Positions 1 to 64,000 of a stretch of DNA of 64,000 bases are shown here, piece after piece. Position 1 is the stretch's first letter, and every line of letters starts with the position of its first letter. Origin of the DNA: a virus (Duplodnaviria; Caudoviricetes). A program made the position numbers and the translations under genes. The stretch spans positions 256,001-320,000 of the IMG/VR virus record IMGVR_UViG_3300021431_000075; one strand, given 5' to 3'. The notes under the pieces were generated by a model. The model saw nothing but the letters and a program-made list of their open reading frames with translations, was not told the origin of the DNA and made no database searches.

Positions 1-211
1 CGTTCTGCGCCTGTATCCACGACACGTCTATGACCATCCCCGGACGCATCGTCCTGTAGCCTATTCCGTACTCGCCGCCATAGTGGTCGCTCTTGACATA
101 AACCTCGACATCCTTCGTCCTCACGAACGCGGTCTGTCCCATGCGGAAACCCCGCTCGGCAAGCCACTGCGCGTTCCCGAAGGACACGTAATCATTCTTG
201 TTCATTTCCAT
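1..211 (-). CDS. Hypothetical phage protein, runs off the window edge (MEMNKNDYVSFGNAQWLAERGF...)
   Basis: Manually translated from ATG at 211; N-terminus resembles that of 2759..3205 (..LLKKHGF). Confidence 0.6.
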   Translation of the reverse strand, partial: MEMNKNDYVSFGNAQWLAERGFRMGQTAFVRTKDVEVYVKSDHYGGEYGIGYRTMRPGMVIDVSWIQAQN

Positions 212-239
212 CTGTTTTTATAAAGTAAAGTACAACATG

Positions 240-608
240 TCATCTGAATTTCTCAAGGTACTCTATCTTCCTGCTCAGCTTCTCTATTGTTTTGTCTATG
301 TAGTCTCTGCGGAAGTCAAGCGCGTCCTGCCTTGAAGTGAAGGCGTATATCTCGTTCACCATGTTAGGCTCGTTGTCGATGAAGTACGCGTTGCTCGTGC
401 TTGCATGCTTGTCATGCACCCATTTCAGGTCAACTCCCGTATGCTTCCTGCTGCTGTCGAACTGGATGTACGTTAGAGTCTCCGTGCGGTAGATGTCGCG
501 CACCTTGACCGGATATATGTACATGGACAGGTCGTATGTCCTCTGGACCCTCGTGATTACATACATCCTGTCGCCCCTGCTCAATTCTCCGAAAGATTTT
601 CTGCTCAA
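240..608 (-). CDS. Hypothetical protein (122 aa)
   Basis: ORF in co-directional minus-strand operon. Confidence 0.7.
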   Translation of the reverse strand: MSRKSFGELSRGDRMYVITRVQRTYDLSMYIYPVKVRDIYRTETLTYIQFDSSRKHTGVDLKWVHDKHASTSNAYFIDNEPNMVNEIYAFTSRQDALDFRRDYIDKTIEKLSRKIEYLEKFR

Positions 609-637
609 TCCATGACCGGTAAGATTTTATATGGCTA

Positions 638-1366
638 TCAGCCCTTCTTCCTATATATCCGCTTCTCGTACAGCGCGTCAAAGTCCTCCTTGCTGATTCT
701 GACCATCGTCCCGTTAATCTCCGTCCTGTATATGTTCAGGTCAACGCGTTCCCCGTCCGGCGTCAGCATGTACAGCGTGCCCTTCGTGTCGTAGTCGCCG
801 TTCCTCTCGTCCGTCAGGAACTTCCTCTCGTATATGACGAACTTCTTCGACGACGGATAGTACGGCATTTTGATAGGATACATGTCGTCAAGGAACGACA
901 TGTCGGACACGTACTTGTCAGCCGGGTTGTCGATGTTCACGAAGTATCCCCTGTCCAAATCCTTGTAGCGGATTCTGCCGTCCAGTCCCTCGATGCGGAA
1001 AACGGACATGCATCTCCTGCACTGTATGTACGAGCGGTATCCTTCCCTGCGCAGATCGTCCGGACTCATGATTGATAGTTCCTCTGCGCTGAATCCCTCC
1101 TTCAGGAAATCCGCGTCAGTAATCGGCATCAGCGGCTGGTTGTGAAGAAGCCTCTCAAGAATCATGGTCATCACCGGGAACTGCGCGCCTGTCAGGTTTC
1201 CCTTTATGCATTTCTCATATGCGGACAACGCGACATCGTAGCAAGCCTGCAGATAGTCGTGACCGTCATCTCCATTGTCATTGCTGTTCTTCCTGCGGCA
1301 TGCGAGCTCGACCTCGTGCTCCGCCCACAGAAGATGCCTGTTTGTTTCCTTTTTCTTTCTTGCCAT
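638..1366 (-). CDS. Hypothetical phage protein (242 aa) with a CxxC motif
   Basis: Long ORF in operon; QCRRC. Confidence 0.75.
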   Translation of the reverse strand: MARKKKETNRHLLWAEHEVELACRRKNSNDNGDDGHDYLQACYDVALSAYEKCIKGNLTGAQFPVMTMILERLLHNQPLMPITDADFLKEGFSAEELSIMSPDDLRREGYRSYIQCRRCMSVFRIEGLDGRIRYKDLDRGYFVNIDNPADKYVSDMSFLDDMYPIKMPYYPSSKKFVIYERKFLTDERNGDYDTKGTLYMLTPDGERVDLNIYRTEINGTMVRISKEDFDALYEKRIYRKKG

Positions 1367-1381
1367 ATGTGATAATTCGTT

Positions 1382-2131
1382 TTAGAACAATCCGGATGCC
1401 TCGTCTTCCATCCGCTGTCTTGCAATCTCATAATAACCGCCGTCTTTCTCGATTCCGATGAACCTTCTTCCGAGCCTGCTGCACGCAACGCCCGTGCTCC
1501 CGCTTCCCATGCAGAAGTCAAGCACCAAGTCATCTGGATTCGAATAAAGGCTCACGATGCGTTCCATCAGCCTGACAGGTTTCTGTGTCGGATGAGCGAC
1601 CTTCTCCTTCGAGTTGTGCGGAAGCGCTGGTATGTCTGCCCATACATCGGAAAGGGTGACTCCGTCCTTCAACGTTCCCCTCGTGTACTCAGGTCTTGCG
1701 GACTCGACATTGACCTTGATGCTGTTGAAGGTTCCGCCATCGCCCTTGCAGAAGTGGAGAATCGGCTCGTATCCGGAAGCAAGAGCGCGTCCTCGGGTGT
1801 TGTTGAAGCCGCGCTTCCTTGCCCAGATGATTGTCCGGACATCTGTCCATTCAATCTCATCAATGGCTATGTTGGAGATCTGGCGCATCATCTGCCTGCT
1901 GGCGAACAGGATGATGTTCGCGTTGTCTTTTGCCACGGAATCAACTTTCACCAAGACATCACGGACCCAGTCGAGATACTCATCCGGTGTGTTCCACTGG
2001 TTGTCGAAATCGTCGCTGACCACTTTGTAGTACGGAAGGTCCGTGATTACGCAATCAGCAACAACAGACTGTCCAGCCAGCCTGTCGAGAACCTCGGAAC
2101 AGTCTCCGTTATATAGAGACGACTCCTTCAT
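1382..2131 (-). CDS. DNA methyltransferase, N4-cytosine/N6-adenine family (beta-type motif order)
   Basis: LYNGDC, TDLPY (DPPY-like), HPTQKP, LDFCMGSGSTG, FIGIEKD; probable start ATG 2131 overlaps the upstream TGA. Confidence 0.92.
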   Translation of the reverse strand: MKESSLYNGDCSEVLDRLAGQSVVADCVITDLPYYKVVSDDFDNQWNTPDEYLDWVRDVLVKVDSVAKDNANIILFASRQMMRQISNIAIDEIEWTDVRTIIWARKRGFNNTRGRALASGYEPILHFCKGDGGTFNSIKVNVESARPEYTRGTLKDGVTLSDVWADIPALPHNSKEKVAHPTQKPVRLMERIVSLYSNPDDLVLDFCMGSGSTGVACSRLGRRFIGIEKDGGYYEIARQRMEDEASGLF

Positions 2132-2745
2132 CACGAGAACAGGTATTTGATGAAGTCCATCGCCTTGCGGAACCATGTCCTCTCATCTGTATTCACAGCC
2201 ACAGGTTCCGAAATCTCGGTATTATATTTCCTGACAAGCCTGAGCTTCTCGATATAGGTGGCCGGCATCACATGACCGTACGGCGTGAACTTCATGTCCG
2301 GATACGACACCCCGTACGAGTCGATGCACATGCTTGCGGAAACCTCTCCGCCGCTAATCTCCTTCACCTCGAATATGTACCCGTATGTCTTGAGAACGTC
2401 TCCGGGCTTCGCGTCGGCAAGCGTCCAGTTCCGGAACCTGCAACCGTCCGTGACCATCACGCTCTTTCCGCTCTCGCCAATCAGATGGTCGTTCTCGTCG
2501 GACATGTACGTCTTTCCGACCTTGAACTCGCTTCCGTTCTCGCTCTCAACGCACACGTAGAAGTTCCCTCCGGCAACAGCGCAGCCGCCGTGCCTGTACT
2601 GAGGAAGGTCTTTCTGGCATATCAGGCGCTCGTGCCCGCTCACGTAGTGCTGGACCAGGCACGAGTCCGCCATCACCTCGGTGATGATGAACTTCTCGCC
2701 GGTGCTTGTATTGACGAGTATGTCGTTCTTGCTGTACTTTTCCAT
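2131..2745 (-). CDS. Hypothetical protein
   Basis: ORF, probable start MEKYSKND at 2745; contains WTLADAKPGDVL. Confidence 0.7.
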   Translation of the reverse strand: MEKYSKNDILVNTSTGEKFIITEVMADSCLVQHYVSGHERLICQKDLPQYRHGGCAVAGGNFYVCVESENGSEFKVGKTYMSDENDHLIGESGKSVMVTDGCRFRNWTLADAKPGDVLKTYGYIFEVKEISGGEVSASMCIDSYGVSYPDMKFTPYGHVMPATYIEKLRLVRKYNTEISEPVAVNTDERTWFRKAMDFIKYLFS

Positions 2746-2758
2746 TGTGGTGTCTATA

Positions 2759-3205
2759 TTAGAGAATTTCCTCAAGAGTGTACTTGGCAAGCGTCTCGAA
2801 CGCGTCGCTGGAGCTCTCGTAGTCGAACTCGTCTATCTCGGTCTCGAACGGCATGCACTTGTTGCCCATGTCCTTTATGACGCCGATGAACGCATAGCCC
2901 CTCTTGTTCGCTGCAGGAATGCAGTCGATCTTGATGAAGATGCCCCATTTATCGGCAAGCCAGTCATGCACTGTCTGGTGCGTCGGAGCGGCAAGCGCGT
3001 TGTCGTACTGGGATGCAAGAGTGCCGTTGGTGCATATGGAAATGCTGTTGCCGTCACATGTCATCAGAACCCTCGTTCCGCTCTCCGCAGGTTTCCAGAA
3101 CGCGCGGCACTTCTCATTGAAGCCGTGCTTCTTGAGCAGCTCGCACAGAGCCTCGCTCGCAATCCGCTCTGTCGTTACGACAGATGTATCTATATAATTA
3201 TCCAT
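2759..3205 (-). CDS. Hypothetical phage protein (148 aa)
   Basis: ORF in operon; LLKKHGF...APT...WL pattern. Confidence 0.7.
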   Translation of the reverse strand: MDNYIDTSVVTTERIASEALCELLKKHGFNEKCRAFWKPAESGTRVLMTCDGNSISICTNGTLASQYDNALAAPTHQTVHDWLADKWGIFIKIDCIPAANKRGYAFIGVIKDMGNKCMPFETEIDEFDYESSSDAFETLAKYTLEEIL

Positions 3206-3226
3206 AGCAGTGTCTTGTTTCTTGTT

Positions 3227-3634
3227 CTATTCAACTTTGTTCTTTGCTATCGGCTGTACGGTAAATTGCGTCTGCTTCGGTCTCACGACGCAATTCGTGA
3301 TAAGGTCAACACCCCATCCGACAACTCCTCCGAGTATGATATTGGCAAAAGTCCAGCCATTGACCTGCTTGTCCAGAAATAAGTCATTGAACAAATAGTG
3401 CTCCGACTCGATATGGATCCTCTGATCTTTCAACTTGTGCTTATCGACTTGAACCACGGCCGGAAGCATAACCCGCGTATAAGTCTGCTTTTCCGTCCTG
3501 ATTGTCACCGGCTCGTCAATCTGACCATTGATTGTAATACTCGGATCGCCACCTGCACAGATAGTCGCGCATGATGAGAATGTCATCAGCGCAATCGCTG
3601 CAAAAAGAAATAAAATTAACTTTCTCTGTTCCAT
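3227..3634 (-). CDS. Putative lipoprotein
   Basis: Hydrophobic signal peptide ending LMTFSS-C (lipobox-like), followed by ATI; second hydrophobic stretch IILGGVVGWGVD. Confidence 0.8.
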   Translation of the reverse strand: MEQRKLILFLFAAIALMTFSSCATICAGGDPSITINGQIDEPVTIRTEKQTYTRVMLPAVVQVDKHKLKDQRIHIESEHYLFNDLFLDKQVNGWTFANIILGGVVGWGVDLITNCVVRPKQTQFTVQPIAKNKVE

Positions 3635-3657
3635 AATGATTCTTTCTTATTTAGTAG

Positions 3658-4035
3658 TTAGACAACATCGTCAAGATAAGCCCACTTCTCGAACCCGCAC
3701 GTGTCCCAGGTCCTGTGAGCGGAAGGCTGGTCGTCGTACACCAGACGGTCGAAATGCTTGTCGTACATGCAGACGTACACGCTTCCGGACACGTCCTTTG
3801 CCAGGATCTTCCGCTTTCCGTCCGGACGGACATCCGGCTTGTGCCACACAGACCCGAAAACATACGAAAGGAAGTCGAACAGCGTCTGTCCAAGCTCGGC
3901 ATCCTTGTTCCGGGTCCTGCTAATCAGGACCTCAACCCTCTTCGACATCGGTTCCGTGTCATCCACCAGATAGTCATGGATGTTCTCCGGAATCGACAGT
4001 CTTTCAAACAGTTTCTTGCTTTTCTCGTTACTCAT
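3658..4035 (-). CDS. Hypothetical protein
   Basis: ORF in operon. Confidence 0.65.
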   Translation of the reverse strand: MSNEKSKKLFERLSIPENIHDYLVDDTEPMSKRVEVLISRTRNKDAELGQTLFDFLSYVFGSVWHKPDVRPDGKRKILAKDVSGSVYVCMYDKHFDRLVYDDQPSAHRTWDTCGFEKWAYLDDVV

Positions 4036-4054
4036 CGCTTCATATCTTTGGTTG

Positions 4055-4585
4055 TTATATTTCCATGCTCTTCAGCATCATGTAGATGTTCTCCGGATTC
4101 TGCTCGACCGCGAACACCCTTGACATCCTGTGAAGGAATCGGTCGTGCTCGTCGTTCTCATAAACAGGAATCTCAACCGAACTGTGCTTCTTGACATAAT
4201 CTATGCAATTCTCAAGGCTGTCGCAGCACCACAGAATCTCCGCATTGTCCGACTCGCATGCTCCTGCCGGCCATATCTCGACAGAGTCGTCTCCATTGTC
4301 GTCCGTCAGCCTGACCACCTCGAACTCGTCAACCTCGTAGAACTGGTCGAGCTCTGGGGAATATAGAAGTTCCTTGTATCCGCATACAAGCCATCCGATG
4401 ACCGTCTTGTTGCAGATGCCCGAATATCCCTTGATGGTTCCGTCGCTCTCTATGCGGAAATACTCGGCTGACGCGTCTGCCGAATCGTATTCATATGTTC
4501 CGCCATAGAACGTCAATATATCGATGATTCTATTCAGCGGCGTCCGCGAGTTCATCCTCACGAACATCTTCTTTGGTTTCTGCAT
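4055..4585 (-). CDS. Hypothetical protein (start uncertain; overlaps upstream ORF)
   Basis: ORF 4055..4642; plausible start MQKPKK at 4585. Confidence 0.55.
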   Translation of the reverse strand: MQKPKKMFVRMNSRTPLNRIIDILTFYGGTYEYDSADASAEYFRIESDGTIKGYSGICNKTVIGWLVCGYKELLYSPELDQFYEVDEFEVVRLTDDNGDDSVEIWPAGACESDNAEILWCCDSLENCIDYVKKHSSVEIPVYENDEHDRFLHRMSRVFAVEQNPENIYMMLKSMEI

Positions 4586-4973
4586 CTGTCCCGATGATAT
4601 TTCTTGTATTTGAGTTAAGGTATGCGGCATGAGCCTCGGCATCCTCTTTCCTGAAGAACATGTTTCCGTTCGTCATTCTGTATAGTTCGTCCGTGGTTTT
4701 CTGTCCCCACTTGGCGGATTTCACGACGAACCCGAACGAGCCGTCGTCCGTCATCTCGACATAATAGTAGTCCGGCACGTCGGTCTTGACCTCGTCGATG
4801 TAGCCCTTGGTCAACAATACGTGCGTGAAGTGCTGTTTCCCGCGCTCGTCGATAATGATTCCGTTCTTGCTCTTATAAAACTTGTTCGGAGTGAAAGCGA
4901 CAACCTTATTGCCCAGGAATTCTCTTTGAACATATTCCTTGACACATTTGTACGTTGCTATGACATCTTCCAT
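4530..4973 (-). CDS. Hypothetical protein, first gene of an early operon
   Basis: Start MEDVIA at 4973, downstream of the TAnnTTTG box at 5010-5017. Confidence 0.65.
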   Translation of the reverse strand: MEDVIATYKCVKEYVQREFLGNKVVAFTPNKFYKSKNGIIIDERGKQHFTHVLLTKGYIDEVKTDVPDYYYVEMTDDGSFGFVVKSAKWGQKTTDELYRMTNGNMFFRKEDAEAHAAYLNSNTRNIIGTDAETKEDVREDELADAAE

Positions 4974-5009
4974 TTTGCTTTCCCTTTTTGTCAAAAACAT
5001 TTTCATTGA

Positions 5010-5090
5010 CAAATATATGAAAGATTTATAAACAAAACAAGAGTTTGCACGAAAAAAATTGCAAACTCTTTATTTTTTTAACATTTGTTA
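5010..5090 (-). promoter_or_regulatory. Bacteroidetes sigma-A-type promoter (-7 TAnnTTTG) with upstream TTAAC/GTTAA boxes
   Basis: TATATTTG on minus strand at 5010-5017, TTG at about -33; same architecture at 12556, 15338, 18267, 19748, 23762, 24758, 27296 and 42378. Confidence 0.75.
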
Positions 5091-5134
5091 ATTATTGTCT
5101 GTCGATTAACAAACTTAAAATCTCACTTTTCTTT

Positions 5135-6250
5135 CTATCTCGCCCTGATGATGTAAGCCATCGCGAAGTACCTCGGCTTGTTCTCATGCGCCTGCGATGC
5201 ATTCGAACTCTCACTCGAGTTGACATCGACTGTCGTGCTCCCTGAATTTCCGGTGAATCCGTTTCCAGCCTTCGCTTCAAGATACAGCCTTCCGCCTTCC
5301 CTGTCGTTATGGGTATCGAAGTCTATGTTGAGCGTCGGGCTTGGTCCGGTCTTGTTCACGAACGCGCCTTCCGGCTTGAACTTCGAATCATCATACCGTC
5401 CGATACCGAGCATCGAGTCGTCGGCGGTGAACGAACCGCTGATCTGGTATGAACCGACACCGTGAGTATGACCGGAAGTCGTATGGCTGTGCGCCGGAAG
5501 CCCGGACTGGTAGCTTGTCAGCTGCACGGTCCCCTTTCCGCCCTGCTTGTGGAGGGAGTAGTCCCCGGAGCTGTCGGACCCGTCGTATCCGACCACGAAC
5601 CTCGACCTCAGGTCCGGAACCCTGAACGAGTCGCTCTGTGGACTCGTCCACACGTTCTGCGAGTTGTGGTCGTCGGTTGGCTTGAACTGCGTGTTGTAGC
5701 CTTCGCCTATCGCGTCGAACAGATGCGGATATTCGTTCTTGCTGTACTCGCTTCCGTCGCAGAGCAGGTATCCCTCCGGAATGCTGCTGTCCGAGCCGGA
5801 CCATATCTTGATTTCTCCGAACAGGCTTCCGCAGTTCTTTCCGAACACGAACTGTCTCCATTCGAACGTCTCCGGAGCGCTTGCCGTATCCTCAGGCTCC
5901 ACAGGACTTATCCATCTTTTCGTGTACGCGTTCTGGTAGTTCACGTTGTTGGACTGTATGCTTATCCACTTCTTGCGCAGATAGACAGTAGTCGGAGTAT
6001 CCGTCACGTTTTCTGCGTCGTAGAACAGAACCTCTCCCTCTGGATGGTCGATGGTCTTCACGAACACGTATCCGGTTCCCCTTCCATTTCCGTTCGCGCC
6101 GCACCCGCTCAGTATCACGCATTTCGCGTTGCATATGTTTCCGATGATCTGGCTCATGTAGTTGTTCGTCTGGATATAGTCCAGCGTCTCGCAGTCCATC
6201 GGGAACGAGTAGTTCGTTTGTCCGGTATAGTTGCCCTGAATGAAATCCAT
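5135..6250 (-). CDS. Phage tail-collar domain protein (tail fibre/baseplate related)
   Basis: GEIKIWSG..IPEGYLLCDGSEYSKNEYPHLFDAIG..FRVPDLRSRFVVG and C-terminal AHENKPRYFAMAYII; GATAAATA box at 6272-6279. Confidence 0.9.
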   Translation of the reverse strand: MDFIQGNYTGQTNYSFPMDCETLDYIQTNNYMSQIIGNICNAKCVILSGCGANGNGRGTGYVFVKTIDHPEGEVLFYDAENVTDTPTTVYLRKKWISIQSNNVNYQNAYTKRWISPVEPEDTASAPETFEWRQFVFGKNCGSLFGEIKIWSGSDSSIPEGYLLCDGSEYSKNEYPHLFDAIGEGYNTQFKPTDDHNSQNVWTSPQSDSFRVPDLRSRFVVGYDGSDSSGDYSLHKQGGKGTVQLTSYQSGLPAHSHTTSGHTHGVGSYQISGSFTADDSMLGIGRYDDSKFKPEGAFVNKTGPSPTLNIDFDTHNDREGGRLYLEAKAGNGFTGNSGSTTVDVNSSESSNASQAHENKPRYFAMAYIIRAR

Positions 6251-6271
6251 CAGCAGGATGACAAATTTTTC

Positions 6272-6279
6272 TATTTATC
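6272..6279 (-). promoter_or_regulatory. T4-late-like promoter box GATAAATA
   Basis: About 20 nt upstream of the tail-collar ATG; the motif recurs before 16 or more genes. Confidence 0.65.
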
Positions 6280-6280
6280 T

Positions 6281-6739
6281 TCAAGCCGTGAAAATCTCCC
6301 CGTCAGTGACCAGCGTGTCCATCAGGTTGTAGAACTTAATCAGCCTGTCCAAGATGGCGCTTGCGACAAGCCCGACCTCGCGGATGAACGAGAACGGAAT
6401 CCTTTCTCCGCTCTTTGCGAGAATGTTATATGTACCGGTCTCCGGAACGAAGATGACGGAAACTATTTCAACCTTGTCCGGACGGAATCCGCTGCCGTCG
6501 TCGTTCGCGACATCGACCATGACAGAGTCTATGTTCTTGATGCCGAAGATGCGGTGCGCGTTGTAAGCCTTGCCAAGCAAACCGGCAATCAGCATGTCCT
6601 CTGTCTTCTTCGCGTCCATGTACAGTTCATGTGTTTCCGGCTTGTCCAGCTTGTTAATATCCTCACAGCATTCCAATAAGGATACGAGGTCCAAGCGGTT
6701 CTTGGACGGTTCGAGCTTTCTGAATTCTTCAATCGTCAT
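6281..6739 (-). CDS. Hypothetical protein
   Basis: ORF in operon. Confidence 0.7.
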   Translation of the reverse strand: MTIEEFRKLEPSKNRLDLVSLLECCEDINKLDKPETHELYMDAKKTEDMLIAGLLGKAYNAHRIFGIKNIDSVMVDVANDDGSGFRPDKVEIVSVIFVPETGTYNILAKSGERIPFSFIREVGLVASAILDRLIKFYNLMDTLVTDGEIFTA

Positions 6740-6772
6740 TGCATTTTCGTTTTACGGTTGTTGATAATATCT

Positions 6773-7066
6773 TCAAGGTTTCATCTTCATTAGATGCGAG
6801 TAGTACTGGTTGTGATATATTGGAAGAATCTTCTTATCGCTTCTGTCGAGCCAGCAGGTGGAGCATCTTGTAATAAAGACCTCATCCCTGCGCTGCTGAA
6901 CTTCATCGTAGAACTTCTTATGGATTTCCGGATAAGTCCATCCGAACTTCTCGTGCAGGTCTCTGAAGGCGTCAACAAGATACACTCCGCCACCGGGGTC
7001 CTTATAATAGTAATTGTCGATACAGTAATCTACAATACTAAAAGAGCTTATCGCATTCGATTCCAT
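6773..7066 (-). CDS. Hypothetical protein
   Basis: Probable start MESNAISS at 7066. Confidence 0.55.
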   Translation of the reverse strand: MESNAISSFSIVDYCIDNYYYKDPGGGVYLVDAFRDLHEKFGWTYPEIHKKFYDEVQQRRDEVFITRCSTCWLDRSDKKILPIYHNQYYSHLMKMKP

Positions 7067-7490
7067 CTTCTTCCGGTAACGGATTCTCGCATTCGACCAA
7101 TTCTCTCCTTTCGCTGTCGTACTTGGTCCACCGCTTGGTATCCTCGTCATAGTTGTAGCCAACCTTGTCTATATACATACGGATTCTCCACAGCGTAATC
7201 ACCCTCTCCTTGAACATGTCACAGAGCACAGCAAGAGCCTTTCTGTACTCTTTCACTTCATCGCAATTTCCGTTTGCGGAATACAGGGTTCCCCAGTTTC
7301 CGTAACTTGTCGCGTTCAGATATCCGAGATCCACGACATAGTTCGAACAGTCGCTGCCTGTGTGAATCGTATAGCCGTGTTCTTTCAGATACTCATGGTC
7401 GCTATCAGACCTGTAGTCGATGCTGAATGCATATTCGCTGCGGACTACGCTCCTGAACGGTTCCGGGAACTTGCTTATGATTTCTTCCAT
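7038..7490 (-). CDS. Hypothetical protein, paralog of 7534..7968
   Basis: Shared FPE.FR..V.S...FSI.Y.S, CDMF, YD..T..W.K and CE.P. Confidence 0.75.
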   Translation of the reverse strand: MEEIISKFPEPFRSVVRSEYAFSIDYRSDSDHEYLKEHGYTIHTGSDCSNYVVDLGYLNATSYGNWGTLYSANGNCDEVKEYRKALAVLCDMFKERVITLWRIRMYIDKVGYNYDEDTKRWTKYDSERRELVECENPLPEEDGIECDKLF

Positions 7491-7533
7491 AATTTTGCTT
7501 GATTATAAATGATTGTTTCTAAATCTTGTCTCG

Positions 7534-7968
7534 CTAATCCACCGGACATTCGCACGGAAACCAGCGCATGCTTCCATCCATAAACTTGGACCACTGTCCG
7601 GTCTCTATGTCGTATCTGTAATGGTCGCCGCCGATTGTCAGTCCGACTCTGCGCAGGCTCACATATCCCTGGTTGAACATGTCACAGAACACGCGGAAAG
7701 AATCATTGTATCCGACTGGACTCATGCGTGCATAAACGATTCCATAATTATCACTGTCCTCGACTTTCAGGTCAGACAGACCGGATACTCGGCTTGCACC
7801 CCACGAGTCCATAGTCACCTCATATCCGTGGGAATCCAGATATTGCTGGTCGCAGTTTCCGCCATTCGAAGTATATTCGATACTGAAGTTGAATCCGGAC
7901 TTGACCGCTCTCCTGAACTGTTCAGGAAACTGCTCGATTACTTCTTTGATTGTCTTTGCCTTATCCAT
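7534..7968 (-). CDS. Hypothetical protein, paralog of 7038..7490
   Basis: Same shared motifs. Confidence 0.75.
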   Translation of the reverse strand: MDKAKTIKEVIEQFPEQFRRAVKSGFNFSIEYTSNGGNCDQQYLDSHGYEVTMDSWGASRVSGLSDLKVEDSDNYGIVYARMSPVGYNDSFRVFCDMFNQGYVSLRRVGLTIGGDHYRYDIETGQWSKFMDGSMRWFPCECPVD

Positions 7969-7983
7969 TGCCTTGTATTCTGG

Positions 7984-8247
7984 TTAATGAGTTTCAAATG
8001 AAGAAAGATATATGTACTCTCCGTATACTTTATGAGGAATTAACCCAGGCATTCCAGTCATTGAAATGCAAAAATGAGTAACCAAAATTGCTGGATAATG
8101 ACTTGGTTTCCCAAATAGAATTTCTTTAAAATCTTCTTCTTCTATAAAATTATTATCTTTTATATATGATAAATAATCTTCTTCATTAGACAACAATGCA
8201 GTAGCTATCTCATGCTCATTTTCTTTTGATGTTAAAATTTTGTACAT
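7984..8247 (-). CDS. Hypothetical protein (AT-rich insert)
   Basis: ORF with visibly lower GC than neighbours. Confidence 0.6.
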   Translation of the reverse strand: MYKILTSKENEHEIATALLSNEEDYLSYIKDNNFIEEEDFKEILFGKPSHYPAILVTHFCISMTGMPGLIPHKVYGEYIYLSSFETH

Positions 8248-8249
8248 AA

Positions 8250-9305
8250 TTATCTTATTTTATTATTCTTGGACATGACTGCACGGATGCTGCATCCGCA
8301 TTCTCTGGAGTTGTTGAACACGTGACCGGAATCACAATCTCCAAACGTGTAGATAAACGCTTCTCTATCATCTTCTGGATTATTATTCCTTGTCCAGTAG
8401 TCTCCGTCCGTTCTCAATCCGTATTCACGACCGCAAATAATCATACCGCCGACCGGCAAGAATAACTGGTTTCCATTACGGACAGACGTGAACAGCTGTC
8501 CGGCATACCTGTCAGTCTCAACATGCCTGCATGTGCAGTTTCTCTCGTCAAGCAGTTCCAAGAACTGTTCCTTCGACGGAACCATCCAACTTCCGCCAAG
8601 AACCTGCCTTGCTGCGTCGTCTTCCGGATAAAGTTCTGTCAGCCCGTCCTTGCTATAATACTTCAGCGCATCACGCGCATCATCATACCACAGATAGTTG
8701 CTCTCCCGGAACTCGTAAGATGAATCATGGACTTTCGTGTCGCCGAACGCGAAATATAGACCGTGTTCTGTCTTGTCATTCGCACCGATGTTCATCTCAG
8801 CCCACAGGGTTCCGCTCGGCAAGCCAAGGTCAACATACGGAAATCCGTTCGAATACAAGCCGCCGCCATGCCACGATTCCTCGGTAGCGTGTTTCGGGAT
8901 GCAAACCACGAGAGGCTCCTTGACCTTGAACTGCTTCAGCAGATGCTGGATATCGCTGACGTACATCACGTTCTGTCTGATTACGGGATTCTGCTCGTCG
9001 TCATATACAATCAGCTCAAGTCTGCAGTCGCTCCAGTGGAATATGTGGATTTTCACGTTGCCCACAGTCAGAGTCGAAGTTCCTCCGATTCTTTCAAAGC
9101 CCAACCGCTTCATCACGCTCGCACTGAGGGGAACCGGCAGCAGGTTGCTGAACGAGGTCTCAATCTTGAATCCGTTCTCGTCAACAATCCTGACGCTTCC
9201 GCTCTCACCGTCCATAGCGACCACAGTATAGAACTTGCGCTTATTGCTGTCATTCTCGAAAAGCTGGACATAGTCTCCCAGCATTATGTTATCAATAGTA
9301 ATCAT
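8250..9305 (-). CDS. Two-domain protein: phage N-domain plus a C-terminal VDLGLPSGTLWA (Fib_succ_major/DUF1566-like) domain
   Basis: YVDLGLPSGTLWAEMNIGA..WMVPSKEQFLEL..LFLP..YWT..GCSIRAV. Confidence 0.8.
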   Translation of the reverse strand: MITIDNIMLGDYVQLFENDSNKRKFYTVVAMDGESGSVRIVDENGFKIETSFSNLLPVPLSASVMKRLGFERIGGTSTLTVGNVKIHIFHWSDCRLELIVYDDEQNPVIRQNVMYVSDIQHLLKQFKVKEPLVVCIPKHATEESWHGGGLYSNGFPYVDLGLPSGTLWAEMNIGANDKTEHGLYFAFGDTKVHDSSYEFRESNYLWYDDARDALKYYSKDGLTELYPEDDAARQVLGGSWMVPSKEQFLELLDERNCTCRHVETDRYAGQLFTSVRNGNQLFLPVGGMIICGREYGLRTDGDYWTRNNNPEDDREAFIYTFGDCDSGHVFNNSRECGCSIRAVMSKNNKIR

Positions 9306-9390
9306 TGTCTTATCTGTTTTATATAAAAGATTCCTGTTTATCGAGTTCCTTGTTGAAAACAGTATATAACTTCATGCAGTAGCAATGGAA

Positions 9391-10152
9391 TTACATTTCA
9401 CTGTCAAGTCCGGCATTATCCGCATATGGAGACTTCATCAGCACATGGAGACTGTCATCGCTGTCAATCCATGCGGAACCGACGTTCGACTGCCGTGCCG
9501 CGTCAAGCATCCGGTTCACCGTTCCGAGCTGTTTATCTGACAGCTTGAATGTCGTTCCATCGACAGTTATATGGACAGAACCGTCCTTGAACACGACCGA
9601 GTTCTCACTGGCATCTACCTTGACAGACGTATCCGCATAAGGAAATCCGTCAGGACCGACCTCGATTGCGAGATCCATCTCCAGCAGGTTCGCATTGTCT
9701 ATATGCTTCGCGTACATCCAGTCGAAACCTTCGGACATCGTGTTGAGAACCTTGTGCAGTTCGTTCTGCGAAATCATGGACAGAAGGAAGTTTGTCAGGG
9801 AACCTGTTCCGGACACGTCCATGCTGCTTGTTTCGCTCAGCCGCGCAAGCGGAGAGTTCGGAGACTTCATCGAGTACAGGTACGGCTTCACGAACTCGAC
9901 CGGCACAAGGTACTCATCGCAACCGTCAAGCTCCAGCAGCGAGACACGCTCCCCCATGATTCCGTAAATCGTGTATGCACGGGACTTCATGTTCTCGTAC
10001 AGTTCCGGTCTCAACCTGCATGCCTTCTCAACCTTGTCCTTGTACTCCGTGTTCCATTCCAGATAACCGTCAAGGTCGAGCCTGCACTTCAGACCGTACG
10101 GGAAATGCTTCGCTATCTCGCGCAGAAGCAACATCCTATGACTGTTTTCCAT
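9391..10152 (-). CDS. Hypothetical phage protein
   Basis: PYGLKC, VKPYL, HID..L..LAIE motifs. Confidence 0.7.
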   Translation of the reverse strand: MENSHRMLLLREIAKHFPYGLKCRLDLDGYLEWNTEYKDKVEKACRLRPELYENMKSRAYTIYGIMGERVSLLELDGCDEYLVPVEFVKPYLYSMKSPNSPLARLSETSSMDVSGTGSLTNFLLSMISQNELHKVLNTMSEGFDWMYAKHIDNANLLEMDLAIEVGPDGFPYADTSVKVDASENSVVFKDGSVHITVDGTTFKLSDKQLGTVNRMLDAARQSNVGSAWIDSDDSLHVLMKSPYADNAGLDSEM

Positions 10153-10525
10153 TTTTGCTGTCCCTTATGAATCTCAAGTCGTCAAGCTCTTTCCTTGTCA
10201 CGAACACCAGCCTGTCCCCAATGCTGTACTTGGAGCCGGTAGTGTAGAATGTCACACTCATGGTATGCATTTTGTCGCTATTGTCGAAGTATGAATTCTT
10301 CGCCGTGTTCTTGACTATTTGTGTGCAGAAGTCGTCTATGCCGGAATATTCGGCATTCGTCACGATGAATTCCGGTTCAACCACCCGGATGTTGCTTCCG
10401 TTCTTCGGTCTGCTGTTAATCATGGGATTCCTGCTCGACCTTCTTTCTATCAAGATTCCACAGAGGAATGAAAACAGGACTGCGACCACGAGTATCACTA
10501 TGAACATCAGTGTTGAAATTTCCAT
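10136..10525 (-). CDS. Membrane-anchored protein, paralog of 10859..11191
   Basis: N-terminal TM segment; shared ER...EPEFIV...KNT...FYT. Confidence 0.7.
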   Translation of the reverse strand: MEISTLMFIVILVVAVLFSFLCGILIERRSSRNPMINSRPKNGSNIRVVEPEFIVTNAEYSGIDDFCTQIVKNTAKNSYFDNSDKMHTMSVTFYTTGSKYSIGDRLVFVTRKELDDLRFIRDSKNGKQS

Positions 10526-10551
10526 ATCGCTATTTTTATTGGTGTTTATAA

Positions 10552-10893
10552 TCACTTGTTCGTATCTTTGCCGTCAACCCGAATGACGAAATCGTTGATG
10601 CCGACGGTTCCGTCTGTTACGGTCCTTTCATCATCATCGCCACTGCTCGACTGTTCAATTTCATCCGTATGGTTCTCGATGGACTTGGTCTCGGCAGTTG
10701 AGTCGAGCGCTTTGGAACGGTTCTTTTTATCGTCATGGAAAATTAATGTCATGACAGATGAAATGCTTATTAGGCATACGGAACAGATAGTCACATAAAG
10801 AATAAAGTCTAACATATCGGGACCGACAGTCACATAAAGAATAAAGTCTAACATGTCACTACAGTTTGTTCCGTGTAAGATATATGCGTTCAT
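10552..10893 (-). CDS. Small membrane protein with an internal duplication (DMLDFILYVT x2)
   Basis: Direct repeat with 39-bp period at ~10788-10856. Confidence 0.55.
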   Translation of the reverse strand: MNAYILHGTNCSDMLDFILYVTVGPDMLDFILYVTICSVCLISISSVMTLIFHDDKKNRSKALDSTAETKSIENHTDEIEQSSSGDDDERTVTDGTVGINDFVIRVDGKDTNK

Positions 10894-11191
10894 CAGGATT
10901 GAACTTGTTCTCGTTCGTATAGAACACGTAATGGTACCGGTGGTAGTTTCCGTTTGAATCGTAGAAATGACACAAGACCGTGTTCTTTATATAGGTCGTG
11001 TCATTTGCATTTTTCACTCTTTCTGTCTTCTCTACGATGAACTCGGGTTCCTTCAGGCAAACTCCCATCGGCATCGAATTGAAACTGCGTACTCGGTTGG
11101 ACACCCGTTCAACCAACACTCCAATCCCAAACATGATTGCCGAGATTACGACCATGAAAAAAATCAAACTTGTCATATTGTCAATTGCCAT
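10859..11191 (-). CDS. Membrane-anchored protein, paralog of 10136..10525
   Basis: N-terminal TM segment; EPEFIV, KNT, FYT. Confidence 0.7.
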   Translation of the reverse strand: MAIDNMTSLIFFMVVISAIMFGIGVLVERVSNRVRSFNSMPMGVCLKEPEFIVEKTERVKNANDTTYIKNTVLCHFYDSNGNYHRYHYVFYTNENKFNPDERIYLTRNKL

Positions 11192-11546
11192 AATAATACT
11201 TTTTTGATTTGCCGTATCTTAGAAAATGCCTCTCATTCTCAACCGTGATTCTGCCGACGCTCTCCCACTCCGGATCTCCGAGAGCATAGTCAGCGGAATG
11301 ATCCTCGTCTATGTCGATACCTATCCTTTCCAAGCGTTCCGGATGGTCGATGTTGTAGCGCTTGAAGTATCCCTTGTCCCTGCGTTTCTGGTTCCAGTAC
11401 TTGTCCTTGCAGAACGTGGAGCAGAAAGCCTGCTGGTAAGACTTCTTGGTGAACTTATTTCCGCATACAGGACATACGAGTTCATTTCCAACCGAAGCCT
11501 GCTTGTTCAGGTCGTATCGTTTTATCTTTTCCTTCTTTCTGTTCAT
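11181..11546 (-). CDS. Zinc-finger protein
   Basis: CPVCG...FCSTFC. Confidence 0.7.
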   Translation of the reverse strand: MNRKKEKIKRYDLNKQASVGNELVCPVCGNKFTKKSYQQAFCSTFCKDKYWNQKRRDKGYFKRYNIDHPERLERIGIDIDEDHSADYALGDPEWESVGRITVENERHFLRYGKSKKYYYGN

Positions 11547-11586
11547 TTTGATTGAAAGTTTAATGATTCAACAAATAAACCGGTTT

Positions 11587-12519
11587 TCAATCCTTAACCT
11601 TGGCTGTCTTCTTTCTGCTTCGCATACGCACATCCAGTTTCCCGGCAAGATTGAATTTGTTGATATAGTACCAGATTACGTTTCTGGACGGAAGATACTT
11701 TATGAAAGACAAATTTTCATCATGCTGATGTTCGTCCATTATCTCTTCACAAACGAAAAGTGTAAGTTCGTCAATGGTAGGATTCTTGCCAATCTTTTTC
11801 ACATAGTTGTCTATATATTTGGACATCTGTTGATTGCTGAACCTTTCCGCTCTGAATCTATTGTTAGAATTCAACTTGCTGTCCTTGTTGCGGTTCAGGC
11901 AAAAGTCCATGCTGATGTTATCGCCTACATATGTACGGACCGTAAAATTCCTATTCTTGAATATGGATTCATAAACAGCATTGCAAGTATTTTCAATCTT
12001 CTTGGTTGTAAACGGTTCATATGCAAACTTACCATTCTCGTTGTATGTAATGCTGTTGTTTATATGTTCCAGAAGTTTGCAGCAAATTAGTTTCAGTACG
12101 TATAAGACATCTTCTTTGGATTCATTCTGTAGTTGATTGTAAATGCAGATGCACTGATACTTCAATGCATTGAATACAGTAACATTTGTTGCAGGATTGG
12201 ATGCATTGAGTCTTGTTGCAGGATTGGATGCATTGAGACTGTTCTTATTACATTTGGATGAATCGAATGGAAATATGTCTTTGAAAAAGACTTTACCGCA
12301 CTTCTGACAAAAGTCGAACAACTTTGTACATTCAATTATTTCTTGACGCTGCATCCTATTGACATCAATCTTACAAATCTTCTTTATTGCTTCAGCATCA
12401 TTATTTGCCGAGTTGATTTGTTTAAATCGTTCAACAAATACTGCATCTTGCGACTTGAGATACATACAAATGCATTTTTTGAAATCTTCTCTTCTAAAAA
12501 TCAATTCTGTTACTTTCAT
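11587..12519 (-). CDS. AT-rich basic protein (310 aa), possible DNA-binding protein
   Basis: Internal LNASNPAT duplication; basic, helical-looking C-terminus; own TAnnTTTG promoter at 12556-12563. Confidence 0.65.
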   Translation of the reverse strand: MKVTELIFRREDFKKCICMYLKSQDAVFVERFKQINSANNDAEAIKKICKIDVNRMQRQEIIECTKLFDFCQKCGKVFFKDIFPFDSSKCNKNSLNASNPATRLNASNPATNVTVFNALKYQCICIYNQLQNESKEDVLYVLKLICCKLLEHINNSITYNENGKFAYEPFTTKKIENTCNAVYESIFKNRNFTVRTYVGDNISMDFCLNRNKDSKLNSNNRFRAERFSNQQMSKYIDNYVKKIGKNPTIDELTLFVCEEIMDEHQHDENLSFIKYLPSRNVIWYYINKFNLAGKLDVRMRSRKKTAKVKD

Positions 12520-12884
12520 TTAGCGTAATAAATTTATCTTTTTATAAAACTGCGGCAAAATTATAAAAATAAATTATAACAACAAAATATTTTCTTGTTT
12601 TTTTATCAAATAAAATTGTTTTCATCAAATAAAATTGTTCGTTCTAACAGAAACTGAAAACCAGTAATACAATTTTAATCTATGTGGTTCTTATCATCAA
12701 GTACGATCATTTCTATGCATTGTAAATGATAGAACTTTGTAACTTAATTTGGAAATACCAGTCGAATGCTGTAAGGATTTAAAGTAACAAACTTCTTACA
12801 AATAAACTTCTTACTAAGTGTCATTTTGTAAGGTTTCTTACAGTTTGAAGAAATTTATAACGTATGGCTGTTCAGAACTCTGTG

Positions 12885-13348
12885 ACTTAAATTCGAAAAC
12901 AACAAACGAATGCTGTATGGATTTAAAGTAGCAAGGAAATAACAGGTTGCATCCGGTTTGTTTTCATAGTTTTGAAGTTGTATGTTTCAACCATATAGAA
13001 ACCGAGTCTAAAAAGGCTTCAAATTTGAGCCGTACGGCTTTTTTGCATTCGGTATGTGCATTTCTATGCTGTAAGGTTGTTTTGGACCACAGAACTTAAA
13101 TTTGAAAGACTTCAATCGAATGCTTTATGGATTTAAAGTAAGCAGACTATAATATTGCAAAGAAATAACAGGTTACTTCAGGTTTGTTTTTCATAGTTTG
13201 AATAAACAATGCTTGAAGTTGTATGTTTCAACTTATGTAGAAACCAAGTCCAAAAAGGCTTCAAATTTGAGCCGTACGGCTTTTTTGCATTCGGTATGCA
13301 TATTTCTATGCTGTAAGGTTGTTTTGGACCACAGAACTTAAATTTGAA
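12885..13348. repeat. Tandem ~240-bp imperfect direct repeat (2 copies plus a partial third near 12730-12790)
   Basis: aaaaggcttcaaatttgagccgtacggcttttttgcattcggtatg occurs at ~13011 and ~13253. Confidence 0.9.
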
Positions 13349-13414
13349 GATAGTGAGCAATGGTTATCTTGGAATGCATAGAAATCTTACAGCATAGTTT
13401 GATTATGCTTATTT

Positions 13415-13866
13415 AGGAATCTTAACATAGACAATCAAGTTCTTGAACAAACGTGCTGCGTGTCGGAACGACATGCAGCACCACATTCGACAGGGACGCC
13501 CTGCGTCCGTCGGATGTGCTAAACTTAATTCTAATAAGCATTGAAACTGCATGCTTGAATCCGAGCGATTGTTACATTGAATCCAAGCGATTGCTATAAG
13601 TATATGTTTGAATGTGCAAATGAAACCTTACTCATAAGGAATCTTAACATAGACAAGCAAGTTCTTGAACAAACGTGCTGCGTGTCGGAACGACATGCAG
13701 CACCACATTCGACAGGGACGCCCTGCGTCCGTCGGATGTGCCAAACTTAATTCTAAATTTAAATTTTAATTAAGCATTGAAACTACGCGTTTGAATCCGA
13801 GCGATTGCTACTTTGAATCCGAGCGAGTTCGATAAGCATATGTTTGAATGTGCAAATGAATCCTTA
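13415..13866. repeat. Tandem ~222-bp direct repeat carrying a double GC-rich hairpin
   Basis: Identical 66-nt double hairpin at 13453-13518 and 13675-13740. Confidence 0.9.
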
Positions 13867-13880
13867 AACAAATTTCTTTA

Positions 13881-14206
13881 CTAAGACTGAGATGCTAAGA
13901 GTGAGATGACTTCGTTAAGACTGGGATGACTTTTCCATCCGAAACAATCCACATTTTTGCTAAGACTGAGATGCTAAGACTGAGATTAAAATTGAACCGT
14001 ACTTTTTATTTTTTTCTTTTTTTGTTTTGTGTGGTGTTTTTAACAGTTTAAAAGTTTATATTACTTTTAACTGTTTAACCTACTTTTAAACTTTTAAAAG
14101 CATGCCGAAAAACAGAACTTGTACGAAACTCACATAAAACTCAAATGCACAAATAAGACTAATATAAAACTAACTAAAAACTAACTAAAAACTAACTAAA
14201 AACTAA
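13881..14206. repeat. Short iteron-like repeats (CTAAGACTGAGATG ~5x; AAAACTAACTA ~3.7x) flanking a T-rich tract
   Basis: Seen at 13881-13987 and 14166-14206. Confidence 0.85.
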
Positions 14207-14328
14207 GATAGTCAAAAGGGCTGAAAAAAAATAACAAATGAGATGGATTTCTATCCAGAATCCGAACCATTTTAAACATAAAATCGGTTCTTTATGTCCA
14301 AAGAACCGACAAGAAAATTATCCAAAAA

Positions 14329-14559
14329 TTAGAGAATGATCTCGAACTCATCCACATCCGGAAGGACTGCAAGTCCGCCCCAAGTTCCATGCAACTGACC
14401 TGCGTCGTCGATGTACTCAATCTCTCCTGTTTTTCCGTTGTAGTTTTGAGCCTGTGTGTCTTTTCCGCCACAATCATCCATATGGATTATCCTGATCGTA
14501 TCCCCGACACGCGGAGTCTCGACGCTCTCCTTGATGAGTTTCTTCCTTCTTACTTTCAT
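14329..14559 (-). CDS. DUF4314-like small protein
   Basis: VGDTIRIIHMDD...GEIEYIDDAGQLHGTWGGLAVLPDVD; TATAAATA box at 14587-14594; N-terminal LIKES. Confidence 0.75.
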   Translation of the reverse strand: MKVRRKKLIKESVETPRVGDTIRIIHMDDCGGKDTQAQNYNGKTGEIEYIDDAGQLHGTWGGLAVLPDVDEFEIIL

Positions 14560-14607
14560 GATAAATCTGTCCAGTTTATTATAAGATATTTATATTTCCG
14601 CGTTCCA

Positions 14608-14645
14608 TAAAAAAAGAAACCGCACTCATCACGAGCGCGGATTCT
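14608..14645 (-). terminator. Rho-independent terminator
   Basis: ccgc...gcgg stem followed by a U-run on the minus strand, after 14666..15292. Confidence 0.65.
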
Positions 14646-14665
14646 ACAAAATGGCATTATCACTT

Positions 14666-15292
14666 CTATGCGCCGGCAGCAGCCAGCTTGTATCTTGTTC
14701 CGTCGATGACCACCCATTCAAGGCTGTTGAACGACACGTTCTTCACCATCACCTGACGTTCCTCGCCAAGCCCGGCTTCAGCCTGCTTCTTGGAGCCTTT
14801 CTTCACCTGCTCGAACTGCTCGATGATTGAGAGCTGCTCCGGGTCCGCATACTTGCCGTCCACAGAGTAGATGACGTCAACCTCCTCAGGGTCCACCGCG
14901 TTGTAGTACCTGATGTAGTATCCCTTGGTCTCCTGGCCGGTTTTCTTGTCCTTCTTCGTATGGACGATGAGCCTGCCCTCCGCGCCATCGACCCAGTGTC
15001 CCCAAGGAAGCACGCTGTCCGTGAAAGGCTTCAGCAGCTCGTCAGGGCTGACAGTGCCGTCGCAGCTGTTCCTTACCGCTTCCTCCACCCTCTTTGTATA
15101 GGAGCTGCCGTACATGAACTTTCCGACAGTGTTCTTGGTTACCTTATGTGTAACCAGAGGATTGTCAGTCTTGTTCATCTTGACCTCGGTGACGATGTTC
15201 ATACGGATTGAGTCCGAATTTTTCTGGTTCTTGATGATTCGAACCAGTTCTTCTGCGGTTACCACCACAGTTGGAATTTTCTTAGTGTCCAT
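14666..15292 (-). CDS. Hypothetical phage protein (208 aa)
   Basis: Own TAnnTTTG promoter (15338-15345) and terminator; LPWGHW motif. Confidence 0.8.
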   Translation of the reverse strand: MDTKKIPTVVVTAEELVRIIKNQKNSDSIRMNIVTEVKMNKTDNPLVTHKVTKNTVGKFMYGSSYTKRVEEAVRNSCDGTVSPDELLKPFTDSVLPWGHWVDGAEGRLIVHTKKDKKTGQETKGYYIRYYNAVDPEEVDVIYSVDGKYADPEQLSIIEQFEQVKKGSKKQAEAGLGEERQVMVKNVSFNSLEWVVIDGTRYKLAAAGA

Positions 15293-15417
15293 AGTCTATT
15301 GCTTTTTAGTTGATACTGCTTTGATTGTTTCTTTATGCAAATATAGGAATAAAAAACGAGCCGGGCAACATTCCGGCTCGATTTCTTTCCTACTTTAACA
15401 CAGTTTAACGAACGGAC

Positions 15418-15702
15418 TCACAACAACCCGTTTTCTTTGCAGAACTTAACAAAATCACGGTACGAGACTTCGGAGACTTCCATGTCCTCTCCGTAGTCGA
15501 ACGGTTCAAGAACTTCCTCGATGCTGTCCATGAAGCCCCGGATGTCGAGGTACTTTCCGTCCCTAATCAAGCAGGCATGGCACAGGCACACGCTCTCGAT
15601 GTCATAGTCGTAGTCCGTGATGAGACAGACAGTGTCGCCTTTCTTATAGTTGTCCAGAACGAACTGGTGGCAGTAACCGTGCAGCAAATCTTCCTTATCC
15701 AT
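15418..15702 (-). CDS. Hypothetical protein
   Basis: LHGYCHQF...YLDIRG. Confidence 0.7.
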   Translation of the reverse strand: MDKEDLLHGYCHQFVLDNYKKGDTVCLITDYDYDIESVCLCHACLIRDGKYLDIRGFMDSIEEVLEPFDYGEDMEVSEVSYRDFVKFCKENGLL

Positions 15703-16140
15703 ATATGATTTAAAGATATTACATTATATGATATTTAACTGTCCGGACGGATGATAATCCAAAATATCTTGTGACGACATCAAACCGTCGGAACCGATAT
15801 TTAATTATCGGCGGATATTTAAATATCCGGCACCGTTGAATGTCGCAAGGAACCGGATATTGCATTATCAGAGCCACCGCAGGTCTCTTTAGACATAGAA
15901 ACTTCTACGGATTTCCGTCACGAACGGAAACAAGTCCATCCTGATCTTGGTTCTATTGTCCATAGTCTGTCGACTCGATGGTCATCAGAGCCTTTACCGC
16001 CGCTGCAAGGACGATGCATATAACAAATTCCATCATGGTCTTGCTGTTTTTGAAGTTAATGAACCGAGTTTCTCATTTCCTAACCGGTTCCGGCAAGAGT
16101 CCGTCCGCGGTTCAGCGGATTTCCCCTTGCCGGACCTTCC

Positions 16141-16911
16141 CTATTTGGCTGAACGCGAGTAAGTCTTGTTGAGTTTCTCAATGGACTGCTTGATCTGGAG
16201 CACGTACTTGCTGATGTCTCTTTTCTTCAGCACTTCCGTGTTTCCGCGGATGTTCTTGAATCTTCCGCACACGTCGAACGCGAAAGATAGGAACTGGCTG
16301 TCCATGTGAGGAGGAACCCACACGTCGCTTCTGCAGATGAAGATGATGTCCGGCTTGAACTTCGGGTTCGCCTTGCGGAACTCCGAGATGCTCCTGAACC
16401 TCGGTCTTCCTTCCAGAATCCCCGGCTTCTTGCCTGCCGCGTCCCATCCGCAGTCGGAAGTCACCCAGTCGTACTCGAGAGTGAACTCGCGGTCAAGGAA
16501 GTTCACCCAGTTTCCACAGTTCAACTCTCTGTTCCTGCCATTGCCATATGCGTCATGGTGAAAGTCCAAGTTCACGACCCGGACAGCGTCCAGTTCACCG
16601 ATGTTTTCCTTTATGAACCCATGGATATGCATGTGCGAGTTCGTTATCAGGACCGGAACGCTCCTGCGCTGCTTCATGAGGAACTTCCAGACCTCGAACA
16701 GCTCGTCCGAGTTGCAGGAGACCTTTGCTATCTCCCTGGATGAGTACTCGCACGCAAGCCTTGAAGCCCACACGTAGTCTGATACCCCGATGAACTGCTC
16801 TGTTCCGTCTGGGAACGAAGCGAGGGGACCCGTGTCGTCGTCCTTGAACTTCATGAAGTAGTCGTAGTCGATAGACAAGACATTGAGTGTTTTCTTGGAT
16901 GTGGTTTCCAT
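16141..16911 (-). CDS. UPF0489/arginase-deacetylase-fold putative metallohydrolase
   Basis: LSIDYDYF, NSHMH, NLDFHHD, NCGNWV, ICRSDVWVPP. Confidence 0.75.
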   Translation of the reverse strand: METTSKKTLNVLSIDYDYFMKFKDDDTGPLASFPDGTEQFIGVSDYVWASRLACEYSSREIAKVSCNSDELFEVWKFLMKQRRSVPVLITNSHMHIHGFIKENIGELDAVRVVNLDFHHDAYGNGRNRELNCGNWVNFLDREFTLEYDWVTSDCGWDAAGKKPGILEGRPRFRSISEFRKANPKFKPDIIFICRSDVWVPPHMDSQFLSFAFDVCGRFKNIRGNTEVLKKRDISKYVLQIKQSIEKLNKTYSRSAK

Positions 16912-16944
16912 ATGCGTTATGTTGTTGACATCAGATTGCATAGT

Positions 16945-17271
16945 TTAATATATGAACCCGTAGTTCTTTCCATAGAAGCCGAAGTTAGTGGCGGGTATGT
17001 CCTTTCCGGTCTTGCTTGCGGTTCCGTCCTTCTTGACAGGGTTGCAAACGATGTAAATCATAGAGAATGAGATCTTGACCTCTTTGTAGAAGACTTCTTC
17101 GCCGCTGCCAGTCGTAATCTTATCGCCCGGCTTTATGTTCATCACTTCCTCGAATTTGGCTTGTGCCGCTTCGCGGTATTCATCCCAACATTGGCTGAGT
17201 TGCTTTTGCTTCTCGATGATTTCGCGTTCGATTGTTTTGATTTCTGTTCTGATATCACTTATCGGTTTCAT
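16945..17271 (-). CDS. Hypothetical protein
   Basis: ORF; KKDGTASK motif. Confidence 0.7.
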   Translation of the reverse strand: MKPISDIRTEIKTIEREIIEKQKQLSQCWDEYREAAQAKFEEVMNIKPGDKITTGSGEEVFYKEVKISFSMIYIVCNPVKKDGTASKTGKDIPATNFGFYGKNYGFIY

Positions 17272-17304
17272 AATCTATTGATTTATAGTGAGCAAATATT
17301 TGGT

Positions 17305-17484
17305 TTATTGGATGTTTTCTATGAACCACTTGGCAGCATCCTCGGCTTCCTTCCTTGTGCTCCACTTCTGGTTTCCGTGCTCGTCGACCACGTCGTCGTC
17401 GCCGACCTTCGCGTAGATGTGGAATCCGTCCTTCCATGAAATCAGGCGGATGTTCTGCTGCTGTTGCTGGTTCTTGTTGTCCAT
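17305..17484 (-). CDS. Small hypothetical protein (59 aa, MDNKNQQQQQNIRLISWKDGFHIYAK...), not in the ORF track
   Basis: Manual translation; more protein-like than the overlapping 17255..17521 ORF. Confidence 0.6.
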   Translation of the reverse strand: MDNKNQQQQQNIRLISWKDGFHIYAKVGDDDVVDEHGNQKWSTRKEAEDAAKWFIENIQ

Positions 17485-17566
17485 GAACTGATGATTTGGT
17501 TAAAACAGAGAGCGGCTCCATGACAGAATGTCATAAACAGTCCGTAATGAAAACCGCTTTATCCTG

Positions 17567-17776
17567 TCATACACGGTCGCTTGCGATGAGCGTCACTTGG
17601 TTTCCATATCCCGGCTTCACATATAGATAGCTGTCGTGCTCAGCCAAGACTTCGATCCCGTTGAAATTGTCTTCCGTGAGACGGAACTCCTTGCCGGTCT
17701 TGTCCGAGACCTTGAGCACTTTCGCGTCCTCTATCACGGTCTCGTTGCCGTTCTTGTCCCTTATCTTTATTTTCAT
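17567..17776 (-). CDS. Hypothetical protein
   Basis: ORF in operon. Confidence 0.65.
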   Translation of the reverse strand: MKIKIRDKNGNETVIEDAKVLKVSDKTGKEFRLTEDNFNGIEVLAEHDSYLYVKPGYGNQVTLIASDRV

Positions 17777-17799
17777 TTTATTGTTGTTTTAATGGTGAG

Positions 17800-18096
17800 T
17801 CACTTGATGTCTATATTCACATAGCTTTTTCTCTCAGGGTAGCCGGTCTCGATGTCGCATGGCCTGTAGCAAACCGTGATTTCGTTTCCGCAGTTCATGC
17901 ACCTGTACGTGTGGTACTCCTTGGTTCCGTGAACCTCGATGCGGGTGCAGTACATACCTCCGCCGCACCGGCACTCCTGCTCGTACAGTACGCTGTCCGA
18001 TTCGCCGACCTTCTTGGTTTCCCTGACAAGGGAGTAGATAGAATATGCCCCGCTTGACACGAGAATGAACAGGCAGATGATTCCGAACGTATTCAT
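17800..18096 (-). CDS. Membrane-anchored zinc-ribbon protein
   Basis: N-terminal TM segment; CRCG and CMNC. Confidence 0.65.
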   Translation of the reverse strand: MNTFGIICLFILVSSGAYSIYSLVRETKKVGESDSVLYEQECRCGGGMYCTRIEVHGTKEYHTYRCMNCGNEITVCYRPCDIETGYPERKSYVNIDIK

Positions 18097-18374
18097 GGTC
18101 TTTGCATTTTAGAATAGAAGATTGATAAAATCCACAACAATCTCGATGAGCCAGAGGATGAACATGACTGCGAGGTAGCCCGCGAAACCGCAAGCGATGA
18201 TTACAAGGATAGAAGTTAACATAGTCTTGAATTATTAAGAGATTTGACATTTGATTTTTTGTACCGCAAAGATATAGAGTCCGTTCGAACCGTGCAAATA
18301 TTCAGGCGACTTTCTTTCTTATTTTAACACAGTTTAACGAACGGACTCTCAATCCGGCAACTTGTTAGGATTCG

Positions 18375-19721
18375 TTAGGCGAAATCCTTCAGAACTTCCG
18401 GGCTTGCTGACCTGATTTCATCCAGCAGTTCCTTCCTGCTTGCGAGAGGGTTCCTGTACGCGATGCCAAGGGCGTACCTGAGCCACTGTCCGACTTCCGG
18501 GCATCTTCCGATGCTCCTGACTTCCATGACATCGTCTCCGCTCACCGGGAGCCTGTACCCGAACATGGATGTCCCGTTCCTGAAATCTTCATCGCATTCC
18601 CTGATGATTTCGCTGACAGCCAGCTCGTCCGGCAATATGTTCCTTGTCGTTGCAAGAGCGACCTCGCACAACGCGAGCCACAGTTCCCTGCCGAGCCGGA
18701 ACTGCATTCTGTGCAGGGACGCGCTGTCCGTGATGAGCATGAAGTCCGGATATGCATCCATCAGCCGCGCGACCATGTCCATCGTGAACTTCGGAAACTT
18801 CAGATTGTCAAGGACGCGCCTCGCGTTCTCCGGACTCGTGCGGCCGGTGAACAATGTCGCAAGAGCCACGTGTTCCGGAACGGAACTGTTGCTGTTCTCG
18901 TCAAACACCTCGTATCTTTCTGCAAGGACCTGCTGCTCCTTGATGATGTCATCCCACTGCCCGTCCTGTATGTCAAGTCCCCTGAACACGTACGGAAAGA
19001 CCCCGTACTCGTTGAGCATCTTCAATGCGGTCGCGAAGTCGATTCTTATCATCTTGCACAGTTCGTCATGGACGCGCTCCCTCGACACGATGTCCAGTCG
19101 GAACGCGTTCTTCCTCATTCCGTCTGCTGTCTCCTTCGATATGGTCCAGTGTCCGGCATCCGGAATCCTGTTCAGCCTGCAGAAGAACCTTATGCACCTG
19201 AGGATTCTCAACGGGTCGTCGTCATATACGATATCCGCGTCGGAAGGAGTCCTGAGAATGCACATTCTGCTGTCCGGAATCCCGAGACCGGACGGATCGT
19301 GGACGGAGCCGTCGGATACCGAGTAGTACAGGGCGTTGATGGTCAGGTCCCTCCTCATGCAGTCATCCTCTATGGTTCCGAACGACGTGGACGGCTTCCT
19401 TGACGTCCTGTCATACTTCTCCTTTCTTGTCTGCACGCTCTCGATCTCGATTTCCGGATGCGACGAGAGCCTGAACATCGCTGTTCCGTATGCCGGATAC
19501 GTGACCACGCTCATCGCAAGCAGCCCGTTGTTCTCAAGCCACTCAGCAAAGCGGATTCCGCCGTCGTTGAGATTGACCACCAAGTCGATGTCCTTGATTT
19601 CCTGCTCCATCATCAGGTCCCTTACAGCCCCGCCCACGCAGAATACATGGTTCTCAAACTCTGTTCCGCTGATGATGTCCCTAATCCGGTTCATCAGATT
19701 GTAAAATTGATACTCGTTCAT
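18375..19721 (-). CDS. cca: CCA-adding enzyme / poly(A) polymerase family nucleotidyltransferase
   Basis: VGGAVRD, DID, RRDLTINA, DDPLRILRCIRF, SRERVHDEL. Confidence 0.9.
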   Translation of the reverse strand: MNEYQFYNLMNRIRDIISGTEFENHVFCVGGAVRDLMMEQEIKDIDLVVNLNDGGIRFAEWLENNGLLAMSVVTYPAYGTAMFRLSSHPEIEIESVQTRKEKYDRTSRKPSTSFGTIEDDCMRRDLTINALYYSVSDGSVHDPSGLGIPDSRMCILRTPSDADIVYDDDPLRILRCIRFFCRLNRIPDAGHWTISKETADGMRKNAFRLDIVSRERVHDELCKMIRIDFATALKMLNEYGVFPYVFRGLDIQDGQWDDIIKEQQVLAERYEVFDENSNSSVPEHVALATLFTGRTSPENARRVLDNLKFPKFTMDMVARLMDAYPDFMLITDSASLHRMQFRLGRELWLALCEVALATTRNILPDELAVSEIIRECDEDFRNGTSMFGYRLPVSGDDVMEVRSIGRCPEVGQWLRYALGIAYRNPLASRKELLDEIRSASPEVLKDFA

Positions 19722-19881
19722 TGTAAGTCTATGTTTGGTTGATTGTGCAAATATAGGAATTATTTCTCAACGGCAGTTGCAACTTGCTGTGTTTTAACAG
19801 TATTTAACTAAAAACGGAACGCAAACCGACAAGATGTTGCGTTCCGCTGATTAGTTATCTGGATAAGATGGGGTTGCAGTT

Positions 19882-28847: not shown

Positions 28848-29850
28848 TTTATGATACTTGTTATGACATAGTATATATCTTTAAAATATTTCATTATAAA
28901 GAATCTTTATCTTTGCATTGTGATATGAATTTATTAAAAACTGATACTATGTTTATATTTTATAATATAAAGAATAAAAAATAATTTATGAATTATAACA
29001 TTTCGGCAGAATGCATGCCGGCGACGAGAGCATGAGTCCTAATGATCGTTAAGCGGTTTACCATGCTCTGTCCATGCATAAATAAATGGTCAAACATCTG
29101 AACATCTAATATATGGAAAACATCAGATCCAGGCAGGCTGACAGGGAGACCGAGCAGTGGATTCGCAATCTTGTCCACTTGACTGTGGAACATTTCCGGG
29201 ACTCGTCTCTGCGTGAACGAAACCGGATTCACATCAGGAAGCACAGGCTTCCGTTCATGCGCCGCTGATTTCCATCATCCGGTTTTCCGGAAAAAAAGCA
29301 GCGAAAGTTTTCCGGATTCTTTTCCAGACTTTCCGGAACAGTTCGTTCAGCAGAGTGAATGCGTTTTCCTGGATCGCAAAAATCTGCTGAAGGATTCGCA
29401 GGATCGAAACGATGTTCCATGGTTTCTGACCGGAAAACATATTCGGTTTCACTCGTCATCCGGTCAGGAATCCGCGGTTCCTTTCATTATGTGTAAGGAT
29501 TCTTTAACATTTGGTTTCCGGATAAAACCTAACAATTCCTAATGCCTGCCGTATACGCGCGAGAGATGTTCTGAACGGTTTTTTCATGAGTGCGGATTCA
29601 CCCGCGGTTCCTTTGCTCCCGCAGTCAAAGAATCCGGTTTCCGGGACCGCAGTTCCATATATTCCGGACCGGAAACGAAAATACAAGTTTTCACAAAACG
29701 GCAGGAAATCCGTAGATTTCCGGCTCATCACTTCTGTACGGTTCCGTAGTTTTGGGACGGAAAACAAAAATACAAGTTTTCATGAAACGGTCCGGAATCC
29801 GTACATTTTCATAGCTCTCTTATTTTTTCAGGAGCTTGTTGAAACGCCGT

Positions 29851-30180
29851 GATATATAATATATTTATATATTATATATCTATAGCAAAGGCTGAATTTA
29901 ACAAAAATTTGGTTAATTTTATGAAAATTATGTTAATTTTTGTTAATTTTAACATAAATTTTGTTAAGAAATGTTAAACGGTGTTAAAGAAAGTTAAAGA
30001 AACCAAAATCTTTAGCTAACTTTAGCTAAAGTTAATTAAAATTAGCTAAATTTTAACATTTATTAACAATTATTAACAGATTTAACAATTATTAGGATTC
30101 TTTAGCTTAAGATTTTTTAACAAATCCTAAATTTAACAGAAATTAGGATTCCGGAACAGAGTTAGGAATCATTAACAGAT
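29851..30180. repeat. AT-rich array of TTAAC/GTTAA boxes, preceded by a near-perfect 30-bp palindrome
   Basis: gatatataatatatttatatattatatatc at 29851-29880, then roughly 15 or more ttaac/gttaa boxes. Confidence 0.8.
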
Positions 30181-31159
30181 TATTCAAGCCAAGTTCCAAA
30201 TTCCGAACTGTTGGTCTGCTGAACCGGGCTATCACGGTTCGTCGGTTGCGGTTCCCGGGCAGCAAGGTACCGGCTGAACAGTTTGGACAAGGCACCGGTC
30301 CGGATGTTCAAGGTTCACGGCAGGCAGGTCTCTCTACTCTGCTGTCTGCAAGCAGCGGCATCGGGCATGCTCAATCCGTTGTCTGTATGATGGAGTCTGC
30401 TGCAGACAAGAATCCGGTTCAATGGTTAAACAAAATCTGATGAGTAACAGTTTCAAATGCAACCATTGACAGTCATTCATGGTTATAACGGTTCAAAACG
30501 CAACCATTACATCTGTTGAACGGCACCGGTTCCAGAGATTTCAATGCAGCATTGTGCAGGCTGAATCCGGTTTGACGGACCGGCAATCCGGTTCTGTTTG
30601 TTAGCAACAAGCGGAACGTGTCCGGCATCTCACGGGATGGCAATGCAGTGTCGGATGAAACCGGATTCGCTTCCAGATTCGCTGCACGGGTCCTGCATGG
30701 CGCCATGTCTTGGCTTTGTGCTCCTTCAGGCAAAAGAACCGCATACTGCATATGGAGTCCTTGTGCAACGGTTGTCATCCGTTCAGCAGTCGCCACCTGT
30801 TCGGTAACGGTGAACGGCGCATGGTCGTTGAACGGTTCTGTGCAATGGAGCCTGATTTGGCACCAGATTCGCTGCGTACGGCTTTTTCATCATCCGGATG
30901 CTCTCTTGGCAGTCTTGACTTCCGAAAGCGTCCCTGGATGCGTTTTTAGTACATGCCGCCTTGCCGTCTCTATGGTTGGGCGCGGAACATCCACATCCGC
31001 TTCGGATGCTTGAACCTGCCATTCAATGTCTTTGTATCAGGAGACGTCGGTTCAAGCCCGCTCTCTGAGCAAGCGGTCCGGTTCAATGCGTCGATGCAGA
31101 AGCAGTGGAATATGACATCCGCATATGTTCGCACATATGAATGTCGGGAATATCCAAAT

Positions 31160-31264
31160 CCGATAACCGGTTATCGGGGATATTTGAATATCCGTGCGAT
31201 ATCCAGATATATTCCGATATTCAAATGTCGGGGATATTTAAATATCGGCGATATTTAAATATCG
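31160..31264. promoter_or_regulatory. Cluster of GATATTTAAATATC palindromes (operator-like)
   Basis: Perfect copies at 31233-31246 and 31250-31263, variants at 31178 and 31215; same motif at 15795-15829. Confidence 0.7.
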
Positions 31265-31318
31265 TCAAAAAAGAGCTATATTTTGATGAAAAACGCGCTT
31301 TCAGAGCCTGAAAACGCG

Positions 31319-31870
31319 TCAAATCGAGAATTTTGCCTGCCTGATGCCGCCCTTCTGGGCTGTCCGGACTATCTTAAGCCCCCTTTTCCTGTACTTGTCA
31401 AGGGAATCGAGCGAAGCCAGCAGGTCCGACACCTTCTTGCACAGTATTCCGAGGTTTTCCGTGAACGAGAGCGCGAAATCGTAGCGCTGGGACCCTATGA
31501 CAAGCCTTGCGGAACCGTAGTGGCAGTCGATCGCGGCGAGGTTTCCAGTTTTCGACACCGCGAACAGCAGCCTGTACGTCCCGAACCACGGAACGTTGTC
31601 CGCTATGTACGAGTTGCAGAACGACTGCATGATCAGCTCGCCCCTTTCCGTACACAGTCCGTATGTTCCGGGGTCCTTCGCGAAGAGGTACCTGCGGATT
31701 TCCTCTATTGAGTCCGGATTGTTCATGTTTATCTGGTCGTCGAGCCATCTCTGTACGGACGGCACCACGGACGATGTCAGCTTCTCCGACAGCATCCTGT
31801 AAACATGCTTGGAAAGGGTCCTCATGACGGACTCGTACAGCCGTTTCTTGTGTGTTCTTGAAAGTCTCAT
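31319..31870 (-). CDS. LYESVMR-leader protein with a unique body
   Basis: MRLSRTHKKRLYESVMRTLSKHVYRMLSE; GATAAATA at 31876-31883. Confidence 0.75.
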   Translation of the reverse strand: MRLSRTHKKRLYESVMRTLSKHVYRMLSEKLTSSVVPSVQRWLDDQINMNNPDSIEEIRRYLFAKDPGTYGLCTERGELIMQSFCNSYIADNVPWFGTYRLLFAVSKTGNLAAIDCHYGSARLVIGSQRYDFALSFTENLGILCKKVSDLLASLDSLDKYRKRGLKIVRTAQKGGIRQAKFSI

Positions 31871-31881
31871 CAGTCTATTTA

Positions 31882-33654
31882 TCAAATTAGCGCGACGAAT
31901 TCCCCGTCCGTGTCCATCGCGGGACCGTTCCCGTAGTCTGTCAGCAGGGTTCCGTCGCCGATGGGAACGTACCGGTTCCTGTCCGCGAACCAGTCCGGAT
32001 CGACAAGCCTGCCCTGCGTGTCAATGTAGTTCGTCCTGATGACGGCCTGGTTGCCGTCGAAGCATAATGTCCTGACCTGCGCGAACCCGTCCGCGAACGG
32101 CATCGCGTCCTCGAAGAATGTTTCCGAAAGCAGGCGTCCGGTCCTGTCTATGAAGTTCCAGCCGTTGAGCTGCCGTAATCTGTCGTCCGACGCCGTGATG
32201 CAAACAGCGGCAAACCCCCCGCTGAACGGCTTCGCGTCCGTGATGGCGCACCCGATGTCCAGGGCTGTCATGCCGAAGTCCCTCGCGTAGTCGAGCATGA
32301 CTTCGGTTCCGCTCCTGTCTGTCAGGCGGTCTATCAGCTTTCCGTCAGCGCCTATGAAAGTCTTCGCGCCGGAGCCTCCGGTCTCGACAATCCCGAATCC
32401 GTCCCTGAATTCCGAGGCGTTCACGAACCACCGGTCCGAAAGGAGCCTTCCGTCCGTTCCGACATAGTTGAACAGTCCGTTGTTCTTGACGATTCCGAAT
32501 CCGCCAGAGAACCCGTAGCACCTCTGGAAGCCGGGCTTCAGCAGGAAGTTCCCGTTTCCGTCGATGTAGTTCCACATGCCTGATGCGCGCCGCACGGCTC
32601 CGAATCCCCCGCGGAACGCCTCCGCTCGGTCAAGCCTCTCCGGGGACAGCACGGTTCCGCCCTTGTCCACGTAGTTGTATCCGAAGGTCTCATGTCGGCT
32701 GTTCTCGTACCGTATGACAGCGAAGCCTTCGCTGAACCGCTCCGGCACATACCCGTCCGGCTCAAGGACGGTGTTCCCGTTCTTGTCTATGAACACGTAT
32801 TTCCCTGCTGTATAGTCGAAAACCCTTGCGACCCCGTCGCTGAAGTCGTCCGCCTTGTAGAACCCATTGCCGAACATGACGTTGCCGCTCTCGTCTATGA
32901 AGTTGTACCGGCTCTCCTGCGGCGCGCCGGAAATGCAGACCTTCGCGCATCCGTTGCTGAAGCTTCCGCACTCGCTGAACTCGAATCCTGTTATGAGACC
33001 GTGTCCGCGCCTTGCGTATGCATAGTCGGAACCGTCTATCCTGGTCACGAGCGTGCCATTGTCCGACACGAGCCTTGCGAAAGAGCGGACTATCTCTTTC
33101 CGTGCGGCATCCCTGCCCGTGCCCGGGAACACGCATGATATGAAATCGTCCCAGCCTTCCATGGAAAGTATCCGGATCTTGCCGGTGCCGTCGTCCGTGT
33201 ACGAGAATATGACAGCCGGGGAGCTTTCGCCGTTGACAACGGACACGGACACCTTGTACCGGATTGATGACGAATCCTCGGGCATGGTCCTCGGGAACGC
33301 CATGCGGACGAGCAGGTCGCAGAACCTCCCGACGCTCCCGTCCACGGAAATTCCGTCTATGAGTATCACCTTCGCGTCAGCCGGCGAGTCGTCGAACCTG
33401 TATCCCTTCCTGACATCCGGCTTTCCGCCGCCGTTCCTCATGTACCATCCGGCGGCGCTCCTGACTTGACCGAGCACCGCTTCCGGAGTGGTTATCCGCG
33501 CAATCCACTGCCGCAGGAACTCGACAGAGAGCGGAACCACCCTCGCGCCATTCCCGGCAGAATCGTCCGCAGGGAGATCCGAGTCAGTGACCTCGTCCGC
33601 CTCGACCCTGTCAAGCAGGCTCTCCGACATGTATCTGAACCGTTTCGTTTCCAT
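31882..33654 (-). CDS. WG-repeat protein (ESLLD leader)
   Basis: Start METKRFRYMSESLLDRVEADEV; F.EG.A.V..YNYID..G repeats; ends GEFVALI. Confidence 0.9.
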   Translation of the reverse strand: METKRFRYMSESLLDRVEADEVTDSDLPADDSAGNGARVVPLSVEFLRQWIARITTPEAVLGQVRSAAGWYMRNGGGKPDVRKGYRFDDSPADAKVILIDGISVDGSVGRFCDLLVRMAFPRTMPEDSSSIRYKVSVSVVNGESSPAVIFSYTDDGTGKIRILSMEGWDDFISCVFPGTGRDAARKEIVRSFARLVSDNGTLVTRIDGSDYAYARRGHGLITGFEFSECGSFSNGCAKVCISGAPQESRYNFIDESGNVMFGNGFYKADDFSDGVARVFDYTAGKYVFIDKNGNTVLEPDGYVPERFSEGFAVIRYENSRHETFGYNYVDKGGTVLSPERLDRAEAFRGGFGAVRRASGMWNYIDGNGNFLLKPGFQRCYGFSGGFGIVKNNGLFNYVGTDGRLLSDRWFVNASEFRDGFGIVETGGSGAKTFIGADGKLIDRLTDRSGTEVMLDYARDFGMTALDIGCAITDAKPFSGGFAAVCITASDDRLRQLNGWNFIDRTGRLLSETFFEDAMPFADGFAQVRTLCFDGNQAVIRTNYIDTQGRLVDPDWFADRNRYVPIGDGTLLTDYGNGPAMDTDGEFVALI

Positions 33655-33671
33655 CCGCTTGTTTCCATTGT

Positions 33672-35405
33672 TTATATGAACGCGACGAACTCCCCGTCCG
33701 GGTCCATCGCGGAGCCGTATCCGTATTCCGAAAGCAGGCAGCCGTCCTCGGACATGCAGTACCTGGCCTTGACGCAGAACGAGTCGTCCTCCGGAATCAG
33801 AAGCTCTCCCCTCGTGTTTATGAAGTTGTAGAACTTGACCGGCGTGTTCTCCACCGCCATCTCCACCCTCGCGATTCCGTTCACGAACGGCTCGCAGTAC
33901 ATGAAGAACCGGTCGGACAGCATCTTTCCGTCCGGCTTCATGTAGTTCCACCTCTTTATGTATCCGAGGGACACGCACACCCTTGCCAGCCCGCCGCTGA
34001 ACGGATACGCGTCAGTTATCGTGACCCTCTTCCCGTTCACCGTCCTGTCGAAAATCTTCCTGCCGGACGTGTCGATGAAGTTGTACGACGGGTTCGGGAA
34101 CGTGTAGTCCGTGTCGGACACGACAGCCAGCCCCTCGCTGAACCTGCGTGCGACGGAGAACCTGTCCTTGCCCAGCATCTTTCCGTTCCTGTCGACGTAG
34201 TGGTACATCATGTCCCGGCGGACGACCCCGTATCCGCACGAGAACGGACCGCCGCACCAGTCGCATCCGTCGTCGAGCAGCATCGTCCCGTCCGTCCGCA
34301 TGTAGTTGAAGCGGTTCTCCGGCTTGTCCATGGACACCACAGCCATGCCCTCCGAGAAGTCGCCGCAGGAGTCGAACCAGCTGTCGGACAGGAGCCTTCC
34401 GTCCCTGCCGATGTAGTTGAACTTGTTCACGTTCTTTCCGTACCTCACGACGGCGAACCCCTCGTGGAATCCGCCTTCCGGCAGGTAGTTCGTATTCGAC
34501 ACGGTCTTTCCGTTCCGGTCTATCACGCGCATCGACGCCTTGCCGTTTGCCGCGGTCCCGACGACTGCAAGCCCGTCCCCGAAGTCAGACGCGTAGTCCT
34601 GCCACTCATCAAGCAGAACCTTTCCGTCCGCGCCGACATAGTTGTAGCCGTCCATGTACTTGTCTCCGTCCCAGTCCAGCCTCTTCACGAGGGCGAAGCC
34701 GTCGCAGAACTTCCTGCATGCGGTGAAGTCGAACCCCGTCAGGAGTCCGGAGCCGCTCAGGTAGGCCCACTTGTCCCCGTCCACGTTCGCTATGCACGTG
34801 CAGTCCTCCGTCTGGAACCTTGCGTACGCGCCGGCAATCGCGCCCTGCGCGCCCTTCCGGGTCAGTCCCAGCTTCGGAAACAGCTGCGACGCGAACTCGA
34901 ACCATCCGTGAACGGAGAACTTCTTGCATTCGCAGTCCTTCCTGTTGTCGAAGGTGTTGGTTATGAGTATCCTGCCGGAATCGGACGGAATGTACGCGTC
35001 CGGGTCTCCGAACGACACGACGACCTTGTAGTCCTTCATCGTGGTCTGGAAGCCGTCCCTCTGCATGACCATGCGCACGAGCAGGTCGCAGAACCTCTCG
35101 AACGGCGTGTCGCTGTACAGGCTGAACCTGACAAGTATGCGCTTCTTCGTCTTCTCGTCGAAGTCGTCGAACTTGCTGACATCCACGTCGCATGTGAACG
35201 GACTGCTCCTGAGGACCCCTGTGATCTGGAACAGCAATATGTTCGGCTGCACGTACTCGGTTATCCATCCGTAGTTGACAGTGACCGTGAACTCCATTGG
35301 GATGCTCGGTCTTGACTCTTCTTCTATGACATCTTCCGAGTCCTCGACCTCGTCGGCATCCACCGAATCGAGCAGGCTCTCTCTTATCTGATATGTTCGC
35401 GCCAT
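33672..35405 (-). CDS. WG-repeat protein (ESLLD leader)
   Basis: YQIRESLLDSVDADEVED; FCDLLVRM; WG repeats; ends GEFVAFI. Confidence 0.9.
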   Translation of the reverse strand: MARTYQIRESLLDSVDADEVEDSEDVIEEESRPSIPMEFTVTVNYGWITEYVQPNILLFQITGVLRSSPFTCDVDVSKFDDFDEKTKKRILVRFSLYSDTPFERFCDLLVRMVMQRDGFQTTMKDYKVVVSFGDPDAYIPSDSGRILITNTFDNRKDCECKKFSVHGWFEFASQLFPKLGLTRKGAQGAIAGAYARFQTEDCTCIANVDGDKWAYLSGSGLLTGFDFTACRKFCDGFALVKRLDWDGDKYMDGYNYVGADGKVLLDEWQDYASDFGDGLAVVGTAANGKASMRVIDRNGKTVSNTNYLPEGGFHEGFAVVRYGKNVNKFNYIGRDGRLLSDSWFDSCGDFSEGMAVVSMDKPENRFNYMRTDGTMLLDDGCDWCGGPFSCGYGVVRRDMMYHYVDRNGKMLGKDRFSVARRFSEGLAVVSDTDYTFPNPSYNFIDTSGRKIFDRTVNGKRVTITDAYPFSGGLARVCVSLGYIKRWNYMKPDGKMLSDRFFMYCEPFVNGIARVEMAVENTPVKFYNFINTRGELLIPEDDSFCVKARYCMSEDGCLLSEYGYGSAMDPDGEFVAFI

Positions 35406-35727
35406 AAGAATCTGTGATTTATAGACTATAAACTATTTATTGCCGGTTGATTGTTCGGTGATGTTCCGCATATGGATAAGCAGAAAACCGCATATCTCTT
35501 GCGAAACGTGCGTTAAACTGAAATCAGGTTCTATCTTTTAGACAGGACCCGTGAATGGTTCCGATAAGAAAGCCGTCGTCAACAGACAGCCTTTCGCAAT
35601 ATGACAATGCGCGCGCAATGTCCTGCAGTTTCCACTAAGCATGCGTCTCGAATCATCCGCTTGCGGAATCAACTTAAGCATCTTACGGTCTTGTATGAAT
35701 GTTGTATGATTATTATATGAAATTAGA

Positions 35728-35918
35728 AAACCTTAAATCTTGAAAACTTTAATACCTTGAATCTTTAATACCTTGAATACTTTAATACTTTAATACTTTA
35801 ATACTTTAATGCCTTGAATACCTTTAATCTGCTACACGCCACTTGAAAACTTTAATACCTTGAATACTTTAATACTTTAATACTTTAATACCTTGAAATC
35901 TTGAATCCTTAAAATACC
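35728..35918. repeat. Minisatellite of 8-9-nt units (AATACTTT / AATACCTTG)
   Basis: About 20 units in two blocks. Confidence 0.9.
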
Positions 35919-36055
35919 CTATGACATGCCGTCGCCTCCTGCACGGCTCCGTTGCCGCTCGAATCAGGCATGCCTTCATAATTATATATCATCGGTTTTT
36001 TCAAAAAGTTTAAATTTCCCTGAAATTTTTACTCAATGACGCATATTTGTATATG

Positions 36056-36088
36056 AAAAAGCCGGATTCCTCCGCAGAACCCGGCTTC
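36056..36088 (-). terminator. Rho-independent terminator
   Basis: aagccgg...ccggctt with a U-run on the minus strand. Confidence 0.7.
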
Positions 36089-36110
36089 TCTGTTCACTTT
36101 CGCAGCCGTG

Positions 36111-37778
36111 TCACACGCATGACACCTGCGAGCCGTCCGTGCCGAACCTTATGCAGCGCGCCCCGTCCGTGGTCTGGAAGAACCCGTCCCTGAGCACCGG
36201 GACCGAGAACTCCGCGCCGAACATCTCGTCGATGACGGTCTTTCCGTCATACGCGACGATGGACCAGCGCCCGCTCGGCCTGACGACGCAGATCATCCCG
36301 GCATCCTCGTAGTCCGCGACAATCTCCCCGTCGCAGACCGCGGTCCCCGTCGCCGCGCTCATCACGGTCATGTTCCTCCTGACGAGGTTCGCGGAACTGC
36401 ACACCTGCACGAACCTCCCGTTGAATACGCTGGCGTTCCTGAAGCCGTGCGCGGACAGGAACTTTCCGGAGGTGTCCGCGACGAAGAGCCTGTCCTTGCT
36501 GGTCCTCAGCAGCAGTATCCCGTGGCTCGGCAGGCTGACTCTCGCGAACCAGTCCCTGAAGAGAAGCCTCCCGTCCGGACCGACCGCGTTCTCCTTCCCG
36601 TCGTGCGCGCCCCAGACCTTCATGTCGGACACGACTCCGGCGCCGTCCGAGAACCCGGTTGCCATCCGGTACCACCTGCCGAGCAGCAGGGTCCCTTGCG
36701 GCACCCTGACGTAGTTCGCCGCCGTGACCCGCGTGCCGCCGTCGCGCTCCTCCCTGTACACGCGCGCCAGGCCGCTGCTCACGGGACCCAGGTACCAGCC
36801 CCAGTCCCGCAGCGCGGGCCTTCCCTCCGTGTCGACGAAGTTGCACTCCCTCTCCTTCCTCTTGACCCACGCGTACCCCTCGCTGAAGTATCCGGCAGCA
36901 GTCACGCCGGTCAGGTTCTTCTTAAGCAGGAGCGACCCGTCCCTGTTCACGAAGTTCCATTCACGGTTGTTCGACACCTCGCAAGGAATCGGCCAGTCGC
37001 CGGAGAGGCACACCTGCGACCCGTTATGGAACCACTGTCCGCACACCTCCGTGCCGTCGGGACGGATCAGGTTCCAGTCCAGACTGTCGTCCTTCACCAT
37101 CGCGACCCCGTCGCGGAACCTTGACACGGACTTGTACAGCCTGATCTCGGTCACGGTTCCGGAAGCGCTCACGGCGAACGCCCTCCGGCGCCCATTGCCG
37201 AGGGACCACCAGACGCAGAAGTCGTCGCCGAGCCTGTCCGCAAGCGCATTGTACTGCCGGGAGTTCCTCACGACAGCCTTCGAGACCGCGCTGAACACGT
37301 CCGCGGTGCCGGCGCCGCCACCGGAGAACCTTCCGAACAGGCTCCCGACCGCGGACGGAGTGGACTGTATCCATATTCCGCTCTGCACCGTCTCGACAGT
37401 GAACCCGAACCTCGGCGTCAGCCCGACCCTTGTCTTGCGCCCTCCCGCCGCGCAGAACGCAGCCGCGATGAAGCCGCACATCCTTTCCGCGCAGATGTCC
37501 CCGGCGTTCACGTGGACGCGCACGTGGCGCTCCCTCGTCTCCTTGTCTATGAGGAACCTGTCGGTCAGCGTGCGTATGACGCGCCCGATGTACCTCGACG
37601 CGTAGTTGTCCACCGAGTGTATCCACACCTCGGTGTCGAAGTCGTCCTCCGACTCCGGCGCGGAAAGCGCGTCGTCATCCTCGACCTCGTCGGTCCCCAT
37701 GCCGTCGAGCAGGCTCTCGCAAAGAGCCGTGCAGTGCGGTCCGTATGCCGTGCCGTATCTGTATCGTGATGTTTCCAT
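36111..37778 (-). CDS. Divergent WG-repeat protein (ESLLD leader), GC-rich
   Basis: LCESLLDGMGTDEVEDD; FSEGYAWV, WNFV..DG repeats; CATAAATA at 37798-37805. Confidence 0.85.
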   Translation of the reverse strand: METSRYRYGTAYGPHCTALCESLLDGMGTDEVEDDDALSAPESEDDFDTEVWIHSVDNYASRYIGRVIRTLTDRFLIDKETRERHVRVHVNAGDICAERMCGFIAAAFCAAGGRKTRVGLTPRFGFTVETVQSGIWIQSTPSAVGSLFGRFSGGGAGTADVFSAVSKAVVRNSRQYNALADRLGDDFCVWWSLGNGRRRAFAVSASGTVTEIRLYKSVSRFRDGVAMVKDDSLDWNLIRPDGTEVCGQWFHNGSQVCLSGDWPIPCEVSNNREWNFVNRDGSLLLKKNLTGVTAAGYFSEGYAWVKRKERECNFVDTEGRPALRDWGWYLGPVSSGLARVYREERDGGTRVTAANYVRVPQGTLLLGRWYRMATGFSDGAGVVSDMKVWGAHDGKENAVGPDGRLLFRDWFARVSLPSHGILLLRTSKDRLFVADTSGKFLSAHGFRNASVFNGRFVQVCSSANLVRRNMTVMSAATGTAVCDGEIVADYEDAGMICVVRPSGRWSIVAYDGKTVIDEMFGAEFSVPVLRDGFFQTTDGARCIRFGTDGSQVSCV

Positions 37779-37869
37779 AGCCTTATAATATATAAGATAT
37801 TTATGCGGAAAATGCGGAGACCGGACCGTTGCAAGTCCAGTCTCCGCACTATCGGGGACGGTGCCGAAA

Positions 37870-38346
37870 TCAGCACTCCTCCTCTATCCCGTCTATCGGC
37901 TCTATTCGCCTCCAGTAGAGGACCGTGAACATCGGGCTGTTGCCGTCGTTGAACACGGTGTCCCACTCGTCTCCGCCGACATACTCGCCGTTCACGTACT
38001 CTATCACCCCGCGGTACACGTATCCCGCAAGCCAGCAGTTCTCTCCCGGTCTCGGGCGCCTGCCGCTCCTTCTCACGCTCACCCACTCTTCCGGACGGCT
38101 TCCCGGCTTTCCGAAGTCGCTGTCCGAGAGTCCGTACACCGGGTCGTCGTCCCGCGCCGTCCATCCGTCTCCGCCTTCCCTGACAAGGTCCTCGACCTCC
38201 CCTATCACGTAGTTGAGCACGTTGATTCCCTCTCCGCTTCCGCACTCCCTGAGGATGCGCTCGAGCCTTCCGAGTCCGTCGTCAAGGCTGTCCGGCCTGG
38301 TGAACTCGCCCCTGTTGGCGAAAGGCCTGTTGCTTCTGTTGTCCAT
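37870..38346 (-). CDS. Hypothetical protein
   Basis: ORF overlapping-coupled downstream of the HNH gene; WVSV..P..CW..VLYW. Confidence 0.65.
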   Translation of the reverse strand: MDNRSNRPFANRGEFTRPDSLDDGLGRLERILRECGSGEGINVLNYVIGEVEDLVREGGDGWTARDDDPVYGLSDSDFGKPGSRPEEWVSVRRSGRRPRPGENCWLAGYVYRGVIEYVNGEYVGGDEWDTVFNDGNSPMFTVLYWRRIEPIDGIEEEC

Positions 38347-38358
38347 ATTGCTGAATGA

Positions 38359-40251
38359 CTAATCTTTTTCTTCCTCCGTATCTCCGGCGCTGCTGTCCAC
38401 CACCGGGATTCCCATCTTCTCCACCGCGCTGGCGTACTCCGCGAGCACCCTGCTGACGTCCTTCGCGTCCGCGAACCTGAACCTCAGCCCGAAAGCGCTC
38501 GCCTTGATGCCGCGGCAGCACCTGCTTATCTCCGGTCCGGGGACCCCGCTGAACTCGGACGCCTCGCCGAGGGACCTGAACTGCCGCTCCGTCCCGTTCG
38601 GCAGCGTGACGATGACCGGCTTCCTTCCGCGCGAGCCGAGCGCCCTGCCCTTGCCTCCGCGCGACAGCATTTCCGCGTTCCTCTCCATCGACTCCATGCT
38701 CTCCGCCCTCTTCCGCGCGCGCATCTCCGGGTCCTTCATCGCGCGGCGCACCTGCCTCATCCCCGGAACGTCCATCAGCGGGTTCCCGTGGCTTCCGCTC
38801 CGCATCGCGCGCTCGACAGCGGCGTCAGGGTTGTCAATCCACTCCCTGACGGTCCCCGAGTCGAGCTGCACAGGCCTTTTCCTGTACGGTCCGCGCCCAG
38901 GCTCCGACTCCTTGTACAGATTCGTGATGTCCGTGTCAACGCCTGCAAGCGCGCTCTGATGGGTCCTCTTGACAGTCCTTATCGCCTCTCCGACCGTGCC
39001 GTACGCGTCATATGTCGCAAGCGGAACCTCCATCGCGGACTTCGGAAGCACTGTCCCCGCTTCCGCGGAGCCGTTTTCCGCATGCAATGAAGCGTCAAAA
39101 ATGGATGCATCGATAACGGATGAGTCGATGACAGAGGTGTCAATAGCGGATGAGTCGGCCGCCTCCGGCGCGTCCTCGAACTCGAACTTCCTCCAGTGCC
39201 GGTTCCAGAACTCCCTGCGCCTCTCGTCCATCTCCGCGTACTCCCCGACGGAGCCTTTCTCGCGGTCCGCCCTGATGTTCGCGAGCTCCTCGGCGAGCTG
39301 GCGCTTCTCTTCCCTGAGGAAGTTCCTGCGCTCAAGCACCGCCTCCTTGGATATGCGCTTCTCGAGGGTCGCTATGCGCTTCTCAAGGGTCTGCATCGCG
39401 GGTCCCTCCGACAGCACCACGCTCTTGATTTCGGAGTGGCGGACCTTCTCCGCGAACTTCCTCAGGAAGCTGTCGAACATCTCCGGCTTGTCTATGGTCA
39501 GCGCGCATATCGACGCGAGCCTGCTGAGCATCGCCCTCTCGAGGTCGGCGGGCCTGGATATGACGTTCATGTCCTTCGGCACGAACAGCATCACCTCGTT
39601 GTCCGCGAGCTCCCGGATGTTCTCCCTCGTGAGCCTTGTCTTGACCGTGGAGTATATCTCGTCTATCAGCTCGTCCCTTATCCGCCTCTCCATCTCCGCG
39701 CGCATAGACTCCATCTCCGCCTCCCTGGCATGCATGCGGACGGCATCATATACCTCGGGCGAAATGTCGCACCGCCACTGCGCGCCGGTCGAGGGGTCCG
39801 TCGCGACCACGGAGAACGGCTCCCCGTCCGCGGAAGGCTCCCTGACCTCGGTCCTGAGACCGGACGGAACCGCAGTGCCGGTATTCCGCGCCTCCGCGCT
39901 GAGCGGACGGAACGAGCCTGCGGACGGCTCCAGTCCCGCGACCGGAAAGGTCCCTGCGGTCCGTTCGTCCCATGCGAGGTTGTCTGCGGAGCAGTCGGAC
40001 AGGTCCCCGTTCAGGTGAACGACCCCGGAGCACCTGTCCGGGTTCGGCATGAACGCCTCGGCTACGAGCCTGTCGAGCGCGAAGTCCGTTCCTCGGAACC
40101 TCGCGTACGTCCTTCCGTCCGGTCCGGTCATCGTCCGCGGAGCCATCAGCAGCTTTCCGCTCCTGTGCGCCCTCACCGTGTACCACGGCTCCAGATATGA
40201 TATGTCGCGGAAGTCGTCCGCGGCTGTGTTTCTTCTTGTTTCCATCAGCAT
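38359..40251 (-). CDS. Degenerate HNH domain + coiled coil + NUMOD1-like C-terminus
   Basis: LDRLVAEAFMPNP..VVHLNGDLSDCSADNLAW; KPVIV..FRSLGEAS..ISRCCRG..AFGLRFRF; GATAAATA at 40282-40289. Confidence 0.8.
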   Translation of the reverse strand: MLMETRRNTAADDFRDISYLEPWYTVRAHRSGKLLMAPRTMTGPDGRTYARFRGTDFALDRLVAEAFMPNPDRCSGVVHLNGDLSDCSADNLAWDERTAGTFPVAGLEPSAGSFRPLSAEARNTGTAVPSGLRTEVREPSADGEPFSVVATDPSTGAQWRCDISPEVYDAVRMHAREAEMESMRAEMERRIRDELIDEIYSTVKTRLTRENIRELADNEVMLFVPKDMNVISRPADLERAMLSRLASICALTIDKPEMFDSFLRKFAEKVRHSEIKSVVLSEGPAMQTLEKRIATLEKRISKEAVLERRNFLREEKRQLAEELANIRADREKGSVGEYAEMDERRREFWNRHWRKFEFEDAPEAADSSAIDTSVIDSSVIDASIFDASLHAENGSAEAGTVLPKSAMEVPLATYDAYGTVGEAIRTVKRTHQSALAGVDTDITNLYKESEPGRGPYRKRPVQLDSGTVREWIDNPDAAVERAMRSGSHGNPLMDVPGMRQVRRAMKDPEMRARKRAESMESMERNAEMLSRGGKGRALGSRGRKPVIVTLPNGTERQFRSLGEASEFSGVPGPEISRCCRGIKASAFGLRFRFADAKDVSRVLAEYASAVEKMGIPVVDSSAGDTEEEKD

Positions 40252-40341
40252 CAGGCCTGCGCTTTTTTTTGCGCGGCTCCTTATTTATCTTGGCGGTTTC
40301 CGCACGCCCTGATAAATATTGAAAGTTTCATTGCAGCAGGA

Positions 40342-40549
40342 TATGAACGGAAAGAAAAGGATGAGTCCGCGCAGGGTTGACGAGAGCGTCAGCAGGCTCG
40401 TGGCGGACAGGCTCGACGACATCATGCGTGTCGCCGGCGCCGAGAGGCTCGGTCACGCGATTGTCGCGTACGCGAACTACGACAACGGGGAGGCCGCGGA
40501 CAGGGACCTCCTCAGGCAGATAGCGGACATGGTCCGCAGGGCAGGATAA
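40342..40549 (+). CDS. Small late protein (VDES motif)
   Basis: GATAAATA at 40311-40318; MNGKKRMSPRRVDESVSRLVADRL. Confidence 0.55.
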
Positions 40550-40563
40550 AACAGGACACACTC

Positions 40564-41295
40564 ATGCAGGATATGGCAAGGAAAAGAAGAAATAGCGAGG
40601 ACATGTTCGCAGGACAGAGCCTCAGGAGCATAGCCGGTCTTCCGGATGCGGGAACCGTGGTCAAGGTGTGCGGACCCGGAGGGGTTCCGCTCGACGTGCT
40701 CGGCAACCCGATTCCGCAGCAGGACGAGAACAGCTATGATATAGAGACCGGCGACGACTACGACTTCAGCGTCAGGGGACTCGAGGACAAGTCCCTCGAC
40801 TACAGGACCGGAGCGAACCCGGAAGCGGACCCGGACAGCCCGTTCGTGAGAAGGCGCGGCGGAGCGGCGTCGGACATGGAGTTCGCGTACAGCGACGACG
40901 ACCTGCTTCCGGAGACGGACAGCGGCTACATCGAGAGCGGAGACGGGTACGAAGGCTCCGGTTATCCGGACGACCACGGTGACTACGGGGAATATGACGA
41001 CTACGGAGAATACGGCGAATATGACGAGTACGGAAGCGACACGTACGCCGGACTCGACGACGAGCAGATAGACGCGATATACGAGGCGCTCTCGGACCCT
41101 TCCGGGAGCAGGAACCCGGCAAGGGTGATTTCCGCTTTCGCGGACAGGAACGGGTACGCCGCTCTCGGTGACCTGTTCTACGACGGAGTGCTCGACGGGG
41201 AGATAGCGGTGGGACCCGAGCTGAGGAAGCACCTCAACTTCATCTACGCGCTAACCAAGACTAACGTGAAGCCGGCAAGCGACTACCTGATGTAG
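40564..41295 (+). CDS. Highly acidic protein with YGEYDD repeats
   Basis: D/E/Y-rich; YGEYDDYGEYGEYDEYG. Confidence 0.75.
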   Translation: MQDMARKRRNSEDMFAGQSLRSIAGLPDAGTVVKVCGPGGVPLDVLGNPIPQQDENSYDIETGDDYDFSVRGLEDKSLDYRTGANPEADPDSPFVRRRGGAASDMEFAYSDDDLLPETDSGYIESGDGYEGSGYPDDHGDYGEYDDYGEYGEYDEYGSDTYAGLDDEQIDAIYEALSDPSGSRNPARVISAFADRNGYAALGDLFYDGVLDGEIAVGPELRKHLNFIYALTKTNVKPASDYLM

Positions 41296-41399
41296 CCGCA
41301 GGAAGATAGCCGGATGAAAGCAGCCGGGGGAGCTGTCCTGTCACTGGAAGGTGACCGCGGACGCTCTCCCGGCTTCCGTGTCTCCACGGGTCCAAAAGG

Positions 41400-41651
41400 T
41401 AAAAAGATTCATGCATCTCCGAAGAATTAAACATAGTCAAAAAGTAGTCATACTACCATTGATATATTCACTACCTTGTTTAGCAAGGCTTCTTCGAAAC
41501 GATAATAATACTTCCTTCGCCTTTTCACGTTTAAGTTTCTTAGGCTCAAAAGCACTATTATCAAGTTGTTTTAAGAGTGATTCTTGTAACACGGTTACAA
41601 GCACTCTGTTCATTATGTTCTTTGCAGCGTTAAAGTCTGCTGAAACTCCCG
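41400..41651 (-). pseudogene. tnpB: tnpB 3'-end remnant (RuvC-III to C-terminus)
   Basis: AT-rich insert encoding ADFNAAKNI...GSMTTF, with a 1-nt shift before DYV-stop. Confidence 0.75.
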
Positions 41652-42212
41652 CTAAACGTGCGGAAGTATGAGGAACTCGATGGCCGCCCACAGCGCGACT
41701 GCAACCGCGAGTATGACGCGACCGTTCGAGAACAGCCTCTCGTACAGGTCCGGATGGATCCATGAAGGCTCCTTGTCAGAATCATGCCGCGAGACGCCCG
41801 CACGGATTGCCGCGGGCTGCCCGACGTCTCCGCTGTCGTGCGGAACGAAGGCTCCGTCCTCGTCGTCGGAACTGTCGTCTGCTCCGTCTGCGGATTCGGA
41901 AGCCTGCCCGGATTCTCCGGATGCCTCTGTGATGATTATGCCCGGAACGTCTGTTACGGTTCCGCAGCCGGAATCGCTTTCCATATCAACGCGCGTACTG
42001 TCCGGAAGTCCGGGGTTGTCTTGATTGTCTTTATCAGCGCATGTGACGCAAGTCTCCTGTTCTGCAACCGGTTTCCGTGACATTGCAGCAGCATCGGTTT
42101 CCGTGACGCCTGTCTCCTGTTCCGCGCTGTCCGGGATTCCGCGGTCCGAAGCCGGAACCATCGCCGCAGCCGGTATGAGCACGCGCCTATGTCTTCTTTG
42201 TTCGTTTGCCAT
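41652..42212 (-). CDS. Acidic disordered protein with a C-terminal TM anchor
   Basis: VILAVAVALWAAIEFLIL at C-terminus; promoter at 42378-42385. Confidence 0.65.
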   Translation of the reverse strand: MANEQRRHRRVLIPAAAMVPASDRGIPDSAEQETGVTETDAAAMSRKPVAEQETCVTCADKDNQDNPGLPDSTRVDMESDSGCGTVTDVPGIIITEASGESGQASESADGADDSSDDEDGAFVPHDSGDVGQPAAIRAGVSRHDSDKEPSWIHPDLYERLFSNGRVILAVAVALWAAIEFLILPHV

Positions 42213-45200
42213 CAGTCATGTCATGTTTCATTTCTGCGCACAATCTCTGCCGTCTGTTCGGGGATGCGTCCGCGCCGCCTTTGCAAAAGCAATGAATATG
42301 GCGTACAAGAACAATCAGTCCGAAACTGTCCGGCGGCGCGGGTCCCCTGATGAAACAGACACAGATTCATGCTGGTGCAAAGGTATGCATTTTCTGTGAG
42401 CCGTGCAAGAATAATGACGGAAAAACTCGCGATTTGTATATTTTTAACATTTCAGGCGGATACAGGAGTTATACGGTTTTGTGTTACGCATTTCTGTATA
42501 ATGTGTTTCCGGATGCGGTTCTCCAATGATTTGCATAATTATTCAGCCAAATGAATATGCGACTTTTTGTATATACGGTATAATTATGCATATATTCATG
42601 CATCTTGCATATACGGTTTCATTGCATAATTATGCATTCATATCTACGGAGATGAAGTCTGCCGGATGAAGAATCCTAACAAAAGCTAAAGCATTTTCAC
42701 TATTGTTAGGACTTTCCATGCGCGCCAGCCGGTTTATGCGCAAGCCGCCTGTTCAAGACAAATGCAGTATTTTGCCATGGGAAAGCAATCAGGGAATGCT
42801 CTGTACGAGTCCGTTGTGGATGATGTGGCAAATGCTGCCGGAAAGAAACCGTAAGAAAGCACGGATGAGTCAAGGAGCGTGTGCAGTGTCTTTCTGCAGC
42901 CGCTCCGCTTCTTGTATATGCGATATAGTGCTGTGCTGCCTTTTCATCACGAAAAGTTCGTGACGAAAAATTCGCGATGACGCTGTCTTGCGAGTCCGGA
43001 CCCGTGACACTCGTGAATGCTGAGCAAGAATCCATTCTTTATATGTAATGCGCCTTTTATGGAAGAATGACCGTCCGTGTACCGGACAGTGTGTGTGAGT
43101 GACCGTGCATTTCCGGACTTGTATATGCAGTATGCGGATTCAGAACGCAAGGTTTATGCCTTGTTTCACGGAAAGCAAGGTGTATTCCTTGTTTAATGAC
43201 GGCGCCGGAACGCTGTGTCGGAAACCGGCGGACCGAATGCAATGATATTTCACGATGAACCGGTTTTTGAACGAAGATATGAATGAACAGATGAACAAGC
43301 GGTTGAACAAGCGGAAACCGTATGGAATCGCGAAACGGCTACGTTCTGTGCAACGGACGCGCGGTCGGCTGCATCCGCGTCTTGGCGGCATAACGCCGGC
43401 TTGAGACCGCTGCTATGATAGGGAATGCGGATGAAACCGCGGGTGCGGAGCATGATGATGCGCGAATGCGGATAGATGGACGCTGCCGGGACCGGGAATA
43501 TCGGAAAGATTGGCGGAAGAAGCCGGCAATGCGGAGAATGTTAGGGATAAATCCGTGAGTAAGGAAGAATATGATATAGATTTATGGAGATTTGCGGATG
43601 AATTTATCGGGCGGATGCCGGTTTGTAGGGATTCCGGGGGAATGGTCCGGACGACTTTCCTGATTTTGACAGGCGGAATGCACGGAACCGGGGAAGAACG
43701 GATGATTTGCGGACAGGATAATGGAAAGAACTTGAATGACGGCTGGAAATATTAGGCGTATTGATGCGATTTCGGCATTGAGTGTGTCGAATGCGAGCGA
43801 CTGTAGGCAAGAGACCTTGACTTGCTCGGGTTCTGCAAGCCGAATGAAGCCGCGGATGCACGTCTTGAGACCGAAAATGATTCGGTTTCGGCTGCGGAAT
43901 GAACAGAATGTTCGCCGAAAGGTTGTAGGCTTGAGACCTTTTTAAGATTGTGCGGAAGCCGAGCTTGAGACCGAGGGAAGATTTGACTTAGGCAAATACG
44001 GAAATATTAAGCCGATATTGTATTGATTTTTGGAGAGCCTGAAGTTCAAGAAGTTAAGTTTTTCCTCAGATGAGATAAATAAAGGTTCAGAAGGTGTCTA
44101 TTTGGCTCTATATGGCATTTTCATACACAAAGTGTATGAACGGTAGTCTAAAATTCAAACGGCTCTTATATGCGATTTTTTAATCTTGTATATAATGACT
44201 GGTTTCTTTTGACTACATATGTGTGTTTCTTAAATCTTAACATCTTTCTTTGATTCTTCGGATTATTATCTTCATATGTTGGACTTACAGATGGTGGTTG
44301 TTCAAACAAGAACAAGTCTGAATTCATATCATCAATAAAGATAATAATAAACTATGGACATAAATAAGACTTCTGGAACCATTCACTATACCATTTAGTA
44401 TATAGAGTTATTTTTAATCCGTCGTTGTTCTTATGTATGTTAAGGTTTCTTCCTTTCGACTCGGTTCTTTGTTTATAGTTTGATTATGCTGTTTTAATTC
44501 AAAAAATACCTGCATGGGTTTCTTGCTCACAATTTGCAATGGATTCAACCAATCAGTTAATGTTGGTCTCTTGCACACAACTTGCACAGGTCTCTTGCTC
44601 ACAACTCACGCAGGTTTCTTGCTTGCGCAATAAGCATAATATTGATTTTAACTATATCCGGTTTATGAAAGAATGGTTCCATTGCATTTGCTTCAGTTCT
44701 CTTTGCATCAGTTCCTTTTCGCTTGGTTCTTTGCAATGATGTTCTTTTTCAACTTGGATTCTTACGCTTGGTTCTATTCTATTTGTATCTCACATTCTTT
44801 GTATCTAATATCCAGTTTCAATTGCGCTTGGTTTTGCACTTGCATATAAAGTACTGGTTCCTTGCCTGCAAGCAGTTCAACTAACCAATGACCGGTTTCA
44901 TGCCTGCGCATTCACTGCACCCTTTCAACTTCCAATTGCGAAGAAAAGAACCAAAAGCCGGTTGTGCTCTGAACATAATGAACATAACGCTTTGCTGTTT
45001 GACGACTGTTTGGTTCCTTTCCCTTTTCATTATAGTTCGCTTTGCGAGTTAGAGTCAGTTCTGCTCTCTTGTATTTTACTCATTTTCTTACAGCAATGAC
45101 TTTTGTCCAGTTATTGACCCGCTTAATATATCATCCCCCATCACATAATTTACTAAGCGGGTCGGAAATTGGACACTTTTCACACGGTTTCTTTTTGCTT

Positions 45201-45884
45201 GCATTGATTCGACTAACCAATGTCACTTTTAACAAAAAAGAAAGCATAACATAGTTTTTCGCAACCAGAACTAACAACACACCCTGCTGTACGATTGGTT
45301 CTCGAAGCGAAACAGTCTTGCGGACGGCAATATATGCGCTAATGCGATTCGACAGACAGGTGAATTCGTTTATAGCGCTTGCTTGGTTTGCACGGTTCCT
45401 TGCCATTGTGTCATGCAAGCAGTTTCATTATCAGATTATTGGTTCTCGGCATCCTTCTCACCTACCGATGCAATCGCTTGCAGAGACGGTCGTGTCGGTT
45501 GGTCTCGGTTCCGTTCTCTTGCGATTCGCAAGCGCGGTTCCGTGTTTCGTGTACCCTTCTTGTTGTTGCTTCATTTCCGGCAGGTGACTGCATTCAGCGG
45601 ATTCTTCCGCAGAACCGCTATGCGGGTCATCGTATCGTGATGTTTCAGGACTGCTGACTTAGAAACGAATGCACATCATCGGTTCCTGCTTGCAGGCATT
45701 GGAACGGATTGAGACGGGTGCGGTCGTTCGCGTCCATGGCAGACGGCTTCCCTATGCAGCATGATTAGTTCTCGATGCGGATTGGAGTGAATGGACTGTT
45801 TGTCTTGGACTTCTGTTCGTTATGTGTTCTGGATTCCTTTTTTTATTTTATGCAATAAATAAACAAAATGCATTTTTTGATTAA

Positions 45885-46472
45885 ATGAGAAAACAAAATA
45901 AGAGAGCTCTTTACGAGAGCATCATGAGAGATGTTGCTAAGGTTGTCAAGAGACGACTGAGCGAGGGTTTATATGACTTTGATTCAACAAATTCATACGA
46001 TGATGTTGATGACATTATTAATAGAAGAGATGAAGAAAGACGCAGAAATGAATTTGCTGAAAAATATGAAATTGTTGACAAAATGCCAATAGAAGGTTTT
46101 AGGAGAGTTGTGAATAAAAATACAGGCAAAGAAAATTATATAGACTCAAAAGGTCGTTTTATTTCAAGAAATTGGTATGATAGGTGTTATCCGTTCAATA
46201 AAGAAGGTTATGCAAAAGTTAGAACAACAAAAGTTAGAACAAATAATTTTGGAGAACGATACACATATAATCTTATGAATAAAGACGGACGTATTTTGTT
46301 TGGGTACTGGTGTGAAGAGTTGCATGATTTAAAGGACAGCGATTATGTATTAGTTAAGATAAACGGTTCTTATAATTTTATAGATCTGCATGAAAGATTT
46401 TTGTTTAATTCATGGTTTAAATCCAAAGCCGATGCTTTAGAAGCTTATTATAAACATTATGAAAAATTGTAA
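45885..46472 (+). CDS. LYESIMRD-leader protein with short WG-like repeats
   Basis: MRKQNKRALYESIMRDVAKVVKRRLSE; NYIDSKG, FNKEGYAKV. Confidence 0.85.
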   Translation: MRKQNKRALYESIMRDVAKVVKRRLSEGLYDFDSTNSYDDVDDIINRRDEERRRNEFAEKYEIVDKMPIEGFRRVVNKNTGKENYIDSKGRFISRNWYDRCYPFNKEGYAKVRTTKVRTNNFGERYTYNLMNKDGRILFGYWCEELHDLKDSDYVLVKINGSYNFIDLHERFLFNSWFKSKADALEAYYKHYEKL

Positions 46473-46511
46473 GATGGATAACAGAATTATTGGAATATAA
46501 TTAAAAGAAGC

Positions 46512-46546
46512 AAAAGTCGTTCTGCCAAAATCAGAGCGACTTTTTT
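46512..46546 (+). terminator. Rho-independent terminator (similar to that at 48147-48180)
   Basis: aaaagtcg...cgacttttt. Confidence 0.75.
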
Positions 46547-46641
46547 GTAAGAGTTATGTCAATTTCAATGAACAGTTATGTTTGTTCTGTTTCTTTTGGA
46601 CATTCTCAATAAATATCAATATAAACCATGCTGTTGGAAAA

Positions 46642-46896
46642 ATGTCTGCATATAAATTCTTGAATGAAAGCTTGCTGGATGATGTTGAAACTGATGATGT
46701 TGATGATGTTGATATAGAAGCAGAAGATAGTTTTGCGGGAGAAGAGCCTTTTGTTTGGGTTTTTAAATACGAACACACTGTTCCGTCATGCACGAGGGAT
46801 TATCTCAATAAGATACTGGCAAGCAGCGAGTGTGTTGGAAAGTTTGACGAACTTATGTTTAATGATGACTATATTGCAGGCATTGGAACGGATTGA
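46642..46896 (+). pseudogene. Truncated 5' copy of the WG-repeat gene at 50214
   Basis: Near-identical to 50214..50463, then switches sequence at an 18-bp microhomology. Confidence 0.9.
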
Positions 46897-47075
46897 GACG
46901 GGTGCGGTCGTTCGCGTCCGGAGCCGATGGCTTCCCTAATGCAGTCCCATGCAGCACGATTGGTTCATGATGCGGATTGGAGTGAATGGACTGTTTGTCT
47001 TGGACTTCTGTTCGTTATGTGTTCTGGATTCTTTTTTTTTGTGCAATAAATAAACAAAATGCATTTTTTGATTAA

Positions 47076-48110
47076 ATGAGAAAACAAAACAAGAGAGCTC
47101 TTTACGAGAGCATCATGAGAGATGTTGCTAAGGTTGTCAAGAGAAAGCTTAACGAAGAAGATGACCTTTATGATTCAGAAACCGGTAGTAAGAGATATCG
47201 TATATTCCAGAGACTAAGTGACGGCATGGCAATTATTACTAAATACCATAGATATAATTTTATAAACAGAGATGGATTTATCATATCACCTACTTGGTTT
47301 GATTGGGTTGGTAATGATTTTTATGAGGGTTTTGCAAGAGTCGAGAAAAATGACAAATGTAATTTTATAGATAAAAATGGCAATTTGCTTCTTGATGAAT
47401 GGATGTTTGATCGAGTTAGTGATTTTCATGAGGGTTTTGCAAGAGTCTGGAATGACGACAAATGTAATTTTATAGATAAAAATGGCAATTTGCTTCTTGA
47501 TGAATGGTTTGAAGGAGTTGGTAATTTTCATGAGGGTTTTGCACCAGTCTGGAACAAGGAAGACCGGAAAATGAATTTCATAGATAAAAACGGAGATCTT
47601 TTATGTCGTGAATGGTTTGATGAAGTTGATGATTTTCATGAGGGATTTGCAAGAGTCTTGAAAAATTACAAATGTAATTTTATAGATAGAAATGGCAATT
47701 TGCTTTTTGATAAATGGTTTGATCGAGTTGGTGATTTTCATGAAGGTTTTGCACCGGTCTGGAACAAGGAAAACTGGAAAATGAATTTCATAGATAGAAA
47801 CGGAGATCTTTTATGCAGTGAATGGTTTGATGAAGTTAGCAATTTCAAGGACGGTTACGCAATAGTCCGTTTGAGATATGAGGAGAATGTTATTAATACC
47901 GACGGGAAATATATGCTTCCTGAATGGTACGACTATTGTTATCCGAAGAGAAACGGCGAGATAATGGTTATGCGTCGTAGAGGAACTGGTTTCCAGATTG
48001 GTGAGTACGACTCGAGAGGCAGATTCAACGGCGAATGGCGCGATATTGATAAGAACAGTCGTGAATATAAGTTATTCATCGGAAGAAGAATAAACTTACA
48101 ATATAAATAG
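47076..48110 (+). CDS. LYESIMRD-leader WG-repeat protein
   Basis: Same leader as 45885; DFHEGFARV..NFIDKNGNLL..WFD repeats. Confidence 0.92.
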   Translation: MRKQNKRALYESIMRDVAKVVKRKLNEEDDLYDSETGSKRYRIFQRLSDGMAIITKYHRYNFINRDGFIISPTWFDWVGNDFYEGFARVEKNDKCNFIDKNGNLLLDEWMFDRVSDFHEGFARVWNDDKCNFIDKNGNLLLDEWFEGVGNFHEGFAPVWNKEDRKMNFIDKNGDLLCREWFDEVDDFHEGFARVLKNYKCNFIDRNGNLLFDKWFDRVGDFHEGFAPVWNKENWKMNFIDRNGDLLCSEWFDEVSNFKDGYAIVRLRYEENVINTDGKYMLPEWYDYCYPKRNGEIMVMRRRGTGFQIGEYDSRGRFNGEWRDIDKNSREYKLFIGRRINLQYK

Positions 48111-48337
48111 ATAAAATCTTCATATGTGATAGTAAAAACAATATTAAAAAGTCGTATGCATAACACATGCGACTTTTTTTGTGTTATGTTTGTCTGTGGC
48201 GTGTTCTGCAGAATATTTGTTTCCGTTATATTCGGATTTGTATATACCGGGTTATATATGCTATATTTGCAAGGTAATCTGCTGCTGTGTATCGCCGGGG
48301 TGTTGGATGATAAATACAAAAAACTATTCATTTTTGA

Positions 48338-50167
48338 ATGAAAGCGTCTGTGTATGGTAAATTTTCGAACAAGTGTCTGGATGAAAGCCTGATGAATAAT
48401 ATAGAGCCTGATGAAGTTGAAGATGTTGATATAGAAGTTGATGGTAGATATGATGTGCATTTTGATTTTGTCATAGACGGACTTGTTAGTCAAAAGGACC
48501 ATTATTTTACGGATTTGTCTTATCGCGATATTTTTGAACGGATGGTTTTTGTTTTTAAAAACATAGAGTCATCTGGCGTTGGTTTGTGGTGGAAATTCAA
48601 TTGGAATAATGATAAAGTGGCAGGATTTGTGCAGATAAAGATAGACGAGTATTTTGATTTTGATAGATTCTGCAATCTGTTCATGAAACTGTTTTTTGCA
48701 AAGAATCATATCAATACCATAATATATTCTAATACTAATGCCACATTTGAAGACGAGTACGAATATAAGTTGAAAACGAAGTTTTCCGAAGACATTGTCG
48801 TGGAATACGAGTTCTTTGCTGACCAGTTCGGAACGTTGTTGAGAATAGTCAATAAAAATCAGTTATTGGATTTTATTCGAATGGTATTTCGCGATAACAT
48901 ATCAGAAGACGTAGTCATCAAGACTTTCGCGGATGCGTTTATGAACTGGCAGAAACAAGACGGAAAAGAAACTGTAATTTGTTTCGATAAAGAAGGAAAC
49001 AATCCGTTTTATTTCGTGAATGCAAACGGAACCATGTTTACAAGCCAACAGTTTTACAAGATTTATCATTTTAAAAATGGTTTTGCAAAAGTTAAAAGAA
49101 AATGTAGCCAAAGTTCGTCAAATGAAGGATATGAATATAATTTCGTAGATAAGAACGGAAAGTGCATTTCTGACAAATGGTTTATAGAGGCATGGGATTT
49201 CAGCAGCGAAGGTTTTGCAAAAGTTAATCGGGGATATAAATATAACTACATAGACAAGAAAGGAAATTGCATTTCTGACGAAGGGTTTAACTGGGTTGAT
49301 GATTTGTTCGAAGGTGGATTCGGAATCGTCAGAACATGGGGCAGAAACGAGAACCTCATATATAATTATGTAGATAAGAACGGAAAATACATTTCATACA
49401 AATGGTATGGAGAAGCATGGCATTTTAGCGAAGGCTTTGCAGTGGTCAAATGCAACGGGAAATATAATTTCATAAACAAATACGGAAATTATATTTCGCG
49501 CGACTGGTTTGATTATGTCAATTCGTTCAATGAAGGAGTTGCATGGGTTGAGATTGGCAAAAAAACGAATTTCATAGATAAGAACGGAAAGTATATTTTT
49601 AAAGATTGGTTGCAAGAGTCAATATCAGTAAACAATTTCCGCAATGGTTTTGCATGTGTTTATGACAGTACAAAGCGTAAATATAATCTCATAGACAAGA
49701 CGGGAAAATATATTTCAGGCAAATGGTTCGATGCTATACATACTGGTTTTAATAAAGACGGAAGAGCAGTGGTAGAAATCAACGGAGAATATAATTTCAT
49801 AGACAAGAGAGGAAACATAATTCTTAAAAATGGGTTTAGATGTAGACAAATTAGTTCTTTTGTTGGAAGTTTTTATGATGAAGGTCTTTTGTTAGTCAAG
49901 GTGGGTAGAGAAGGATATAATTTCATAGATAAGAACGGAGAATACTTGTACAAGAATGGTATGTTTGAAAGATGTAGTGAGTTTCATAACGGAGTATCTA
50001 TGTGTACAAAATATGGAAGAAATGGATACTTGACGACTTCTGGAGAATTCATTTGTGACGGAGGAGATCTTTTTTCAATTGTGCGTCCTTTAAAAGATAT
50101 CTTCATATTGCGGTACGGAACCGGCGCGATGGTTGATTCAAACGGAGAACTTGTCTCGTTGATTTAA
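48338..50167 (+). CDS. WG-repeat protein (LDESLM leader)
   Basis: LDESLMNNIEPDEVED; FCNLFMKL; ends GELVSLI. Confidence 0.92.
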   Translation: MKASVYGKFSNKCLDESLMNNIEPDEVEDVDIEVDGRYDVHFDFVIDGLVSQKDHYFTDLSYRDIFERMVFVFKNIESSGVGLWWKFNWNNDKVAGFVQIKIDEYFDFDRFCNLFMKLFFAKNHINTIIYSNTNATFEDEYEYKLKTKFSEDIVVEYEFFADQFGTLLRIVNKNQLLDFIRMVFRDNISEDVVIKTFADAFMNWQKQDGKETVICFDKEGNNPFYFVNANGTMFTSQQFYKIYHFKNGFAKVKRKCSQSSSNEGYEYNFVDKNGKCISDKWFIEAWDFSSEGFAKVNRGYKYNYIDKKGNCISDEGFNWVDDLFEGGFGIVRTWGRNENLIYNYVDKNGKYISYKWYGEAWHFSEGFAVVKCNGKYNFINKYGNYISRDWFDYVNSFNEGVAWVEIGKKTNFIDKNGKYIFKDWLQESISVNNFRNGFACVYDSTKRKYNLIDKTGKYISGKWFDAIHTGFNKDGRAVVEINGEYNFIDKRGNIILKNGFRCRQISSFVGSFYDEGLLLVKVGREGYNFIDKNGEYLYKNGMFERCSEFHNGVSMCTKYGRNGYLTTSGEFICDGGDLFSIVRPLKDIFILRYGTGAMVDSNGELVSLI

Positions 50168-50213
50168 TTGTTTGATATTCAATAAATATGAATATAAACA
50201 ATGTTGTGAATAA

Positions 50214-51887
50214 ATGTTTGCATATAAGTTCTTGAACGAGAGCATTCTCGACAATGTTGAAACTGATGATGTTGAAGATGTTGATATAGAAACAGAAGAT
50301 AGTTTTGATGGTGAAGAACCTTTTGTTTGGGTTTTTAATTACAAGCAAACTGTTCCGTCATGCACAAGGGATTATATCAATAAGATACTGGCAAGCAGCG
50401 AGTGTGTTGGAAAGTTTGACGAACTTATGTTTAATGATGACTATATTGCAGGCATTGGAACGGTAAAGAATTCGATAATCAGCGTCGGGTTCTATTCTCA
50501 CTGCAACGATTTCCGCAAGTATTGCGATTTGTTCGTCTCGCTTCTGCTTCCGAATGAATGCGTTGTTGAAATATACACGGGACAACACTACCGTTCCGGT
50601 TCGGAAATCGTACTGAATTTCAGGAACGGCGAGCTGTCCGAAACGGAGCGTCAGATGAGAAGCGACATAGAAATCTCATCGTTTCAAAATTTCGTCAACT
50701 TCTTTAAGCCGGTTGTCGGCAAGCTCGGGGTTTCGGTCGAGCATAGAGACATTTGCTGTTATGTTGTCAACGCGTTATGCAAGCATGACCGGTTCAGCAT
50801 GAAAAACAAGCCGTTTTATGTAGTGGGAACTGACATCGACGGCGTTTACCTGATAGACCGGTCAGGAAAACTGGTTTTGAAGGGGTTCGGAAGCGGTTAC
50901 AGTTTTCATAACGGCTATGCCGGGTTCGGCGATGATTCCCGCGGCTATTTCTATATAGGTCCGGATGGAAAGATTGACATGAACAAGTTCTCCGCATCGG
51001 GATACAGGCGTTTTTCGGATGACGGTTTCGCCGTGACTGTGAACAAGGAGTCAAGGGAGAATTATATCGACCGTGATTGGAACTTGGTTTCCGGAGAATG
51101 GTTTCAGAAGTGCTACGAGTTCGTGAACGGTTTCGGAAAGGTCAAGAAAAACGGAAAGTTCAATTTCATAGACAGGACCGGAAAGCTTGTTTCCAAGACA
51201 TGGTTCGTCAATTGCGAGAACTTTGACGAGGACGGCATGGTTGTCGTGACCGTGAAAGACAAGTCGAACAACAAGGCTTATAATTACATGGACGGTTCTG
51301 GAAAATTGATTCTGGACAAGAACTATAGGCTGTGCTTGCCGTTCAGCGATGGCGTTGGATGCGTGTTTGACGGTGAATACGGTTCTGTATTATGCAACTA
51401 TGTTAACAAGAATGGTCGTTTCATATCGGAGCAATGGTTTCTTCATCCAACAGGTCCGATGGTTGCCGAGCATAGTTTCAGCGGCGGATACGCATGCGTC
51501 TTGAATCGGGATGGCGGGTGCAATATGATAGACACCCGTGGAAAACTATTGTTTGATGATTGGAACAGAAAAATCAGGTTCGGCAAGTTTTCGGAAGGAT
51601 TCTGCAGTTTTGTAGAATATGGAAAGGGTTATGGATTTATCGACAAGACGGGAAAGAGAATCACTGATGAATATTTTGACAGCGTGACAGACTTCGAAGA
51701 CGGATTCGCGTTTGTTGTCAATCTTGAAAACGACGAGTTGAATAACTATATCAACACGAAAGGGGAGCTGATGCTTCCGTGGATGGATTCTGACGATATA
51801 AGCGCTTATGTTCCGAAGGACGGGTTGCTGTTCAACATATATGGAAATTGCATTGATTCGAACAAAGATTTGGTTTCTGTGATTTGA
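50214..51887 (+). CDS. WG-repeat protein (ESILD leader)
   Basis: MFAYKFLNESILDNVETDDVED; ends DLVSVI. Confidence 0.92.
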   Translation: MFAYKFLNESILDNVETDDVEDVDIETEDSFDGEEPFVWVFNYKQTVPSCTRDYINKILASSECVGKFDELMFNDDYIAGIGTVKNSIISVGFYSHCNDFRKYCDLFVSLLLPNECVVEIYTGQHYRSGSEIVLNFRNGELSETERQMRSDIEISSFQNFVNFFKPVVGKLGVSVEHRDICCYVVNALCKHDRFSMKNKPFYVVGTDIDGVYLIDRSGKLVLKGFGSGYSFHNGYAGFGDDSRGYFYIGPDGKIDMNKFSASGYRRFSDDGFAVTVNKESRENYIDRDWNLVSGEWFQKCYEFVNGFGKVKKNGKFNFIDRTGKLVSKTWFVNCENFDEDGMVVVTVKDKSNNKAYNYMDGSGKLILDKNYRLCLPFSDGVGCVFDGEYGSVLCNYVNKNGRFISEQWFLHPTGPMVAEHSFSGGYACVLNRDGGCNMIDTRGKLLFDDWNRKIRFGKFSEGFCSFVEYGKGYGFIDKTGKRITDEYFDSVTDFEDGFAFVVNLENDELNNYINTKGELMLPWMDSDDISAYVPKDGLLFNIYGNCIDSNKDLVSVI

Positions 51888-51982
51888 TAGAGAGTTGTTA
51901 TTATAGTATGTAGATGATAACGGTTTTCTCAATAAATATGAATGTACTTAAATAGATAAATACTATAAAATCTATAAACATT

Positions 51983-52579
51983 ATGTGGTTGACAAGCAAA
52001 GAATTTAGAAAGAAATATAAGATAACACCCCAACATCTGTATGCATTGAAGAAATCCGGGAAGATAGAGACCAAGCCGTCAGTCGGTTCGTCATACTTAA
52101 TAAACGACTCTTTTGAATCAGAAAATAAGTCTGTGTGTGTTTATGGAAGAGTGTCTACACCGAAGCAGTCAAAAGACCTTGACAACCAGATAAGACTCAT
52201 CAAGGAATACTGCATATCAAGGGGTGAGAACCCTGAATATGTGTTCAGCGATATCGGTTCTGGAATGAACGAGTCAAGAAACAGTTTGAACAAAATGCTC
52301 GACCTTGTCATCAATAATAAGATTTCCAAGATAGTAATTTCACATAAGGACAGACTTACAAGATTCGGTTTCAAGTACATAGAGAACATCTGCAACAGGT
52401 TCGGGACGACAATCGAGATTGTGAATCTTGATGACGACAAGTCGTTTCAGGAAGAGTTGACTGATGATTTGATAGCAATAATTCATCACTTCAGCATGCG
52501 TTTCTACGGAAAAAGACGAGACAAGATGAAGGACTTTGAGAGAACTTGCAAAAACGAGTTATTGAATGAAGATAAATAA
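51983..52579 (+). CDS. tnpA: IS607 serine-recombinase transposase
   Basis: N-terminal HTH; YGRVST..Q..DL.NQ; DIGSG; DRLTRFG; EELTDDLIAIIHHFSMRFYG. Confidence 0.95.
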   Translation: MWLTSKEFRKKYKITPQHLYALKKSGKIETKPSVGSSYLINDSFESENKSVCVYGRVSTPKQSKDLDNQIRLIKEYCISRGENPEYVFSDIGSGMNESRNSLNKMLDLVINNKISKIVISHKDRLTRFGFKYIENICNRFGTTIEIVNLDDDKSFQEELTDDLIAIIHHFSMRFYGKRRDKMKDFERTCKNELLNEDK

Positions 52580-52601
52580 TATATAAAAGATAAAATTTAT
52601 A

Positions 52602-53855
52602 ATGATAAGGTCTTGGAGTATAGTGACAGAAGCAAACGACATCATTCATGGAATGATGTCGGAAGCGTTGTCCATATATGACAAGGCGCTGTACTTCCAG
52701 CGACAAAGATACTTCGAGACAAAAAAGCAGGGAGACATAAAGACATATGATTATAATGACTTGTACGAGCTGGTGAAAGAAACCGACGTGTTCAAGAACT
52801 CGAAACTGGACTATGTTCTTCGTCAGAATCAGATAAGGGAAGTTATAGCGAACTGGAACAAGTATATCAAGGCTGTGATAAGGTACAAGGAGCATCCAGA
52901 ACTGTTCGACAAAAAGCCGAGGATACCGAACTACTTGTATAAGCGCAAGAATTATACGTCAGTATATGTAGACAGTTCGAGGTTCAGAAAGGGAAAGAAG
53001 AAGATAGAACACTCGATTACCTTGCCTTGTACAACGGAATGTATTGTGATTCCAAGACAGATAGACATCAAGAGCATACACCAATTGATACTGAAGCCGT
53101 ACTACGGCAAAGTGAAGATTTGCATCATATTCAATGAAAAAACAAAGAAAATAAAAATAGATTCAGACAAGCGTTCAGCAATCGGGATAGATATTGGATT
53201 GAACAACTTCTGTGCCATAACTTCAAACGACAAGAGCATTTCTTATGTCGTTAAGGGTGGTCCGCTGAAGAGCATCAACCAGTACTACAACAAGAAGAGA
53301 GCGGAACTGTACTCTGAACTTGCAAATTGCAACAAGAATCAAGATTCAAGCCATGCTTTGGACAGACTCTCCATGAAGCGCAAGCACAAGATGTACAACT
53401 TCATACATGCTGTTGCAAACAGAATCATAATGCTCTGCATAGAGAACAGGATTTCAACCATCTACATTGGTCACAACAAGGGATGGAAGCAGAATGCAAA
53501 TCTTGGTCGCAGAAACAACCAGAACTTCGTTTCTGTTCCGTTCAATGAACTGATTAATACGTTGCAGGACAAGGCGAAGCGTTACGAGAATCTTAAGGTG
53601 GTTGTAGTTGAAGAAAGCTACACAAGCAAGTGCGATCACTTGGCTTACGAGACTATGGAACACCATGACACGTATCTTGGAAAGCGAATCAAGAGAGGAC
53701 TGTTCAAGAGTTCGACTGGAAAGGAACTCAACGCTGACATAAACGGTGCCATAGGAATCTTGAGGAAAGGAAATGCAATCTCGGATGTTCAACTTAAGAA
53801 CTTACGGGATAGAGGCGATGTTGTATCGCCAGAGGTGTTGAGAATCAACCCTTAA
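52602..53855 (+). CDS. tnpB: RNA-guided endonuclease TnpB
   Basis: GIDIGLNN, EESYTSKC, RIKRGLF, NADINGAIGILRK. Confidence 0.93.
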   Translation: MIRSWSIVTEANDIIHGMMSEALSIYDKALYFQRQRYFETKKQGDIKTYDYNDLYELVKETDVFKNSKLDYVLRQNQIREVIANWNKYIKAVIRYKEHPELFDKKPRIPNYLYKRKNYTSVYVDSSRFRKGKKKIEHSITLPCTTECIVIPRQIDIKSIHQLILKPYYGKVKICIIFNEKTKKIKIDSDKRSAIGIDIGLNNFCAITSNDKSISYVVKGGPLKSINQYYNKKRAELYSELANCNKNQDSSHALDRLSMKRKHKMYNFIHAVANRIIMLCIENRISTIYIGHNKGWKQNANLGRRNNQNFVSVPFNELINTLQDKAKRYENLKVVVVEESYTSKCDHLAYETMEHHDTYLGKRIKRGLFKSSTGKELNADINGAIGILRKGNAISDVQLKNLRDRGDVVSPEVLRINP

Positions 53856-53927
53856 ATAAAAACATATAGTTTATATTCTTTATATAAATGTATGTTTTTA
53901 ATACAATATAAACCATGCTGTTGGAAA

Positions 53928-55802
53928 ATGTCTGCATATAAGTTACTGAATGAAAGCCTTCTTGATGATGTTGATGCTGATGAAGTAGAAGATGTCGAAA
54001 ATGATGTTTCCATTGGATTTTCATTAACGATAAAAGCTGCACGCAAAATCACAGATAAAGAATATGTCAAGTCTTTTCGTGAACATATGCGATTCGCCGC
54101 CGGACGGTTCAGCGATTCGGGATGTCAGGTTGGTTTGGATGTGAACGTGATGAAATCTGATTATCTGGAAGGGAAAATAAAGATACAGAGAAATCTTTAT
54201 GTTTATGATTTTTGCAATTTGTTTGTGCAGATGTTTTTCCCGAATGGTTGTAGCTGTTTCGGAAGCATCGGTTATGTTAACTTAGATTTGGAAGTGGCAA
54301 TAGCAGGCGATGAATATGTGAAGTGTATGTTTGTAGACAAAGAAGAAAAGAAGACATTGAATATAAGCAAAACGTCAACGTTTTTAAGTTTCTTTCATGT
54401 GTTGTTTCCTGAAGAAAAAGATGATTCGATCATCAAGTCTTTTGTAAGTGCATTTAAAAACTGGAAGAAAGAGAAAGGGGAAGCGATTGAAATATGCTTT
54501 GATTATGAAGGACGCGATAGAACTTATTTCATATATGCAAACGGAAATATGCTTTCTGATATGCATTTTTATGAAGTTGAAGATTTCAAAGAAGGTTTTG
54601 CACAAGTCAAGAAGAACGACAAATGGAATTTCATAGACACGGGCGGAAATTGTATTTCAAAAGACTGGTTTGATTATGTCGGTAATATTCAAGAAGGTTT
54701 TGCTCCAGTCGTGGAGAAAGGCAAATGGAATTTTATAGACATGGACGGAAATCGCATTTCAAAAGAATGGTTTGATTTTGTCGGTGTTTTCCAAGAAGGT
54801 TTTGCACTGGTCAAGAAGAACGGCAAAAGTAATCTCATAGATACAAGCGGAAAAATCATCTTGAATGACTGGTTTGATTATGTCGGCGCTTTTCAAGAAG
54901 GTTTTGTAAGAGTCATGAAAGGTAGTGAATGGAATTTCATAGACATGAATGGAAATTTTATTTCAAAAGAATGGTTTGATTTTGATGATGTTTTTGATTT
55001 TCAAAAAGGTTTTGCAAAAGTCTATAAAGATGGTAAATATAATTTCTTAGATACAAGCGGAAAATGCATTTCAAAAGACTGGTTTGATTGTGTCGGTGTT
55101 TTCCAAGAAGGTTTTGCACAAGTCAAGAAGGACGGCAAATGGAATTTTATAGGCACAAATGGAAAATGCATCTCGAATGAGTGGTTTGAACGTGTCGGTA
55201 ATTTTCAAGACGGTTTTGGATGTGTCAAGAAAGATGGTAAAAGTAATCTCATAGACACAAGCGGAAAAATCATCTTGAATGACTGGTTTGATTATGTCGG
55301 TGTTTTCCAAGAAGGTTTTGCGCCGGTCGAGAAGAACGGCAAATGGTATTTCATAGACAAAAGTGGAAATCGTATTTCAAAAGACGGGTTTGACGATGTC
55401 GGGGATTTTCAAGAAGGTTTTTCATATGTCAATAAGAAAAACAAGTATAATTTCATGGACACAAGCGGAAATTATATTTCAAAAAGATGGTTTGATAACG
55501 TTTTGGATTTTCAAGAAGGTTTTGCACAAGTCAAGAACAAAGGCGGATGGAATTTCATAGATACGAAAGGCAAGCTTCTGTATAAGAAAGGGATGTTTGA
55601 CAAATGCGAAGATTTCAAGCAAGGCGTCGCTCTGGTCGTGAAAGACGGCAAGTATTCTTACTTGAACACTTCTGGAGAACTCGTTTGTGACTATTTCGAC
55701 AACCGGTTTTCTGTTGTCCGCATTTCGGATGACATGTTTAGGTTGCAGTATGGTTTGGGTTCCCTCATAGATTTGAATGGGGAAATCGTCTCGCTGATTT
55801 AG
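53928..55802 (+). CDS. WG-repeat protein (ESLLD leader) with ~11 near-identical repeats
   Basis: MSAYKLLNESLLDDVDADEVED; FQEGFA.V...KWNFID..G..IS..WFD; ends GEIVSLI. Confidence 0.93.
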   Translation: MSAYKLLNESLLDDVDADEVEDVENDVSIGFSLTIKAARKITDKEYVKSFREHMRFAAGRFSDSGCQVGLDVNVMKSDYLEGKIKIQRNLYVYDFCNLFVQMFFPNGCSCFGSIGYVNLDLEVAIAGDEYVKCMFVDKEEKKTLNISKTSTFLSFFHVLFPEEKDDSIIKSFVSAFKNWKKEKGEAIEICFDYEGRDRTYFIYANGNMLSDMHFYEVEDFKEGFAQVKKNDKWNFIDTGGNCISKDWFDYVGNIQEGFAPVVEKGKWNFIDMDGNRISKEWFDFVGVFQEGFALVKKNGKSNLIDTSGKIILNDWFDYVGAFQEGFVRVMKGSEWNFIDMNGNFISKEWFDFDDVFDFQKGFAKVYKDGKYNFLDTSGKCISKDWFDCVGVFQEGFAQVKKDGKWNFIGTNGKCISNEWFERVGNFQDGFGCVKKDGKSNLIDTSGKIILNDWFDYVGVFQEGFAPVEKNGKWYFIDKSGNRISKDGFDDVGDFQEGFSYVNKKNKYNFMDTSGNYISKRWFDNVLDFQEGFAQVKNKGGWNFIDTKGKLLYKKGMFDKCEDFKQGVALVVKDGKYSYLNTSGELVCDYFDNRFSVVRISDDMFRLQYGLGSLIDLNGEIVSLI

Positions 55803-55841
55803 AGAGCGGATTTCAATAAATATCTTATAAAACTTAAATCA

Positions 55842-57347
55842 ATGAGCGGAATGTCTGTATATAAATTCTTGAACGAGACTCTTCTTGATGATGTTGATGC
55901 TGATGAAGTTGTTGACGATGACGCTTCTGTCGGTTTTGATGGCGCAAGAGCGGTATATTTGAGGTTCAGCAAATACAGGCAGGTTGCTAAAGGCAACAGT
56001 GCTGCGCTTGAGAAGTTTCTCGGCAGGTGCGGGTTTGTTGAGCGGTTCACTGTGGATGACGACTGTGAGTCCATCGGGATGCTGACTTCCGGAATGAAAC
56101 TTGCTGATTTGTGCAGGGTGGTTTGCTATGCGTTGTTTGTTCTTGCGGCAAAGACAATAAGGTCGGATAACAAATTCATAAATCTTGTAGATCTTTTTAC
56201 CATATGGGATGAGAAAGAAAATTTCAACGTGTATATCAATCTCGGGCCTGATGACGATCCGAAATTGAAGGTTGGATACGAATTTGCGCGGTTTTTCATG
56301 AAGTGGTTCCCGGATGTTGGAGAGAAAGATGCGTTCCTGTGCTTTGTCAGGGAATTCATACGGATATGGGGAAAGTTCGTTGACTTTGGAGACATGTTCA
56401 GTGCCAGCTGGTTTCATAAGGATTCGCGTGAGCCGTCTTGTGTGCTGTTCGACAGAAGCGGGAATGTTGCCGCGGATTATGACTGTGTGTTCTGCGACAA
56501 TGAGTTCCATGACGGTTTTGTCCGTATCAAGAATGACGAAGGAAGATGGAACTATGTTGACAGGGACGGCAATCTCCTGTTTCCTGACAGGTGGTTCAAG
56601 CATTGCAACCCGTTCTCCTGCGGATATGGCTCTGTGTTGACTGATAATCGTCTATATAGACTCGTAAAAACGGACGGGACGCTCATCGAGAGAGGTTTTG
56701 CTGAGTGTGGAATTGTTGTCGGGAACTTTGTCTCGGTTCGGTTTTACAAGAACAAGGATATATGGACCATAATCGACTTAAGCGGCAGCAATTCTGACAT
56801 GGACGGTTTCAAGATATTGAGCGACAGGTTCCATGACGGCTTCATAGTGGTCAGGACGGGAAAATATCAACCCGCGTTTATGGACGAGTTTGGAAATGTT
56901 CGGTTCGGACCGCACAGGCAATGCCGTGACTTCCACTGCGGTTTCGCCATCGTCTCTGATGAACAGGACAAGTATAAATATTTGGCGAAGGACGGGAGGG
57001 AGAGCCGATGCTTTCACAAGTGCCATGATTTCGATGGCGGCTATGCCGTCGTGGAGAACGGCGACGGCGGATTCAACATAATAGACGAGAACTTCAGTCT
57101 GATGTTTGACAAGTGGATTGCCGGCGAGTGCGAGAATCTCGGCGGCGGAATGTTCAAGGTTGTTCGTGCAGCGAAGTCGGACGGGCAGCAGAAAGTCAAT
57201 TTCTTGAGTGTTGAGAACGGCTGGATGGACACGCAGTTGGATTTCGACAACGGAGTCAGGTTCAGGTTCGATGACGGGATTCTCATGGCAAGCGATGGAC
57301 TGTGTGTCGATTTCGGTTCGGAGCATGAATATGCGGCGTTGATTTGA
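55842..57347 (+). CDS. WG-repeat protein (ETLLD leader)
   Basis: SVYKFLNETLLDDVDADEV; ends YAALI. Confidence 0.9.
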   Translation: MSGMSVYKFLNETLLDDVDADEVVDDDASVGFDGARAVYLRFSKYRQVAKGNSAALEKFLGRCGFVERFTVDDDCESIGMLTSGMKLADLCRVVCYALFVLAAKTIRSDNKFINLVDLFTIWDEKENFNVYINLGPDDDPKLKVGYEFARFFMKWFPDVGEKDAFLCFVREFIRIWGKFVDFGDMFSASWFHKDSREPSCVLFDRSGNVAADYDCVFCDNEFHDGFVRIKNDEGRWNYVDRDGNLLFPDRWFKHCNPFSCGYGSVLTDNRLYRLVKTDGTLIERGFAECGIVVGNFVSVRFYKNKDIWTIIDLSGSNSDMDGFKILSDRFHDGFIVVRTGKYQPAFMDEFGNVRFGPHRQCRDFHCGFAIVSDEQDKYKYLAKDGRESRCFHKCHDFDGGYAVVENGDGGFNIIDENFSLMFDKWIAGECENLGGGMFKVVRAAKSDGQQKVNFLSVENGWMDTQLDFDNGVRFRFDDGILMASDGLCVDFGSEHEYAALI

Positions 57348-57388
57348 TTTTCGCTTTTTAGTAACTGATTAATTTATTGGTTGATGCA

Positions 57389-59167
57389 ATGAGTAGGATA
57401 TTGAGCATAAACGAGAGCCTTCTTGACAAGGTTGAAGCCGGAGAGGTTGAGGATAACAATCATGTGGATGGCGTTGAAGTGTCCCTGTCTGTCAATGTTG
57501 AGGTCGCTGTTCAAGATGATGCTCAGGATCATGAGCGGACCGGCGAGTATGTTCCGGGAAAGGTTTCAAGGATTCTTGAAAGGGCTGTGTCGTCCGGCGT
57601 CGTCCTGTCGCATGACTTGTCATACGAGCCTGACTATAGTACTTATACTGACAAGTCTGGATGTCAGATGAGTGTCAGTTTCATGATGAGCAATGACGCA
57701 AGTCTTCGCGACTTCTGTGATCTTCTCGTAAGGATGTTCTTGCCGGCAAGGTTTATGGATACCGGAATCAGCAAGCATCTTGTTAAGATTGTCCCGAACG
57801 GAAAGCGGAGTGTTTCTTTCTGTAATTTGTCAGATTCTGAAAACAAGATGCGGAAAGAATTGAGCATATTTAGCAACGAAACATTCTTTGAGATGTTCAT
57901 GCTGTATTTTCCGGATGCATCGAAAGATGAGATTCTCAGAGAGTTTGTGCAATCCTATGCATTATGGCAGAACGACGGCGCGCCGACGAGCGTAATAAGC
58001 ATATTTACGATGGATGGACCGGATATAGAGAATGAGAATGTCATAGTTGACGGACAAGTCGTGATTGGAGAGTGGTTCAATGCGATTGATAGTTTTGATG
58101 GCAGAATCGCTATTGTCAAGAAGAGTGGCTTGATGAATTTTTATGATATTGAAAGACACACGCTTCTTTCGAATATATGGTTCAAGAAGGCGAAACCGTT
58201 CTCGGAGGGGTTTGCCGTCGTTAGCGTTGGAACTGGTTCGATTGAGGTGTACAAGTTCATAGACATGGATGGAAATTACGCTTTTGGCGGAAAGTGGTTC
58301 ATATTTGCTTCTAAGTTTAACGAGGGGTTGTCTATGGTGATTGACAGAGATAACACGTGGCGTTTCATCGACACTAAAGGGAATTTTATTACAAGAGACG
58401 GTTATGCGTCATGTCATAATTTTAGTGAGGGATTTGCTGTCGTTGGTAGAGATGAAAAGATGTGGAACTATATAGACAAGAATGGAAATCTTTTGTCTGA
58501 CGAATGGTTCTATGCATGCGGGGACTTCAAATGCGGCTTCGGTCTCGTTGCAAGAACGTCTTCGGAGTTCAACTATATAGACAAGAACGGAAATATAATA
58601 TCAGATGTGTGGTTTTACAGCGTCCGTGATTTTTGCGAGGGTATCGGCATTGTCGGAAGAATCGGACTTGGTTTCAACTATATTAAGCCGGACGGCAGTC
58701 TTTTGTTTCCTGACAAGTGGTTCATTATATGCAATGATTTCAAGAACGGATACTGTTCGGCTTTGCTTGACAGGTTTTCAAAGTACAAGTTTTACGACAA
58801 GAACGGAAAGGAAGTTTCCAATATGACGTTCGACAAGTGCCGTGATTTTTGCGGCGGGTTCGCGGCGGTTCGTGTTGACCTTTCGGAATCGCGGGGTTCT
58901 TCATCCGGTTGGAACTATATCGGTGAAAACGGAAAGATTCTGTATGAAGGCGGCTTGTTCGACATGTGCTATGATTTCAGGAACGGGTTCGGTCTGGTTA
59001 AGCTGGACGGAAGGTTCAACTACATAGATTCTGCAGGGAGACTGGTCAGCGACAAGTGGCTTGATAACTATATGGAGATGGAACCGTCAAGCGACGGCAT
59101 GATATTGACCGATTACGGAAGCGGATGCGCTGTTGATTCGAATGGATTTTTCATCGCGCTGGTTTAA
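57389..59167 (+). CDS. WG-repeat protein (ESLLD leader)
   Basis: MSRILSINESLLDKVEAGEVED; FCDLLVRM; ends GFFIALV. Confidence 0.92.
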   Translation: MSRILSINESLLDKVEAGEVEDNNHVDGVEVSLSVNVEVAVQDDAQDHERTGEYVPGKVSRILERAVSSGVVLSHDLSYEPDYSTYTDKSGCQMSVSFMMSNDASLRDFCDLLVRMFLPARFMDTGISKHLVKIVPNGKRSVSFCNLSDSENKMRKELSIFSNETFFEMFMLYFPDASKDEILREFVQSYALWQNDGAPTSVISIFTMDGPDIENENVIVDGQVVIGEWFNAIDSFDGRIAIVKKSGLMNFYDIERHTLLSNIWFKKAKPFSEGFAVVSVGTGSIEVYKFIDMDGNYAFGGKWFIFASKFNEGLSMVIDRDNTWRFIDTKGNFITRDGYASCHNFSEGFAVVGRDEKMWNYIDKNGNLLSDEWFYACGDFKCGFGLVARTSSEFNYIDKNGNIISDVWFYSVRDFCEGIGIVGRIGLGFNYIKPDGSLLFPDKWFIICNDFKNGYCSALLDRFSKYKFYDKNGKEVSNMTFDKCRDFCGGFAAVRVDLSESRGSSSGWNYIGENGKILYEGGLFDMCYDFRNGFGLVKLDGRFNYIDSAGRLVSDKWLDNYMEMEPSSDGMILTDYGSGCAVDSNGFFIALV

Positions 59168-59186
59168 AACGTTATTTTTTTAATTT

Positions 59187-60989
59187 ATGTCTGTTATTTT
59201 TTTAAACGAGACTTTGCTGGATAGTGTTGAAGGTGATTCTGTTGAAGATCTTCATGAAGATTTTGAAGTGGACTTTGATGTTTCTTTTTCTATCACGTTT
59301 CCGCATATTGATGAGAATGACAACCAAAAGAAATGCTATAAGAAGAATGATGATTATATTTTGAATAAAGCGAGAGCCATGCTTGAGCATTATTCAAACG
59401 CAGGGCTTGTCAGTGAGTTTTCGGTTAAACGTTCCGAGCGTACAAACATACATTTCAAGATGAGTGGAAATTCTGTTCTTTATGATTTCTGCATGCTGTT
59501 TGTCAAGATGTTTTTGCCGCGGCACTGTTTCAACTCTGAATCAGGTTATATGATACAAGTCTGGTATTCCGACAACAAGATAGTTTCTATTACGAACGGC
59601 ATGGATGAAAGTTTTGATAGGTACAAGACGCTGGTTGTTGGAAGAGCATCAGATATTTGTAATCTGATTAAGAGATATTTTCCGGATGAGACTGAATATG
59701 AGATAGAGCGGACTTTTATTCAGGCATATGCGGAATGGCAGAGGGACGAGGGCGTTGTCAGTGTCGTCAGGATGATCGATTCGTATGATCATTTGAATGA
59801 GAATATAAGAGAGAACATAATAGACAAGTCGGGTAATCTTGTTCTTGACGAGTGGGTTACAGATGTCTCGTCGGTAAGCGAAGGCATCGCAATCATAAAG
59901 AAAGGGGGTTATGAAAGTTATTATGACATCGCGAAAAGAAAAGCGTTCATGAGCGTTTATTCAGGCGAAGATAATGATTGTCTGAACATGTTTAGGGACG
60001 GGCTTGCTTGTGTTGTTGCTGGCTCGAAGTGCAAGTTTGTTGATAAGAACGGAAACTATGTGTTTGGCGGCAAGGAGTTTTCAAATGCCGGTTGTTTTGA
60101 TAACGGTTATGCGATAGTTTGGAATGAAGACGATGATACATATAACTTTATCGGCAAGGACGGCAATCTTGTGTCTGAACAGTGGTTCGGAATGTGTCAT
60201 AGTTTTAAAGACGGCTTGGCTGCTGTCGTGTTGAATAACAGCGAAGATGAAAATCCGGACTCTATGGAAGAAGATAAGAATGAGAAGAGGTATAACTATA
60301 TAGACACGAGAGGAAACCTGATTTCCGAAATTCCGTTTTCTTATGCTGGTGATTTCAGCGAGGGGTTCGGTCTCGTTTCTATAAACAATAAGGGGTTCAA
60401 CTATATAGACACGAGAGGAAAACTGATTTCAGGCAAGTGGTTTGATTCGGCGCGACCGTTCAGCGGCGGGTTCGGCATCGTTTCCAAGAATGGGAAAAGC
60501 GTCTACAATTACATAAAGCCGGACGGAACGCTTCTTTTGGACCATTGGTATGACAAGTGTTACGATTTCAAGAACGGGTTTGGCATTGTCAAGGATTATA
60601 AGAGGTTCTTTTATGTTGATTCTAACGGAAATCGAATTTCCGATTCCTATTATGACTTATGCTTCAATTTCTGCGAGGGTTTCGCCGTGGTCTATTCTTC
60701 GTACAAATCCGATACGATGAGAAGATGCTATAACTACATAGACACGAAAGGGGAGTTTCTGTACAAGGACGGGATGTTCATGTCTTGTTATGATTTTGAG
60801 AACGGTCTCGGACTTGTTATGGTTGACAAGGGAAAGTATAACTATCTGGACAAGAACGGAAAACTTGTCTTGAAAGAGTGTATTGATGACTATATGCAAC
60901 TGGAGCGCGTGTCCGATTCGATTTTCAAACTTAATTATGGTGATGGTTCCTGTGTTGATTTGGATGGAGAGATGGTTGTTTTGGTCTAA
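59187..60989 (+). CDS. WG-repeat protein (ETLLD leader)
   Basis: MSVIFLNETLLDSVEGDSVED; ends GEMVVLV. Confidence 0.92.
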   Translation: MSVIFLNETLLDSVEGDSVEDLHEDFEVDFDVSFSITFPHIDENDNQKKCYKKNDDYILNKARAMLEHYSNAGLVSEFSVKRSERTNIHFKMSGNSVLYDFCMLFVKMFLPRHCFNSESGYMIQVWYSDNKIVSITNGMDESFDRYKTLVVGRASDICNLIKRYFPDETEYEIERTFIQAYAEWQRDEGVVSVVRMIDSYDHLNENIRENIIDKSGNLVLDEWVTDVSSVSEGIAIIKKGGYESYYDIAKRKAFMSVYSGEDNDCLNMFRDGLACVVAGSKCKFVDKNGNYVFGGKEFSNAGCFDNGYAIVWNEDDDTYNFIGKDGNLVSEQWFGMCHSFKDGLAAVVLNNSEDENPDSMEEDKNEKRYNYIDTRGNLISEIPFSYAGDFSEGFGLVSINNKGFNYIDTRGKLISGKWFDSARPFSGGFGIVSKNGKSVYNYIKPDGTLLLDHWYDKCYDFKNGFGIVKDYKRFFYVDSNGNRISDSYYDLCFNFCEGFAVVYSSYKSDTMRRCYNYIDTKGEFLYKDGMFMSCYDFENGLGLVMVDKGKYNYLDKNGKLVLKECIDDYMQLERVSDSIFKLNYGDGSCVDLDGEMVVLV

Positions 60990-61034
60990 ACGGAAAATTT
61001 CAATAAATATAGAAATGGAAACTGCTTGACTGTG

Positions 61035-62720
61035 ATGTCTGGATATAAGTTCTTGAACGAGACCTTGTTGGATAATGTCGAATCTGATGATGTTGAAGAT
61101 GTTGATGTTGAAACTACTGTTGAAGATTCCGAGTTCAATTATGATTTTAAGTTTGGTTATTCTAAGCCGATGCCTAATTTCTCTAAGCTTGAACTTGACA
61201 AGTTCTTGAATAAGTGTAGATTTATTCACGGCTCCAGAAGAGTTGAGTTTGGCATAAACAATGTAGACTTTTCTTTGAAGTTCTATTCATGTCATTTTGG
61301 TCTTTCCGACTTGTGTGAACTGATAGGATTTGTTGTCGGACTCGTAGGTTTGCATCGTGTGACAGTGTCCGGTTGTTATGAGATGCAAGGCGATGATATA
61401 ACACAGTCGTTCACAATAGACAACGCACAAGACGGTTTAGTTTATATAAGCAGCAAGAAGAAGTTTCTCGGGTTCTTCAAGATATATTTTCCAGATATTC
61501 CGGACAACAGGATTGTGGATGCTCTTGCTGGTAGTGTTGTCAAGCATGTTTATCATAGATTTATGAATACGAGTCCGGACGGTGAATATGTGGTTGTATG
61601 TCTTCAGAACGACTACAATATATTCATGGATGGAAAGCTGCTTTCGGAAGAGTGGTTTTCTTCATGCTCGTTGAATTTTTCTGACGGATTTGCCAAGGTT
61701 AGCAGAGATTATAGAGACAATTATATAGACAAGACCGGAAATCTTTTATCTCCTGAACGCTGGTTCAAACAGTGCTATGAATTTGAAAAGGGATATGGGA
61801 GGGTCGTGATTGACAAGTATGAGAATCTTGTTGATATAAACGGTAATGTTATATTCAAAGAGAATTTCGAATCATGCTTTGTTCCGGACGATGGTTTGTG
61901 CGTTGTTCAGAAAGACGGCAAGTGGAATATTGTCAAGCTGGATGGAAATTATGTTTTGGATGATTTTGCTGTTGATGTGAAATCGCTTGACTCCGGAATG
62001 TTCGGAATACAGTCGGATGACGAATTGTGGTCTATTGTCGATAAGGATGGGAATCCAATAACGACAGATAGGTTCGAAGAATGCCGTTCTTTTAGTTGCG
62101 GTTTCAGTCAGGTCAAGAGGGATGGAAAGTGGAACTATGTCGGACTTGATGGTAAGATTCTTGTGAAAGAACGGTGGTTTGATAGTTGCGCGGAGTTTTG
62201 TTATGGTTATGGAATCGTTACTGATAACGATAAAGAAGATTTTCGCACATATAATTTTATTGACATTCATGGAAATCTCGTTTCTAACGAATGGTATGAA
62301 CACGTATTTGTTGGAAATGGCGGATTTCTTGAGGTCCGTAACGGTATGGATTGCGCAAACTTGCTGAATACAGACGGAAGTCTGTTCTTTGATGAATGGG
62401 TTCATTATATCCATTTGCCTGATGATGACAACGGATGTGCAATAATCGCCAATAAAGACAAAAAAGAGAAGTTTTTGACTCGTGAATTTAGAATGATTCC
62501 TGATGGGGAGTGGCTTGATGAATGCTATCAATTTCGTGGAGAACTGGGTATGGTCAAGAAAGGAAAGAAGTTCAACTACATCAAGAAGGACGGAAGCTTT
62601 GTTTTTGGCAAGAATGACTGGTTTGTTGACAAGTACAAGTTCGAGTTGCGTGGAGACTTGCTTGTAGCAAGGGACGGAACGTGTTTTGATTTTGACGGAA
62701 ACTATGTTTCGACGATTTAG
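61035..62720 (+). CDS. WG-repeat protein (ETLLD leader)
   Basis: MSGYKFLNETLLDNVESDDVED; AATAAATA at 61002-61009; ends GNYVSTI. Confidence 0.92.
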   Translation: MSGYKFLNETLLDNVESDDVEDVDVETTVEDSEFNYDFKFGYSKPMPNFSKLELDKFLNKCRFIHGSRRVEFGINNVDFSLKFYSCHFGLSDLCELIGFVVGLVGLHRVTVSGCYEMQGDDITQSFTIDNAQDGLVYISSKKKFLGFFKIYFPDIPDNRIVDALAGSVVKHVYHRFMNTSPDGEYVVVCLQNDYNIFMDGKLLSEEWFSSCSLNFSDGFAKVSRDYRDNYIDKTGNLLSPERWFKQCYEFEKGYGRVVIDKYENLVDINGNVIFKENFESCFVPDDGLCVVQKDGKWNIVKLDGNYVLDDFAVDVKSLDSGMFGIQSDDELWSIVDKDGNPITTDRFEECRSFSCGFSQVKRDGKWNYVGLDGKILVKERWFDSCAEFCYGYGIVTDNDKEDFRTYNFIDIHGNLVSNEWYEHVFVGNGGFLEVRNGMDCANLLNTDGSLFFDEWVHYIHLPDDDNGCAIIANKDKKEKFLTREFRMIPDGEWLDECYQFRGELGMVKKGKKFNYIKKDGSFVFGKNDWFVDKYKFELRGDLLVARDGTCFDFDGNYVSTI

Positions 62721-62741
62721 AAAACTGCAATTTGAGAAAAG

Positions 62742-64000
62742 ATGAAAGATTTGTATATGAACGAGAGTTTGCTTGATGGAGTTGAAACGGATGAAATTGA
62801 AGATGATGTTGATGTAGATGAGAGCAGAGAAGTCATGTTGAAGATTACAACAGACCACATTCGCATTCGTCCGGATAATTTTTACAAGTCAGTTTTCGAT
62901 AGGTTTAGATATGTAAAGAATGTTGACTTTCATCATAATGCGCATATGTTCTTGTTCGAATTTGTGGAAACCGGGATGACGCTTGACGGAATGTTCGCTC
63001 TTTTGTGCAGGTTGATGTTTGTGACGACGAACGAGAAAGTCAATACTACAAGCAGGAATCCAATGAAACGCATATTTTACATATATGATAAACAAGAGAG
63101 ATGGTTCATTTGCAAGTTTTCGTTTAATGATCATAATCCGGATATTTGCTTAGGTGATTCGTTGTTTGATATTGTTGGAGACTATTTTCCGGATAAGAGT
63201 GTAGATGAGATAGTCGGTTCTTTTGTCAAGGAATGTGCCCGTGTTTATTTCTTTGACAACCATGAACAGAACAGTTTTAATGTTTCATATACAGTTAATG
63301 GAAACGAAGTCTCTCGGTTGTTTGATAGGAACGGAAATGTTTTATTTGATAGCGAAAGCGACTTTATATTGTGTGATTGTGATTTCAGAGACGGATTCTT
63401 GCCAGTCAAGAATCCAAACCCTGTACAATACGGTTGTGATTTCAATTATATCGACAAGGAAGGACATTTGTTGTCTGATGTGTGGTACTGGAAGTGCAGA
63501 CCGTTCAATAACGGGTTTGGGACGGTAATGAATGACAAATATCGATGGAACTATATAGACAAGAACGGTGATATATTGACTCCGGATGTGTGGTATGGTA
63601 GATGCGAGCCGTTTTCAGAAGGTTTTGCTCGTGTTTTGAAAGATAACGGTCGTGAGACTTTTGTTGACAAGAACGGTTCAATAATGGATAATGACTATGC
63701 GTATTGTTCTTCTTTTCATGACGGATATTCAATTGTTCAGAATGATAATGGTAAGTTCAATTTCATAGATAAGAAAGGAAATCTGTTAAGTAAGAATGTT
63801 TGGTTTGAATCGTGCCGAAATTTTTCAGAAGGTTTCGGACTGGTTTATGCAGATAATAAGAGAGGCTGGAACTATATAGATAAACATGGGGGATTCTTAT
63901 TAGATGTATGGTGTAGTAATTGCAAATCTTTTCATGGCGGTTTCGGTATAGTAAAATTTGCATCTAATGATGAAGAAACATTTGTGGATAGAAACGGAAA
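62742..64000 (+). CDS. WG-repeat protein (ESLLD leader), runs off the window end
   Basis: Manual translation MKDLYMNESLLDGVETDEIEDD; WG-repeat coding (tggaactatatagacaagaacggt) downstream. Confidence 0.85.
   Translation, partial: MKDLYMNESLLDGVETDEIEDDVDVDESREVMLKITTDHIRIRPDNFYKSVFDRFRYVKNVDFHHNAHMFLFEFVETGMTLDGMFALLCRLMFVTTNEKVNTTSRNPMKRIFYIYDKQERWFICKFSFNDHNPDICLGDSLFDIVGDYFPDKSVDEIVGSFVKECARVYFFDNHEQNSFNVSYTVNGNEVSRLFDRNGNVLFDSESDFILCDCDFRDGFLPVKNPNPVQYGCDFNYIDKEGHLLSDVWYWKCRPFNNGFGTVMNDKYRWNYIDKNGDILTPDVWYGRCEPFSEGFARVLKDNGRETFVDKNGSIMDNDYAYCSSFHDGYSIVQNDNGKFNFIDKKGNLLSKNVWFESCRNFSEGFGLVYADNKRGWNYIDKHGGFLLDVWCSNCKSFHGGFGIVKFASNDEETFVDRNG

Follow-up and report, generated by a model that had tools for sequence, protein, structure and literature searches.

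A family of tagged WG-repeat proteins as candidate head cargo of a Lak-related megaphage

The source phage, and internal head proteins of described phages

In bacteriophage T4, the capsid targeting sequence carried by IPI, IPII, IPIII and Alt is removed by gp21 (Mullaney and Black 1996, reviewed in PMC9026906). Ten residues of this leader suffice for packaging, where residues 4 and 7 target and residues 8 and 10 direct cutting, which gp21 performs after L/I-x-E (PMC9026906). In the T4 record, IPII and IPIII start with MKTYQEFIAE/A and IPI starts with MKTFKEF..ITE/A (here and below, a slash before the following residue marks the actual or putative cut). In phiKZ and SPN3US, internal proteins that are paralogous and processed by a protease make up tens of MDa of the head (PMC5694885, PMC9026906). 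SPN3US has a family B of 20 paralogous head proteins, plus a family A; its gp53 and gp54 are diverged paralogs with identical N-termini, and SPN3US gp245 and phiKZ gp175 process internal head or ejection proteins by cutting after Glu (PMC5694885).

We analysed a window of 64,000 nucleotides (positions 256,001 to 320,000 of the IMG/VR record IMGVR_UViG_3300021431_000075) from a phage genome of 673,114 bp with terminal repeats. Megaphages of the Lak type occur commonly in the guts of humans and animals, are uncultivated, and have no predicted function for most of their genes. By its capsid protein, which is 73% identical to the named major capsid protein of phage Lak / Hatfieldvirus porci, the source phage is a relative of the Lak gut megaphages that lies outside the described alternatively coded clades; its likely host is of the Prevotella type. 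Whereas the described Lak-type megaphages recode TAG as an amino acid and have a GC content of about 26-31% (PMC8346664), the genome studied here has 40.7% GC and uses the standard code, with TAA, TGA and TAG as stop codons of 339, 186 and 86 of 611 genes, respectively. In the literature searched, we found no paper on the gene family described below or on WG repeats in Lak phages.

The gene family and its N-terminal tag

The earlier note on this DNA had described eleven paralogs of one architecture, in which a leader and an acidic motif precede a variable N-domain and WG beta repeats, and all eleven are present in the window (Table 1). The eight starts it had listed on the plus strand are correct, but at 31882, 33672 and 36111 lie the 3' ends of genes on the minus strand; the 698-aa ORF 31882-33978 is too long at its 5' side, the conserved start being the Met at 33654. 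The window also holds items beyond that list, namely the truncated copy at 46642, the WG proteins at 45885 and 47076, and the minus-strand gene at 31322.

A genome-wide scan with a leader HMM, which the earlier note had proposed, yields 54 N-terminal matches with E-values down to 6e-13, and the family is therefore far beyond chance. With 54 leader-bearing genes, or about 60 counting fragments, it takes up 101 kb, that is 15% of the genome. The paralogs are 20-28% identical to each other, and the mature proteins would be of 44-90 kDa, with a median pI of 5.0 and a median net charge of -22. A tblastn search with one family member against 50,697 phage records gave no match. A degenerate DNA pattern of the tag found 11 contigs in JGI metagenomes, all of them tandem family arrays, and had 0 matches in IMG/VR beyond the source record.

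Table 1. Family genes and other features of the window. Positions refer to the window unless genome is stated; slashes mark putative cuts; bit scores in the fifth column are WG_beta_rep matches.
Feature	Position	Strand	Leader	WG repeats	ATAAATA box	Other
Tail-collar-fibre-like gene	5135-6250
183-aa protein	31322..31873	-	second-leader variant (KRLYESVMRTLSKHVYRMLSE/)			no Pfam match
Paralog, 590 aa	31885..33654	-	METKRFRYMSE/SLLDRVEADEVTD	match at genome 288473		60% GC
Paralog, 577 aa	33675..35405	-	MARTYQIRE/SLLD	70.7 bits	35434-35440(-)	59% GC
Paralog, 555 aa	36114..37778	-	21 residues, end LCE/SLLD	26.1 bits	37798-37804(-)	65% GC
WG protein, 195 aa	45885..46472	+	second leader MRKQNKRALYESIMRDVAKVVKRRLSE/	27 bits	45855-45861
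Truncated copy of the 5' end of the 50214 gene, 84 aa	46642..46896	+	MSAYKFLNE/SLLD		46609-46615
WG protein, 344 aa	47076..48110	+	second leader (...KRKLNE/)	91.5 bits	47046-47052	without N-domain
Paralog, 609 aa	48338..50167	+	end LDE/SLMN	70.3 bits	48310-48316
Paralog, 557 aa	50214..51887	+	MFAYKFLNE/SILD	55.1 bits	50182-50188	modelled protein
IS607-like insertion within array	51983..53855	+				serine recombinase and TnpB
Serine recombinase	51983-52576	+				Resolvase 61.9 bits
TnpB	52602-53855	+				OrfB_IS605 72.8 bits; Cas12f1-like TNB 32.2 bits
Paralog, 624 aa	53928..55802	+	MSAYKLLNE/SLLD	173.5 bits, 8 stretches	none	IS element upstream; most regular repeats
Paralog, 501 aa	55842..57347	+	MSGMSVYKFLNE/TLLD	20.8 bits, below cut-off	55816-55822
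Paralog, 592 aa	57389..59167	+	MSRILSINE/SLLD
Paralog, 600 aa	59187..60989	+	MSVIFLNE/TLLD	101.6 bits
Paralog, 561 aa	61035..62720	+	MSGYKFLNE/TLLD		61003-61009
Paralog cut by window end, 532 aa in genome	62742..64000	+	MKDLYMNE/SLLD
Copies behind TAnnTTTG promoters	genome starts 18948, 24072, 25714

The putative tag has two parts. The leader, of 8-13 residues and with a Met-to-Glu distance of mostly 7-13, ends in [LIVM]-N-E, as in MSAYKFLNE/S, and often has an aromatic residue 3-5 positions before its end. Among the family leaders, P3 is L, I, M or V in 47/47 and P2 is N in 36/47. For the eleven paralogs, the endings reported in the earlier note were recovered as listed (MSE, IRE, LCE, LDE, four times LNE, INE, LNE and MNE), as was the acidic motif that follows each leader, [S/T]L[L/M][D/N]x[V/I/M]... 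D[E/D/S][V/I]xD. This acidic peptide, SLLDxVExDEVxD, occupies positions +1 to +13 after the putative cut, and conservation is strongest at +2 L, +3 L, +6 V, +9 D, +10 E, +11 V and +13 D. The best-conserved part of the megaphage tag would remain on the mature protein, unlike the T4 tag, whose targeting information lies before the cut (PMC9026906).

Tag codons are identical at only 48% of the positions with matching residues, and the GC content of the paralogs varies from about 28 to 64%; the tag is thus kept at the protein level. A DNA-level cause of the conserved 5' end, such as a recombination site or an RNA element, was rejected since synonymous codons vary freely. Three copies that stand behind Bacteroidota-type TAnnTTTG promoters are without the [LIVM]NE site and have kept the acidic part, which argues for a role of the acidic part that is independent of cutting.

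The first leader is also found on 6-8 proteins without WG repeats, whose bodies are not detectably similar in sequence, either among themselves or to the N-domain of the family. The view of the leader as separate from the N-domain fold, implied in the earlier note, agrees with its occurrence on these bodies and with its predicted disorder in the model described below. By eye, the bodies without WG repeats have beta-strand-plus-helix sequence patterns that resemble the family N-domain, and hence the leader may travel with a shared N-domain fold and not alone. A second leader of 27 residues, unrelated to the first, heads 14 other proteins and ends in RLNE. Internal [LIVM]NE motifs are fewer in the family bodies than in shuffled controls (18 vs 25.7 +/- 4.5) and more numerous in other proteins (242 vs 182 +/- 13.5).

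Seven family members were scanned against Pfam, where the gathering cut-off of WG_beta_rep (PF14903) is 25.6 bits. The WG repeats, already recognized in the earlier note, lie above this cut-off in six of the seven (26.1-173.5 bits), the exception being 55842 with 20.8 bits; six-frame matches of the four other members are above it for 31885, 57389 and 61035 and weaker for 62742 (21.3 bits). At E <= 0.01, the seven members match only PF14903 and, weakly, one unrelated entry; there is no match to PF12699 (phiKZ/SPN3US inner body) and no structural Pfam match besides the WG repeats. A consensus of 49 sequences contains the conserved helix and C-terminal tail that had been proposed, in the form of F..FC and D..G..V..I-stop.

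The AF2 model of the 50214 protein (pLDDT 86.7) consists of an N-domain (residues 37-195) and beta repeats (200-557), with residues 1-35 disordered (pLDDT 42-52) and the remainder confident. Modelled alone, the N-domain, which is the most variable part of the family proteins, reached a pLDDT of 73.8; VIA-align against 48,161 chains returned generic ferredoxin-like or ACT-like sandwiches with a best Z of 5.3, and a search against BFVD returned nothing at E <= 0.001. Foldseek with the full model against the PDB gave only beta-propeller-like repeat matches (TM 0.2-0.3, rmsd > 10 A).

WG repeats are so far known from exported bacterial proteins, and such repeat domains are usually binding modules. 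Bacterial WG-repeat proteins, e.g. of Bacteroidales, are homologous to the family in the repeat region (E 1e-20 to 1e-32, covering 40-50% of the query), while full-length family matches occur only on phage-like contigs (P0003-P0008). The bacterial WG proteins inspected (P0010, P0012, P0015) have a signal-peptide-like start and differ from the family by lacking the leader, the acidic motif and the N-domain.

ATAAATA is found, mostly 26-48 nt upstream, at 127/612 genes, which include those for the portal and the protease as well as the first gene of each family array; the window contains 27 such boxes vs 7.5 +/- 2.7 expected. The earlier claim that most paralogs follow such a box applies to 6/11, while in the other five the start lies 20-45 nt behind the prior paralog or follows the IS607-like insertion. 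Because ATAAATA also precedes genes with no obvious late role, e.g. the IS607 genes, its timing is assumed here. With T4 gp55 as query, no gp55-like late sigma was found in the genome.

Head module and recurrence of the putative cutting motif

By its profile matches, the head module is T4-type, with a Gp23 capsid protein (110 bits in total), a T4 portal (Portal_T4, 224 bits) and a Peptidase_S77 prohead protease. The gp21-like protease, expected in the earlier note to lie elsewhere in the genome, was indeed found: it surfaced only with T4 gp21 as query (E = 0.003), as the Peptidase_S77 and S78 HMMs found nothing in the six-frame genome, and the full protease ORF matches Peptidase_S77 with 31.6 bits (cut-off 27). 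Using phmmer, this ORF had no match among PDB sequences. In the 612-aa protein, the protease domain spans residues 1-172 and is fused to a long acidic tail; GELDHP and VSSRA(A/C)G, its catalytic motifs, occur in each of 120 relatives.

The motif [LIVM]NE recurs at the sites expected for such a protease, i.e. in the capsid propeptide, right behind the protease domain and as the last residues of the second leader. T4 gp23 is cut at 65; the capsid protein of the megaphage has the motif, as AKLNE/DAF, at residue 55, and (K)LNE/DA is present at residue 53-62 in 119/120 Lak-type relatives (71-99% identical). Directly after the protease domain follows YLNES, of which Y189, E192 and S193 are invariant in 25 aligned relatives (40-52% identical) and which is seen in all common contexts among the 120 protease relatives. 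C-terminal self-cutting is known for T4 gp21, phiKZ gp175 and SPN3US gp245 (PMC9026906, PMC5694885). None of the 612 genes is richer in the motif than that of the protease protein, with 6 [LIVM]NE sites (P = 4e-4 uncorrected), an enrichment that is lost after correction for 612 tests and that concerns a motif of three residues only; the protease relatives have on average 5.3 sites per 590 aa vs about 0.9 expected from the genome rate. A complex prediction that paired the protease domain with residues 1-40 of one family member had a score of 0.01, which gives no verdict.

Proposed head cargo and competing readings

The megaphage proteins resemble the T4 internal proteins in their short N-terminal leader, its hydrophobic-x-Glu end, and its length and aromatic pattern (MKTYQEFIAE vs MSAYKFLNE); both phages also share the S77 protease, capsid and portal families and have the tag on unrelated bodies. 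In contrast to T4, where about 4 genes are tagged, there are 54 here, P2 is almost fixed as Asn, and the proteins, known from their genes alone, are large and acidic. Since the megaphage bodies are WG-repeat proteins, homology to the T4 internal proteins is not expected, which suggests a likeness in function and not by descent. With SPN3US and phiKZ, the source phage has in common its giant size, a large lineage-specific paralog family and a gp21-like protease. It differs from them in that the family carries WG_beta_rep and not PF12699, that the SPN3US/phiKZ cleavage motif is A/S-x-E, and that the family is 2-3 times larger; moreover, the SPN3US proteins have been found in virions, whereas those of the megaphage are known from sequence.

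Because the tag includes a likely cleavage site for the phage's T4-type head protease, the proteins are probably loaded into the head. We see an even chance that the family represents tagged head cargo, which is cut by the S77 prohead protease and retained inside the capsid, and the earlier reading of leader-addressed, protease-matured, packaged proteins is partly supported. According to this proposal, the genes would be transcribed array by array from the phage's own ATAAATA-type promoters, and the two-part tag, a leader ending in [LIVM]-N-E plus the acidic, amphipathic peptide, would bring each protein into the assembling prohead core. There, the T4-type protease would cut after Glu, and the mature protein would remain inside the capsid, with its acidic peptide followed by a ferredoxin-like N-domain and by WG beta repeats that form a binding domain. 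The family, its tag, the protease gene, the return of the motif at sites expected for such a protease and the disorder predicted for the tag are what the sequences show; targeting, cleavage, head residence, any ejection and the targets of the repeats are what we infer.

The tag may instead serve for docking in the infected cell. The proteins would then be made late but not packaged, and the tag, mainly its acidic part, would bind all members to one partner, for example an assembly factor of the phage, a chaperone or a host target; [LIVM]NE would belong to the docking motif instead of being a site of cleavage. Such docking agrees with a conservation that peaks at +1 to +13, outside the leader, with the acidic part in the host-type-promoter copies devoid of NE, and with the size and acidity of the mature proteins, unlike the small T4 internal proteins. 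We consider it rather unlikely, however; it leaves unexplained why a second, unrelated leader ends in RLNE and why the tripeptide is conserved both where the capsid propeptide ends and directly behind the protease domain, and the leader fits the T4 tag in its length and its pattern of aromatic residues. A location on the virion surface, as adhesins, decoration or alternative receptor-binding proteins whose N-terminus anchors interchangeable binding modules, as with several tailspikes, appears very unlikely to us, although bacterial WG-repeat proteins are typically exported (with signal-peptide-like beginnings in those inspected), the family is diversified like receptor-binding proteins, and a tail-collar-fibre-like gene lies within the same window. 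Known anchors are folded, conserved domains, whereas the part shared here amounts to just about 25 disordered acidic residues, followed by the most variable domain of the protein, and the seven scanned members match no structural Pfam family besides the WG repeats.

Packaging and processing could also serve the head itself, with the proteins forming an inner body or spool that organises the 673-kb genome and has no part in host binding. A genome-organising inner body or spool role has been proposed for the phiKZ inner-body paralogs, the mass of processed internal paralogs in phiKZ and SPN3US heads is in line with it (PMC5694885, PMC9026906), and a very large capsid may require internal organisation. 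Yet more than 50 members at such low identity are not obviously needed for this purpose, the median net charge of -22 speaks against proteins that condense DNA directly, and domains with repeats like these are usually binding modules. In our estimate, a purely structural role is decidedly unlikely. The reading that goes furthest sees in the family a library, carried in the head and injected with the DNA, in which more than 50 diversified binding proteins with repeat domains share one cleavable tag and stand ready against variable host defences or against targets at the surface or in the cytoplasm; we regard it as unlikely. If it were true, the capsid would carry a counterpart to a diversified receptor family, and the address code, two leaders that both end in LNE, would define the whole Lak-type cargo set from sequence.

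Returning to tagged head cargo, cutting at the putative site predicts neo-N-termini of the form S/T/N/D-LLD..., which could be sought in metaproteomes already available from gut or rumen. The cargo of the capsid would become readable from the genome if the tag serves to address proteins to the head, with 54 proteins and a further 14 that bear the second leader. If this proposal is true, the targeting principle of T4 would scale up to a family that fills 15% of a genome, and WG repeats would gain a role inside the virus particle.

The tagged WG-repeat family and its phage

The window covers bases 256,001–320,000 of a virus record of 673,114 bp that has direct terminal repeats. The capsid protein encoded in this genome belongs to the T4 Gp23 family and shares 73% identity with the protein annotated as major capsid protein in phage Lak / Hatfieldvirus porci; identity to hundreds of metagenomic relatives is 71–83%. 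The described Lak phages have TAG recoded and a GC content of 26–31% (PMC8346664), whereas in this genome all three stop codons are in use and GC is 40.7%. The portal is T4-type, in agreement with Iyer et al., who grouped Lak-B8 with T4-related jumbo phages (PMC7824862). Relatives of the capsid protein (match P0186) and of the prohead protease (match P0259) are found on contigs of 836,250 and 744,397 bp, respectively; thus, public assemblies may include phages of this group that are larger still.

All eleven window paralogs, for which the earlier note had claimed one architecture, are real genes, and the family is bigger than first stated. The three minus-strand genes occupy a segment of 59–65% GC; the eight on the plus strand have 35–48% GC. 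Each begins with a short leader with a hydrophobic-x-Glu end and the acidic motif [S/T]LLDxV[E/D]xDEVxD, followed by a weakly conserved domain (~160 residues, including an F..FC helix), then by WG beta repeats (Pfam PF14903) and a conserved D..G..V..I-stop tail. In the whole genome, phmmer with one paralog against the six-frame ORF set gave 45 relatives, a family HMM 56 matches, and a leader scan of the kind proposed at the outset, using a tag-only HMM (leader plus acidic peptide), 54 N-terminal matches. Including fragments, the family comprises 60 genes and 101.5 kb (15.1% of the genome), with pairwise identities among paralogs of only 18–30%. A truncated 84-aa duplicate (see table) is a trace of array rearrangement. 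Once mature, the proteins would have masses of 44–90 kDa and be acidic, with a median pI of 5.0 and a median net charge of −22; one copy of each sums to 3.6 MDa, little compared with SPN3US heads, for which >40 MDa of internal protein has been reported (PMC5694885).

Beyond this genome, the only full-length relatives that bear this tag come from phage-like metagenome contigs (P0003–P0008). Eleven JGI metagenome contigs, most of which have zero 40-mers in common with this genome, contain tandem arrays of genes with both the tag and the tail. The inspected bacterial matches cover the repeat region only, and their N-termini are signal-peptide-like.

Positions of features in the window and elsewhere in the genome
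Feature	Position	Strand	Remarks
Prohead protease	genome 624,494-626,329 (locus L012:94-1932(-))	minus (of locus)	outside window
Truncated 84-aa duplicate of 5' end of gene 50214	window 46642-46893		own ATAAATA box at 46609-46615
WG protein with second leader	window 45885-46469		
WG protein with second leader	window 47076-48107		
183-aa gene, variant of second leader	window 31322-31870	minus	
Tagged proteins without WG repeats (examples)	genome 53,951; 56,576; 57,823; 406,916; 439,108; 507,902		
IS607-like element	window 51983-53855		within paralog array; serine recombinase and TnpB
Second element copy	genome 173,898-175,148		TnpB N-terminus nearly identical
630-aa protein	window 38362-40251	minus	HNH endonuclease-like matches at both ends (PHROG 959, 20162)
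Left window genes with PHROG matches	window 5135-6250, 1382-2176, 25380-26825, 18375-19721	minus	one tail-collar-fibre-like, two DNA methyltransferase-like, one tRNA nucleotidyltransferase-like

Structure and conservation of the tag

With the paralogs as alignment, AF2 yielded a confident model (pLDDT 86.7, pTM 0.80) comprising an alpha/beta N-domain (residues 37–195) and beta hairpin repeats from residue 200 to the end. Residues 1–35 are disordered (pLDDT 42–52), so the objection anticipated in the earlier note, that the leader might fold into the N-domain, does not apply to this model. Modelled alone, the N-domain folds as beta-alpha-beta-beta-beta-alpha-beta-beta-beta plus two helices; its structure matches are generic ferredoxin-like sandwiches only (Z <= 5.3), and those of the repeat region are loose and propeller-like only.

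The tag is a protein-level feature. Codons are identical at only 48% of residue-identical tag positions (44 copies), and the tag peptide is unchanged across copies with gene GC values between 28% and 64%; what is conserved at the 5' end is therefore not a DNA or RNA element. This GC spread, with the three minus-strand window copies at 59–65%, is unusual among the paralogs of a single phage and could stem from exchange among relatives whose hosts differ in GC. Among 47 copies, the position two before the Glu of the putative cut (P3) is L, I, M or V in all, P2 is N in 36, and P1' is S, N, T or D in 45; past the cut follow L at +2 (41) and +3 (38), V at +6 (34), D at +9 (39), E at +10 (38), V at +11 (44) and D at +13 (46). 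Tyr is the most frequent residue at −4 (14 copies) and −3 (9 copies), and the Glu mostly lies 7–13 residues from the likely start Met.

T4 gp21 cleaves after L/I-x-E, and the first 10 residues of IPIII are enough for packaging, positions 4 and 7 serving targeting and positions 8 and 10 processing (PMC9026906). In the T4 record, IPIII and IPII begin MKTYQEFIAE|A and IPI begins MKTFKEF...ITE|A, while window copies begin MSAYKFLNE|S, MFAYKFLNE|S and MSGYKFLNE|T. Length, aromatic positions and ending correspond, so the likeness is specific. The family tag departs from T4 chiefly in having most of its conserved information downstream of the putative cut. It probably has two parts, of which the acidic peptide may either do the actual docking or contribute to the mature function.

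Neither WG repeats nor a Pfam match is found in six to eight of the tagged proteins. Stripped of the tag, their bodies resemble neither the family N-domain nor one another in BLAST or HMM comparisons; by eye, they contain a strand followed by an amphipathic helix resembling the F..FC helix, so that a common N-domain fold may exist.

The prohead protease and its candidate LNE sites

The gp21-like prohead protease expected elsewhere in the genome was located with a T4 gp21 query, having been missed by HMM searches of the six-frame genome. The whole 612-aa ORF scores 31.6 bits with Peptidase_S77 (cut-off 27) and 21.9 bits with the phiKZ-type S80 family, and the GELDHP and VSSRA(A/C)G motifs are preserved in 120 relatives. 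A protease domain of ~170 residues is followed by an acidic, lysine-rich tail of ~440 residues, helical in its C-terminal part, that looks scaffold-like; the protein is probably a protease-scaffold fusion, conserved in all Lak-type relatives (550–640 aa). The protein contains six [LIVM]NE sites, the maximum among 612 genes (P = 4e-4, uncorrected), and its relatives average 5.3 per 590 residues versus ~0.9 at the genome rate. YLNES stands immediately past the protease domain, and in 25 relatives of 40–52% identity its residues Y189, E192 and S193 never vary and N191 hardly does; T4 gp21, phiKZ gp175 and SPN3US gp245 cut themselves C-terminally at the corresponding place (PMC9026906, PMC5694885).

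(K)LNE|DA occurs at residue 53–62 of the capsid protein in 119 of 120 relatives. T4 gp23 sheds a 65-residue propeptide. Furthermore, 14 proteins of the genome, three of them WG proteins, bear a second leader of ~27 residues (...LYESIMRDVAKVVKRRLNE), MR(K/R)QNK(R/K)xLYESIMRDVAKVVKRRLNE, which has no sequence relation to the first, yet an identical LNE ending; four of these proteins are encoded next to the portal gene, and one weakly matches metallopeptidases. This convergence of two unrelated leaders, capsid propeptide and protease tail is the strongest argument that LNE would be the protease site. Internal [LIVM]NE is slightly rarer in family bodies than in shuffled versions (18 vs 25.7 +/- 4.5) and commoner in the remaining proteome (242 vs 182 +/- 13.5), a weak hint that such sites may be avoided in the family.

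Promoters, array neighbourhood and proposed packaging

Of 54 family genes, 23 have ATAAATA, frequently extended as ATAAATATCTTATAAT, in the 70 nt upstream (chance 0.012 per gene); family genes without it are operon-internal, starting 20–45 nt past the preceding stop. The portal and protease genes likewise follow such a box, as do 127 of 612 genes in total, mostly at a distance of 26–48 nt. It resembles the T4 late promoter, TATAAATA; the gp55-like sigma sought alongside did not emerge with a T4 gp55 query. Three family copies elsewhere in the genome stand behind Bacteroidota-type TAnnTTTG motifs and lack the NE site while keeping the acidic peptide, which fits two supply routes for the family and shows that the acidic peptide has a role in its own right.

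The IS607-like element has a Resolvase match of 61.9 bits and a TnpB with OrfB_IS605 and Cas12f1-like TNB matches, and both its genes also follow ATAAATA boxes (51932, 51956, 52572). Paralog 53928, the next gene, is the sole array-first-type gene without the box, and retains the downstream ...AATATAAACCATGCTGTTGGAAA-ATG stretch despite this. Positions 1–44000 of the window belong to a GC-rich zone (genome 210–300 kb; 49–57% in a 40.7% GC genome); the 630-aa gene lies in the GC-rich segment between minus-strand paralogs and plus-strand array, with an ATAAATA box upstream.

The best explanation available, to which we give an even chance on these sequence comparisons, is that the tagged proteins would be taken into the phage head and their tag cut after the Glu by the T4-type (S77) prohead protease. 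We speculate that the family proteins might then be ejected and act as effectors.
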